NCBI GenBank assembly: GCA_002104945.1
Contig: MCFH01000032.1
Coordinates: 434,001 to 498,000 of the forward strand
DNA length: 64,000 bases
Direction of reading: 5' to 3'
Source of the DNA: Piromyces finnis finn
Taxonomy: Eukaryota > Fungi > Neocallimastigomycota
Part shown: positions 1 through 64,000 of the stretch, piece by piece
How the letters are laid out: every line of letters starts with the position of its first letter
Position numbering within the stretch: the stretch's first letter is position 1
Notes under the pieces: model-generated
Told to the model about the DNA's origin: nothing
Databases searched by the model: none
Seen by the model: only the letters and a program-made list of their open reading frames with translations
Made by a program: the position numbers and the translations under genes

Positions 1-1192
1 TTTATTATTTTATTATTTAATTAAATTAGTATTAAATTAGTTTTGTTTATTTTATATTGAATATATGTATAATTAAATAGAATAGTATATTAAAATATAA
101 TTTACAAAAAATATAAATACATGTAAAATTTCTTGATTAAAACGATGTAATTGTTATTGACTATAGTTTAGTTAATAACTAAATAAGAATAAATAAAAGA
201 GGATATAAATAAATTTTGTTTTGTTTTTAATTTTTTATTTTATTTAGTGTTTTTGTTTTATTGTAAAAAATTTTATAATCTGTTTTAAATTTTAAAATTT
301 TTACAAAACTTATGTTTTATTATTGAAGCATTTCTTTCAAAGCACATCAAAAATAATAATAATAATAAATTAAAATAAAATAATATAATAGTTAGAATTA
401 ATCATAAAAAACAGAGTACAGCTAGTAACAACACTTGAGTTGTGGAGGAGGCGCTCAAAGTTATTTTATAAAAATACAAACTATAATTATTTTATAAATT
501 TTAAATTATTTTTATTTTTTGGAACGAATTTCTAAAACACTTTTCTTTTCAAATTTTCTTGAAAATTAGATTTATTTGATAATATTTTAAAAAAATATTA
601 CATAATAAACTAATATTGACTTCCTACACGTAAAAAGTTAGTCTTTGATTTCATAATACTTTTGAGTTTAGGTATAGTTGAAACACGGGGAAATTAATTT
701 GTTCAACTCTTTCACACTAACAAGAGTTAGCTATCATAAAGAATTAAACAATATTACTTCCTATTATCGAAAGATATTAACATTCGACTTTACCTACTTT
801 ATCGTGAAAGAGCTAAAGGAATTCTTAGATATTAGTTTATAACAAATTATATATTTGGTGGTCTAACACTATATAATTTGGTATATATTTTTAATTAATT
901 GTTGTTAATAAATATAATTGAAGAAAGCTTTTAATTTTAATAAAACATATTTTTCTATTTTTTTTCTTTAAATTTGTTCCATTAAAAAAATTTTTTGGGA
1001 AGCTTTGTTTAATTTAATATTGATAATCGAAATATTCTTTTCTTATCAAGTTTGAGTTAAACAATTTATATTTCAGCAATAGACAAGCCTTATTGATTTA
1101 TTAACAGGGGCATATTAGGGGTAATAGTAAGAACCTGAAGCGCATGACGGAACTTAGATCTCGTGAATAAAGTGACAGAAACATCCATTACC

Positions 1193-1972
1193 AGAATGCT
1201 CCTTCAGTATTCCAAAGATTTATTCAGGACATTCTATCTGATGCTATTGGTGTCTTTGCCCAAGTATATCTAGACGACATTATTATATACTCCCGAAACG
1301 AATCTGACCATATCAAACACGTAAAACAGATCTTAAATACATTAGCAAAAAACAGCCTTTACGCAAAGTTAGAGAAATGTGTGTTTTACGTGAAAGAAAC
1401 TACTTTCCTCGGTTTTACTGTTTCTACGAATGGCCTAACAATGGACAAAAACAAAGTGAAATCAATAATTGAGTGGCCTGTCCCGAAAAATCTTAAAGAA
1501 CTTCAAAGTTTTTTAGGATTGTGCAATTTCTATAAAAAGTTTATAAAAAACTTCGCTGGAATAATGGAACCGCTCCGCAAACTCCTTAAGAAGAATTCTG
1601 AATTCAAATGGGATAGTGCTATTAATGAAGCATTTAATAAGCTAAAGAATTCCTTTTTAGAAAATGAACTTCTTATTTTTCCCTGACCCTGAAAAGGAAT
1701 TTGTAGTAGAAACAGACGCAAGCGACTTTGCTTTAGGATGTATTATTTCCCAAATATCCGAAGCCGATAATCTATTACATCCAGTCGCTTTTTATTCAAG
1801 ATCTTTAAGTAACGCTGAATTTAATTATACTATATACGAAAAAGAGCTACTCGCAATAATCACGGCTTCGACATCTGGAGGCATCATCTTGAGGGTGCCA
1901 AATATCCTGTACAAATTATTACGGATCACCGTAATTTATTGTATTTTAAAAAACCTCAACATCTTAACCAGA
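1193..1972 (+). pseudogene. pol: G1 pol fragment: RT C-terminal half and RNase H, two frameshifts
   Basis: Reads NAPSVFQRFIQD..QVYLDDIIIYS, VVETDASDFALG and [13 protein letters not shown]. Frame breaks near 1684 and 1868. Confidence 0.92.
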
Positions 1973-2588
1973 TGTAAAGATATCAAACACCTCAGCTTGA
2001 TATCTTTAATGTAACTTAAGCCACAAGTATTATTGTTTAAGTTACACAAATTATATTCAGAAAAAGAAAATGAGACATAATTTATTTATTAATAATTAAA
2101 GTTTAAAACAAAATAAATTATTAATTTATTTTTAATGTTTAACAAGTAAATTAAAATTCTCAATTTAAATCCCTAGTTTTAGTATTGTTTTTTCATAGAA
2201 ATAGATAACTAATATATAAATAATAAATGATTAATATATCAATAATACATGGGCACATATTCAAATTGAATAGTACTTAATTTGAATTGCCAATTGTATT
2301 TTACTAAAAATAGTTATAGTTTAAATATTTATTAATAATTAAGATTTTAGTGTAGGTTTTAAATAATAATATATAAGAAATAAATAGTTATAATATAATA
2401 TAAATGTATTTAGGAAAAATATAAATAGAAGATATTTTTCATCATTTTATCGATGTAATTGTTATTAACAATTTTATTACAATAAATTAATAAAAAATAA
2501 ACTATTCTTTATAAAGCATATTTATTTTGTGTTGTTATTGTAATAGGTTAGATATCCTAATCTATTCGGTTTAGTGTCTGACTTTACA
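1973..2588. mobile_element. Solo LTR (616 bp) inserted in G1 pol
   Basis: Termini TGTAAAG...CTTTACA; TSD CCAGA at 1968-1972 and 2589-2593. Removing it restores [15 protein letters not shown]. Confidence 0.93.
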
Positions 2589-2593
2589 CCAGA

Positions 2594-3996
2594 GACAGAT
2601 ACGCTGGAGTATGTTTCTATCTAAATTTGACTATAGAATATCTTTTAGGCCAGGAGCTAGAGAGGGTAAACCAGATGCACTTTCAAGACGTCCAGATTAC
2701 AAAAGAAATAAGACTGGTACAAATAGTCCTTTGCTTAAAGAAGAAGCCTTTTGCTGCACAATCCGTGACAGTATTAGTGGCCTTATTGAAGCCCAAAAGG
2801 ACGATAAATTCTGCAAAGAGACTTTGGAAAAAATTAAAGATAAGTCAAACAATATAAAAAGTTCTTTATTTAGTCTTATTGATGGCGTATTGCATTTCCA
2901 AAATCGGATTATTTTACCATCTCCCCTCAGGGCAGGAATTCTTAGAAAATTTCATGACAACCCTCTAAGTGGCCATAGTGGTATTGATAAAACCTTAGAT
3001 AGAATTAAACGTTACTACTGGTGGCCAAATATGAAGAGGGATATCCAAAATTACGTTTCTTCATGTATTATATGTGGGAAATGTAAAACTCGCAGGCATA
3101 AGCCATATGGAAAAGTACAGCCTCTCCCAATCCCAAATAGACCTTGGGAAATAATTGGAGTCGATTTTATAGTATCTTTACCCATATTGCAAAATTGTAC
3201 TTGTATCATGGTTGTCGGAGATCACTTAACTAAAATGATCCATCTAGTGCCCTGTGCTGATGTTCCTTCTGCTGACTTAATAGCTAAACTCTTATTATTC
3301 AATGTGTTCCGTTATCATGGTTTCCCAAAGATCGTTATTTCTGATCACGGTTCTCAGTTCTCCTCAGAATTCTGGATTTCACTCTGTTCTACTCTTAATA
3401 TTAAACCAAATATTGCTACCGCATTTCATCAACAATCCAATGGCCAAATAGAAAGAGCAAATGCTGTAGTAGAGCAATATTTAAGATGCTACTGTTCAAC
3501 AAGTCAAAGTGAATGGTGTTATTATCTATCCCTTTGTGAATTTGCTTACAACAACTCCCTACACAAATCCACAGGTAAGTCTCCTTTTTTTGCTAACTAT
3601 GGATTCAATCAGAGTTGCGATATTAGCTCACCTCCAATTTTTTTAAAAGACAATGCATCTAATTTATTGAGAGACTGGTCATCTCATTTCAATGCACTAA
3701 AGTCACAACTAGCGAAAGCAAAAGATGATTTCAAAAAATATTCAGATTCTAAAAAATCATCTGGTCCTATATTGAATGTGAATGATATGGTATGGCTTAA
3801 AAGACACTATTTTACAAATGAGCCTTCAAAAAAACTATCTTCTCAATATTTAGGAACTTTCAAAATTATTGAAAAAAGAGATAGAATGAACTACCGTTTG
3901 GAATTACCAGAATCTATACGAATTCATCCTGTATTTCATATCTCCCAGCTAGAACCTTATATTAAAAGGAATAACGAGCTAATAGATTCTTTATAA
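2594..3996 (+). pseudogene. pol: G1 pol fragment: RNase H end and integrase
   Basis: HHCC zinc finger (FHDNPLSGH...CIICGKC), core GVDF..SDHGSQF..NGQIER, and a GPY/F-like tail YLGTFKI..IHPVFHISQLEPY. No chromodomain follows. Confidence 0.92.
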
Positions 3997-4005
3997 AAGG
4001 AGCAA

Positions 4006-4786
4006 TGTAAGAATAAATACTTATTATTTATTCTTAGTATTAAACATTACAAATAATTTATTTAGTTAATAATCATTAATCCATTAGATTATATTAATAT
4101 ATTTATTTATTATTATAGTTATTTGTTAAGTTAAATATTGTAAATATTTATTTAGTTAATAATTATTCATTCACTATATTAGATTAATTAATTTATTTAA
4201 TTATGTATTTATACATTCATTTATATATACTTGTATTATAAAAAATAAAACACATACTAATTACATTAATAATATTATACAACTATATATTAGTATGTAA
4301 TAGGAAATCGGATATTAAGGTTTTACCCGTTATCAACGGTTTTACTTAATATTACGATGATTGGTATGATTAGAATATCAATCAAATAACTTTTTAGGTT
4401 TTTCTTCTAGTCTTTTCCTAAAAAGATTTTTGTTAAGATTAGAATGTTCTTAGAAATTTTAATTTAATAAAATAAAACATATAAATAGTACTCTTGAGTT
4501 CGATTTGAGAAATCAAGAGTTATTATTATAAGATTAATTATAATAAATAACTTTATACAAAATAATAAATAATAAAATCAATATTAAAAAACTATTAAAT
4601 ACACAAAATAATTCTGATACATTTGGTGTTTGTTTATTATAATTTCTTATAACTCATTAAGTTAAGTTTCTAATTTTACCTTTATTTTCACATTTTAATA
4701 ATAATTTATATTATTAATTTGAAGCTAATAATTATTATTATATAATAAATATAATATAATATAAATATTATAATAAAATTACTACA
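4006..4786 (+). repeat. 3' LTR of G1 (G family)
   Basis: TGTAAG...TAATAAAATTACTACA. Shares the CTCTTGA..TCAAGAGTTATTAT motif with LTRs 56639-57263 and 61616-62243. Followed by CAGTA. Confidence 0.85.
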
Positions 4787-4792
4787 CAGTAA

Positions 4793-5400
4793 TGGTACAA
4801 CCTGTTTGTTTTGTTTGTACCTTTATATGGATCAATACAACTAGAATGAATAAAACAATTATTATATTATAATGAAATAACACAACAATAAAAATGATTT
4901 TTATATTTTATGTATTATTGTTTATATTCTTTTTATTTATCTTTGATCAATAATGTACTATTAATGATTTAAACTCTTATGATAGAAATAAACAAGTATA
5001 ATTCACTAGATTATAATCTGAATATCACTATTAATTCCTACTTAAATCTAATAATAATATTATTTATCTATCTAGTATTATCACTTATGCCTATTTTCTT
5101 ATTATTATTTCTTATTATCTTTTTATATCGTTCCCCCCCTTTTAATATTTATTAATTCTCTTTTATTAAATACTCTTTGTTGTAATTAAGGTTTTTAGTC
5201 TTTTTAATTAATTTTATTTATAATTTTTATTTTAGTTATTGCTATAAGCGTTATTAATTAAATCAATAATTGTTTGTTTATAAATTTATATATTAAATTT
5301 TTATTAAACCTAAAATACTTAAAGTAGAATTATTATTAGTAAATTTAAAGGTTAAATTGGAATTCCTATGCTCTTACATTTTTCTGAATCAGTCGTACCA
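4793..5400. mobile_element. Solo LTR (608 bp)
   Basis: Termini TGGTAC...GTACCA; 4-bp TSD GTAA at 4789-4792 and 5401-5404. Confidence 0.8.
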
Positions 5401-5404
5401 GTAA

Positions 5405-6192
5405 TGCTACGGTTCAAATAAGATATCACAAAACATTTGAATAGTTATAAAAATAAAAATTTATTTAATTTTAATTTTTATTCATTTAATTTATTTTTGA
5501 TCTTTCAATTTTTAAAATTTTTCTCAAAAATCCTCGTACTTTTTCCAACTATCCATTATTTGAAATTTAATGATTTTTGGATAGCTAAGGATTTAAATTG
5601 ATTTCATTCATAATATATGGATCATTCACTGTAACATATATTAATTAAATCCTTAATATATATTATGAATAATCTCTTAATATTTGAATAGAAAAATTTT
5701 TAATTTATAATTAATAAAATTTTAATATATTTTACATGTAACATTTTTTTCATATATTAACTAGTCAACTACATCCTATAATAAATTTATATTAGTTGAT
5801 TAATTATGTCCTTATTTAGCTATAAACAATAATTTTATGTCAAGGTATCTTCTGTTATTTGTGTAACAATTACCTTTTCTAGTAATTAAATTATAGCTCA
5901 TTTTCATTTAATAATCTTAATTTCTGAATATTATATAATAAAGTTAATTAATAAAATAAATCTTAATTAATAATAAAATATACAATCATTTTAATAATAA
6001 GAATTAAGTAAAATTTTATAAGAATAAAACATTATAATAAGACTAATATTAAAAGTAATGAAATAACTATATACAAATAATATAACTATATAATAAAATA
6101 TAATTAATTAATAAGAAAATGTATAAAAATTATTATATAATTTTATAATTCAAAAATAGAGTTAAACAGTAGTAAGGAATGTAAATAGTTCA
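5405..6192 (-). repeat. Partial B-family LTR
   Basis: Starts TGCTACGGTTCAAATAAGATATCAC like 20732 and 26907. Collinear with them up to AAATAGTTCA, where it is interrupted. Confidence 0.88.
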
Positions 6193-7038
6193 TGTTAAAT
6201 CACGCAGATTCGGGTTAGGTTTGGATTAATTAACTAGGTCTGGAATGGTTATAAACTAATAATAATAGAAACTAATTTCCTTAATTATCCGGTTATTGGA
6301 TGAAATTATATGCAATGGATTTATTAACTAAAATGACACTTTAATTTCAAATTTCATTAAAATAAAATTAAGTTTAAATCAACTTTTATTTATAAAATTA
6401 GTTACAAGGGAAATCTAATGTAATTTATTAATCTTTACTATTATTAATTTATCTAATTAAAATTAATAATCTTACTACTGATCAACATTTAACTAAACTA
6501 CTCTATTTATACTAATTTCACAAAGTTACAATTTCTACATAATTAATTCACATGGCTATTTTATTAATATTAATTAATTAATTTTTGTAACTATGATTTT
6601 TATAAACTGTCACGAGTAATAATAATTATTAATATAATATTTTATTATTTTAAGTCATGAGTTTAAATAACTTTTCACAACTTTTATCATCTGATTACTA
6701 ATTTAGAAATTAATAATTAAATTTATTATTAATAGTAATACTTAAACCAATACCTAAAAGTTTAGAAAATTTTTTATTAATTTTAAGTGTGAAATTTTTA
6801 ATATTTAATTTATATTGAATTCCCTTTAATTGGTCATAAGTAACTTAACCTTTTTGGAATATTGATGATTTAAATGTACCAAAAGATAGCTTAGGCCTTT
6901 AGCTTTCTAATGTTCATAATATCATCAAAGTAATTTAATTTTTCCAGTAATTATCTTAGGTTTCGTAATTCACACTTTATTTAAGGATTAGGTGTTTCAC
7001 ATCTATGGGATTATCTAAATCCACTTAGATTCGTGACA
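6193..7038. mobile_element. L-like LTR segment, possibly two pieces (6608-7038 has its own TGTCACGA...TCGTGACA termini)
   Basis: TG...CA flanked by GTTCA on both sides (6188-6192, 7039-7043). Carries the GGTCTGGAATG motif shared with L-like LTR ends. Confidence 0.6.
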
Positions 7039-7043
7039 GTTCA

Positions 7044-8021
7044 TGTTAAGTTTTTGGATTTGGTTATGCGGCCAGGTCAGAATGTTATCAATTATATAGT
7101 AAATATGTTTTTAAGAAATTAAATTTAAATATAAAATAACCCTTTAAACTTCCAAATGAAAAATTAATATTTATTCTTTAGAATAACTTTTTTTATAAAA
7201 TTTTATTTATTTATTAATAATAATATAAATGATAATATATTCAATAACTATATAATTAAGATTATAACTATAATCTTTACAAAGAATTAAAATCAAATTC
7301 AATTCATTCTATTTTATATTCTTTGTTCAGATTATTAAATTGATAAAAATAAAGTATTACATGTAATATATTAATAACATAATAAGATTGTTTGTTTGTT
7401 TGTTTGTTTGTTTTGTCATGACATAAAATAAAATAAACATATGATTAATCATTTAAACACTTGATCCATTAACCTATTTTATAATAATTAAAATTATTTA
7501 ATTTATAAATGTTAACTGTTACACCTAAATGGTTTAGTTCTATTTTTAGTAACAGTCACTATCATTAATTAAATTAATATAATTAAAATTTCTATTGATA
7601 TCTTTTTAATTTTCGTCAAGTCATAAGAAATGTCTATGATCCATACTTGATATCATATTGATTTTAATTTACTTATTAAAATCTTCAAATGACCATATCT
7701 TTCTTAAATGACCAGTTAGAAGGACCGCGATTGTACCAAAATATAGCTTTTTCCTTAAGCTTTCTAATAATCCCGGTTTCATAGCCGTAGTACTTATAGC
7801 CGTAGCGATCGTTTTTGGCAAGTTACGCGTAGTTTCGTATTTGTTTATTTTTGGCTAAGGGTTATAGTGTATTGATATTAAATTTTTGAAATCATAACCC
7901 TTTCACTGAATCAAAATTTAAAAGGTGACTGTTTTAAAATAATCATTGAAATTATTTAATTATAATTATTATGTTTAATTAATTATCTGAATTTGTTTTA
8001 AATCCAGTTAATATCTTCACA
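7044..8021 (-). mobile_element. L-family solo LTR (978 bp, internally shortened)
   Basis: TGTTAAGTTTTTGG...ATCTTCACA, homologous to 29063-30194; TSD GTTCA at 7039-7043 and 8022-8026. Confidence 0.92.
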
Positions 8022-8026
8022 GTTCA

Positions 8027-9245
8027 TGTAGAGTGGGCTAGGATTGGTATGTAACTTGGTCAGAATGTTTCATATAATATAACTTAATTTTCTAATAAAA
8101 TATTAAACTTATTTATTATTAAATATTTTCTTCAAAACTTATTAAAGAATTTAATTAATACTAATTTAAAATTAAATAGGTTTTTATATTTAAAATAAAA
8201 ATTTTAATATAATTTAATTATAAAATTCGTTTATTAATTATTTATTTATTAAGATAATATTTATTAAGTTATATTATAGTTAATAATTAATAATTAATAA
8301 TCTTACAAAGAATTTCAAAATTGATTTCAATTCTTTGTTTAAATACTTTTTTCTTACATATAATAAATTTACATTGATATTAATATTGATATTAATAATA
8401 AAGATAAAAATAAAATAATTTTAAATTAAAATATTAATAATTGATATTGATATTAATAATATGAATTCATATGATAGATCTTAAGATAATCTTTTAAATT
8501 ACTTTTAAAATAAAAGTATTGTTTAACCATTTTAAATTGTAAATATTTAATATTATAAATTGAGAATAACAATTACTGATACTAATTATATATTCTCATG
8601 ATCAATTAATTAATAATTATAACTAATGATTTTTGATCCAAAGGCTTTTTGGTTTGATTATGATTGAGGTTATTAATCAAAATTATTTGAAAAATTATTA
8701 ATTAATTTTTATAATTGATTAGGTTTATAATCAAGAATATTTATTATCTAACCTTATTTAATAATAATGGAGAATTTTTAAATTGAATTATTTATAGAAA
8801 GTTGGATGACTTGAATAATGACTTTAATTATATAAATTAATATTAATCATTTTAATATATATTATTATATATTTATTGGAACTAATTAATTCTTTAAATA
8901 GCTATATCTCAAGAACTAGTGGTCTAAATTAGCTGAAAATTTGTGAGAATATAGATCTCGACTAGTACTTTCTAATAAAATTAATTTGAAGTCTCTAGAA
9001 AAGGAAAATAGGACGCGAGATTCAGAAGTTATCACTAGTTTCGTATAGTGCATTTTCTTCTCAAGGGTTAATTTATTGAAAATTAAATTTTTGTGATCCT
9101 TAACCCTTTTCAATATTAAATTTTTCCAAGTGATATTTTTTAATTATTTTTAAAAGTGTTTTATAATTTTTGAAATATAAATTTGATTTTTAAATTGTTT
9201 ATTTGAATATTTAATTTATTTTTTAATCGTCTTCTATTCTTGACA
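8027..9245 (-). mobile_element. Diverged L-like LTR, probably recombinant
   Basis: TGTAGAG...TCTTGACA. Has the GGTCAGAATG motif and the AAGGGTTA..TAACCCTT inverted repeat as in L. Flanks differ (GTTCA vs ACACA). Confidence 0.65.
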
Positions 9246-9299
9246 ACACACTTTCTATAGTAAAATATAGAATTAAGATAATATTTTTCTATTGTATCA
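9246..9299. repeat. Terminal fragment of an E-type LTR
   Basis: CACTTTCTATA..TATAGAATTAAGATAATATTTTTC..GTATCA matches the end of 54527-55193. Confidence 0.7.
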
Positions 9300-9302
9300 T
9301 AA

Positions 9303-9889
9303 TGATACGTTATAAAATAAAATATCATAATATTATTATTTATTTTGAGGTTGTGGTAATAAGGAATATTGCTGAAATAATATATTCCAGTTATTAATAA
9401 TTATGCAATATAGTTATTATGTATTTATTTACTTATTTATTATTATTTGTTGTTATTATTATCATTATTATTATTATAAACAAAATAAGCCTTTTATTAT
9501 TATTAAATATTTATCTTTATTAAAATATATTATAATTAGTATTTTTACATTTATTTATTATTAATAATACATATTTAAAATAACTATCTTTCCTATATAA
9601 ATATACTACTTATTCACTATTAATATTACTAAACTATTACTAAATTTCTCATTTTATTATATCTTATTATCTTTGGAACTTAATTACAAAATCAAGAACA
9701 TTATTTTAATTTTTTAATTATTAATTATATTTATATTAGTACATATTAAATATTTTTTTTTTAATTAATTTCATATTAATTAATTTCATTATTAATTAAA
9801 GTTATTATTAATTTATTATTATCTTAACCCTTATATGAATCAACCTGGAATTTCTACCAAAAGTAGTATTTTCTGTTCGTCACGTATCA
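9303..9889. mobile_element. Solo LTR (587 bp), D-like termini
   Basis: TGATACG...CGTATCA. The 4-bp TSD ATAA is seen at 9299-9302, and at 9890 once later insertions are removed. Confidence 0.75.
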
Positions 9890-9892
9890 ATA

Positions 9893-10714
9893 TGTAGTAA
9901 TTTTATTATAATATTTAATATAAATATTATAATAAAATTACTTGTTGATAACTCAATATTAAAATTTAATATTAAATTATATGTATATGAAAAAAAAATT
10001 AAATATGAAATTAAAAAACTAGAACTTAACGAGTTTATTATAAGGATTTATAATAAACAACAAAAAACACAAATAGGAAGAGGGATGAGAATAAAATGGA
10101 TACTATAAGAATTATGTTTTATTAATAATATGATTTTTTTTATTAATTAATTTTTATTAAATAAAATTATTTGTTATTTATTATAATTAATTTTTCTTAT
10201 AATAATAACTCTTGAATTTTAAAGAATTTCAAGAGTGTTTATTTATATTTTTATTAAAAAATAAGGTTAAATAAATGAGTTCTAATCTTAACAAATAAAA
10301 TGTTTAGGAAAAGACTAGAAGAAAAACCTAAACAAGTTTTCAACCAATATTCTAATCATATTGGTTATCGTGTAAATTTTAAGTAAAACCAATTATTTGT
10401 AATAATAATCGGAAAAACCTTAAAATACCGATTTCCTAAAGTAAATCCGTGTTTAGATATAACAGGTAAATTAATTAGTAATATATAGTTTAAAGGGTAA
10501 AATTACGGATTCTTGTATATAAATATTATTTAAAAAATCAAATGAACAAATTATTATTTAATTAAATAAATTAAATAAATTATATAAATATATGAAATAT
10601 ATTTAACTAAATAAATTAAATAAATAATTTAAGTGTATAAAATATTATTAACTAAATTATTAAACTAATAAGAAATATTAATTATTTAGATTGAAATAAT
10701 TATTATTTCTTACA
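9893..10714 (-). mobile_element. G-family solo LTR (822 bp)
   Basis: Reverse-complement homolog of 4006-4786 (starts TGTAGTAATTTTATTA); TSD CAATA at 9888-9892 and 10715-10719. Confidence 0.85.
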
Positions 10715-10724
10715 CAATAAATAA

Positions 10725-11867
10725 TGTCACAATAACATATATAAAAATTTCAAATTATAAAATTTCTAATATTTGAAATTATTAAATTTTTTTTAAAATT
10801 ATTAAAATTTTATTATAAAAAATTTTATTTTAAATTTATTAACTATTTACAATAATTATATTAATTATTAATTTATAAAAATTAAATATTTTATAATTAG
10901 ACAATAATTAATTAAAATTAAAAAATGTAATAATTAAAATTGTTCATGTATAAAAAGAACAAAAATTGACAAAAATTACGAAGCTTTAGCGTTAGTAATT
11001 TTTTAACTTAAAGTTAATAAAATTTATAAACTCCTATAAAACCCAAATCTTTAAAAATTTTAATATTTTAATAACTTAATATATGCTGATATTAAGTTAT
11101 TGCTAAAATAAAAATATTATTTAATTTTCTTTATATAAATATTATTAGCTTTACGCCTTCAATAGGAAAGCGTATTATATTTGTTAATTAATATATGTCA
11201 AAGATTTCACTTCAGTTAGGTCGGAACGTACATATTTACCCTAAGTTTATCAATTAATTAAATAAATGAATTAGTAAATTTTTAAATAAATAATATTTTA
11301 TTAACTTTATTTATTAATAAATTTTTATTTAAAGAAAAATCTTTATTTATTAGTTATTATTATAATTAGAGTAAATATTAAATGTAATGAACTCTCGAAA
11401 TTCCTAATGATAGGAATTTTCTCGAGTATTTATACTATCTCTAATATTAAGGAATACATTTTAAATTTAATACATGACTAATTATTTATATTAATTAACT
11501 ATTCTATAAATTAATTATATATTAATTATATATGACTTTTCACTCGTGTTAAATTTAATAATTATAAAAGTCATATTATCAATCATTTATAGAAGGAATG
11601 ATTATTTCATAATTTAGTTTTAATTTCCTTCTTAATCAAATGAACAAAGAAATATTAATTCAAACTTTAATAAATATAAAATCTTAATACTTATAATTAA
11701 TTAATATTTCTTAAAATATTATAATTATGTTTTATAATAAAATATTTCTAATTAATTAAACGAATAAAACACTAATTAAATAAATAATCATGAATCCACT
11801 TATATTCATGACAATATAACTAGTGTGCTTACCACACTTTTCTTTAATAAAAAATCGCTTTTTGACA
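10725..11867 (+). mobile_element. A-family solo LTR, inverted relative to A, carrying a nested LTR
   Basis: Reverse complement of 13320-13941 (TGTCACAATAAC...GCTTTTTGACA). TSD AATAA at 10720-10724; the right copy is split between 11868 and 13315-13318. Confidence 0.9.
11196..11813. mobile_element. L-like solo LTR (618 bp) nested in the A-family solo LTR
   Basis: TGTCA...TGACA; TSD ATATA at 11191-11195 and 11814-11818. The host LTR rejoins cleanly; AGGTCGGAACG motif present. Confidence 0.88.
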
Positions 11868-11868
11868 A

Positions 11869-13309
11869 TGTAATAATTATTATCTTCAATTTAATAATAA
11901 TTAGTATTATTAAACTGAGAAGTTAAAATAAAATTTTATACTTATCTTAATAAGAGTTTATTATAAGGAAGTATAATAAACAACACAAAACTTTTAATGT
12001 TATTTAATTTAAAATATTTTATTAATATTGTTTTTTAATAAAGGTTATTTATTATAATAGTTCTTATAATAATAACTCTGGATTTTTAAGTGGAATTCCA
12101 GAGTTCTTTTATTTATAATTTTTTAATAATTTAAAGTTTAATAAAAAATTTCTAATCTTAACAAATAATCTTTTTAGGAAAAGAAGAAAAACCTAAAAAG
12201 ATATTCGATTGATAACTAATATATCAATCATCGTAATATTAAGTAAAACCGAATAAAATTCGGAAAAACCTTAATATCCGATTGTCCTAATATTTATTTA
12301 TATCTTCTAGTTGTTTCTATAAGTTATTTCAAGATACGATACATAAATATAAAATACAAACGTAAAATAAAATACATAATGTTTCTTATAAAATGTAATA
12401 CAAAAATTATTAAATAATAAAATAAATGAATGTTTACTATTATTTTAGATAAATTACTAAATTAAATAAATAATTAATTAATATAATAATTAAATAAATT
12501 TTACATTTAGTAAATGAATAATTAATATTAATATAAATAACTGTTTATAGTAATTTAAATGAATGTATGCTAATAATTTAAATAATTAATTAATTTAATA
12601 ATTAAAAAAATAATTAATGTCAAAATCACAATTCATGAAATTTGACATTTCATGAAATTTCATAATTTTGAATTAATAGTTAAATTAATTAAAATATTAA
12701 TTTAATAATATTTTACTAATAATAGTTTATTTAATATAAATATTAATTGGAAAGCTATTTATTATCCGGAGATAAATAGAGTGTAACAATTAATTAATAT
12801 TAAACAAACCAATTAGTAAAATAAGATTCATTTAAATAATTATTAATATTATTTTTAACAACTTATTAATATCGATATTTAAAGAAAATTATATTATTAT
12901 TACTATTATATTTTATTAATATTTATATTTATATTATTATACATGTATAACTTAAATTATATTATTATTATACTTTATTAATATCAACATTATATTAAAA
13001 ATGAAGTATAAATAAGTTGAACAAAGAACAACTTTAAGAAGTTCTTTGTGAGATTATTATACTCATTTTTATATAGTAAATTCAATATTTAAAATTAATA
13101 ATTATCATTTACTTATATTATAAAAATTAAATAAAATATTTCTTAAAAAACTATATTTATTACTCTTTTATTTATAAAAATTTATTATTTACTATATAAT
13201 TAAGCCTATCCTAACCTAGTAGACTTAATTATAATTCTAAATCCACTCTAACTCTTGACAATTAAATAAGAATTAATAATTATTCAATAAATAATTATTA
13301 ATTCTTACA
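11869..13309 (-). mobile_element. G-family solo LTR (about 793 bp net) carrying a nested LTR
   Basis: TGTAATAATT...ATTCTTACA with G-family motifs at 12070-12200; TSD GACAA at 11864-11868 and 13310-13314. Confidence 0.85.
12618..13260 (+). mobile_element. L-like solo LTR (643 bp) nested in the G-family solo LTR
   Basis: TGTCAA...TTGACA; TSD ATTAA at 12613-12617 and 13261-13265. TTCTTTGTGAGATTAT resembles the L motif TTCTTTGTAAAGATTAT. Confidence 0.8.
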
Positions 13310-14430
13310 GACAAATAAGTGTCAAAAAGCGATTTTTTATTAAAGAAAAGTGTGGTAAGCACACTAGTTATATTAATTAATAAATATAATACGCTTTCCT
13401 ATTGAAGGCGTAAAGCTAATAATATTTATATAAAGAAAATTAAATAATATTTTTATTTTAGCAATAACTTAATATCAGCATATATTAAGTTATTAAAAAT
13501 ATTAAAATTTTTAAAGTTTTAGGTTTTATAGGAGTTTATAAATTTTATTAACTTTAAGTTAAAAAATTACTAACGCTAAAGCTTCGTAATTTTTGTCAAT
13601 TTTTGTTCTTTTTATACATGAACAATTTTAATTATTACATTTTTTAATTTTAATTAATTATTATCTAATTATAAAATATTTAATTTTTATAAATTAATAA
13701 TTAATATAATTATTGTAAATAGTTAATAAATAAATTTAAATTAAAATTTTTAATAATAAAATTTTAATAATTTTAAAAAATTTAATAATTTCAAATATTA
13801 GAAATTTTATACTTTGAAATTTTTTAATAAAAATTTAAAAAATAAATTTTTTCAAATTTTCAAATTTTCAAATTTTGAAAAAATTTTTAATTTTTTCCAT
13901 GTGTCCAAATTTTTTAAATTTTTATATATGTTATTGTGACACTGCCCGTCCTAAGGGTCGTTTCGCCGGACGACCCAAAAAATTATGGACACTGGCACGT
14001 CATAATAATTTGGACATGGACACTTCCACGACACTAAGATTTTTTTTCAAAAATTGAGAATTTCCATTTTTTGAAAATTCTCAAAATTTTTCTAAGTGTT
14101 GAAAAAGTGAAGTGTAAAAGTGTTCAAGAAAAGTTGAGAGGGTATCACGTGGATTCTTCAGAAATGGAGACTACACGTGAAGGTTAGGGAAATGATATGA
14201 CTCGAGGGGAAGCGGATTTTGGGGTGCGGAAAAGGTTGCGAAATTTGAGGGTTGAGGGCAAAGGCGAAAGAGGGTGGTTGGGTAGCGGAATAGTGGTTGG
14301 TAGTTGTAGTGGTGGCGACTAGTGGGTAGCGGAGTTGTGGGTAGTAGGTGGGGTAGTGGCGATAGGTGGGTAGTGAAGGAGTAAGGGTGGTAGACACTAG
14401 TAGGTGGGGTACTAATAAGTGGGGTCCAGA

Positions 14431-17400
14431 TTAAGAATCTGGGACGGAATTGGTGAATTGTTGGTAAGCGCGACGTTGGTAATCAGCTAAAAGGGTGCTG
14501 TAGTAGTCATCCTTATCAATGGTGTCAGCATTGATCCAACGTTGAGATAAGTCAGTAAAAGTGACTAAGTACTCGTAAAAATGACCCGATTTACGAGAAC
14601 TAAGGATCTTGGTGATTTCATTGGAGTTGGGATGGTTGAGCAATAGATGGTGAGGAGTGGGATGATATGGTTCGAGTTCACTGATGTGGAATACGGGGTA
14701 GACACGAGGGAAAGGTGAGGTAGATAAATCAAGGCGGTAGTTGAGCTTAGATTCATCGACACCAGTGACCTTGTATGGACCATACTTGCGGGTTTGGAGC
14801 TTGAACGCTAATGGAGGATGATAATTAGCGGGTTTGCGAAGCCAAACAAGATCGTGGACCTTGAAGCGCTTAAAGTTGTGATAAAGGTGCTTATCCTTTT
14901 CATCGAGATAACGGGTACGACTGACTTCGAGAGTATGCTTAAGGTCAGCTAAATTATGGGAGAAGCTATCGATGAGGGGATGAAGTCCTAAAGAAGAAAC
15001 AAGGTCTGCAACTTGTGGGTTTGCGTGAACTTGATAATTATAAACGGAGAGAAATGGTGGTTGCTTGGTGGAAGCATGGATGGAGTTGTTGTAGCAAAAT
15101 TCAGCTAAGTACAAATGATCCATCCAACTGAGATCATCAAATTGAGCTAAGTAGCAACGAAGATAAGTTTCAACGTAGTCATTGTTACGTTCTACTTGTC
15201 CAACAGTGCGGTGATGGCCAGTAGTAGCAGAGTGGTGATCGATATTAAAGAATTCCATCAAGTGGGACCAAAGACGACTTTCGAACTGAGTACCACGGTC
15301 TGTAACAATAGATAAGGGGAATCCGTGCAGTTTGAAAATATGGTTAAGAAAAGCAGTAGCAGTTTCCTTAGCAGTGGGTAAATGTTTGAACCCAACTAAG
15401 TGTATCATCTTAGTTAAGTAGCAAGTAGTAACCATTATGGTACCTTGATGGTGGTTCGGATTGGTAGAGTCGAATGGTAAGGTAGAGTTACAAGGTCTTG
15501 ATGGTAAGTCCGTGATAAAGTCCATTTGTAGGTGTTGCCATGGAAGTTCCGGAAGAGGGACACGGATCATATTACCATAAGGAGCATGGTGATCGGTTTT
15601 CATTGCCTTGCATACACTACAGCTTCGAATATAAGACTCGACATCTTGACGCATATTAACCCAATAGAAATTACGTTTAAGAATGTCATAAGTCTTATCG
15701 ACTCCCAAGTGACCGGCAGTGGGTGCATCATGGTTGAGCTTAATAACTAAGAGTCTTAGTTGACTTGGAACATATACTTGCTCCGGATGTTTGGTTCTTA
15801 TTAAAAGGCCATCTTGAAGAATCCAAGGATGATCACTATTTGGAACTTCAAGATCCTTAAGAATCTGACAAGCGGTTTCATCTTGAAGGTAGCACTGCTT
15901 AATGTCGTCAATGAAGCTAGTTTCCATAGAGAAGTAGCATTCATCTTCGTTGAATCCTTCTAATTGAGTTGGTTTAAGTAAGGACGATTCACTTATATCC
16001 TTACCAACTGTGAGCATATGGTCGGATCTACGAGAGAGAGCATCAGCTTTACCATTTTTCTTTCCTGGTCGATAGATAATCTTGAAATCAAAGGTAGCAA
16101 AGTATTCTTGCCAACGAGCTTGTCTTTGGGATAGAAGTTGCGGTTTGGTAGCAAAAAGCAAGTTTCGATGGTCTGAATAAACGGTAATAGGATATTTTGC
16201 ACCTTGAAGTAAGTGACGCCATTCGATAAAAGCTTGACGAATTGCTAAGAGTTCCTTTTCGGTGATAGAGTAATTAAGTTCTGCATCATGAAGGGTTTTA
16301 GAAAAGTAATAAACTGGATGCAGGTCTCCATCATCACCTTTTTGTGAAAGTACTCCCCCGATAGCAAAGTCACTTGCGTCACATTCAACTATGAATGGTT
16401 TATCATGATCAGGACAAAGTAAAACTGGGGCTGAAGTAAGAAATTCTTTAAGTTGATTAAATGCTCTATTACACTCGTCTGTCCATATGAAAGTGACGCC
16501 TTTCTTAGTTAAATTGTATAATGGTTTTGCAATTTTAGAAAAGTTAGAGATAAAGCGACGGTAGTAATTGCATAACCCTAAGAAGGACTGAACTTCTTTC
16601 ACAGTAGTGGGGATAGGCCAGTTCTTAACTGCTTCAATTTTGTGAGGATCAGTTTTGATTCCCTCCTTACTGATTACGTGACCCAAAAATTCGATTTCAG
16701 CTTTGTGAAACTCACATTTTTTGAGTTTCGCAACTAAGTTGTTTTCAATGATTAATTGAAGAACATTTCTAACATGTTGAACATGTTCTTCAAGGGTCTT
16801 GGAGTAGATAATGATATCATCCAAGTACACTTGAACGTACTTATTAATTTGATCACTAAAGATATCATTAATGAAAGCTTGGAAAACTGCAAGAGCATTA
16901 GTTAGTCCAAAAGGCATGACTAAATACTCAAAGTGACCAAATGCCGTCCTGAATGCAGTCTTGTACTCGTCACCTTCTTTAATCCTAATTAAATTATAAG
17001 CTGACTTGAGGTCTAACTTAGTGAAATAGTTAGCACCTTTCATTGATTCAAAGACTGATAGGATTAAAGGTAGCGGATAGGCATTCTTGATAGTTTGGTA
17101 GTTGAGCTTGCGATAGTCAACGCAAAATCTTAGACTACCATCCTTCTTATCTTGGAGTAGAACTGGATGTCCAGCAGGAGATCGGGATTTTCTAATGAAT
17201 CCTTTATTCAAGTTTTCTTCAATATACTCCTTAATAAATTGACGTTCAGTAGGAGTAGTTGGATAAATTGGCCCATAAAATAATGAAGCATTAGGTTTCA
17301 AATCGATAGAACAATCATATACACGATGTTCAGGAAGTTCATCGGCTCGTTCTTCATTGAAGGCTTCATATAAATCTTCATATTCCAAAGGTATACCGTT

Positions 17401-19314
17401 GATAGATTCTACTAGTTCAGGATTCTGATCAATGGCTATGAAGACTGTTTCTGTTGGAATGGAAGTTGATTTATCCAGATTTGAGTCTTCGAGTTCTGTG
17501 ATAAACATAACTTCATGAATAGGTGTAGATTTCTTCAAATCATTCCTAAAGTTAGGAGATTTAATCTCAGATCCATTATGGTTGGAGAAAGGAACAGGAC
17601 CAATTTTAACTGTAAAGGAATGGTCAGGTTGTGTTAAGATACAGAAGAAGTTGGTTTTCATGAACTTAGAACCTAGGAGAATCGAAGAAGGAAGCTGATC
17701 AGCTACGTGGCATCGAAGTTTGTATTGACGAACCTCTTCTCGGGTTCCTCCTAAAGAAGATAAGTTCATTACAATGTTGAACTCTTCTGTGATGTAATGC
17801 ATTAGGACATTACCTCCCATGACCTTTACAACAGTATCAGCTGGTATGGTCTTAATTCCTAGTTTCTTCACTAAATCCATATGGATTACATTGGTAGTAG
17901 AGCCGGAATCTAAGAGAGACGAAGTGATAACCTGTCTAGATCCTTTAGAAGTTTTTACACTAGTCTTCACGATGGGATACTTCTCCGGATCAGGATTTGG
18001 TAGCTCTAAGATATCTTGCTCTTCTACTTCACAGAGATAGCTGGAGTATGAAGTACCATTATTAGGTTTAATACTTTTATTGGGATTTTGGGTACTAGAC
18101 TTGCTATCCAAGTTACTGGAGCCTTTTCCTTTTTGGTTAGACGGGCGGTTGTTGTTATTGTTATTCCTTTGGTTGTTATTACGATTGTTAGTCTTGTTAG
18201 GGTTCTTGGAATAAAGACTGCCATGAATACCTAATAAATTAGCTATTAAGGGCTCTTTGTCCTTGTAGTTAGCTTGTCTTTCCAAAGTATCATCGTAATA
18301 AGTATCCTTGGAAGCATCATATTTGATTAGAAGATTCTTCAGTTCTTCTAACGTTTGTCTATCCGAAGTTAACTTACTAAAGGCGTGGTTCACGGTAGGT
18401 CGAACTTGGAAAAGCATGATGGTTAATTGAATGTCTTCGGAACATCCAATTAATTTGACATATTGGGAGAATTTTCCTAAGTATTCGGAAGCTTTTCCCC
18501 AACTATGTCTGAGCTTCATCAGGTCGATTTTGGTGATGTTGATATCCTTCGGGTTAAGGAATCTCTTACTTAAAGCTTCGTAAAGAACTTTTCTATTCGG
18601 ATGAGATTCCTGGAAGTCTGCTTGTTCAACATCGTACCAATCTGCAGCATCACCAGTAAGACAATCTTCAATGAAGTTTACTTTCATAGCTTCATTGTTT
18701 CCATAGAACTTGATGTGTCTTAAGAAGTGGTGTTCGCATCGACGGATGAATCTACGTAATTGAATACTTTCTCCTGAGTAAGAAAGCATTTTTTCAGCGA
18801 CGTTTGGAGGCGAAGCATCTCCCATGATGACGTCACCGTCAGGTTCGTGAGGGGTAGTAGCAGAAGGAGTAACGGGAGTAGACAACTCATCAACTCTTTG
18901 AGTAGCCTTGCTGATATGAGCTTTGATATCAGCGAGTTGATTGTCTTTCCTAGCATCGTTGACTTCTAAGGTAGCCATCTTACCCATAATAACTTGAGTA
19001 GAGTTTTCCAAAACAGTCAAACGATCATTGAGACTTTCGTTTTCCCTTCTGGTAGCTTGAATATCAACCTTTAACTGATTGATATTCCCAGTTAAGGTAG
19101 CAGTTAAAGACTCAATGAGGGCCTTGAGATCCTCATTAGTAGTTGGCTTCTGAGTAGGATTACTCGTAGAAGCATTAGTTTGTCCGGAATGATTAGGCAT
19201 CTTTGATTTTCTTACGGGAGTATTTCCTGGGGAACGTTCTCTCTTGGTAGTTTGTAGGCGGTTAAAAAATTCTTTTGTATCCACTTTAATAGGTGTAAGT
19301 GGAGATTTTTCCAT
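14431..19314 (-). CDS. gag-pol: Element A Gag-Pol polyprotein, 1627 aa (Gag-PR-RT-RH-IN-degenerate chromodomain)
   Basis: LLDSGST (PR); YLDD (RT); ECDASD..EKELLAI (RH); HDAPTAGH..CSVC, DRGTQF and GPY (IN); C-terminal KILSSRK..YEYLVTF..W. Confidence 0.97.
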   Translation of the reverse strand: MEKSPLTPIKVDTKEFFNRLQTTKRERSPGNTPVRKSKMPNHSGQTNASTSNPTQKPTTNEDLKALIESLTATLTGNINQLKVDIQATRRENESLNDRLTVLENSTQVIMGKMATLEVNDARKDNQLADIKAHISKATQRVDELSTPVTPSATTPHEPDGDVIMGDASPPNVAEKMLSYSGESIQLRRFIRRCEHHFLRHIKFYGNNEAMKVNFIEDCLTGDAADWYDVEQADFQESHPNRKVLYEALSKRFLNPKDINITKIDLMKLRHSWGKASEYLGKFSQYVKLIGCSEDIQLTIMLFQVRPTVNHAFSKLTSDRQTLEELKNLLIKYDASKDTYYDDTLERQANYKDKEPLIANLLGIHGSLYSKNPNKTNNRNNNQRNNNNNNRPSNQKGKGSSNLDSKSSTQNPNKSIKPNNGTSYSSYLCEVEEQDILELPNPDPEKYPIVKTSVKTSKGSRQVITSSLLDSGSTTNVIHMDLVKKLGIKTIPADTVVKVMGGNVLMHYITEEFNIVMNLSSLGGTREEVRQYKLRCHVADQLPSSILLGSKFMKTNFFCILTQPDHSFTVKIGPVPFSNHNGSEIKSPNFRNDLKKSTPIHEVMFITELEDSNLDKSTSIPTETVFIAIDQNPELVESINGIPLEYEDLYEAFNEERADELPEHRVYDCSIDLKPNASLFYGPIYPTTPTERQFIKEYIEENLNKGFIRKSRSPAGHPVLLQDKKDGSLRFCVDYRKLNYQTIKNAYPLPLILSVFESMKGANYFTKLDLKSAYNLIRIKEGDEYKTAFRTAFGHFEYLVMPFGLTNALAVFQAFINDIFSDQINKYVQVYLDDIIIYSKTLEEHVQHVRNVLQLIIENNLVAKLKKCEFHKAEIEFLGHVISKEGIKTDPHKIEAVKNWPIPTTVKEVQSFLGLCNYYRRFISNFSKIAKPLYNLTKKGVTFIWTDECNRAFNQLKEFLTSAPVLLCPDHDKPFIVECDASDFAIGGVLSQKGDDGDLHPVYYFSKTLHDAELNYSITEKELLAIRQAFIEWRHLLQGAKYPITVYSDHRNLLFATKPQLLSQRQARWQEYFATFDFKIIYRPGKKNGKADALSRRSDHMLTVGKDISESSLLKPTQLEGFNEDECYFSMETSFIDDIKQCYLQDETACQILKDLEVPNSDHPWILQDGLLIRTKHPEQVYVPSQLRLLVIKLNHDAPTAGHLGVDKTYDILKRNFYWVNMRQDVESYIRSCSVCKAMKTDHHAPYGNMIRVPLPELPWQHLQMDFITDLPSRPCNSTLPFDSTNPNHHQGTIMVTTCYLTKMIHLVGFKHLPTAKETATAFLNHIFKLHGFPLSIVTDRGTQFESRLWSHLMEFFNIDHHSATTGHHRTVGQVERNNDYVETYLRCYLAQFDDLSWMDHLYLAEFCYNNSIHASTKQPPFLSVYNYQVHANPQVADLVSSLGLHPLIDSFSHNLADLKHTLEVSRTRYLDEKDKHLYHNFKRFKVHDLVWLRKPANYHPPLAFKLQTRKYGPYKVTGVDESKLNYRLDLSTSPFPRVYPVFHISELEPYHPTPHHLLLNHPNSNEITKILSSRKSGHFYEYLVTFTDLSQRWINADTIDKDDYYSTLLADYQRRAYQQFTNSVPDS

Positions 19315-19384
19315 TAAACTTTAATTATTATATTTAGTTATTAATAATTACTAACTAATTGGTGCTTAGCGCACTTTTATAATA

Positions 19385-19395
19385 AGCGTTAGTAA
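19385..19395 (-). promoter_or_regulatory. Self-priming PBS of element A
   Basis: TTACTAACGCT (minus strand) abuts the 5' LTR and is the exact complement of the LTR 11-mer at 19643-19653. Confidence 0.85.
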
Positions 19396-20019
19396 TGTCA
19401 AAAAGCGATTTTTTATTAAAGAAAAGTGTGGTAAGCACACTAGTTATATTAATTAATAAATATAATACGCTTTCCTATTGAAGGCGTAAAGCTAATAATA
19501 TTTATATAAAGAAAATTAAATAATATTTTTATTTTAGCAATAACTTAATATCAGCATATATTAAGTTATTAAAAATATTAAAATTTTTAAAGTTTTAGGT
19601 TTTATAGGAGTTTATAAATTTTATTAACTTTAAGTTAAAAAATTACTAACGCTAAAGCTTCGTAATTTTTGTCAATTTTTGTTCTTTTTATACATGAACA
19701 ATTTTAATTATTACATTTTTTAATTTTAATTAATTATTATCTAATTATAAAATATTTAATTTTTATAAATTAATAATTAATATAATTATTGTAAATAGTT
19801 AATAAATAAATTTAAATTAAAATTTTTAATAATAAAATTTTAATAATTTTAAAAAATTTAATAATTTCAAATATTAGAAATTTTATACTTTGAAATTTTT
19901 TAATAAAAATTTAAAAAATAAATTTTTTCAAATTTTCAAATTTTCAAATTTTGAAAAAATTTTTAATTTTTTCCATGTGTCCAAATTTTTTAAATTTTTA
20001 TATATGTTATTGTGACAAT

Positions 20020-20727
20020 TGTTACGGTTCAAGGAATTTACTTTTATTTATAAAATATTAATAAATTTATTAATACTCAAAAATAATATTAAAATGAAAT
20101 AAGAAAAATTGTTTTATTAATAAAATTGTTTTATTAAGATATTAATATAAAATTATAAAATAAAATAAAAAATAAAAATAAAAATATCTGTATATTCTCT
20201 AATTCTTATAATATACACCTTTTTATACTTTTTGTAAAAAATTAAGTAGTGTTAATTAAAAGAATTAGTCTTTAATTATTTACATTAATTTTAGTATTTA
20301 AATTACTTTTAAATGAATAATAAAATTACATTACTATTATAATAAATATTTATACATATTATTAAATTGATTAACATACATTAAAAGTTTACTTTAAATA
20401 TATTTAACTAAGGAATTTTACTACATTACAGAAATATTATTCATAATTTTAATTAATAAAAATTCATTAACTTGATAAATTAAACTAAAAGTTCAATAAA
20501 CTATAATTTTCAATATATTATTATTACTAAATTAATTTTTAAGTTTAATAAAATAAAATTTAAGTTCAATAAAAAATAATTATTAATAATTTTAAATATA
20601 ATTTAAGTGTATACATTAATTTACAAATAAGAATATTGTAAAGTTTTCATACATTTAGGAACAATAATGGATTAGGTCATAATCATTAATTATGACAAGA
20701 ATAACATTATTTGTTGGTTCCTTAACA
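20020..20727 (-). mobile_element. Solo LTR S (H family, 708 bp)
   Basis: Reverse-complement homolog of 62247-63071; 4-bp TSD CAAT at 20016-20019 and 20728-20731. Confidence 0.9.
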
Positions 20728-21613
20728 CAATTGCTACGGTTCAAATAAGATATCACAAAACACTTGAATAGTTATAAAAATAAAAATTTATTTAATTTTA
20801 ATTTTTATTCATTTAATTTATTTTTGATTTTTCAATTTTTAAAATTTTTCTCAAAAATCCTCGTACTTTTTCCAACTATCCATTATTTGAAATTTAATGG
20901 TTTTGGATAGCTAAGGATTTAAATTGATTTCATTCATAATATATGGATCATTCACTGTAACATATATTAATTAAATCCTTAATATATATTATGAATAATC
21001 TCTTAATATTTGAATAGAAAAATTTTTAATTTATAATTAATAAAATTTTAATTTATGATATGTGTAACATTTTTGCATATCATATATTATATATTTAATT
21101 ATGACATATAATAAAATTATATTATTCAATTAATTATGCCCTTTTTTAGACATAAATAATAATTTTTCTGTCGAGGTATCTTCTGTTTTGTGTGTAACAG
21201 TTGCCTCTTTTAGTAAAAATTATAATTAAATTCTATGTCATAATTTCAAATTATAAAATATTATACAATAAAGTTAATTAATAAAATAAACCTTAAATAA
21301 TAATAAAATTCCTATAACTATTTTAATAATAAAATTTTGTAAAATTTATAAGTATAAAATATTATAAGTAATTATACTAATACTAATAATAAAGGTCTTA
21401 AATAACTATATACAAATAATATAACTATATAATAAAAATATTAATAATTACTAGAAAAATGTATAAAAATTATATATTATAATTTTTATATTTTAAAAAT
21501 AGAGTTAAACACTAGTAAGGAATATAAATAGTTGAAGGTTAATTCCTAAAATTCTAGCTAATTCAACTATTTATGTTCATTCCTTAACAGAATGCCCTTC
21601 GTTAAAACTCAAG

Positions 21614-24600
21614 CTACTCCGTTGCTGAGTTATATTTAACGACATTTTTGAAATGTACATTTCTGTTCATTAGTACTCCAGTTTCTGGGTCTGCTAAGAC
21701 TACTGTATTGAACTGTTTCTGGACCACTTTGAGAGGTCCTACAAAGTAAGGTTCCAATTTTGTTCTACTGAAGTTTCTTACCAAAACTAGGTCACCTACT
21801 TTTATTTTCTTAGCTTGGTTCATACTTAATTTTTCTTCTCTTCTCATAGACCAATATTTATTAGCCGTCTTTACATTTTCAGCAGCTTCTAGGGTCCATC
21901 GGTAGTGATTTATAAACTTTTCCAAAAGAATTTCATCGGAACTCTTGTTTTGATCTTTAGTGGGTCGGGCAGCTATATCAAAAGGTTGTTGGTCTTCCCT
22001 ACCATAAACTAGCTCAAAACTTGAATGTTTCGTAGCCGTATTCTTTGTAGTTCTTAAGGCCCAAAGCGCGGAAGGTAGAACTTCATCCCAGTCTTTACTT
22101 TCTTTCCCTAAAAGTCTTAAAAGTTTCCCAATTTCCTTATTTCGGTTTTCTGTTAATCCATTACTTTCAGGGTGGTAGGGAACTGTGAACTTCACATATA
22201 CGTCATATAGGTCTAGAAATATCTTTGTCATATCTGAGGTAAATTGAGTTCCATTATCTGTAGTAATAACTTGTGGTACCCCATGTCTTGCAAACACATT
22301 TATTAAAAACTTTATCACGTCCAGAGAAGTAACAGTTTCCACCGCTTCGGCTTCTACCCATTTAGTAAAATAGTCAACTATGACTATTATATATTGTTTA
22401 CTATTTCTTGTCTTAGGTAATGGCCCAATAATATCCAAACCTAGATGTACAAATGGTCCTTCCACTTTAGTAGCTTTGTCCTCAGTTGGTTCTGGATAAG
22501 GTTGTGGTCTATTTACTTGACACTTCTCACACTTGCTAATAATTCTTTTAATATCCGCTATCATATCATTCCAATAATAATTTTTCTTTAACCTTTGATA
22601 AGTCTTATAATAACCTTCATGACCTACGTTATGTGCTTGAAATATTAACTTTACTTTTTCTTCTACAGTAGATATTAGCTGACGTAAGTTATTACCATCT
22701 ACGAAATAGTCCTTCCCATCTATGGTAGTAAATTTTTCAGCTATAAACTCCTTAATAACTTTGGTTAATAACTCTTCATTATTAGTTTTATTAATTTTTG
22801 TTACCAGTATCTTTTTCTCCTCTTTATTCTTCATTCTTGATAATGCATCAGCTATAACATTATTCTTTCCTTTATCATATTGAATATCAATATCCAACTG
22901 ACTTACTGTAAGACACCATCTGTTGTGACGTGCACTATTTGGTTCCTTATTTTTAAATAAACCCAAAAGTGGTTTATGGTCCGTATAAACCATAGTAGTG
23001 TACGGGTTTCCTAAAATATAAGGTTTTAACTTACTCACGCAAAAGAATAACGCAGCACCTTCTAACTCTGTTATTCCATAGTTCTTCTCCGCTTTACTAA
23101 GACTTCGACTAATATAATGTACCGGGTGTTCTATTTTGTTAGTTTCATCTTCTTGTAATAAAACACCACCCACTCCTTCATACGACGCGTCCGTACGTAT
23201 GATAAAAGGCTTATCAAATTCAGGAAACTTTAAAATGGGAGCGTTTATCAGTTTTTCTTTTAATACTTTAAATGCTTTTTCATGTTTTTCTTCCCATTTA
23301 TATCGTACATTTTTCTTTAATAACTCACATAAGGGCGCGGTTACTTGAGAATAATTAGGAATAAAATTTCGATAATATCCTACTGCACCCAAAAACGAAC
23401 GTAACTCATGAATATTTCCTGGAGCTTCCCACTTCCTTATGGCTTCTATTTTACTTTCCAAAGGACTCAAACCTTTAGTAGATAACCTGTGACCTAATAC
23501 ATTTACTTCTTCCTTCATAAAACTACATTTCTCAAGATTTATTTTTAATTCATTTTCTTTCAATATTTCAAATACTCTCTTAATATGTTCCATGTGTTCT
23601 TCCACACTCTTGGAATATATGAGTACATCATCAATAAAATTATATACACAATTTCCTATTAAAGGAAATAATATCTTATTCATTTCCCTCTGAAAAGTTG
23701 CTGGTGCATTAGTTAACCCAAACGGCATGACCTTAAACTGATAGTTACCAAACTTGGTAGTAAAACTAGTAACCTCAGTGCTTTCCTCATGCATAGAAAT
23801 TTGATGATAACCTGAATATAAGTCCATAGTAGTGAATATTTTGGCTCCGTTCAGACTATCAAATATTTCATCAATATAGGGGAGTGAATAAGAGTCCTTT
23901 TCCGTGAGGTCGTTCACTCTCCTATAGTCCACACACATTCTCCACTTACCATTATGTTTTGGAACCAGAACTACAGGGGAGGACCATTCTGAATAGGACG
24001 GCTCTATTAACTTTTTTTCTATTAGCTTAGTTAACTCTTCTTTTAGTATATCTGATTTAAATTTAGTTAACCTATAAGCTCTTTGTTTAACTGGTTTTAC
24101 ACCAGCCTTTAGATTTATTTTATGTGGTGATAATTTAGAAGGCGTTAATTCCTCAGAAGACGTCGCAATAATCTCTAAGTTTTCTTCCAAAAGTCGGAGT
24201 ATTTCTTTCCGTTTATCTTTTGGTAAGGTGTTCAAGAATATCTCATTGTGTATATACTCCTGAGGTGGTAAACCTTCAATAGACTTCAAGCTTTTAGTAT
24301 CTCCATCTGGTATCTTCTTAATAGTACATACCAATTTTCCTTCATTATAATATTGGTTATTGATAGGTACTATTTCTTCTACTACACCTCTTTCTTTCAC
24401 TTGACATAAGCTCTTGGTTACTGGATTTATATATAATAAATTATCTACTTGAGTTTTATAATTTATTAACATATCATAGAACGGTTCTTCTTTTTCAAGT
24501 ATTCTGAAGTCAACCACTAGTTCTACCTCTCCTATTCTAACTGGTATACGCACCACAGTACCCTCAGAGTATTCTTCATCAGTAGTAGCTAGTCGAATAC

Positions 24601-25591
24601 GTCCTTTGCTTATTCCTACCACTTCATATTCCTTTGGTAGTCTTTTGTAAAAAGAAGATGTAATAACATTTAAGTTACTACACGTATCCACCAGTAGTTT
24701 TCCTGGTATTCCATCCACAGTCGCATCCACCATTGCTATATCCTCTTCTGAAGCTTCATTATTCTTACTTATATAGTCATGGTAGATATTATTTAATAAG
24801 GTTGTAGTAGCTACTATGTTATTTAATGCACCTGATACCTTGCTTTGTACTTTCTCTAACTTTAGTCCTTGGGAAAGTTGTGTTCTTATTTTTGGGCATA
24901 CATTAAATAACTGTCCATAAGTAATATCACATTTAGCTGTGTTTAAATCTTCAAAAATATCATAATCACTGGTATCACCTCTCATTTGGATATTACGTGT
25001 GACTTTCTCCTCTTTAGTTTTATCTTTTTCTTTATCTTTAGTCATTTTCAATAACGTCGGTAGAATATCTGTATTTTTCTTTTTAGCTTTTTCTACTTCT
25101 ACTTTATCTTCCGTATCAATACTGACCTCCATATCTTCGTTTTCTTCTCTTTCGTCTTTATTTATGGGGGTTGGTGGTTTACTTCTTTGTTTTTCTCTGA
25201 GTCTTTTACTTTTTTCTTTTTCCTTGTTAATATTAGGTTGACTCAGAACAGACGTGTCAAGTTGGTTCTTGGGTTGTGATGGTGAACCTGATTCTAAACT
25301 CTCATTACTGAGTTCACGTTCTTGTTGCTTCCTAGTAGCAGGGGTAACTATTGGTCTTGGGTCTTCTTTTAATGATTTTTGTACTCTTTTCTTGGAAGAG
25401 TCTTCTTCATCATTAGCTTTTCTTTTAGCTGCAGCAATAATTTTATCTTCAATAGAAGATATTTCTTCATTATCTGATAAGTCAGAATACTCAGAATATT
25501 CAGAGTACTCATTATTATCAACTGAACTGTTATTAAGTGAAGCTATTTTTGGATTACTGGGAGTGCTTCTTCTCCCACTATCTAATTTAAA
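21614..25591 (-). CDS. pol: Element B Pol (PR-RT-RH-IN), entered by -1 frameshift; first Met at 25132
   Basis: LVDTCSN (PR), FIDD (RT), RTDAS..ELEGAA (RH), HNVGHEG..CEKC, DNGTQF and ESNGLTE (IN). The frame is open back to the slippery site at 25585-25591. Confidence 0.93.
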   Translation of the reverse strand, partial: FKLDSGRRSTPSNPKIASLNNSSVDNNEYSEYSEYSDLSDNEEISSIEDKIIAAAKRKANDEEDSSKKRVQKSLKEDPRPIVTPATRKQQERELSNESLESGSPSQPKNQLDTSVLSQPNINKEKEKSKRLREKQRSKPPTPINKDEREENEDMEVSIDTEDKVEVEKAKKKNTDILPTLLKMTKDKEKDKTKEEKVTRNIQMRGDTSDYDIFEDLNTAKCDITYGQLFNVCPKIRTQLSQGLKLEKVQSKVSGALNNIVATTTLLNNIYHDYISKNNEASEEDIAMVDATVDGIPGKLLVDTCSNLNVITSSFYKRLPKEYEVVGISKGRIRLATTDEEYSEGTVVRIPVRIGEVELVVDFRILEKEEPFYDMLINYKTQVDNLLYINPVTKSLCQVKERGVVEEIVPINNQYYNEGKLVCTIKKIPDGDTKSLKSIEGLPPQEYIHNEIFLNTLPKDKRKEILRLLEENLEIIATSSEELTPSKLSPHKINLKAGVKPVKQRAYRLTKFKSDILKEELTKLIEKKLIEPSYSEWSSPVVLVPKHNGKWRMCVDYRRVNDLTEKDSYSLPYIDEIFDSLNGAKIFTTMDLYSGYHQISMHEESTEVTSFTTKFGNYQFKVMPFGLTNAPATFQREMNKILFPLIGNCVYNFIDDVLIYSKSVEEHMEHIKRVFEILKENELKINLEKCSFMKEEVNVLGHRLSTKGLSPLESKIEAIRKWEAPGNIHELRSFLGAVGYYRNFIPNYSQVTAPLCELLKKNVRYKWEEKHEKAFKVLKEKLINAPILKFPEFDKPFIIRTDASYEGVGGVLLQEDETNKIEHPVHYISRSLSKAEKNYGITELEGAALFFCVSKLKPYILGNPYTTMVYTDHKPLLGLFKNKEPNSARHNRWCLTVSQLDIDIQYDKGKNNVIADALSRMKNKEEKKILVTKINKTNNEELLTKVIKEFIAEKFTTIDGKDYFVDGNNLRQLISTVEEKVKLIFQAHNVGHEGYYKTYQRLKKNYYWNDMIADIKRIISKCEKCQVNRPQPYPEPTEDKATKVEGPFVHLGLDIIGPLPKTRNSKQYIIVIVDYFTKWVEAEAVETVTSLDVIKFLINVFARHGVPQVITTDNGTQFTSDMTKIFLDLYDVYVKFTVPYHPESNGLTENRNKEIGKLLRLLGKESKDWDEVLPSALWALRTTKNTATKHSSFELVYGREDQQPFDIAARPTKDQNKSSDEILLEKFINHYRWTLEAAENVKTANKYWSMRREEKLSMNQAKKIKVGDLVLVRNFSRTKLEPYFVGPLKVVQKQFNTVVLADPETGVLMNRNVHFKNVVKYNSATE
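25558..25591 (-). promoter_or_regulatory. -1 ribosomal frameshift signal of B
   Basis: T-TTA-AAT in the gag frame, a 7-nt spacer, then a TGGGAG/CTCCCA stem with an 8-nt loop. Confidence 0.8.
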
Positions 25592-26502
25592 TGACCTTTT
25601 CTGGCCTTTTGTTTGTTTTCTTCTACTATGGCACTCAGCTTAGGACAATGATATTGAAAGTGTCCCTTCTCGTTGCAAAAGTAGCAAGTTTTGATAGTTA
25701 AGTTTCTCATTTTCTCCGTCAACTCATTCATAGGATCTTTCTTATCATTACCATAATTCGCTATTGTTGGCTTCTTGTTCCTCTCATAGCTATCTTCTTT
25801 TCTTTCATATTTATTTTTATATCTTTTATCAGAGTTAGAAGAGGTGGATACATCATAATTGTTAGCTTTATGACGATTTCTTAAATTTAGTCTGTCCCCA
25901 TCTTCGGCAAGCTTGTAGGCTTCTGCTAAGGTAACTTCTTTTTCCCTACGCACATTTTCCCAGGCTTTATAGTTAGGCTCAATGGAATCTAAGTAATCTT
26001 CAACATCTACTTTCCTTCTACGCTTCTTGTCTAGTTTGACATACAAGGAACGGTACCTTATGTTGAAGTCTTTTACTTTTTCATTCTTTTTGATTCGCAT
26101 ATCCCTAAGCTCCTTGAGAAGTTCTATTTGATCTTCCTTTACTCCATAAAATTCTTCTAACATAGTGACTATCTTTTTAAGGGAAGGGTAGTGAGCTCTT
26201 CTCTTTCCTCTACCTTCATCTTCTTCATCACTATCTTCACTGTCTTCATCACTTTCGAAGTCCTTATTAGGATTCAACTCTTGAATAAGTTCATTTGGTG
26301 TTCCTGTAGTAGTAAACAAACAAGCTAGAAACACCATTTTTGGACTTTTAACATCTTGAAGCATAGTCCAATACTTTAATTGACTATACCAAGTCTTAAT
26401 GTCCAAATTATCTTCGGTTAATCTAGTGACATGCTTTAATTCCTTCATTAATTTAGCAAAGTCAATAGATTTATCAGCTCCCGTACTCATTTTTATATAC
26501 AA
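25582..26502 (-). CDS. gag: Element B Gag, 306 aa, with CCHC zinc knuckle
   Basis: Contains CYFCNEKGHFQYHC and lies between the PBS and pol. Confidence 0.92.
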   Translation of the reverse strand: MYIKMSTGADKSIDFAKLMKELKHVTRLTEDNLDIKTWYSQLKYWTMLQDVKSPKMVFLACLFTTTGTPNELIQELNPNKDFESDEDSEDSDEEDEGRGKRRAHYPSLKKIVTMLEEFYGVKEDQIELLKELRDMRIKKNEKVKDFNIRYRSLYVKLDKKRRRKVDVEDYLDSIEPNYKAWENVRREKEVTLAEAYKLAEDGDRLNLRNRHKANNYDVSTSSNSDKRYKNKYERKEDSYERNKKPTIANYGNDKKDPMNELTEKMRNLTIKTCYFCNEKGHFQYHCPKLSAIVEENKQKARKGHLN

Positions 26503-26880
26503 GTTTTAAATAAAGATAAAAATACAATTTTACAATAATATTAAAGAATGAAACAAGTTTAAAAAAAAATAATTTTCTTTTATAAGAATTTAAAAGAATG
26601 AATTACAACAATATTTGAAATATATTTAATTAACAACACTAATAATTATTCTCTTTAGTTAAACTAGTAATACCAATATAAAATACTTCCTTAACTGCAC
26701 CAATTAACAATATTAATTTCTCTCTATTAACTATTTTAATTTGTGCCTTGAAGTATATAACTTTTTATTATACTAGTATAACCCTCTTTTGAATTATTAA
26801 CTATTTTAATTAAATAATAATACAAAAACAAATATAAAAGTAACTATAAAAATGTAGTGTGATATCAATATGTTATTATT

Positions 26881-26899
26881 ATCCCCGATATCTCCACCA
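26881..26899 (-). promoter_or_regulatory. PBS of B, complementary to the 3' end of a tRNA-Ala
   Basis: TGGTGGAGATATCGGGGAT. The implied tRNA end ..TATCTCC-A-CCA has U70 and A73, the Ala identity elements. Confidence 0.85.
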
Positions 26900-28019
26900 T
26901 TAATTATGCTACGGTTCAAATAAGATATCACAAAACACTTGAATAGTTATAAAAATAAAAATTTATTTAATTTTAATTTTTATTCATTTAATTTATTTTT
27001 GATTTTTCAATTTTTAAAAATTTTCTCAAAAATCCTCGTACTTTTTCCAACTATCCATTATTTGAAATTTAATGGTTTTGGATAGCTAAGGATTTAAATT
27101 GATTTCATTCATAATATATGGATCATTCACTGTAACATATATTAATTAAATCCTTAATATATATTATGAATAATCTCTTAATATTTGAATAGAAAAATTT
27201 TTAATTTATAATTAATAAAATTTTAATTTATGATATGTGTAACATTTTTGCATATCATATATTATATATTTAATTATGACATATAATAAAATTATATTAT
27301 TCAATTAATTATGCCCTTTTTTAGACATAAATAATAATTTTTCTGTCGAGGTATCTTCTGTTTTGTGTGTAACAGTTGCCTCTTTTAGTAAAAATTATAA
27401 TTAAATTCTATGTCATAATTTCAAATTATAAAATATTATACAATAAAGTTAATTAATAAAATAAACCTTAAATAATAATAAAATTCCTATAACTATTTTA
27501 ATAATAAAATTTTGTAAAATTTATAAGTATAAAATATTATAAGTAATTATACTAATACTAATAATAAAGGTCTTAAATAACTATATACAAATAATATAAC
27601 TATATAATAAAAATATTAATAATTACTAGAAAAATGTATAAAAATTATATATTATAATTTTTATATTTTAAAAATAGAGTTAAACACTAGTAAGGAATAT
27701 AAATAGTTGAAGGTTAATTGTTAAGTTTTTGGGTTTGGTTATGCGGCCAGGTCAGAATGTTATTAATTATATAGTAAAAATGTTTTTTAAGAAATTAAAT
27801 TTAATTATAAAATAACACCTTAAACTCCCAAATGAAAAATGAAAAATTTATATTTACTTTAAAATAACTTTTTATAAATTTTTTATTTATTTAATAATAA
27901 TATAAATGATATTATAAGTAACTATATAATTAAGATTATAACTATAATCTTTACAAAGAATTAAAATCGAATTCAATTCATTCTCTTTTATATTCTTTGT
28001 TCAGATTATTAAATTGATA

Positions 28020-29027
28020 TTAATAAGAATAAAGTATTACATATAATATATTAGTAATATAATTAAATAAGTAATAAGATTGTTTGTTTGTTTGTTTGTT
28101 GTATGATCTGTGGTGGTTGAAATGTGAATTTCTTTTCTTGTTAGATTTAGAGTTGGAAGACTGGTTAATCTTATTCTTTGTAGAAAGAGAACTTTCGATC
28201 AAAATACATCTAGTTATAATGGACTCCATGGTGGTTGGAAATACCTCCATCTTTTCAATTTCTTCCTGATATTTGGGATGTAAACCATTATAAAAGATTA
28301 AAGATAATGCTTCTTCATTCCATTTAAATTGTTGTGAAAGAGAGCGGAATTCCTCGATATAATCATTTATTTTACCATATTGTTGTTTTAAACGCATTAT
28401 TTTGATTTTAGCTATCTTGTAACTAGCAACATTTGAGAAAGCAATTCTTAGTCCATCCAACAATTCTTGCATGGTAGATGGATAAATATTATCCTTGTAC
28501 TTGGCAAGATACCAATTTCTAGCAGCATCACGAAGACGGGATTGTACAAAATTAATTTTTGTTTCTTCTGGTAAAGTTCGATTTGGTAGAGTTTTGAAAG
28601 TATCTTCACATAATTGACAAAACAAATCGGTATCACTAGTCTTACCGGAGAACATACCTGGATCTGGCACTTGAGTGATTGGAGTAGCAAAACGGCCTCT
28701 CATGATAACATCATGATCCAAATCAAATCTTGTTGAAGTAGATTCATCATCTCTAAAGACAGTAGGTCTTGGAGTAGCTATCCTATCATAATTGGTATGT
28801 AACAATGGTTGTTCATCTTCATTCTGAGCAGTTTGATTATTATTCATATTGGTTAATACACTCATGATTTCATTTAAACGATTATTCACATCATTGGAAA
28901 AATTTTGAAAATCTTCACGGAAAACCAAATTTTCATTGATACCCTCAATGATATCCTTGGCAGTCTGAGTAGCATCCTCTCTTAGTTGGTTTACCTCGTC
29001 TGGGAAATTAGGAACCGGAGTGAACAT
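28020..29027 (-). CDS. gag: Element L Gag (335-aa ORF; residues encoded below about 28099 are read-through into LTR)
   Basis: Retrotransposon Gag pattern: PGMFSG..KINFVQSRLRDAARNWY..KINDYIEEFR..YNGL. Confidence 0.88.
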   Translation of the reverse strand: MFTPVPNFPDEVNQLREDATQTAKDIIEGINENLVFREDFQNFSNDVNNRLNEIMSVLTNMNNNQTAQNEDEQPLLHTNYDRIATPRPTVFRDDESTSTRFDLDHDVIMRGRFATPITQVPDPGMFSGKTSDTDLFCQLCEDTFKTLPNRTLPEETKINFVQSRLRDAARNWYLAKYKDNIYPSTMQELLDGLRIAFSNVASYKIAKIKIMRLKQQYGKINDYIEEFRSLSQQFKWNEEALSLIFYNGLHPKYQEEIEKMEVFPTTMESIITRCILIESSLSTKNKINQSSNSKSNKKRNSHFNHHRSYNKQTNKQSYYLFNYITNILYVILYSY

Positions 29028-29051
29028 TCTAAAGTAGCCACTAAACAGCGG

Positions 29052-29062
29052 GTAAAGATTAT
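29052..29062 (-). promoter_or_regulatory. Self-priming PBS of L
   Basis: ATAATCTTTAC abuts the LTR and is the exact complement of LTR 29288-29298. A TATAAAA (minus strand) lies about 32-38 nt upstream of that 11-mer. Confidence 0.85.
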
Positions 29063-30749
29063 TGTTAAGTTTTTGGGTTTGGTTATGCGGCCAGGTCAGA
29101 ATGTTATTAATTATATAGTAAAAATGTTTTTTAAGAAATTAAATTTAATTATAAAATAACACCTTAAACTCCCAAATGAAAAATGAAAAATTTATATTTA
29201 CTTTAAAATAACTTTTTATAAATTTTTTATTTATTTAATAATAATATAAATGATATTATAAGTAACTATATAATTAAGATTATAACTATAATCTTTACAA
29301 AGAATTAAAATCGAATTCAATTCATTCTCTTTTATATTCTTTGTTCAGATTATTAAATTGATATTAATAAGAATAAAGTATTACATATAATATATTAGTA
29401 ATATAATTAAATAAGTAATAAGATTGTTTGTTTGTTTGTTTGTTTGTTTGTCATGACATAAAATAAAATAAACATATGATTAATCATTTAAACAGTTGAT
29501 CCTAATTAGTAATTATAAAAACTATTCAATTAATAATTCATCATTATTAATTGATATTACCATAACATATTTGTTATAACTAAATAATTATTATTTTCAA
29601 AATTATTTCTAATAAAACTTGCCGTTAACCTATTTTATAATAATTAAGATTATTTAATTTATAGGTATTAACTGTTACACCTAAATGGGTCTAGTTCTAT
29701 TTTTAGTAACAATCGTTATCATTAATTAAATTAATATAACTAAAATTCCTATTGATATATTTTTAATTTCATCAAGTCATAAGAAATATTTATGATCCAT
29801 ACTTGATATCATATTGATTTTAATTTACCTAATAAAATCTTTAAATGATCATAACTTCCTTAAATGATCAGTTAGAAGGACCGCGATTGTACCAAATTGT
29901 AGCTTTCTTCCTAAGCTTTCCAATAAACCTAGTTTCACAGCCTACTACTTACAGCCGTAGCGATCGTTTTTGGCGAGTTACACCTTATTTCGTACTTGCT
30001 TATTTTTGGTTAAGGGTTATAGTATATTGATATTAAATTTTTGAAATCATAACCCTTTCACTGAATCAAAATTTAAAAGGTGACTTTTAAAAGTGTTTTA
30101 AAATAATTATTGAAATTATTTAATTATAATTATTATGTTTAATTAATTATAGATATTATCTGAATTTGTTTTAAATCCAGTTAATATCTTCACATTAATT
30201 CCTAAAATTCTAGCTAATTCAACTATTTATGTTCATTCCTTAACAACAATAAGTGTAAGAAATATTTGTGGCCATAAGTTTGACCACAAATATTTCAATT
30301 GAAACCATATATTCTGGTCACCATTTATTGGCCAAATATATGCATAACCATATATTAATGGTTATTAATTAAATAGGAAGTTTATTTGCTTTACCCAATC
30401 AAGTGGTAAAGAAAATAAACTCATATAGTTAAATAGTATAGTTAAAACTAACGTTAAATACTTTAGCGTTAGTATTAAAGTAAATTAATAACTATAATAA
30501 TAATTAATGTAGATAATTATAATTAATAAATAAAAGATATAATTAAAATATAATTATTTAAGTAAAAGTTATTTCATAAAATATTTATATAAGTGTTTAT
30601 ATTTATTTTAGTGTTATAATATTTATTTTCCTTCTTTTATTATTTTTTATAAAACTTTATTTAGTTATTAACTCGTATAGAGAGGTAATAACTAACTTAA
30701 TTAACTAATTTAATAACCTATTAACTAATATTATAATAAACCTTTTACA

Positions 30750-30760
30750 ATACTAACGCT
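30750..30760 (+). promoter_or_regulatory. Self-priming PBS of C
   Basis: ATACTAACGCT abuts the LTR and is the exact complement of AGCGTTAGTAT at 30465-30475. Confidence 0.85.
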
Positions 30761-31050
30761 TTATAGTTAGTTCTTACGTTAGCTTAGTTTTAATTAGGTT
30801 AGTGTTATTAAAAATTCTTAAAAAACATATTTTATTTTATTTAAATTATTGTTTAATAATAATTATTTACAATATTTTATATAATATCCAAATATTATAT
30901 TTAAAAGAAGTAAATTTATTATTAAAAATAATTATTTTTTAATAGTTTAGCATTAAAAATTCATTATTTTTAAATTTTAAAATTCATTATAACCATATTT
31001 TATATAATAAATTCTTTAATTTATTAAAAGAATTTATTTTCGAATTAGAA

Positions 31051-34000
31051 ATGAAAAACGCAGGTAAGTCGCCTAACCCTCGGGGTGTCCATAAATTGGA
31101 CACAAAAACATCATTCGTAAGGGACGGGACCCGTCCTGACGCGGCGAGCGCGGATGGCATGGATGGTGTAGAGGGAATGTCACGGGTTCGAACCCCGGTG
31201 CTTCTCGAAAGCACTGAGGTCGAATCTAATCAGAATTTACAGGTTCAACAGGGGGATTCTATGCCCGCCCCTGTTGATCCTTCTTTCTTTTTTACTAATA
31301 ATAGTGAGGTAAACCCAATGCAACACATTGAAGTTCTTCTTAATAGATGGGTTTCGGAAATATCTAGCCAGTTTGCTAGTATGGGAAACCGTCTGGGTGC
31401 TATGGAAGAACAACTGCGGGGTATTGAGGTTTACAAGAGCGAGATAAACGATGCTCTTCAGCAAAAATTTGTTGAAGTGGATCAAAGGTTGGAAGCAAAT
31501 GAGTCAGCTAGCCAAGTTAGCTTGGAAGAGCTGCATGCTGTGGAAAATGCCTTTACCGCAGAACATGAGGAAAGGTTACAAGACCACCAGCAAGTGCTAA
31601 ACAACCAAGAAACGTTGTACCGTCAATCTAGTGCCTTTGTCTCTTATAAAAAAGAGCTTGAAGAAGAGATGGCCAGATTGAGGGAGCAACGAAACGCTCT
31701 AGAAGAAAGAGAAAAATTGTTCGAGGCTAAAGTCGAAGCCATGAACAGAAGAGCTGAAGCCAGAGCTCATGAAAGAACATCCTATCAAACCGGTGGTACG
31801 GGTAATCCTCATGGTGCTGGAACTAGTAGCAGCACCAACCCTACGGAATACTCCGAGGATGGGGACGTGAAGATGTTCGACTGGCGAGTACATAGGTATG
31901 AAGAAAAAGTGCCTATGTTTGATAATAATGGGATAGACTTAGAGGGTTTTCAAGAGAAGTGCTTACGTCATTTCAAACGTTATCCATATGACTATGGTAA
32001 CGACGAAAAGGCAAAGGTTAGCTTCATTGAAGATCATCTAGGTGGGAAAGTATTGAGATGGTATAGACTTAGAGAGAGGATGCTGCAGCGTAGGAATCCT
32101 GATGCTGAAAGACTATTCCTCCACCTTCAAGATAAGTTTCCACCAGAGTCTCCCCATGAACTCTGCAAGTCAAAGTTGCTTAAACTCACACATGAGTGGG
32201 GAAAAGCATACGACTACTTGGAAGAGTTCAATGAATTGACGGAAACACTTGGGCTTCCTGAAAATGTTAGGAGACAGGTGTTAATACAACAGGTCAGGCC
32301 TTCTGTCAGGGAAGCGTTCTATGATATCCCTGAACAGGAACGTACGCTGGAAACATTAAGTGAAGTCTTGTTAAAGTGCGATGATCACCAAGCAGTCTTC
32401 CGTAATGAAACCATAGAAAAGTACGACAAAAGAGACCGCCAGACCACTATTATGGCCTTGTTGGACATCACAGACCCATGTAGACCATCTAGATGGGCTG
32501 AGTTAAAGCAGAAGAACAACAAGCCAAATAATAAGCCTAAAGTTGAGCAGACCAACACTCAGGCTTACGCAAAAAACAATAACGGTATTAAAGAACGTCG
32601 CGAATCATTAAACAAGTCAAGCTTTAGAAGAAGTTCTAGCTTCCAACCAAGGCAAGGACCTTCTAGTATGGGAAATAACCCATTACCTAAGGCTATGGCA
32701 AGTCAAACGACGGTTAATAACAGCTACTACAGTCAGAACCAATTAGTAGCTGAAATAAATGCAAGAAGCAACCCTCGAGATATAAAAAGGGTAGAAGTCT
32801 TGTATGATACTGGTTCCACTACAAACCTCATTCACCCAAATTTGGCAAAGAAGCTCGGGTTAAAGGTAGTGGACAAACCAGCCATATTCAGAACTGTGAA
32901 TGGAGATATCGAGTTAAAGCAGTTCTCAGATGACTTGCAGTTGAAGTTATGGTTAACTCCATCTGGCGAACAAGAAGCTAAACCATACTGCTTCAACACA
33001 AGTTGTCACCTATCCGACAACATGCCGGAGACGATCATTGTGGGACTGGGCTTCATGGATGAGCACTTTATCTACAGAGGTTACGATAAAGATGCACAAG
33101 TGAGGTACTTCGTAGTTGATAATGATAAGGATAAAGGACATACCAACAGTTATGGTGTGAATGGTGGTGACATCTACTACTGTACTCAATTAAGTCCCAT
33201 AAATACAGTTACTAATGCAAAAGCAAGAAGGCCTCTGGTAACTGTAACCGCAGAAAACATTGAAGCCGAAATCGTGGGCAATGGTAGCCACAAGGCTACA
33301 AAAGAAACCAGAAACGGAAGTTCCGGAGGGTTGGCATCGAGTTCCAACTTAGAGAAAACTTGTGTTTCAGTAGGGTTGGTACAGAGTGTTGACTTAGAGA
33401 AAAAATGTGATTCCGGAGGGTTGACATTTGAATCCAACTTAGAAAAAACTTGTGTTTCAGTAGGGTTGGTACAAGAGTCGAACTTAGAGAAAAATCACAT
33501 TTACGTAGGGTTGGTACAGGGAGAAAACTTAAACGAAAATCAACCCACACCTGAAGAAATCGTGGAGAAGTACTACCACAATTTCAAAGAAGCATTTAAT
33601 GAAGAAATAGCTAACCAGCTACCAGAACACCGTCCTTACGACTGTAAGATCGACCTGGAGCCGGATGCTAGTCTTCATAAAGGGCCTATATATCCCTTCA
33701 ATCCAGAAGAGGAAAAAGCACTGAAGGAATATATAGAGGAAAACCTGGCAAAGGGCTTCATCAGGAAGTCAGAGAGTCCTGCAGGTTATCCTGTGTTATT
33801 CGTGCCCAAAAAGAGTGGTGAAAGACGATTATGTACTGATTATAGGCGTCTTAATAAGGTAACAGTGCGTAACTCCTTTCCCTTACCACTCATCAGTCAA
33901 GTGTTTGAGGCTATGAAAGGCGCGACTATCTTCTCCAAGTTGGATTTGAAGTCTGCCTACAACCTCGTGCGTATTCGTGAAGGTGACGAATACAAGACGG

Positions 34001-36546
34001 CATTCTCAACCAAGTTTGGGCATTATGAATATCTAGTGATGCCATTTGGGTTGACTAATGCTCCTGCCACGTTCCAAGGGTTCATTAATACGGTGCTGGC
34101 AGAGGAAATCAATGATTGCTGTCAAGTGTACTTGGATGATATCATCATCTACTCCAAGTCACTTGAAGAGCATGTAGGGCATGTAAAAAGAGTCCTACAA
34201 AAGCTAATAGATAATCGTCTAGTAGCTAAGTTGGCGAAGTGTGAGTTCCACAAGGAAGAACTTGCATTCCTGGGTCATGTAGTTGGAAAATATGGTATTA
34301 AAACCGACCCAGAAAAGTTAAAAGCTGTAGCAAGTTGGCCACAACCAACCAACATTAAAGAACTACAGTCATTCCTTGGATTCTGCAACTATTATAGGAA
34401 GTTTATAAAGGACTTCTCTAAGATAGCAAGGCCGTTATATGCTATGACGTCCAAAAAGGTACAGTTCCTGTGGAATGAAGAACGCATCCAGGCGTTCGAG
34501 AAGTTAAAAGAAATGCTGTTGTCTCCACCAGTATTAGCATATCCTGACCATGACCGTCAGTTCATAGTGGAGTGCGACGCTAGTAACTACGCGGTGGGCG
34601 GTGTACTATCACAACTAGGCGATGACAATGAACTACACCCTGTGTATTACTATTCCAAGAAGCTTACGAAAGCAGAAATCAACTACTCCATCACGGAAAA
34701 GGAGTTGTTGGCTATTAGGAATGCTTTCATCGAGTGGCGACACCTGTTAATGGGTGCGAAACATAAGGTCCTAGTATATAGTGACCATAGGAATCTCCTG
34801 TTCGCCACAAAACCACAGTTGTTGACAACAAGACAGGCAAGATGGCAAGAGCTGTTTGCTGCATACAACTTCGAAATAATATATCGGCCAGGGAAAATGA
34901 ATGGTAGAGCCGATATCCTATCAAGAATGGTATCTCCAGAACAGGTACAACTGGAGATGGAAAAAGCTAGCCTCCTTCGACCTGAACAGGTAAAAGAATT
35001 TCCATCCGTGGAAGAAGAGTGCTATGCGATGTTAGAAGTAAGCTTTGTGGGAGAACTGAAACAAGCTTACAACACGGATGAGCTTGCTAGGGAAATTAGA
35101 GATGGTCTTGACGTAAAACGAGGCCACAAGCTCATCAAAAAGAAGTGGTTGATGGTTAATGGGTTGATTGTTAGAAAGGATGCACCAGAACGTACATATG
35201 TACCAAAGGTGTTAAGGGAAACAATCATAAAACTTAATCACGATAGTGAAACAGCAGGTCATCTGGGAAAAGATAAAACTTATGACCTGATAGCCAGAAA
35301 CTACTACTGGCCAAAAATGAAGGATGACATTGCGGGATATATTAAAGCTTGTACCACATGTTGTACCCAAAAGGACAACAGACACAAGCCGTACGGTAGC
35401 GCTGCTAGGGTAAAAGTTGCAGACTTACCTTGGCAAGAAGTAGAAATTGACTTCCTGACGGACTTACCTATTAAGGAACGTAGAAAACCAGGTAGTAGTC
35501 CCTCAGAACCCCCAGAAGTCACTAGAAGAGGTTGTATCATGGTTTGTAGCGATAAGTTAACCAAGATGATACACTTAGTGGGATTTAGGAGTATGCCTAC
35601 TGCTAAAGAGACAGCCTTAGCATACTTACAACATGTATTCAAGTTACATGGTTGTCCCAAATCGGTTACTACGGATCGTGGTGTCCAGTTCACTAGTAAG
35701 TTGTGGAAGGACATTATGGGGTTCTTTGGCGTAGAAGTAAACCTTGCTACTACTGACCATCATGAAACAGTTGGTCAGGTGGAACGTAACAACTCCTACG
35801 TAAGTATGTACCTTAGATGCTTTGTGAAGACCTTTGATGACGACGAATGGTTGAAGTACTTGTACTTAGCTGAGTTCTGTTATAATAATACAGTGCACAG
35901 TTCTACTAAGCAGCCCCCATTCCTAGCCTTGTATAACTACCAGGTACATATGAACCCTCAAGACTCAGAACTTGTCCACTCACTTGGTGAAGCTCCTATA
36001 TTAGATAGCTTCGCTCACAACTTAGGTAACTTAAAGCACATGTTGGACATATCAAGAACACGGTTCTTAGACCATTTGGACCATAGAAGAGAACTTAACT
36101 ACCCTAAAATTAGGCTCCTGGATTTGGTGTGGTTAAGAAAACCAGAAAATTACAACCCTCTTCCCTTCTACAAGCTACAAGCAAGAAAGTACGGTCCCTT
36201 CAAGGTTATTGGAATTGATGAAAGCAAGCTCAACTACCGGTTAGATATCAGCAAGTCACCTTTCCCCAATGTCTACCCTGTGTTTCATATCAGTGAACTT
36301 GAACCCTACCATAACAAACCTGAAGAACTAACACCTGCACCAGTGGGCTACCAGAAAATTATCAAAATCATGAATGCCAGAAGAAAGAAGGATAACTACC
36401 AATACTTAGCTACCTTTAGTGACTTTAGACAAGAGTGGGTTGATGCCGATATCATTGACAAGAACTCCCACTATGATAAGCTACTCAAGGAATTTCAAGA
36501 TAAATGCTACCAGGAATTCATGGTTAGTGTCCAAAACCCTGCCTAG
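31051..36546 (+). CDS. gag-pol: Element C Gag-Pol polyprotein, 1831 aa
   Basis: LYDTGST, YLDD, ECDASN, HDSETAGH..CTTC, DRGVQF and GPF motifs; degenerate chromodomain KIMNARR..YQYLATF..EW. Confidence 0.97.
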   Translation: MKNAGKSPNPRGVHKLDTKTSFVRDGTRPDAASADGMDGVEGMSRVRTPVLLESTEVESNQNLQVQQGDSMPAPVDPSFFFTNNSEVNPMQHIEVLLNRWVSEISSQFASMGNRLGAMEEQLRGIEVYKSEINDALQQKFVEVDQRLEANESASQVSLEELHAVENAFTAEHEERLQDHQQVLNNQETLYRQSSAFVSYKKELEEEMARLREQRNALEEREKLFEAKVEAMNRRAEARAHERTSYQTGGTGNPHGAGTSSSTNPTEYSEDGDVKMFDWRVHRYEEKVPMFDNNGIDLEGFQEKCLRHFKRYPYDYGNDEKAKVSFIEDHLGGKVLRWYRLRERMLQRRNPDAERLFLHLQDKFPPESPHELCKSKLLKLTHEWGKAYDYLEEFNELTETLGLPENVRRQVLIQQVRPSVREAFYDIPEQERTLETLSEVLLKCDDHQAVFRNETIEKYDKRDRQTTIMALLDITDPCRPSRWAELKQKNNKPNNKPKVEQTNTQAYAKNNNGIKERRESLNKSSFRRSSSFQPRQGPSSMGNNPLPKAMASQTTVNNSYYSQNQLVAEINARSNPRDIKRVEVLYDTGSTTNLIHPNLAKKLGLKVVDKPAIFRTVNGDIELKQFSDDLQLKLWLTPSGEQEAKPYCFNTSCHLSDNMPETIIVGLGFMDEHFIYRGYDKDAQVRYFVVDNDKDKGHTNSYGVNGGDIYYCTQLSPINTVTNAKARRPLVTVTAENIEAEIVGNGSHKATKETRNGSSGGLASSSNLEKTCVSVGLVQSVDLEKKCDSGGLTFESNLEKTCVSVGLVQESNLEKNHIYVGLVQGENLNENQPTPEEIVEKYYHNFKEAFNEEIANQLPEHRPYDCKIDLEPDASLHKGPIYPFNPEEEKALKEYIEENLAKGFIRKSESPAGYPVLFVPKKSGERRLCTDYRRLNKVTVRNSFPLPLISQVFEAMKGATIFSKLDLKSAYNLVRIREGDEYKTAFSTKFGHYEYLVMPFGLTNAPATFQGFINTVLAEEINDCCQVYLDDIIIYSKSLEEHVGHVKRVLQKLIDNRLVAKLAKCEFHKEELAFLGHVVGKYGIKTDPEKLKAVASWPQPTNIKELQSFLGFCNYYRKFIKDFSKIARPLYAMTSKKVQFLWNEERIQAFEKLKEMLLSPPVLAYPDHDRQFIVECDASNYAVGGVLSQLGDDNELHPVYYYSKKLTKAEINYSITEKELLAIRNAFIEWRHLLMGAKHKVLVYSDHRNLLFATKPQLLTTRQARWQELFAAYNFEIIYRPGKMNGRADILSRMVSPEQVQLEMEKASLLRPEQVKEFPSVEEECYAMLEVSFVGELKQAYNTDELAREIRDGLDVKRGHKLIKKKWLMVNGLIVRKDAPERTYVPKVLRETIIKLNHDSETAGHLGKDKTYDLIARNYYWPKMKDDIAGYIKACTTCCTQKDNRHKPYGSAARVKVADLPWQEVEIDFLTDLPIKERRKPGSSPSEPPEVTRRGCIMVCSDKLTKMIHLVGFRSMPTAKETALAYLQHVFKLHGCPKSVTTDRGVQFTSKLWKDIMGFFGVEVNLATTDHHETVGQVERNNSYVSMYLRCFVKTFDDDEWLKYLYLAEFCYNNTVHSSTKQPPFLALYNYQVHMNPQDSELVHSLGEAPILDSFAHNLGNLKHMLDISRTRFLDHLDHRRELNYPKIRLLDLVWLRKPENYNPLPFYKLQARKYGPFKVIGIDESKLNYRLDISKSPFPNVYPVFHISELEPYHNKPEELTPAPVGYQKIIKIMNARRKKDNYQYLATFSDFRQEWVDADIIDKNSHYDKLLKEFQDKCYQEFMVSVQNPA

Positions 36547-37074
36547 GTTTTCTCCTTAGGGGGGCAGTGTAAGAAATATTTGTGGCCATAAGTTTGACCA
36601 CAAATATTTCAATTGAAACCATATATTCTGGTCACCATTTATTGGCCAAATATATGCATAACCATATATTAATGGTTATTAATTAAATAGGAAGTTTATT
36701 TGCTTTACCCAATCAAGTGGTAAAGAAAATAAACTCATATAGTTAAATAGTATAGTTAAAACTAACGTTAAATACTTTAGCGTTAGTATTAAAGTAAATT
36801 AATAACTATAATAATAATTAATGTAGATAATTATAATTAATAAATAAAAGATATAATTAAAATATAATTATTTAAGTAAAAGTTATTTCATAAAATATTT
36901 ATATAAGTGTTTATATTTATTTTAGTGTTATAATATTTATTTTCCTTCTTTTATTATTTTTTATAAAACTTTATTTAGTTATTAACTCGTATAGAGAGGT
37001 AATAACTAACTTAATTAACTAATTTAATAACCTATTAACTAATATTATAATAAACCTTTTACAATAAGTGAGTA

Positions 37075-37156
37075 GTCACTTTGGCGGAGTGGTTAACGCG
37101 GTGGCCTGCTAAGCCATTTCCCTTTGGGAGCGCAGGTTCGAGTCCTGCAGGTGACG
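37075..37156 (+). tRNA. tRNA-Ser(GCT): tRNA-Ser (GCT)
   Basis: Acceptor stem GTCACTT/AGGTGAC, anticodon GCT at 37108-37110, long variable arm, GGTTCGAGTCC B box, G73. Confidence 0.97.
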
Positions 37157-37166
37157 AATAATTATT

Positions 37167-37239
37167 GCGAAGTTGGCGCAGTCGGCAGCGCGTAAGTCTC
37201 ATAATCTTAAGGTCGTGAGTTCGAACCTCACACTTCGCA
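37167..37239 (+). tRNA. tRNA-Met(CAT): tRNA-Met (CAT), elongator type
   Basis: Acceptor stem GCGAAGT/ACTTCGC, anticodon CAT at 37200-37202. The TTCGAAC T-loop lacks the A54 of initiator tRNAs. Confidence 0.95.
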
Positions 37240-37250
37240 AAGTTTATTAC

Positions 37251-37259
37251 TTTTATTTT
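37251..37259 (+). terminator. Probable Pol III terminator of the Ser-Met unit
   Basis: TTTTATTTT is the first run of four or more T after both tRNAs. Confidence 0.55.
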
Positions 37260-37777
37260 GATTTAAATTAAAAACTAATTTTATGATTAAATATTATTAT
37301 TATAATATTTTATATAACACCAACACTTTATAAATAAATATTTGTATAATATGTATATATATTATTTTATATTTATTTATTATTATTTATTTATTAATAT
37401 TTGTTATTAATATTTATTATTATTTAATACAAGTTATTTAATAATGTCTTTTCTTATATTATGAAAAGAACTACATTTTAATAATAGTAAAAAATATATA
37501 TTTATATATTATTAAATAAAATTATACTTTTCATATAATTAATTTAATTAATACATAAAAATTTAAATAATATATAATTATATAATTAATTAATAGTAAA
37601 TAAAATATAAAATTATTTCATTATAATTTTAACATTCTCCCAAAAGTATAAATACTTTTATTTAATATTCATTTAATATTCATTTAATATTCATTTAATA
37701 TTTATGTAATAAATTATTTCTAAAAATAGACATTTTTGTAGCATCCAAATATTTTGTGAAACCATCAGCAATGTTAT

Positions 37778-40700
37778 TTAAGGACTTGATATATTCCAAT
37801 TTAATTTTTTTTCTTTTACCATTTCTCTTATTTTATGATACTTAATATCAATATGTTTTGATTTTGGATTAATAGTATCATTTTCAGCATTATAAATTGC
37901 TGCCTGGTTGTCAATGTTTATTACAGTACATTTATGAGTTATCCCAAACTCATTAAGTATGTTTGCATACCAAAGTGAATGTTTTCCGCACTCACATAAG
38001 CTGTAATATTCTGACTCAGCTGTAGAGGTAGCAATACAATGTTGAAGTTTCGAAAACCAACTCGTGGGACCACTTCCCATGAAGAAAACAAATCCGGTGG
38101 TTGATCTTCTGGTTACTTTGTCACTACCGTAGTCTGCGTCTACAAAGGTCTTTAAAGAAGCTTCGCCTGAATAGAGCAATCCGTAATTAATGGTTCCTTT
38201 GTGGTATTTAAAAATTTGAATAACATTCTCCCAGTCTTTAAAAGTAGGTTCTTGTGATTTTCTGGCTGCTTTGGTGACTAAAAATAAAATGTCTGGTCTA
38301 GTAGATATAGCAAGATATAGTAAACTACCAATGGCTGCACGATACTTTGTTGGGTTATATTTTTCTTGTTTATCATCAACTTCGTTTGCTGGTTTAGGTG
38401 TTTTGCAAGGTTTACAGTTTTCTAAGTTGAATTTTCTTAAGATATCTCTAAGGTATCTTTCTTGGTGAAGTAAGTATCCATTGTTTAATTTTTCAAATTT
38501 AATTCTAATAATAAAATCTGCATATCCAATATCGGTAACTTTGTATCTTTTCTTTAGTAATTCTTTAGTTTTATTTATTTCATAATTGTTACCTGATATT
38601 AGGATATCATCGACATATATTCCTAACAAACATTTTATATTATTGTTATCATCTTTCTTAACGAAAATACAGGGTTCACTTACCAGTCTTTTAAATCCAA
38701 TATTAGTTAAAGTATCAGTTATATTATTATTCCATTCTCGTGCTGCTTGCTTGAGACCATAGAGTGCCTTATTTAGTTTCCAATAGCCTTTTCGGTAAGT
38801 AGAGTCTCCTTCTGGAGCATACATATAAATACATTCATTTAAGTCAGCATATAAATAAGCTGCCTTTATATCTAATTGATGTATATAAAATTTCTTTTCT
38901 GCTGAAATAGCTGTAAGAATTCTTAGTGAATCATGTTTTAATGTTGGAGAAAATGTTTCTTTGTAGTCCGTACCGTATTCTTGAGTGAATCCTCTAGCTA
39001 CTAAGCGTGCTTTATACTTGGTAATGTTTCCTTTGCTATCCCTTTTAATTTTGAACACCCATTTTGAGGTAATTACATTAGTATTTTGTGGAACTTTGTT
39101 TATTTTTTCATATACTTTGCGTTCTTTCATATTGTTTAATTCATCATTTATAGCGTCAAGCCATCTTCTTTTATCTTTTCTCTTAAAGATTTCAAAAAAA
39201 CTTGTTGGTTCTGTTATTTGGTTATCTGTCGTTGATGATTTATCAACGTTATTTATTTCTTTTCTTATTCTTTTACTAGTTGTATACTTTTCATTATTAT
39301 CCAAAATTTTTCTTTTGTTCCTTGGATAATTTGGATATTGTCTTTGTTCTACATCTAGTGAATGGTTTGGAATATAGCTTAATGAGTTATTATTTTTTTT
39401 TTGTTTATTTTTATTTAATTCTGATAAACTAATTCCATTGTCCAAGTCTTTAGCCTTATAAGAAATTTTGTTCTTAGATTTTCTTTCGCTTTCAATTATT
39501 TTATTTATCCTTTCTTCTTTGTTTAAGAATTTATTTCTTTTAATTTTAATTTTACTTTCATCTTCACTTTCTTCGTCACTGTCGATTACTTTTCTTTTAT
39601 TTTTCTTTTTATGAATATTATTATTGTTGTTTTTAATTTTATAACTGTTATTGTCTTTCATATTATTAATGAAGTTATTATTTATATTATTATTTATATT
39701 ATTCTTATTATGTGAATTAATAATATTAACGTTGTTATCGTCATTATTATCATTAAATTTATTTATATGATTTATATTATTAATATCATTATCATCATAT
39801 ATTTCATTAATATTTTTATTTGTTTTATTTAAATTATTATCTTCTTTTGTATTATTATTTTTATTTTTTATTTTATTTTTATTTTTTATTTTATTTTTAT
39901 TTAAATCATTACTTTCATTTGAATTATTATTTTCATCTGAAATATTGTTTTTATTTGGATTATCGTTTTCATTTGAATTATTGTTTTTATTTGAATTGTT
40001 ATTTTCATTTAAATTATTATTTTCATTTAAATTATTATTTGTGTTTAAATCGTTATTTTCTTTTAAAATATTATTTTCATTTAAATTGTTATTTTCATTT
40101 AAATTGTTATTTATATTTAAATTGTTATTTATATTTAAATTGTTATTTTCATTTATGTTATAATTTTTAATGTTTTCTTTATTATTATTGTTATAAATAA
40201 TATTATCCTTATTATTATTACTATTAATGCCGATATAGTTATTGTTGGCATTATATTTTATTTTATTAAAATTATTTGGAAAATCATTGTTATTAATGTT
40301 TGATGATATGCCAATTTCTATGTCCTGTTGAAGACTTTCGTTATCGTCCCCCTCCATTTCATTGATTAATGAATCATGATCGATGAAATTGACATTTTTG
40401 ACGTTATCATCAAAATTAAAATTACCTGGTTGGTCTTCTAAAAATTCAACTACTCTTTTGATGACAATTTTAAAAGAATTTAAGTCAAAAATTCTGAATC
40501 CGGTAGAAGTGTCATCATAACCAATAAATATGCCAGGTAGCGAAGTGCTTTCAAATTTGTGTTTTTCAGTGTTACGTTTAAGATGTAACACTTTACATCC
40601 AAAAACACGAAATTTACTGTAGTCTACTGGGATATTATATAACATTTCATAGGGTACCTTCAAGTCATTTCCATTGTGAGGTAACCTGTTATGTATATAA

Positions 40701-42823
40701 TTGGCAGTTCTGACTGCGTCTTCCCAGAATCTTCTACATAATTTAGCATCTTGCATCATAGTGGTAGCTGCATGGATTAGTACTCCATTAAACCTTTCAG
40801 CGCGTCCATTTTGTTGTGGATTATATGGTACAGTGAATTGTTGTGTAATACCATGAGTATCACAAAAATTTTTAAAATTTAAAGACTTATATTCTGTACC
40901 ATTATCACTTCTTAAATATGTAATATTCTTTTTAAATTCATTGGTAACTTTATTATACCATATTTTAAACGCGTTAAACGCGTCACTTTTATTTTTTATA
41001 AAAATTACCCATCCATATCTTGAATAATCATCTAAAAAGGTAATAAAATAATGATTACCGTATATAGATGACGCGTTAATGGGTCCAACTATATCAGTAT
41101 GTACTAATTGAAGTACTTCTGTACTTTTATTAGTAGAACTATGATATGGTTGATTTTTTAATTTTGATAATGAACATGTTTCACAAATATCTTTAATGTT
41201 TATATTTAATAATTTATTTTCAATACTTTTGGCATGAAAATGACCTAATCTTCTATGCCAAAGATGTAATTTTTCATCATTATTTAACTTCCTAATTGAA
41301 TAACAATACATTGGATTTTGTATTTGGTAGTTAAATAATTTTGTCTTTGATATATAAACATTAAATATGTTATGTTCATCTTCTCTTGATACATATATAT
41401 TATTTTTATTTTTATCTTGGATAAATGCTGTGGCAGCATTATTTATATATTTAAAATTTACATTAAGACCTTCTTTAACAAAATTTGAAATAGATATTAA
41501 ATTCCTTTTAATATCTGGAACATATAAAACATTTTTTAAAATTATTTGTTCTTTATTAAAGTAGCCTTTTATGTTGCCTATATGTGTAGAATAACCAACT
41601 TCACCATCCGCATAGTAAATTGGTTCTTTATGTCTTTTAATTTTATATAATAATTTAATATCGTTTGTAAGGTGAACTGATGCTCCTGAATCTAGCATCC
41701 ACATACTAAAGTTCCCTTTTGATTTTATAACCTTTTTATATTTTTTATTTGAAAAATTTACTTTTACAACACTGTTTGATTCTTTTTCATATGTAGAATC
41801 ATAATCCACGTTGAATAAATTTGGTGTTATATCCTTGTAGTTACTTCTTTGTTTTGTAACTACATCTGCATATTTCTTTTTATATTTTTTATTTTGTTTA
41901 TTTTTATAATTTTTATTGTTTGAATTATATTCTTTTGCTAATTTTTCTTTAAATATGCAGTTTCTTTCAATGTGGCCTCTTTTATTACAAAAATGACATA
42001 TTATATCATTTTTATTTTTATTATTTTTATTTTTATAATTTGAAAATTTATTATTTTTATGATTATAATTATCATAATTTCCATAGCCACTTTCACTACT
42101 AAAAACTTGATTAAATCCAAGCCTATTACTTCGTTCCCTTTCTTCTGACCTTTGAACAGACTGAACTCTATTTGATACATATTCTCTACATAAAGTCCAG
42201 TTACCTTCATAATCGAATATATTTATCCATTGGTATTGTTTTGGCATAGCTCTGTATAAAACGGCGGCCTTTTCTTCTTCATCTATATGGACTCCCATGG
42301 ATTCTAATGTTTCAAATTTTAAATTTAGTTTATTTACAAAACTGGCTATACTATCTTGTGGGTTGTATTTCATTCTATTCACTTCTTTAATAAGGTCAGT
42401 TTTCTTACTGGATTGGTTTCCTATATATATACTTTCTAAAGTTTTCCATATTTGGTAACCAGTAAGTGTTCTACTTTGAACATCTTCAACTGATTTTGGT
42501 GCCAATGTACTTCTAATAAACATTCTTACTTTATTATCAATAGCAAGAGTTTCATCTGTTACATTTTTATTATAGTACATGTTAGGCTCATGTGGGACTT
42601 CTTTATAATTTTCTTTTTCACTCTCTGATATATTCTTTATATATATCTTTGGAGTTTTATTTTCATCAATATATTCTTCCAAACCGCAGCATCTTAAAAT
42701 ATCTCTGACTTTGATCTGCCAAGCTTGAAAATTTTCTTTATTAAGTTCTATTTGGAATTTTCCTATAAAACTAGAAGGGTCCATATTTGAACTTAGTAGA
42801 TTTTTATTTTTATTATTAGACAT
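37778..42823 (-). CDS. gag-pol: Copia polyprotein Gag-PR-IN-RT-RH, 1681 aa; C-terminus frameshifted in an A8 run
   Basis: CHFCNKRGHIERNC, WMLDSGAS, LWHRRLGH..CETC, RSDNGTEY, YKARLVARG, YVDD, DADYG and SKHIDIKYH, in Copia domain order. Confidence 0.96.
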   Translation of the reverse strand: MSNNKNKNLLSSNMDPSSFIGKFQIELNKENFQAWQIKVRDILRCCGLEEYIDENKTPKIYIKNISESEKENYKEVPHEPNMYYNKNVTDETLAIDNKVRMFIRSTLAPKSVEDVQSRTLTGYQIWKTLESIYIGNQSSKKTDLIKEVNRMKYNPQDSIASFVNKLNLKFETLESMGVHIDEEEKAAVLYRAMPKQYQWINIFDYEGNWTLCREYVSNRVQSVQRSEERERSNRLGFNQVFSSESGYGNYDNYNHKNNKFSNYKNKNNKNKNDIICHFCNKRGHIERNCIFKEKLAKEYNSNNKNYKNKQNKKYKKKYADVVTKQRSNYKDITPNLFNVDYDSTYEKESNSVVKVNFSNKKYKKVIKSKGNFSMWMLDSGASVHLTNDIKLLYKIKRHKEPIYYADGEVGYSTHIGNIKGYFNKEQIILKNVLYVPDIKRNLISISNFVKEGLNVNFKYINNAATAFIQDKNKNNIYVSREDEHNIFNVYISKTKLFNYQIQNPMYCYSIRKLNNDEKLHLWHRRLGHFHAKSIENKLLNINIKDICETCSLSKLKNQPYHSSTNKSTEVLQLVHTDIVGPINASSIYGNHYFITFLDDYSRYGWVIFIKNKSDAFNAFKIWYNKVTNEFKKNITYLRSDNGTEYKSLNFKNFCDTHGITQQFTVPYNPQQNGRAERFNGVLIHAATTMMQDAKLCRRFWEDAVRTANYIHNRLPHNGNDLKVPYEMLYNIPVDYSKFRVFGCKVLHLKRNTEKHKFESTSLPGIFIGYDDTSTGFRIFDLNSFKIVIKRVVEFLEDQPGNFNFDDNVKNVNFIDHDSLINEMEGDDNESLQQDIEIGISSNINNNDFPNNFNKIKYNANNNYIGINSNNNKDNIIYNNNNKENIKNYNINENNNLNINNNLNINNNLNENNNLNENNILKENNDLNTNNNLNENNNLNENNNSNKNNNSNENDNPNKNNISDENNNSNESNDLNKNKIKNKNKIKNKNNNTKEDNNLNKTNKNINEIYDDNDINNINHINKFNDNNDDNNVNIINSHNKNNINNNINNNFINNMKDNNSYKIKNNNNNIHKKKNKRKVIDSDEESEDESKIKIKRNKFLNKEERINKIIESERKSKNKISYKAKDLDNGISLSELNKNKQKKNNNSLSYIPNHSLDVEQRQYPNYPRNKRKILDNNEKYTTSKRIRKEINNVDKSSTTDNQITEPTSFFEIFKRKDKRRWLDAINDELNNMKERKVYEKINKVPQNTNVITSKWVFKIKRDSKGNITKYKARLVARGFTQEYGTDYKETFSPTLKHDSLRILTAISAEKKFYIHQLDIKAAYLYADLNECIYMYAPEGDSTYRKGYWKLNKALYGLKQAAREWNNNITDTLTNIGFKRLVSEPCIFVKKDDNNNIKCLLGIYVDDILISGNNYEINKTKELLKKRYKVTDIGYADFIIRIKFEKLNNGYLLHQERYLRDILRKFNLENCKPCKTPKPANEVDDKQEKYNPTKYRAAIGSLLYLAISTRPDILFLVTKAARKSQEPTFKDWENVIQIFKYHKGTINYGLLYSGEASLKTFVDADYGSDKVTRRSTTGFVFFMGSGPTSWFSKLQHCIATSTAESEYYSLCECGKHSLWYANILNEFGITHKCTVINIDNQAAIYNAENDTINPKSKHIDIKYHKIREMVKEKKLNWNISSP

Positions 42824-42837
42824 TTTCTTGAGACAAT

Positions 42838-42851
42838 TGAGACTCTTAATC
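42838..42851 (-). promoter_or_regulatory. PBS of K, complementary to the anticodon stem-loop of tRNA-Lys(CTT)
   Basis: The plus strand reads TGAGACTCTTAATC directly against the LTR. GACTCTTAATC is the conserved Lys(CTT) anticodon arm. Confidence 0.78.
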
Positions 42852-43207
42852 TTTTATGATTAAATATTATTATTATAATATTTTATATAACACCAACACT
42901 TTATAAATAAATATTTGTATAATATGTATATATATTATTTTATATTTATTTATTATTATTTATTTATTAATATTTGTTATTAATATTTATTATTATTTAA
43001 TACAAGTTATTTAATAATGTCTTTTCTTATATTATGAAAAGAACTACATTTTAATAATAGTAAAAAATATATATTTATATAATATTAAATAAAATTATAC
43101 TTTTCATATAATTAATTTAATTAATACATAAAAATTTAAATAATATATAATTATATAATTAATTAATAGTAAATAAAATATAAAATTATTTCATTATAAT
43201 TTTAACA

Positions 43208-43776
43208 ACTAATTATATTATTAAATTAATAGTATTTCAAAAACTACTTCAATTCTTTGTTTAAACACTTTTTTCTTACATTTAATAAAAATACATTGAT
43301 ATTAATAATAAGAATAAAGTAGAAATAAAATTTTAGTTTTAAATTAAATATTAATATTATATAATACAAAAATTGCTATAAAATCTTGAAATAATGCTTC
43401 TTAAGATAAATTATTTATATTAAAAGTATTGTTTAAAATTTATTATTATTAAATTGTAATTATTTAATATTATAAATTGGAAATAAAAAATTGATAATTT
43501 TAATTATATATTCTCATGAATGGTTAGTTAATATTGTTATTAATTTAATTCTGAGTAGAGTTATTTAAAAATTATTTGGAAAATTATTAACTTTTATAAT
43601 TAATTAGGTTTTAAATCAGTAAATATTTTATTAATATTACTTTTTCTTATTTGGAGGTTTTAAATATTATTTTATAATTAAATTTAATTTCACAATAATC
43701 ATTTTTGCTATATAATTAATAATATTCTGACTTAGTTGCATAAACCAAACCCTAAAAATTAATAAAACATGTCACA
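43208..43776. repeat. Degraded L-like LTR relic
   Basis: 43240-43620 resembles 8320-8760 on the same strand; 43640-43765 resembles the L LTR end 27719-27850 on the opposite strand. Confidence 0.55.
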
Positions 43777-45260
43777 GCTGTAAGTGGAATCAGCAGTTTC
43801 AAAATTACTTTTAAAATATTGAAAAATTAACATTTATCAAATTTTAAAAAATATATAATAATATTAGAAAATATTAAAAATTGTAAAGTTTCAAGTAATA
43901 TGACCTTAACTCTTTAGATCATAGTTTAATAACAAAAAATCAATCGTAACTCGTCAACGAATGGCGATTTTTGGATGAAAATATTTTTGGATGAAAAAAA
44001 TTATTTATATAAATTAATATTGTTAATATTATTAATATTTAGTTAACAAATATATTTTATTATTATGCTTAGTTTGGTATTATAATTTATTAATATATAT
44101 AATTTAATTTAATACATTTATAATAATAAAATCATTAAAATAAGAATAAAAATATTAATTAATATAGTAGTTGATTGCAGTAATAAAGTAATATTTAATA
44201 GATTGTTAATAATCATTAGTTTAAATTAAAAAACAGTTTTGTTAGTTTTTTCTAATGATTAATGTATAATTTTGGTCAAACATAGTATTAATTTATTTAA
44301 GTAAAGATATTGAATTTATTTAATTATAAAAATATCATTCATATTTTGAAATTTTTATATATTAAAGATAAATATATACCAAATTTTAAACAGACCTTAG
44401 AGAGAGGTCGAAAGGCAATGGAATTGAGACTTACGAGTAGAGCTTTTCAATGATACCGGTTTGGTTATACCTGTATGAGTAACAAAGTCTACTGTTTAAG
44501 GAAACTGCGGTTATTTGTAATAATTTTTTATAGAATCCCAGTATTTTTAAGTTAACTATAAAGAAAATTAAAATTAGTTATTCTTTTTAATTGATTACTT
44601 TTATAAAAATTATGAAATAATACGAAGTACATCAAGTTCTTATTTAAATGTTTTTAGAAATTATTTTAAACTTATAAAACTAATAAATAATTTACTAATA
44701 ATTACAATAATTATTAAAAGCGATAAACTTAAAGCCTGGAAATAGAACAATAATAATGATTTTAAAAGAAGAAAATAAAGAACTCTTTTATGTTTATGTA
44801 TAAAATAAGTTTTTAAAGATATTATTAATTTTAAATATTTTAATTTTATTTTAATTTTATTTTAATTTTTTCTTAATTTTAAAATTCCATTTTAATTATT
44901 TTATTTAAAATATTATTCATTTAATGTTAGTCAATAATGAATTTGTCTAGATTTAAGCATTTTGAAGTTAAATAAAATCTTAAATCATTTTTTGATTTAA
45001 ATAAATAACAATAGTAATAGTAATATTTAATAATTAAAATAATAACACATGTAATAAAAAGAAAAATGTATAAAAAAGGGTAAAAATTTCTTTTTATAAA
45101 AATCAAGCAATAAATGTACAATAAAATATTGTAAAGAAAAATTATAACAATTAAAAAGTTTATTTGTAAGAGTTATTTATTCATTATAAAATATATATAT
45201 ATATATATATTTTAATAAATTTTCTTTCTTTTACTAAAGGACAAAGTCTGTTGATAAAAA

Positions 45261-45331
45261 TGCATTGACCGGGAATCGAACCCGGGTCTACCGCGTGGCA
45301 GGCGGTAATTATACCACTAAACCATCAATGC
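45261..45331 (-). tRNA. tRNA-Gly(GCC): tRNA-Gly (GCC)
   Basis: Acceptor stem GCATTGA/TCAATGC, anticodon GCC at 45297-45299, GGTTCGATTCC B box, and a T5 terminator directly downstream (45256-45260). Confidence 0.97.
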
Positions 45332-45397
45332 TTTCAATTGTTATTTGATACGTTACCTCTATAAAAATAAGAAATTAGCATAAATTCTAGGTAAAAA

Positions 45398-46528
45398 TGT
45401 GAAGATATTAACTGGATTTAAAACAAATTCAGATAATATCTATAATTAATTAAACATAATAATTATAATTAAATAATTTCAATAATTATTTTAAAACACT
45501 TTTAAAAGTCACCTTTTAAATTTTGATTCAGTGAAAGGGTTATGATTTCAAAAATTTAATATCAATACACTATAACCCTTAACCAAAAATAAGCAAGTAC
45601 GAAATAAGGTGTAACTCGCCAAAAACGATCGCTACGGCTGTAAGTAGTAGGCTGTGAAACTAGGTTTATTGGAAAGCTTAGGAAGAAAGCTACAATTTGG
45701 TACAATCGCGGTCCTTCTAACTGATCATTTAAGGAAGTTATGATCATTTAAAGATTTTATTAGGTAAATTAAAATCAATATGATATCAAATATGGATCAT
45801 AAATATTTCTTATGACTTGATGAAATTAAAAATATATCAATAGGAATTTTAGTTATATTAATTTAATTAATGATAACGATTGTTACTAAAAATAGAACTA
45901 GACCCATTTAGGTGTAACAGTTAACACCTATAAATTAAATAATCTTAATTATTATAAAATAGGTTAACGGCAAGTTTTATTAGAAATAATTTTGAAAATA
46001 ATAATTATTTAATTATAACAAATATGTTATGGTAATATCAATTAATAATGATGAATTATTAATTGAATAGTTTTTATAATTACTAATTAGGATCAACTGT
46101 TTAAATGATTAATCATATGTTTATTTTATTTTATGTCATGACAAACAAACAAACAAACAAACAATCTTATTACTTATTTAATTATATTACTAATATATTA
46201 CATGTAATACTTTATTCTTATTAATATCAATTTAATAATCTGAACAAAGAATATAAAAGAGAATGAATTGAATTCGATTTTAATTCTTTGTAAAGATTAT
46301 AGTTATAATCTTAATTATATAGTTACTTATAATATCATTTATATTATTATTATTAAATAAATAAAAAATTTATAAAAAGTTATTTTAAAGTAAATATAAA
46401 TTTTTCATTTTTCATTTGGGAGTTTAAGGTGTTATTTTATAATTAAATTTAATTTCTTAAAAAACATTTTTACTATATAATTAATAACATTCTGACCTGG
46501 CCGCATAACCAAACCCAAAAACTTAACA
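45398..46528 (+). mobile_element. L-family solo LTR (1131 bp) nested in the D 5' LTR
   Basis: Near-identical reverse complement of 29063-30194; TSD AAAAA at 45393-45397 and 46529-46533. Confidence 0.95.
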
Positions 46529-47034
46529 AAAAAGTAATTTAGGTTAGAAAATAGTAATAATATAATATTGTAGAATAAATTATTAATGTACATTAATGTA
46601 CATAGTCAATAATAGTAATAATAATTCTAATAATATAGCGGAGTTATAGGAAAAAGGATATAAAAATAGTATAAAAAGAACAAAGAAAAAAAAAAAGGAA
46701 TAATTAGTGGGGAAGAATATTTTGGAAGAGAATTATTTAAAGGAGTTAAATAATTCTATTAGGTTATATTATTTGTTATTAAATATAAATTATTCTTATT
46801 CTTTTAATTGTAAAAAACCTTTCATTCATTAATTATAAATAAAGATTGAAGATATAACAAAAATATTATATAAATTACATGTTTCTTTCTTTCTATTTTA
46901 CTTATTAAAAGTATTGAAATTGTTATTATTAACTTCCTTTATTAGAATATATTATTTTATAATTCCCTATTTGCTTTGTCCTAAAATAAATAAATTATTT
47001 TGTGATACTTTATGAAAATATTGTATCATAATTT

Positions 47035-47051
47035 TGGTGGAGAATCCGGGC
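47035..47051 (+). promoter_or_regulatory. PBS of D, complementary to a different tRNA-Ala 3' end
   Basis: TGGTGGAGAATCCGGGC implies GCCCGGATTCTCC-A-CCA, with U70 and A73. Confidence 0.85.
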
Positions 47052-47386
47052 GAAGCAAAATAAAATAATATGAAAATAATAAAGAAAAAGAATTATAATA
47101 GTTCCGTAATACTTTATTTAATTTAAATATTAATATTAATTTTATAAGTTTAATTATCTTTATATATATATTTTAACACTTACTTTATAAAAAAAAAAAA
47201 AAAAAAATTTCTTAAGTAATCTCATTATAAATAATTATAATTTTTTGTTTAATTACTTTTTATTATATAAAAAAATAATACACATACATATATATTTATA
47301 ACAATAATATAAAAAAAAAAAAAAAAAAAAAAAGAAAAGAAAATTTAAATAAGCATATATTTGAAATTTGTTTTTTTTCTTCAAGT

Positions 47387-48502
47387 ATGTTTGACGCTAT
47401 CAAATTACAGAGAGCTTTACCTCTTCTTATAAATTATGGGAGAGATGTTGAAAGCTGGATCTCTGATTTTAAAAGAATCATGAATCTTCATGATATTGTG
47501 GAACCAAGGAGAATATTTACTTGGTCTAAGGAAGCTGTTGAAGAAGATATTCAGGGAATGTTGGATACTTTAGTTAAAGAAGATAATAATGGAACATTAA
47601 CATATCCAACTTTAAATGAAATAAAAAAGGCTATTGAGAAACACTTAAAAATAACTGATTCAGATAAATGTTCTATATTAAAAACCTTAAGAATTAATAA
47701 TGAAGAAACCATTAAAAAATTTAATTTTAAATATATGAAGTTATATGAAAACTTGAATGAAGATTATAAAAAATTAATTGTTGTTAAAGATTACACTAAC
47801 TCAATTAATACTCGAGTTTTTCCTTGCTCAAGAGTTATGACAGCCCAATGTCAAACTTTGGAAGATGCTTTTAAAGTGGCTGAAATTGCTGAAGAAACTG
47901 AAAAAGAAATAATGAATGGAACGATGCAAGTAAATATGAATTCAGGTCATAATGTAATGTTCACACAATCCTCTATTAATAATTATAATAACCCGTTATT
48001 GAATCATCCGATTTATGGAAACTTTCAGGTAGCCCAAACATATACTGGTGGTAATTCAATGAGTTATAATCCAAACCCTTATAATACTTCAAATCAAAAC
48101 AATTATGGTTATAATTATAAAAGATATGGAAATAATGGTGGAAATAATTATTATAAAAAAAATAATAATCTAATTCACAATACTAGATATGGACGATCCA
48201 ATGTTATGATGATTGGAAATAATTCATCATATAATAATTCAACTAATCCATATACCAATAATAATCAAATAGGAAACTCAAACTTCAATAACAAAAATAG
48301 CCACAAATTCAACAATTATCAAAATGGAAATAACCAACCCAATAATACCCACAATAATAATAATTCTTTCACTAAAGGAAACAAAGATATAATTTGTTTT
48401 AAGTGCAATCAATTAGGTCATAAGTCTCACAATTGCCCTTACAGTTATGAACAATTATTTGAAATGGAAAAGAAAGGAATGTTAAAGAAGCCTTTAAACT
48501 AA
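47387..48502 (+). CDS. gag: Element D Gag, 371 aa, Asn-rich, with CCHC knuckle
   Basis: Contains CFKCNQLGHKSHNC and follows the PBS. Confidence 0.93.
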   Translation: MFDAIKLQRALPLLINYGRDVESWISDFKRIMNLHDIVEPRRIFTWSKEAVEEDIQGMLDTLVKEDNNGTLTYPTLNEIKKAIEKHLKITDSDKCSILKTLRINNEETIKKFNFKYMKLYENLNEDYKKLIVVKDYTNSINTRVFPCSRVMTAQCQTLEDAFKVAEIAEETEKEIMNGTMQVNMNSGHNVMFTQSSINNYNNPLLNHPIYGNFQVAQTYTGGNSMSYNPNPYNTSNQNNYGYNYKRYGNNGGNNYYKKNNNLIHNTRYGRSNVMMIGNNSSYNNSTNPYTNNNQIGNSNFNNKNSHKFNNYQNGNNQPNNTHNNNNSFTKGNKDIICFKCNQLGHKSHNCPYSYEQLFEMEKKGMLKKPLN

Positions 48503-51500
48503 TTAGTGGAAGAAGGACAACTTCCATTAATCAAACCAATTTAAATGATAATAAACGAAATATAAATCATAATAATAATAATAATAACTTAATGACCATT
48601 GTTACTAATAACAATGATAATAACATTTATAATAATGTGAGCACTAATAGAAATTATAATAATAATAATGATAATAATAGTAATAATATCAATAATAATA
48701 ATAATTTCAACGTGGATGATTCTTTATTAAACAATAATAATGATGTGTACATACCAGAGTTTAATTCAATAAATGATAAAATTTCCTATAATATAAATTA
48801 TGAGAATGGTAATCCCTCTAATTTAATGGTAGCTGTACGTAAAGGAAAAGAAAAGAATAAAAATAAGAATCTACCTTATATCGATGCCACTCACAAACCA
48901 AAGTTAAAGGATAATCCAAAGCCCATTCTAACAGATGCCATGTTACACAATAACAAGTTACCTGAGTTGAGGTTTCCTAATGCAAGTAAAAATGAACAAA
49001 TAACTAGTGATAACATGGGTAGTTCCAATATCACTGATAATGATAAATTTAATAAAATAAATATTCAAGAAGATAAAAGTAATAAAAATGATGAAGACTT
49101 ACTACCTGAGAATGATTCTAGAGATGAAGAAATGTTTATGGAAGAAGATATGGAATCTACAGCTGAATCATTGGAGTTGAATGTACCTAATGAAAAGGAT
49201 CACGATAAGGAAGATGTTACATTAAATAGTGGTACAAAAATATTAAAGAATAATAAGAAAAAGAATAAAACAGAAAAATTAAATTACCTAATTCCATCTT
49301 TTGTTACTGAAAAGAATATAAGTAATGTTAAGAAACAAAATAAAAGAGAAAAATTAAAAGAAATAAATGAGAAAATTAATAAGAAGATAAATTCTGAATC
49401 TAAAGAACAAGAGAAATCTACTGAACAGAATACATCTAAAGAGCGGCATATAAATCTTATGGAAGACTTTGAAAAATATTATATTCAGGATTTAGTCAAA
49501 GAGGTGGCATCTACCGAGGTTATGACTAAATTAGCCTATCTTCTTGATCTATTCCCTAAGTTTAGGACGGAATTTCTAAAAGCTCTTAAATTAACACCAA
49601 AACAGACCATTACCAATGTAATGACTGTAATTAGTAGAAATAAAATAATTAAAGTTCATGGTAAAGTAGAAAATATTAATTGTGAAATTTTTCTGGATAC
49701 TTGTGCTAGCGTAAATATAATTACACGCTCAGCTTTAAACAAATATAATATTAACAAACCTGCTATCGGAAGGATTTCAGAAACCATTTTCCAAGCTTAT
49801 TCTAATTCAACTACTGATACGGATATTTATGAGTTGGAAATATCTATTGGAAACAAAACTTTCACTGATTTCTTTAGGGTTATTGATAAGGATGATTTAT
49901 TCGATATTTTAATTGGTGTTGATTCATTGAAAAGAAATAGATTTGATATAAATTTAGTAACAGACTCATTATTTTATGTTGATAACAATAATAATTACCT
50001 TAAATTGGCTGATTTATTATACGATATTAAACCTGCAGTAGTTACTCAGAATATGGATCAACGTGTTGAAGATTCGAACCCTATCTTGTTAACTATGACT
50101 GTTAGTAATGATAATGATAAAGCACACAATACATTCGTTATGAAAAGGAATTATATTAATGAAATTATAAATACTATACCAGAAGAATATAAAAATTTAG
50201 TTTTTGATTTGTTTACAAAATTTGAAAGTGTTATTGCTACCAGTACTGATGATTTAGGTCAATCTCTATTGCTACCACATAAAATTGAATTGAAGCCGGA
50301 TGTCCTTCCTATCAAACAGCGCGCTTATAGATTATCAAAATCTCAAACGGAAGCCTTGAAGAGTGAATTAACTAAGCTTATTAATAATAAGCTTATAGAA
50401 CCGTCTAGTTCTACTTGGTCATCGCCGGTGGTGTTAGTTCCTAAAAAGAATAACAAATGGCGCATGTGTGTAGACTATCGCCGTTTAAATAATGTTACCA
50501 TTAAAGACTCATACGCATTACCATTAATTGATGATATTTTTTATTTTATTAATAGAAACTCTAAAATACTTACTACATTAGATCTTTTTTCGGGATATCA
50601 CCAAATCCCCATGCATCCAAATGACAGAGAAAAAACAGCTTTTACTACCATGTTTGGTAATTATAATTTTAGGGTGATGCCCTTTGGATTATGCAATGCC
50701 CCTGCTACATTTCAAAGGGAAATGAACAGAATTTTTTTTGATTTAATTGGCACTTGCATGTTTATCTACATTGATGATCTTATTGTATTTTCTGATTCGT
50801 TGGAATCCCATGTTGAAGATTTATCCAAAATATTTAAAATATTAAAAGATAACAATTTAAGAATTAATATTGAGAAGTGTTCATTTTTTAAAACTGAGGT
50901 AGAATTATTAGGTCATATACTTACAATAAATGGTATTTCTCCAATTCCTAATAAAATTAGTGTGATCTCTAACTGGATACCACCGAAGAATGTAACCCAA
51001 GTTAAATCTTTCCTGGGAGCCATAGGTTACTATCGGAAATTTATTAAGAACTTTGCTCAAATAGCAAAACCTTTATTCAACCTTTTGAAGAAGGACGTTC
51101 CTTTTGTTTGGACTGAGGAATGTAACTCGGCATTTGAAGATCTCAAAGGTAGATTAATCTCAGCGCCTATTTTATCTGCTCCTGATTATTCCAAGCCATT
51201 TATAATTAGGACGGATGCTTCCAGAGATGGGTTAGGGGGTGTCTTATTACAAAGTATGGATGATAAGACTGAAGTTCCAATCTATTTTGAGAGTAGGTCT
51301 TTATCTTCTTCGGAAAATAACTACAGTATCACGGACTTAGAGGGAAAAGCTGTCTTTCATTGTGTCAAGAAATTTAAACCCTTTATTACTGGAAACTCAA
51401 TGGTTACTACGGTAATTACGGATCATAAGCCTCTTGTTGGTATCTTCGGGAATAGAGAACCTACTAATAGTCGTCACCTTAAGTGGGTTACGGAACTGTC

Positions 51501-52827
51501 TATTCTTGACGTGGAAGTTCGATTTGAAGAGGGGAAGAGAAATGTCATTGCGGATGCTTTATCTAGATTAAAGACAAAATCGCAGGAACATACAGAAGAT
51601 AATTTGGATTGTAATGAAGTGGTTAATATTATATGTAATATTAATAGAATTAATAATCAAAATATTAATAATTTTATGGAGGAATATATCAATAAAAGAA
51701 TAATTAATATTGATGGTATTAAATATTACAAGCAAGGAGAGAAGCTCAGAAAAATCATTGAGGATATAGAGACCCAAGTTCAGTTGATAGAAATGGCACA
51801 TAGTATTGGTCACGAAGGTATTTTCAAAACCTATAACAGGTTAAAAAGAGATTATTATTGGACGCATATGAAAGAAGACGTAGTAAATTATATTAAATGT
51901 TGTTACCGTTGTCAAACACGTCGACCACAATCATTAAATAAAAACTCAGAAGATATAGCTACTCCTCCTGGATATCCTTTTTCCAGAGTTGGTTTAGACT
52001 TGATCGGGCCTCTTCCTAGAACAAAAAATAATAATAAATATATAATTGTATTAGTAGACTATTTAACAAAGTGGGTAGAAGCTGAACCATTAGCCACTGC
52101 AGAGTCAGAGGATGTAATAAACTTCTTAAAAAGAGTATTTGCTAGACATGGAGTTCCGGAAATTCTAGTGACGGATAATGGACCTCAATTTACATCGGAC
52201 AAAACAAAGGCTTTTCTGGACCTTCATGATGTTTATGTGCAATACATTACTACTTATCACCCAGCTTCTAACGGTGAAGTAGAAAATAGAAACAGAGAGA
52301 TCGGGAAATATTTACGTCTTTTAGGAGAAAATACGGACGACTGGGATGAAACACTTTATAGTGCTCTTTGGGCTTTAAGGACATGCAAGAATGAAGTAAC
52401 TAAATATAGTAGTTTTGAACTACTCTATGGTCGAAGAGACTTACAACCTTTTGAATTATCAATCAATATAGAAAAACGAAATGAACAAGAATCAGATGAG
52501 GAATATTGGCTACGTAAGTTTATCACACATGATAAATGGATTCGCGAAGCCATAAATAATATAGAAACAGCGAATAAATTATGGGAAGATCGCCGAAAAC
52601 AAATTAAAAGAATGAAAAGTAATTACAAACCTGGGGATTTAGTCTTAATAAAGTTATTCAATAGGAGAAAGTTAGACCCATACTTTACCGGACCATTACG
52701 TGTTGTTAAGAAAGAGTTGAATACGGTAACGGTATGTGATCCTGTTACAGGTGAGGTAGCAGAAAGAAACATTCATTTAAAGAATGTTATTCCCTATATC
52801 ACCGAGATTAACTTAGACAATGAATAA
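48493..52827 (+). CDS. pol: Element D Pol (PR-RT-RH-IN), entered by -1 frameshift at TTTAAAC; first Met at 48592
   Basis: FLDTCAS, YIDD, RTDAS, HSIGHEG..CYRC and DNGPQF motifs. 48493 is in frame with 48592 with no stop between. Confidence 0.94.
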   Translation, partial: FKLISGRRTTSINQTNLNDNKRNINHNNNNNNLMTIVTNNNDNNIYNNVSTNRNYNNNNDNNSNNINNNNNFNVDDSLLNNNNDVYIPEFNSINDKISYNINYENGNPSNLMVAVRKGKEKNKNKNLPYIDATHKPKLKDNPKPILTDAMLHNNKLPELRFPNASKNEQITSDNMGSSNITDNDKFNKINIQEDKSNKNDEDLLPENDSRDEEMFMEEDMESTAESLELNVPNEKDHDKEDVTLNSGTKILKNNKKKNKTEKLNYLIPSFVTEKNISNVKKQNKREKLKEINEKINKKINSESKEQEKSTEQNTSKERHINLMEDFEKYYIQDLVKEVASTEVMTKLAYLLDLFPKFRTEFLKALKLTPKQTITNVMTVISRNKIIKVHGKVENINCEIFLDTCASVNIITRSALNKYNINKPAIGRISETIFQAYSNSTTDTDIYELEISIGNKTFTDFFRVIDKDDLFDILIGVDSLKRNRFDINLVTDSLFYVDNNNNYLKLADLLYDIKPAVVTQNMDQRVEDSNPILLTMTVSNDNDKAHNTFVMKRNYINEIINTIPEEYKNLVFDLFTKFESVIATSTDDLGQSLLLPHKIELKPDVLPIKQRAYRLSKSQTEALKSELTKLINNKLIEPSSSTWSSPVVLVPKKNNKWRMCVDYRRLNNVTIKDSYALPLIDDIFYFINRNSKILTTLDLFSGYHQIPMHPNDREKTAFTTMFGNYNFRVMPFGLCNAPATFQREMNRIFFDLIGTCMFIYIDDLIVFSDSLESHVEDLSKIFKILKDNNLRINIEKCSFFKTEVELLGHILTINGISPIPNKISVISNWIPPKNVTQVKSFLGAIGYYRKFIKNFAQIAKPLFNLLKKDVPFVWTEECNSAFEDLKGRLISAPILSAPDYSKPFIIRTDASRDGLGGVLLQSMDDKTEVPIYFESRSLSSSENNYSITDLEGKAVFHCVKKFKPFITGNSMVTTVITDHKPLVGIFGNREPTNSRHLKWVTELSILDVEVRFEEGKRNVIADALSRLKTKSQEHTEDNLDCNEVVNIICNINRINNQNINNFMEEYINKRIINIDGIKYYKQGEKLRKIIEDIETQVQLIEMAHSIGHEGIFKTYNRLKRDYYWTHMKEDVVNYIKCCYRCQTRRPQSLNKNSEDIATPPGYPFSRVGLDLIGPLPRTKNNNKYIIVLVDYLTKWVEAEPLATAESEDVINFLKRVFARHGVPEILVTDNGPQFTSDKTKAFLDLHDVYVQYITTYHPASNGEVENRNREIGKYLRLLGENTDDWDETLYSALWALRTCKNEVTKYSSFELLYGRRDLQPFELSINIEKRNEQESDEEYWLRKFITHDKWIREAINNIETANKLWEDRRKQIKRMKSNYKPGDLVLIKLFNRRKLDPYFTGPLRVVKKELNTVTVCDPVTGEVAERNIHLKNVIPYITEINLDNE

Positions 52828-52843
52828 ATGTACAGGTGGAGCT

Positions 52844-52847
52844 AATA

Positions 52848-52905
<58 letters not shown>

Positions 52906-52908
52906 TAC

Positions 52909-52949
<41 letters not shown>

Positions 52950-52982
52950 TACATAATAATAATAATAATAATAATAATAATT
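52844..52982. repeat. Interrupted (AAT)n microsatellite in the D 3' non-coding region
   Basis: Visible AAT arrays with AAAAAATACAT interruptions. Confidence 0.9.
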
Positions 52983-54526
52983 AATAAGTTAATACATACA
53001 TATACACATCCATTCATATCCTTAATAATAAGATAAATTAATTAGTTACAATCATCTACATATATGAAGTGTATAGGATAAAATAATTCAATTATGAGTA
53101 ACCTAAGAGTATAGAAACACAATATAATTAAATAATATATATCCTCATTATATATAATATATAGATATAGGAAGTATAAAAAAAAATAAAATAATTAAAT
53201 TATAATAATATAGGATTATTTATATATCATCTATAAAAATCAGAATATGATAATAGATATGGATTCAAATAAATGAATATAGTAAATGAATAATAATAAT
53301 AATAATAATAGTTATAATATAATTTAAGTAGAATTTCTATATGAACATATAAAAGGAGCATATGAATATACATACATAAAGTAGAAATAATGAGAGAATT
53401 AAATAGTACTAATATATATATATAAACAACGGATATATGTAGAATAAAATATAATATGTATTATAAATCAAAATGAAATCATCAAATTTCCAATTAGAAA
53501 ATATAGAAATGTAAATTGTGAAATTCATCTAGCAAATTCTAATTTATAAATATAATAATAATGATATATATATGATAATAAAATAATAAAGATAATAATA
53601 TAAATAATATATAAATTAATAATTAATTATGTTTATTCATTAACTAAGACAAGAAAAATACATATATATGTGAAGACTAGATAAAAACGTAACATTTAAT
53701 TTCACATTCTTTATATATATAAAGCATATAAAAAAAAACAGAATTTTTTAAACTTACCTAAAAAAAAAAAAAATATATATAATATTTTAGATTTAAATAA
53801 TAAAAATAAAAAAAAAAAATATAAATTTTTTTTTCATTTATTAGGACATTATTTTATAACAAAAATTAATAATTATAATCTAGGTAATATCAATACAACT
53901 ATTAGTAATTTATTTAAAATGTAAACGGTAAGTTTAAGACTTCAAGGGACGAAGTCTAGACTAAGTGAGGGCGTTTTGATACGTTACCTCTATAAAAATA
54001 AGAAATTAGCATAAATTCTAGGTAAAAAGTAATTTAGGTTAGAAAATAGTAATAATATAATATTGTAGAATAAATTATTAATGTACATTAATGTACATAG
54101 TCAATAATAGTAATAATAATTCTAATAATATAGCAGAGTTATAGGAAAAAGGATATAAAAATAGTATAAAAAGAACAAAGAAAAAAAAAAGGAATAATTA
54201 GTGGGGAAGAATATTTTGGAAGAGAATTATTTAAAGGAGTTAAATAATTCTATTAGGTTATATTATTTGTTATTAAATATAAATTATTCTTATTCTTTTA
54301 ATTGTAAAAAAACCTTTCATTCATTAATTATAAATAAAGATTGAAGATATAACAAAAATATTATATAAATTACATGTTTCTTTCTTTCTATTTTACTTAT
54401 TAAAAGTATTGAAATTGTTATTATTAACTTCCTTTATTAGAATATATTATTTTATAATTCCCTATTTGCTTTGTCCTAAAATAAATAAATTATTTTGTGA
54501 TACTTTATGAAAATATTGTATCATAT

Positions 54527-55193
<667 letters not shown>

Positions 55194-55195
55194 AT

Positions 55196-56632
55196 TGTGA
55201 TAAATAATGAAATTAATAAATATAAAATTATTATTAAACCTGATTTTTAAGTTAACCCTAAAAGTAACTTAAAACAAATTATAGTTTAATTAAGTACTTT
55301 ACCAAAATTCTTAAATAAAATTAATCCTAAACACTGCATATATTTTGATTATTGAAAGAAAATAATAAACTTTAATTAATCGAGATCAAAATATAACTTT
55401 TGTTAAATTAATTGTTAAATTAAATATTTAATAACTTCGTTAGTAAATTACACTTTAAAAGTAAACAAATATAATAATTCATGTTATAAAATAATATAAT
55501 TAAACACCTTTATTAAAACATTAAAAATAATTATTACTTTAATTAATTGTAAAATAAACAACTATTTATATTCTTTAACTTTTAATTATTTCTTTTATTG
55601 TTATTTCTAATTACTTTTATTATTTTTATTGTAAATAGTTATTAATTTTATTGTTTTAATGTAAATAGTTTAAATTTAAAAGAAAATATAAATACATGTA
55701 AATATTCTTATTTTAATCATTATTATTATTATTAATAAAGAAATATTATATAGTTAGATTAATATTTTATAATTTTAATAATCACTTTTATACTTAAATA
55801 AATAAAATTTTAAATATTTAAATATTAGAAAAACAAGTGTTTCTAATAAAACAATTTAGTGTTTTAACAAAACAATTTTATTAATTTTTATAAAAACGAT
55901 CTTAAATCTTAATCAATATAACTTATATAGTTATAACAAAAGATATAATATAATAATCACTTTTTGAAGTAAAATTCAAAATTAAGATTATTATCAAATT
56001 ATATCAATTTTTGATAAATAATAATTATAAATATATTATAAATTTGATATTAGTAGAAAATTTTATTATAAAATAATTATTAAATAATTTTATATAGTTT
56101 ATTATAAAAATATAATTTACATAAAATCAAATATTTTATAAATTTATATATTTGATTGGGTTAAATTATAAAAATAATTTTTATTATAAAGAATAATAAT
56201 ATTTTTTAGTATAAAATAAGAAGACTTAGATTATTAATAATAAATTAAATTTTAATAATAGTTGATATAATTAATTAGTTAATACATAATAATATTTAAA
56301 AGACAAAAATAAGTTTTTATATAATAAAAATTATTGTTAAAAAGAGCGTAAGAACAATAAATAAAAGAAAATATAAAAACGAAATTAAACTTGTCTAATT
56401 TGTAATTATTGTGTTAATAATAAATAATATTTTATAGAATAAATCTGGTGTTATTATTCTATATAAATATTATTAAAATAATAAAACTATTAAAACTATA
56501 AAATAACTTAAAATAAATTAATAAAACTAGTAGATATTGTTAAAGCTCGTACAATAGCTGTCGAGATAAAACAATATAAGATAACAGAAGAAGTAGTTAA
56601 AAAGTTATAATATAACTACCAATCCGTTATCA
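55196..56632. repeat. LTR-like or composite segment F
   Basis: Starts TGTGATAAATAAT like E and ends CCGTTATCA; flanks do not match. Confidence 0.4.
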
Positions 56633-57263
56633 TTTTTGTATAAGAAATTAGATTTATTTTATAATAAATAATCTATATTTCTTATTAAAATTAATTTATT
56701 ATATTTTTTATTTAACCTTTAATATTTTATTAAATTTTATTAAATTTTATTATAATACATAATGTATTTTAAATGTAATGTAAATTATTGTATTTAGAAA
56801 AAATCGATTATTAGAATTTTCCCGAATCCATTCGGTTTTATCTAATAATACGATGATTGATAAGAATAGATTATTAATCGAAACTTTTCTAGTTTTTTCT
56901 TCTAATCTTTTTCTAGAAAAGAAATTTATTAAGATTAGAACTTTCTTTTATTCTTTAAGTTTTTATATAAAAAGACCTCTTGAGTTTCATTTGAAAATCA
57001 AGAGTTATTATTATAAGAAATTATAATAAATAACATAAATAAATTGATACACTTTTAACATAAATAAAACATTCTTGTAATAAAAAATATTTTAAAACCC
57101 TAACACAAACGTTATTTATAGGCTCTTATAATAAACTCGATAAGTATATTCTTTATTTTAATAAATAGTTTCATTATCATTATCTCATTTTAACAATTAG
57201 TGTTAAAATGTAGCTAATAATTTTATTATGTGAAATACTAATGCATATAATAAAATTATTACA

Positions 57264-57274
57264 ATAATAACTCT
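57264..57274 (+). promoter_or_regulatory. Self-priming PBS of G
   Basis: ATAATAACTCT abuts the LTR and is the exact complement of AGAGTTATTAT at 57001-57011. Confidence 0.82.
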
Positions 57275-57670
57275 TCAATGTAGTAAAATTAAAAAATGTA
57301 AATAAAATAATAAATCTAAAACTACGTATACATTAAAAAATTTTTAAATCAATTGCACCAATGAAAATTTTTTAAAAAAAAAAAAAACTTACCAATCAAA
57401 AGAAAAAAAAATTTACCAATTAAATATAATAAGAATAAGAATAATATAAAAATAATAAATAAAATTTAGTTTTGTAGAAAAAAGGGAATTTGTTTTCTTT
57501 TTTTTTCTGGAGGAAAAAAATAATAATAATAATATCAAATTTGGAATTAAAAAGAAACATTAAAACACTAGTATTACTATTACGTATAATTTTCATTATT
57601 AATCTATTATTTCCCTATACGACTTAATTTTTATTTTATTTTATTTTCTTACTTTATAACTTTTAGAATA

Positions 57671-60600
57671 ATGAATATAATTGGCGACGGTAGTCCTTGT
57701 GATGTGGATGCCTCGAAGTTAATTTCGGCTATAACCGAATACATCCCTACTTTCTTTGCATCTAACGGTGTTTTAGCCCTTGAAAATAAAACTAACGACA
57801 GTATGAATTTAAGTGAAATTCTTGGACAATGTGAAATGTTTTTCAAGGAACATTCTAACACATTTCAAAAGGATGAATCTAAATGTTCTTTTGTTGTTAA
57901 TAAACTTCAAGGTGCAGCAAGAAAATGGGGTTTATCTCTCATTGCTGATAGTACTATTAGTACTTTAAGTTATGAGAAATTCAAAAACTTATTGCTGGAT
58001 AACTTTGGGGATACAAAGGAACAAAAGTATATTCTTATAGAACAACTTTTGAACCTTAAACAGCATCATTTAGGGAAGGCAGCCAATTATACAATCGAGT
58101 TCAGAAGACTCTCTAAGAGAATCGGATGGCCTGACGAAGTATTCGTTGATCTTATTAGGAGAGGCCTTCTCGAAGAAGTGCAAAGGGAGTTCGACGAAGT
58201 GGACAGACCCAAGACGCTATTCGAAGCTACTAATATTATTATTAACCTAGACAAAAAATGTCTTATTAATAATAATATTTGTAATTTACATAACAAAAAG
58301 CTCAAGAATGACCATAAAGATAAGAAGTCCTTCGGAAGGAAATTATACAACTTTAACAAGATGGATAACAACAAGAAGATTAAAAATACTCAAAAAAGCC
58401 AGAAAAACAATGAAATACTTTCAGCCAATTACACGCCAAATAGAACAAATACGATGACTTCCACTTTCATCATCAAGACGAACAACAAAACATTGAAAGT
58501 TAAGCTGTTAATTGATTCAGGCTCAGCAAGGAGTTTCATCTGTAAGAACTTCGTTGTTATGAACAAACTACCAGTATCTAGTCTTCCATCCTCTATTAGT
58601 ATTCAATTACCAAACAACAAGAGAATGGCAATCAAACAGGTTACCAAGCGTATTAAGCTCTGTTTCTTGGATCATTCAGAACTCTTTGAATTCGGCGTAG
58701 CTAATCTTCAATTACAAGGTATTTCTGGTATTCTTGGGAGAGATTGGTTGAGCATATATAAACCTTATATTGACTTTCAAAATAATAGTATCTATTTCCT
58801 TGAAAATCACTGCCTTTCTCATTGCCCATCTTCAAAGGGTAAAAAGCTGACCTTTTTAGAAGAAAATATAGCCGCAGCGTTAATTGTTCCAGAAAAAAGA
58901 CCAACCGATTCTATTATCCCCTCATCTATATCGGAAGATGAGTTATATGATTCGGACATTTGCCTAGCTATGCCAGATACTGTCGAATTTTGCCGCGACG
59001 ATTTTAGTAAGGATAAAATTCTCTCAAAATACTACTCAGATTTGATGACTGTTTTCGAAAAGAAGAATGCGGACAAGCTCCCTCCTCATCGTCAGTATGA
59101 TATATCAATTGATCTAATTCCGGGTAGCCAGTTATTCTTTGGTCCAATTTATTCTTTAACTGTCGATGAAATGAATGCACTTAAAGAATATATTAGAGAA
59201 AATATTGCAAAAGGATTTATAAGAAAATCCAAGTCTCCTGCTGGTGCTCCCGTGTTGTTTGTTAAGAAGCATGATGGATCTTTACGTCTCTGTGTCGACT
59301 ATAGGAAATTGAATTCTATTACGATCCGTAATAGTTATCCCATCCCTCGCATCAATGACTTAATCGAATCGTTTAAGGGGGTTGAAATATTCTCTAGGCT
59401 CGATCTCAGATCCGCGTATAACCTGGTAAGGGTAAAAAAGGGACACGAATACCTTACTGCCTTCAGAACTCCTATAGGGCATTTCGAGTACCTTGTTATG
59501 CCGTTTGGTCTTAGAAATGCTCCTTCGGTATTTCAAAGATTCATCCAAGATGTTCTTTCGGATTCCATCGGGAAATTTGTTCAGGTTTATTTAGATGATA
59601 TTATTATCTATTCTATGAATGTCAACGATCACGCACAACACGTCCGTCATGTATTAAAGCGTCTTATCGATAATGGTCTTTATATTAAGTTAGAGAAATG
59701 TGATTTCCACGTTAAGGAAACATCATTTCTTGGGTTTATTGTATCCACTAGCGGTCTTCTTATGGACAAAGACAAAATAAAATCAGTCTCTGAATGGGCG
59801 ATACCAAAAAATACCAAGGAATTGCAAGGATTTCTTGGTCTATGTAACTTCTACAGGAAGTTTATCAAGAACTTTGCGAAAATCATGGAACCCCTTCGTC
59901 GACTTCTCAAGAAAGGTAATGCGTTTATTTGTGATGATGAGGCGTCCTCCGCCTTCAATAAATTGAAAGAAGCTTTTGACTCTGAAGATATATTACAATA
60001 CCCAGATTATGAAAAAGAATTTACAGTCGAGACTGACGCGAGTGATTTCGCAATTGGCTGTGTTCTTTCTCAAATTTGTGATACTGATAATTGTCTTCAT
60101 CCAGTTGCCTTCCACTCAAGATCATTGACTGATGCAGAAGTTAATTATACCATATATGATAAAGAACTTCTCGCTATCATCACAGCCTTTGATACTTGAA
60201 GACATCACCTCGAAGGCGCCAAATTCCCAGTTCAAGTAATTACCGACCATCGCAATCTCCTCTAATTAAAAAAGCCTCAGAGCTTAAATCAAAGGCAGAT
60301 TCGATGGAGTCTTTTCCTCTCCAAATTTGACTTTAGAATCTCTTATAGGCCAGGGGTCAAAGGTGGTAAACCAGACTCTTTATCAAGAAGGCCTGACTAC
60401 AAGAAATCAAGTATAAGTCTGAACACACAACCTCTAATAAATGATAATGTGTTTTGCTGTTCAACAATTGACAATATTAGTTGTCTTATTGATTCTCAAA
60501 AGTCAGATAAGTATTGTAGAGAAATTTTAAAAAAGATTTCTTCAACCAATAGCGATAAGATCAAAAGTTCTCTTTTCAGTATGATCGAAGGCGTTTTACA

Positions 60601-61620
60601 CTTTCAAAAGAGAATAATCGTGCCATCCAACCAAACATGAAGAAAGACATTCACAATTTTATACAATCTTGTACTATCTGTGGAAGAAACAAGATACGAA
60701 GACACAAACCCTATGGTTAAATCCAACCCTTACCTATTCCAAATGCACCATGGGAAATAATTGGAGTCGATTTTATAGTCTACCTTCCAAGTTCACAAGA
60801 TTGTACGTGTATAATGGTGGTATCTGACCATTTTACTAAGATGATACACCTTATTCCCTGTTCGGATGTTCCTTCTGCGGAATTGACTGCTAAATTATTG
60901 CTTTTTAACGTGTTTAGGTATCATGGGTTTCCAAAAACTATTATCTCAGATCATGGCTCCCAATTCTCGTCAGAATTTTGGTCTTCTTTGTGCTCTGCCC
61001 TTAATATTAAGGCTAGTCTCGCAACACCTCATCACCAGCAATCCAATGGCCAAGTGGAACGTGTTAATTCAGTAATTGAACAATACCTTAGGTGTTATTG
61101 TTCCTCAGCACAAAACGAGTGGTGTTTTTTCCTCCCTCTCTGTGAACTTGCATATAATAACTCCATACATAAGTCGATTGGAGTATCACCATTCTATGCA
61201 AATTATGGATTTAATCCAGTATGCAATATTGATTCCCCACCAATCTTACTTAAGGACAATGCTTCAGCTTTAACTAGGGACTGGTCTGCACACCTTAATG
61301 CTATTAAAACACATCTGGAAAAAGCTAAAGCATCATTTAAAAAATTCGGTGATTTGAAAAAATCTACTGGGCCAAAATTAAAAATAAACGATCTAGTGTG
61401 GCTCAAAAGATTCTATTTCTCCAATGAACCAGCTCGTAAACTTTCTAATCAATACTTAGGACCTTTCAAAATCATTGAAGAGAAGGGCAGAATGAACTAC
61501 CGACTAGAATTACCAGAGACCCTTCACATTCATCCGGTATTTCATATCTCTCAGTTGGAGCCTTATACTAAAAGAAACCCAGAATTAGAGGAAGAAACAA
61601 ATATAGAAGGGTCAATGTAA
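57671..61620 (+). pseudogene. gag-pol: Element G gag-pol with premature stops and an integrase N-terminal deletion
   Basis: The 842-aa ORF (Gag, LIDSGS, YLDD, ETDASD) stops at TGA 60197-60199 where Trp is expected. Further stops occur near 60264 and 60718. The first half of the HHCC finger is missing near 60627. Confidence 0.93.
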
Positions 61621-62246
61621 GAAATTAGATTTATTTTATAATAAATAATCTATATTTCTTATTAAAATTAATTTATTATATTTTTTATTTAACCTTTAAT
61701 ATTTTATTAAATTTTATTAAATTTTATTATAATACATAATGTATTTTAAATGTAATGTAAATTATTGTATTTAGAAAAAATCGATTATTAGAATTTTCCC
61801 GAATCCATTCGGTTTTATCTAATAATACGATGATTGATAAGAATAGATTATTAATCGAAACTTTTCTAGTTTTTTCTTCTAATCTTTTTCTAGAAAAGAA
61901 ATTTATTAAGATTAGAACTTTCTTTTATTCTTTAAGTTTTTATATAAAAAGACCTCTTGAGTTTCATTTGAAAATCAAGAGTTATTATTATAAGAAATTA
62001 TAATAAATAACATAAATAAATTGATACACTTTTAACATAAATAAAACATTCTTGTAATAAAAAATATTTTAAAACCCTAACACAAACGTTATTTATAGGC
62101 TCTTATAATAAACTCGATAAGTATATTCTTCTTTATTTTAATAAATAGTTTCATTATCATTATCTCATTTTAACAATTAGTGTTAAAATGTAGCTAATAA
62201 TTTTATTATGTGAAATATTAATGCATATAATAAAATTATTACATTT

Positions 62247-62901
62247 TGTTAAGGAACCAACAAATAATGTTATTCTTGTCATAATTATTGATTATGACCT
62301 AATCCATTATTGTTCCTAAATGTATGAAAACTTTACAATATTCTTATTTGTAAATTAATGTATACACTTAAATTATATTTAAAATTATTAATAATTATTT
62401 TTATTGAACTTAAATTTTATTTTATTAAATTTAAAAATTAATTTAGTAATAATAATATATTGGAAATTATAGTTTATTGAACTTTTAGTTTAATTTATCA
62501 AGTTAATTAATTTTTATTAATTAAATTATAAATAATATTTCTGTAAACTAGTAAAATTCTTTAGTTAAATATATTTAAAGTAAACTTTTAATGTATGTTA
62601 ATCAATTTAATAATATGTATAAATATTTATTATAATAGAAATGTAATTTTATTATTAATTTAAAAGTAATTTAAATACTAAAATTAATGTAAGTAATTAA
62701 AGACTAATTCTTTTAATTAACACTACTTAATTTTTTACAAAAAGTAAAAAAAGGTGTATATTATAAGAATTAGAGAATATACAGATATTTTTATTTTTAT
62801 TTTTATTTTTATTTTTATTTTTATTTTTATTTTTATTTTTATTTTTATTTTTATTTTTATTTTTATTTTTATTTTTATTTTTATTTTTATTTTTATTTTT
62901 A

Positions 62902-62932
<31 letters not shown>

Positions 62933-63071
62933 TTATAATTTTATATTAATATCTTAATAAAACAATTTTATTAATAAAACAATTTTTCTTATTTCATTTT
63001 AATATTATTTTTGAGTATTAATAAATTTATTAATATTTTATAAATAAAATTAAATTCCTCGAACCGTAACA
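62247..63071 (+). repeat. LTR H (5' LTR of an Ala-primed element), with a (TTTTTA)n expansion at about 62788-62928
   Basis: TGTTAAGGAACC...GAACCGTAACA; homolog of solo S; followed by a PBS. Confidence 0.88.
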
Positions 63072-63078
63072 TAAAAAT

Positions 63079-63095
63079 TGGTGGAGATATCGGGG
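63079..63095 (+). promoter_or_regulatory. PBS after H (same tRNA-Ala as B)
   Basis: TGGTGGAGATATCGGGG, identical to the B PBS over 17 nt. Confidence 0.85.
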
Positions 63096-64000
63096 AAAAT
63101 ATTAATAAAAATTATTAATACATAGGATAAAGTAATATTAAAATATTACTAAAATATTATATAAATTTATTAAAAATTTATTACCCTTCAAAGTTATAGG
63201 TAATATTTATATTACTGTTGAAGCTTTAAGGTATAATATTTTAGTAGAACTGAATTAGTACGCTTTAGAAGCAGTACTTTATTTAAGAATTAGTGGTTAG
63301 GTTTTTAGATCTAGTTTATCTTTCACAGTAGGATACTGGAAAGCGCTGAACCTTTCTATTTTGTTAGAGAAATAGAAGTGCCTCGCATAATTGCTACATG
63401 ACACTGGTAATACGGTAAGCTGGGCAATTGTGAACTACTTAAGCACCCTAAATAAGTATTGGAAAATTGCTGTGAAATGCTGTTCTACTATACTTATTAT
63501 TGTAATTAAAATTTTTAATAAATTTAATATTATTTTAGTATTTATAATTTTTTTTAAAAAAAAAATATTTTTTTTAATTGAACGATTTTTAAAAATTATT
63601 CTTTTTAAAATATAAATAAATAATTCGAAAGTGATCCTTAGCGTGGCAAGTTAAACTGCTGTACGTAATACTTTCGTGTTCAATTATATCTGATAATTGG
63701 GGAAGATAATCAATTATTTTCTTTCCGCTAATTAAGTTAGTGATAATAAAGAATTTAATTACGTTACTTCCCTTTATTAAATTATATTTAATATTAACCA
63801 TCGGGTATATTTGTGGCTTATCATCAAAGAGCTACGAGGGATTTTCACTTAGAATTACACAACCTATAATATTTGGTGGTCTAACATTATATAGGTTGGC
63901 CTATATTTATATAAAAAGAAATAAGTTTTTAAATAATAATTAATTAAAAAAAAATATAGATATATATATCTATTCTTTTTGTTGATTCTCTTCGAGTAAT

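Follow-up and report, generated by a model that had tools for sequence, protein, structure and literature searches.

A layered record of LTR-retrotransposon insertions upstream of a tRNA-Ser gene in Piromyces finnis

The window analyzed here, a 64,000-nt stretch of the Piromyces finnis genome (GCA_002104945.1, contig MCFH01000032.1, 434,001-498,000, forward strand), carries a stack of LTR retrotransposons upstream of a tRNA-Ser(GCT) gene. We read it as the layered product of at least 17 insertions directed to this one Pol III gene, most probably through a tether between the integrases and the Pol III initiation complex like that of Ty3, Tj1, and DGLT-A. To this reading as a whole, tether included, we assign a probability of about 85%. 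It had been claimed from the sequence alone that the 32-kb region next to the tRNA collapses to a short site plus the tRNA-Ser when the elements are removed by their TSDs, and a script that deletes each element with one TSD copy, newest first, reproduced this: positions 4787-37074 reduce to a 17-nt site, leaving CAGTAAATAAGTGAGTA beside the tRNA.

The pile and its order of arrival

The layers are listed in Table 1, with TSD positions relative to tRNA +1 (the mature 5' end) at the time of insertion. LTR ends were placed without reference to the TSDs, by comparison of LTR pairs and of other genomic copies, and independent genomic copies confirmed them. Of eleven TSDs named in the sequence-only reading, nine were recovered exactly, 4 bp long in three cases and 5 bp otherwise, whereas no TSD could be verified for the composite or for G1; a 5' LTR of G1 was found neither in the window nor in the 4 kb to its left, and CAGTA is therefore a right flank only, with no TSD demonstrated. 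Random TG..CA pairs drawn from the same region matched over at least 5 nt in 0.29% of trials and over at least 4 nt in 1.0%, and the joint chance bound for the TSD chain is 7e-14, with 25 boundary choices allowed per junction. Shuffled junctions, named beforehand as a possible source of equally good TSD chains, thus do not provide them.

Every junction is explained if, as originally proposed, each element in turn inserted at a specific position between the tRNA and the element before it. As newcomers land tRNA-proximal, the left-to-right order is the order of arrival, and the insertion sequence is indeed readable at this locus. Geometry, not dating, fixes this order: with 99.9-100% identity within the LTR pairs of A, B, E, and C, divergence cannot rank these four. 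Two parts of the earlier picture had to be given up. The stack does not start at 4787, as G1 is itself truncated and a further gypsy pol is present to its left, and the "B-type/E-type composite" (5405-9299) is not one insertion, its flanks matching in only 3 nt (TAA). The composite is what recombination has left of two or more layers, and one layer boundary was erased in the process. The window is gene-poor and nearly all retroelement-derived, and downstream of the tRNA pair lies a copia LTR that includes positions 37356-37402.

Table 1. Layers of the pile and the target tRNA pair, from left to right in window coordinates.
Feature	Position	Strand	TSD (position)	Remarks
G1, 5'-truncated G-like Ty3/gypsy	1192..4786	+		tblastn to G, A, C pol; oldest readable layer; RT 1192-1867, integrase ORF 2611-3996, 3' LTR 4005-4786; 74% aa identity to G ORF2
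Leftmost surviving original target letters	4787..4792	n/a		CAGTAA; residue after collapse
Solo LTR (TGGTACAA..TCGTACCA)	4793..5400		GTAA, 4789-4792 + 5401-5404 (-15..-12)	
B-type solo LTR	5405..6192	-		88% identical to B LTR; last ~54 nt missing; cut at GTTCA (6188-6192)
X, solo LTR (TGTTAAAT..TCGTGACA)	6193..7038		GTTCA	
E-type solo LTR	7044..8021	-	GTTCA	88% identical to E LTR
U8027, LTR (..TTCTTGACA)	8027..9245			
F/D-type LTR tail (..TTGTATCA)	9246..9299	+		first-window LTR; 54 nt, head lost; end lay at -15
Solo LTR (TGATACGT..ACGTATCA)	9303..9889		ATAA (-15..-12)	97.6% identical copy in locus L014
Solo LTR (TGTAGTAA..TTCTTACA)	9893..10714		CAATA (-17..-13)	
A-solo, A-family LTR	10725..11867	+	AATAA (-12..-8)	inverted vs element A; 97% to A LTR; interrupted by nested solo LTR
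Nested solo LTR (TGTCAAAG..TCATGACA)	11196..11813		ATATA (-66..-62)	nested in A-solo
Solo LTR (TGTAATAA..TTCTTACA)	11869..13309		GACAA (-16..-12)	1441 bp
A, intact Ty3/gypsy	13320..20017	-	ATAAG (-11..-7)	LTRs 622 bp, 100% identical; 1627-aa gag-pol ORF; right TSD copy now split AT + AAG
S-solo LTR (TGTTACGG..CCTTAACA)	20020..20727	-	CAAT (-13..-10)	97-98% identical to LTR at 62244-63071
B, intact Ty3/gypsy	20732..30245	-	ACAAT (-14..-10)	true LTR 858 bp (20732-21589); right LTR 26907-27718 + 30200-30245, split by E-del
E-del	27719..30194	-	TTAAT (-65..-61)	nested in B's tRNA-proximal LTR
C, intact Ty3/gypsy	30254..37063	+	ATAAG, 30249-30253 + 37064-37068 (-11..-7)	newest layer; LTRs 496 bp, 100% identical; 1831-aa ORF
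Residual upstream flank (ATAAGTGAGTA)	37064..37074	+		11 nt, still adjoining tRNA
tRNA-Ser(GCT) and tRNA-Met(CAT)	37075..37240	+		ARAGORN; 37075-37156 and 37166-37240, spacer 9 nt

Two insertion windows upstream of tRNA genes

The single 17-nt site claimed for the whole stack holds for the first-window layers, but at least five insertions (E-del at 27719-30194, the solo LTR 11196-11813, X, E-type, and U8027) have TSDs at -68 to -61 and lie inside the LTR that was then proximal to the tRNA; the sequence-only reading had counted them as parts of B and the composite. X and E-type reused the same 5-nt GTTCA target, and ends of the X family are found at -65..-68 at other tRNAs. An interpretation of X and E-type as one long LTR was rejected, as other loci precede E-type with different LTR ends and TSDs; the order X then E-type recurs at another locus. 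The flanks of U8027 do not match (GTTCA left, ACACA right), which suggests that two copies belonging to successive layers recombined to form it; in locus L019, a copy with 97.5% identity is embedded in a reversed C LTR, with 55 nt between it and the end of that LTR. The ATATA site used by the solo LTR nested in A-solo is taken at locus L027 by an E LTR, in another reversed A LTR. E-del consists of a 1132-bp LTR and gag, followed by no more than the final 382 bp of the other LTR; full-length copies are about 7.5 kb long. Its deletion junction is where at least 16 further genomic copies stop, but the junction itself is unique to the window copy, and a spreading gag-only element was rejected on this ground. 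The distance from the second window to the tRNA is constant across hosts—a B LTR, a reversed A or C LTR, an F LTR, or an unassigned flank. Measurement from the LTR end was rejected, as tails of 46-55 nt combined with LTR ends at -12..-17 give a constant tRNA distance and one locus lacks a recognizable LTR at that place.

The genome-wide distance check proposed with the initial reading gave sharp peaks at tRNA genes, both in a tRNA-centered sample and for family C. The sample comprised 60 loci, 46 of them non-redundant, from the best-scoring tRNA matches only, the first genes being Arg, Thr, Glu, and Gly. At the 46 non-redundant loci, repeat ends peak at -7..-19 and -60..-68, at about 5 loci per position where the background is 0.57 (maximum 4), and BLAST placed a first-window boundary at 31 loci, a second-window boundary at 23, and neither at 9. 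The tRNA-side end in the second window falls at -65..-68 (mode -67), in a peak about 4 nt wide and some 50-55 bp upstream of the first window, where the proximal LTR ends lie between -12 and -19, at offsets that differ by family (C at -12/-13, B/S at -14..-17).

For family C, at least 39 LTR copies match the query at 94-100% identity, and at least 20 of them are about 100% identical. Within flanks of 150 nt, the tRNA start lies 11-13 nt from the LTR end in 11-12 of about 25 distinct insertions; the partners are of five kinds (Trp, Arg, Ser, Glu, and Met), and the tRNA is always directed away from the element. In five more insertions, the element is followed after about 14-19 nt by a tRNA-like cassette with A box, B box, and T-run, whose flanks gave no match in an Rfam search. 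At two paralogous tRNA-Arg loci, C sits in the same AAAAT target in opposite orientations. No contig encoding the C polyprotein is on record from our search. Position and distance peaks are independent of the tRNA kind. All five scored 5S rRNA genes, which share the same upstream sequence and three of which are spaced 8,534 bp apart, lack an LTR within 110 nt upstream, and targeting of every Pol III gene is thus not supported.

Element lineages and the proposed tether

The Pfam domain order protease, RT, RNase H, integrase identifies A, B, C, F, and E as Ty3/gypsy elements (Metaviridae); their direct LTRs end in TG..CA, their TSDs are 4-5 bp long, and the best solved relative is Ty3 Gag-Pol. 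Pol identity is 57% between A and C and 46% between B and F, but only 32-34% between the groups A/C/G/E and B/F, and as both of these deep lineages contribute insertions, the claim of a multi-lineage stack stands. E, with RT, RNase H, and integrase domains in its pol, is 40-55% identical to G, A, and C, and we call these integrases related. A, C, E, and G carry an SH3_Tf2-1 domain and an exact 11-12-nt LTR complement at offset 0 after the 5' LTR, the Tf1-type self-priming signature; B and F have no such complement and carry a TGGTGGAG-type tRNA primer site instead. A match to Pfam Chromo was sub-threshold in A (E-value 0.06) and absent in C and E. The modeled integrase tail of C has three strands and a helix (pLDDT about 90) and is matched best by the Ty3 integrase chains of 7q5b and by chromodomains (TM 0.72-0.81 to the latter), weak matches with Foldseek E-values all above 1e-3. 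G, B, and F lack a post-integrase tail and nevertheless use the first window, so the tail cannot be the general ruler.

We suggest that a TFIIIC/TFIIIB-Pol III complex on the A/B-box promoter would tether the integrase and act as the ruler. First-window elements of both deep lineages insert by a 4-5-bp staggered cut that yields TSDs between -17 and -7, each newcomer landing between the tRNA and its predecessor and pushing older layers outward. Families of the second window (E, X, U8027, and the 11196 type) insert in one fixed orientation and more tightly, in the pile about 50 nt inside whichever LTR was proximal at that moment. Recombination between LTRs later reduced most of the old layers to solo LTRs and merged two layers into one. 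Anatomy, TSD chain, the two distance peaks, their independence of the tRNA, and orientation are observed, whereas the integrase tether and the placement relative to the transcription start are proposed. The predicted SH3-like CTD and divergent chromodomain-like tail of A, C, and E, a layout as in the Ty3 integrase, may contribute, and B and F, without the tail, would need another contact. With moderate confidence, we further favor a two-ruler system in anaerobic gut fungi, in which a presumed start-site window would be common to unrelated Ty3/gypsy lineages with or without a chromodomain-like tail, and an orientation-locked window at -65..-68 would be used by integrase-bearing LTR elements.

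It is unlikely that the targeting, though real, reads the shape of DNA or chromatin, such as a bend at the TFIIIB site or the edge of a positioned upstream nucleosome, with -67 as a nucleosome or bend edge. Ty1 does read nucleosomes, the spacing of the two windows could match the edge of a complex, and B, F, and G reach the first window without a chromodomain tail; however, nucleosome-guided Ty1 patterns are far broader than these peaks, the sequence at the site differs freely from one host LTR to another, and the orientation lock of the second-window families suggests an asymmetric protein contact.

Random landing, with selection sparing only copies in harmless tRNA-flanking DNA, would fit the gene-poor, almost entirely retroelement-derived window, and gene-poor havens for elements exist in many genomes. 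We regard it as very unlikely, as selection cannot give a precision of 11-13 nt at five tRNA kinds for near-identical recent copies, nor a second peak about 4 nt wide at -65..-68, nor the repeated use of an identical 5-nt target. That tRNA-LTR junctions were instead spread by segmental duplication, gene conversion between stacks, or repeat misassembly is likewise very unlikely: 14 of the 60 tRNA loci closely duplicate other loci in the sample, many of them on small contigs, and X followed by E-type is seen at another locus too, but the peaks persist after de-duplication, junction TSDs differ among loci, several tRNA kinds, either orientation, and differing outer flanks are seen, and misassembly would not yield a self-consistent nested TSD chain.

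Comparison with known systems

Aiming at tRNA genes is a textbook safe landing strategy of elements in budding yeast, one fission yeast, and social amoebae. We found no literature report of a tRNA-targeted LTR pile-up for Neocallimastigomycota and no description of the -65..-68 position for LTR retrotransposons. Our data extend this to an early-diverging lineage of fungi, where elements occupy most sampled tRNA genes and several element lineages compete for the same few bases, and they add a second exact window besides the tRNA-proximal one. If two rulers exist, the initiation complex would offer two docking surfaces, and related integrases would have switched between them. Related integrases in different windows and unrelated integrases in the same window constitute a natural experiment on how distance is measured from the Pol III complex, and the stacks give an internal order of family activity. 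Anaerobic gut fungi, to our knowledge, lack genetic tools, and site-specific integrases could become such tools.

Ty3 of Saccharomyces cerevisiae also targets 5S and U6 genes, whereas the 5S genes scored here are empty. It inserts at the Pol III start within a window of a few bp, about 15 bp upstream of the 5' end of the mature tRNA (PMC5006619), and its integrase CTD and vestigial chromodomain bind TBP/Brf1 of TFIIIB and act as the ruler (PMC8632968). The elements described here are likewise Ty3/gypsy, with a similar TSD (5 bp in Ty3, 4-5 bp here), a narrow window before the tRNA, and, in C, a predicted integrase tail for which Ty3 integrase chains are the best match, but they share no sequence similarity with Ty3 beyond the common pol domains. 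Unlike in Ty3, the same window serves two or more deep lineages, of which one lacks the tail, proximal LTR ends spread from -12 to -19 with family-specific offsets, and most sampled tRNA genes are occupied. Tj1 of Schizosaccharomyces japonicus, a Tf1-related Ty3/gypsy element, inserts 5-11 bp before mature tRNA 5' ends (PMC4600332). A, C, E, and G resemble it in the Tf1-type self-priming signature and SH3_Tf2-1; here, in comparison, the 5' end of B/S adjoins the tRNA and transcription runs away from it, and C occurs both ways.

The dictyostelid DGLT-A has no chromodomain and is present in D. discoideum in about 20 mostly dead copies, whereas the families found here are recent, with at least 20 C LTRs about 100% identical. 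We know of no second LTR window described for DGLT-A. It inserts 13-33 bp (mean 15) before tRNA genes, has left many solo LTRs, and is regarded as convergent with Ty3 (PMC5006619). A discrete window further upstream of the tRNA (about 50 bp), in a fixed relation to it, is known from TRE5-A and its relatives in Dictyostelium (PMC5006619), and the second window reported here is similar in being discrete and upstream. The TRE5-A group, however, consists of non-LTR elements that use target-primed reverse transcription, whereas the -67 window belongs to integrase-bearing Ty3/gypsy elements.

Collapse of the stack before tRNA-Ser(GCT)

LTR ends were fixed from the LTR pairs and from independent genomic copies, and the stack was then collapsed by deleting each element together with one copy of its target-site duplication (TSD), newest first, with a flank match required in the sequence of that moment. 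The residue was exactly the 17-nt site beside the tRNA that the sequence-only reading had claimed. Its observation that TSDs overlap the previous LTR also held, as several contain the last 1-4 nt of that LTR, which is expected if a newcomer cuts beside it. In a chance control with random TG..CA pairs of the same, strongly AT-rich window region, matches of at least 5 nt occurred in 0.29% and of at least 4 nt in 1.0% of trials, and the joint chance bound for the whole chain is 7e-14, with 25 boundary choices per junction allowed. The pile comprises 12 insertions in a first window (TSDs at -17 to -7 from the mature tRNA 5' end) and 5-6 in a second window (-68 to -61).

Features of the stack and its surroundings (letters denote element families, bare numbers solo LTRs by their start; TSD offsets are from tRNA +1 at insertion time)
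Feature	Position	Strand	TSD	Offset	Remarks
tRNA-Ser(GCT)	37075-37156	+			ARAGORN
tRNA-Met(CAT)	37166-37240	+			ARAGORN
tRNA-Gly(GCC)	45261-45331	-			ARAGORN
C			ATAAG	-11..-7	496-bp LTR, pair 100% identical (self-BLAST)
B	20732-21589 (LTR)		ACAAT	-14..-10	LTR pair 99.9% identical (self-BLAST)
E-del, within B	27719-30194		TTAAT	-65..-61	E LTR pair 100% identical (self-BLAST)
S-solo			CAAT	-13..-10	
A			ATAAG	-11..-7	622-bp LTR, pair 100% identical (self-BLAST)
11869			GACAA	-16..-12	
A-solo			AATAA	-12..-8	
11196, within A-solo	11196-11813		ATATA	-66..-62	
9893			CAATA	-17..-13	
9303			ATAA	-15..-12	
"Composite"	5405-9299				
4793			GTAA	-15..-12	
Gypsy pol left of window (L128)	-3479 to -600				window coordinates
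Copia	37279-43207		ACTAA (37274-37278, 43208-43212)		
Mirror stack, tRNA-Gly	45332-54527				
F, true start	45346		TATT		
E solo LTR, within F	45398-46528		AAAAA		
C solo LTRs at tRNA-Arg	C176:84607-85102, C176:119365-119859		AAAAT		L078-L081
Other E copies	contigs C208, C176, C135, C112, C159 (547-554 kb)				

Several layers required a corrected anatomy. The B LTR is 858 bp long, versus 813 bp in the repeat search, and E-del, a deleted E copy that inserted when the B end was at -15, interrupts the tRNA-proximal B LTR 46 nt short of its end; a further solo LTR, 11196, is nested in A-solo, an inverted solo LTR of family A. What had been listed as a B-type/E-type composite consists of several pieces, and its outer flanks share only TAA: a B-type solo LTR without its last ~54 nt, the second-window LTRs X, E-type and U8027, parted by one pentamer (GTTCA), and a 54-nt tail from another first-window LTR. 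The same GTTCA between X, E-type and U8027 indicates that one target was reused. The flanks of U8027 differ (GTTCA versus ACACA), for which the simplest reading would be recombination of two U8027 copies in successive layers, with deletion of the intervening DNA. At the left end, the oldest readable layer, G1, is no solo LTR. It is a G-like element, truncated at its 5' end, of which remnants of RT and integrase survive, and the CAGTA proposed for it is no demonstrated TSD, since no 5' LTR of G1 was found in the window or in the adjoining 4 kb on its left. That 4-kb stretch instead contains a further gypsy pol, which shares its strand with G1 and is 45% identical to A and 60% to G. The pile therefore continues leftward of position 4787, which had been proposed as its limit.

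As the first-window newcomer is always nearest the tRNA, the layer order follows from geometry, and a second-window insertion can be dated between its host layer and the next layer. The order, oldest first, is G1; 4793; B-type (with X, E-type, U8027); D-type tail; 9303; 9893; A-solo (with 11196); 11869; A; S-solo; B (with E-del); C. As for divergence, it fits this order only as a trend. All four elements nearest the tRNA are intact and have identical LTRs; the layers farther out survive as solo LTRs or are truncated or recombined.

Two windows across the genome

The assembly (56.46 Mb, 232 contigs) was searched genome-wide, and the 60 best-scoring tRNA hits were sampled with 3 kb upstream and reduced to 46 loci by taking out near-duplicates; distances were taken from the first gene, because many hits were the downstream member of a Glu-Arg or Gly-Thr pair. 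The distance histogram proposed by the sequence-only reading shows the peaks: at the 46 loci, repeat-alignment ends accumulate at -7 to -19 and at -60 to -68, with ~5 loci per position over a background of 0.57 (maximum 4). BLAST boundaries were present in the first window at 31 loci, in the second at 23, in both at 17 and in neither at 9. At two of these nine, a decayed upstream tRNA moves the reference point, and at some loci without a BLAST-detected first-window boundary an LTR-like end is visible by eye. Closely spaced tRNA pairs are common (L001-L060, stretches cut from the rest of the genome, and window 37075-37240), with spacers of 9 nt in Ser-Met, 9-10 nt in Glu-Arg and 3-8 nt in Gly-Thr, and in L008-L010 and L022 the tRNA-Glu upstream has decayed or lost part of its sequence.

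Right of the tRNAs, the window holds three more elements. Both windows recur, on the other strand, in a mirror stack at tRNA-Gly(GCC), where element F starts 14 nt before the gene with a 4-bp TSD and has its 5' LTR split by an E solo LTR ending at -67.

Beyond the two in the window, we found at least 39 copies of the C LTR at 94-100% identity, 20 of those listed being ~100% identical, and 150 nt outside each LTR end were examined. At 11-12 of ~25 distinct C insertions, a tRNA (Trp, Arg, Ser, Glu or Met) starts 11-13 nt from the LTR end, always directed away from the element, while C itself occurs in either orientation. Targeting is independent of tRNA identity. Five further C insertions lie ~14-19 nt before a repeated tRNA-like cassette of ~70 nt, which combines motifs resembling an A box (TTAGTGGTTAG) and a B box (AGTTCGAGACC) with a T-run and received no call by ARAGORN or Rfam (L065, L100, L105, L109 and L115, on contigs C1, C192, C205, C24 and C35). 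An A/B-box cassette other than a canonical tRNA is thus also used as target; the TSD there is AATAC, or its complement GTATT, at the four loci with both flanks or the LTR offset readable. Most remaining C flanks adjoin other LTR ends at 9 nt or less, that is, inside stacks, and a few are unassigned. At two paralogous tRNA-Arg loci, C solo LTRs occupy one and the same target, AAAAT, in opposite orientations, and the outer flanks are shared as well; either the pentamer was hit independently each time, or an inversion took place.

Unlike most sampled tRNA genes, the five scored 5S rRNA genes (L130-L134) had no LTR within 110 nt upstream. Their upstream sequences are identical and three are spaced at 8,534 bp; the empty upstream regions may be due to array homogenisation or to a need for A/B-box promoters.

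The copia element directly downstream of tRNA-Met (Pfam) is intact: its 1681-aa ORF runs on the minus strand, its LTRs share 99.7% identity and its TSD lies 34-38 nt past the tRNA 3' end. Related copia LTRs begin 75-88 nt past tRNAs in L032, L015 and L049; in L065 and L115 they follow the tRNA-like cassette, starting ~33 nt past its T-run. Copia elements may represent a loose third target class downstream of tRNAs.

The second window and the element lineages

Second-window LTRs (~17 cases) have their tRNA-side end at -65 to -68, with a mode of -67, and the host sequence at this position varies: a B LTR, a reversed A or C LTR, an F LTR or unassigned flank. Tails of 46-55 nt and first-window LTR ends at -12 to -17 add up to a constant distance to the tRNA, and the ruler of the second window therefore starts at the tRNA and not at the LTR end. 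There are two discrete windows, both measured from the tRNA. In L027, an E LTR sits in a reversed A LTR, at the very ATATA site that the 11196 family uses in the window. All second-window copies have one orientation relative to their tRNA, the 5' end of the element facing the gene; in the first window, LTR ends lie at -12/-13 for C, at -14 to -17 for B/S, always with the 5' end proximal, and at -16 to -19 for G-type elements. Some families show an orientation lock.

E is an autonomous family: the genome carries at least 29 copies of its internal region, and a full-length E neighbour (L129) codes for RT, RNase H, integrase and SH3_Tf2-1. In E-del, a 5-kb internal deletion has left gag fused to an LTR of which only the last 382 bp remain, a junction unique to the window copy. 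At least 16 other E copies are 100% identical over an internal 960 bp, and full-length copies measure ~7.5 kb, which marks E as a very recent family.

A, B, C, F and G are Ty3/gypsy elements (Pfam). Pol identity is 57% between A and C, about 40% between E and both A and C, 55% between E and G in the RT region, 46% between B and F, and 32-34% between the two lineage groups. The LTRs of A, C, E and G contain an exact complement, 11-12 nt long, of the bases that immediately follow the 5' LTR, which is the Tf1-type self-priming signature; in B and F, a primer site of the tRNA type takes its place. Beyond the SH3-like domain of the integrase, at which G, B and F stop, A, C and E continue for ~70 residues. 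The same window is used by lineages that lack this tail, so there must be more than one molecular solution. The predicted structure of the C tail (mean pLDDT 78, ~90 in the tail) has an SH3-like barrel, after which come three strands and a helix. Foldseek ranked the Ty3 integrase chains of 7q5b first (E 5.5e-3), followed by many chromodomains (TM 0.72-0.81), with no E-value below 1e-3. Pfam Chromo was sub-threshold for A and gave no hit for C or E.

Possible mechanism and comparison with known systems

By analogy with Ty3, for which the arrangement has been solved, the intasome would be tethered to the TFIIIC/TFIIIB-Pol III complex; in Ty3, the integrase CTD and a vestigial chromodomain contact TBP and Brf1 and serve as ruler (PMC8632968). 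The second window, ~50-55 bp upstream of the first, could be the far edge of the Pol III complex or of a neighbouring nucleosome.

The searchable, incomplete full-text literature gave no report of tRNA targeting in Neocallimastigomycota or Neocallimastix, and Neocallimastigomycota are absent from a 2018 review of Pol III targeting. Before the mature tRNA 5' end, Ty3 integrates at about 15 bp (PMC5006619), DGLT-A at 13-33 bp with a mean of 15 (PMC5006619), Tj1 at 5-11 bp (PMC4600332) and the non-LTR element TRE5 at about 50 bp (PMC5006619). The first window is a known strategy in a new host lineage; the new parts are the integrase-driven second window and the use of one window in common by unrelated lineages.
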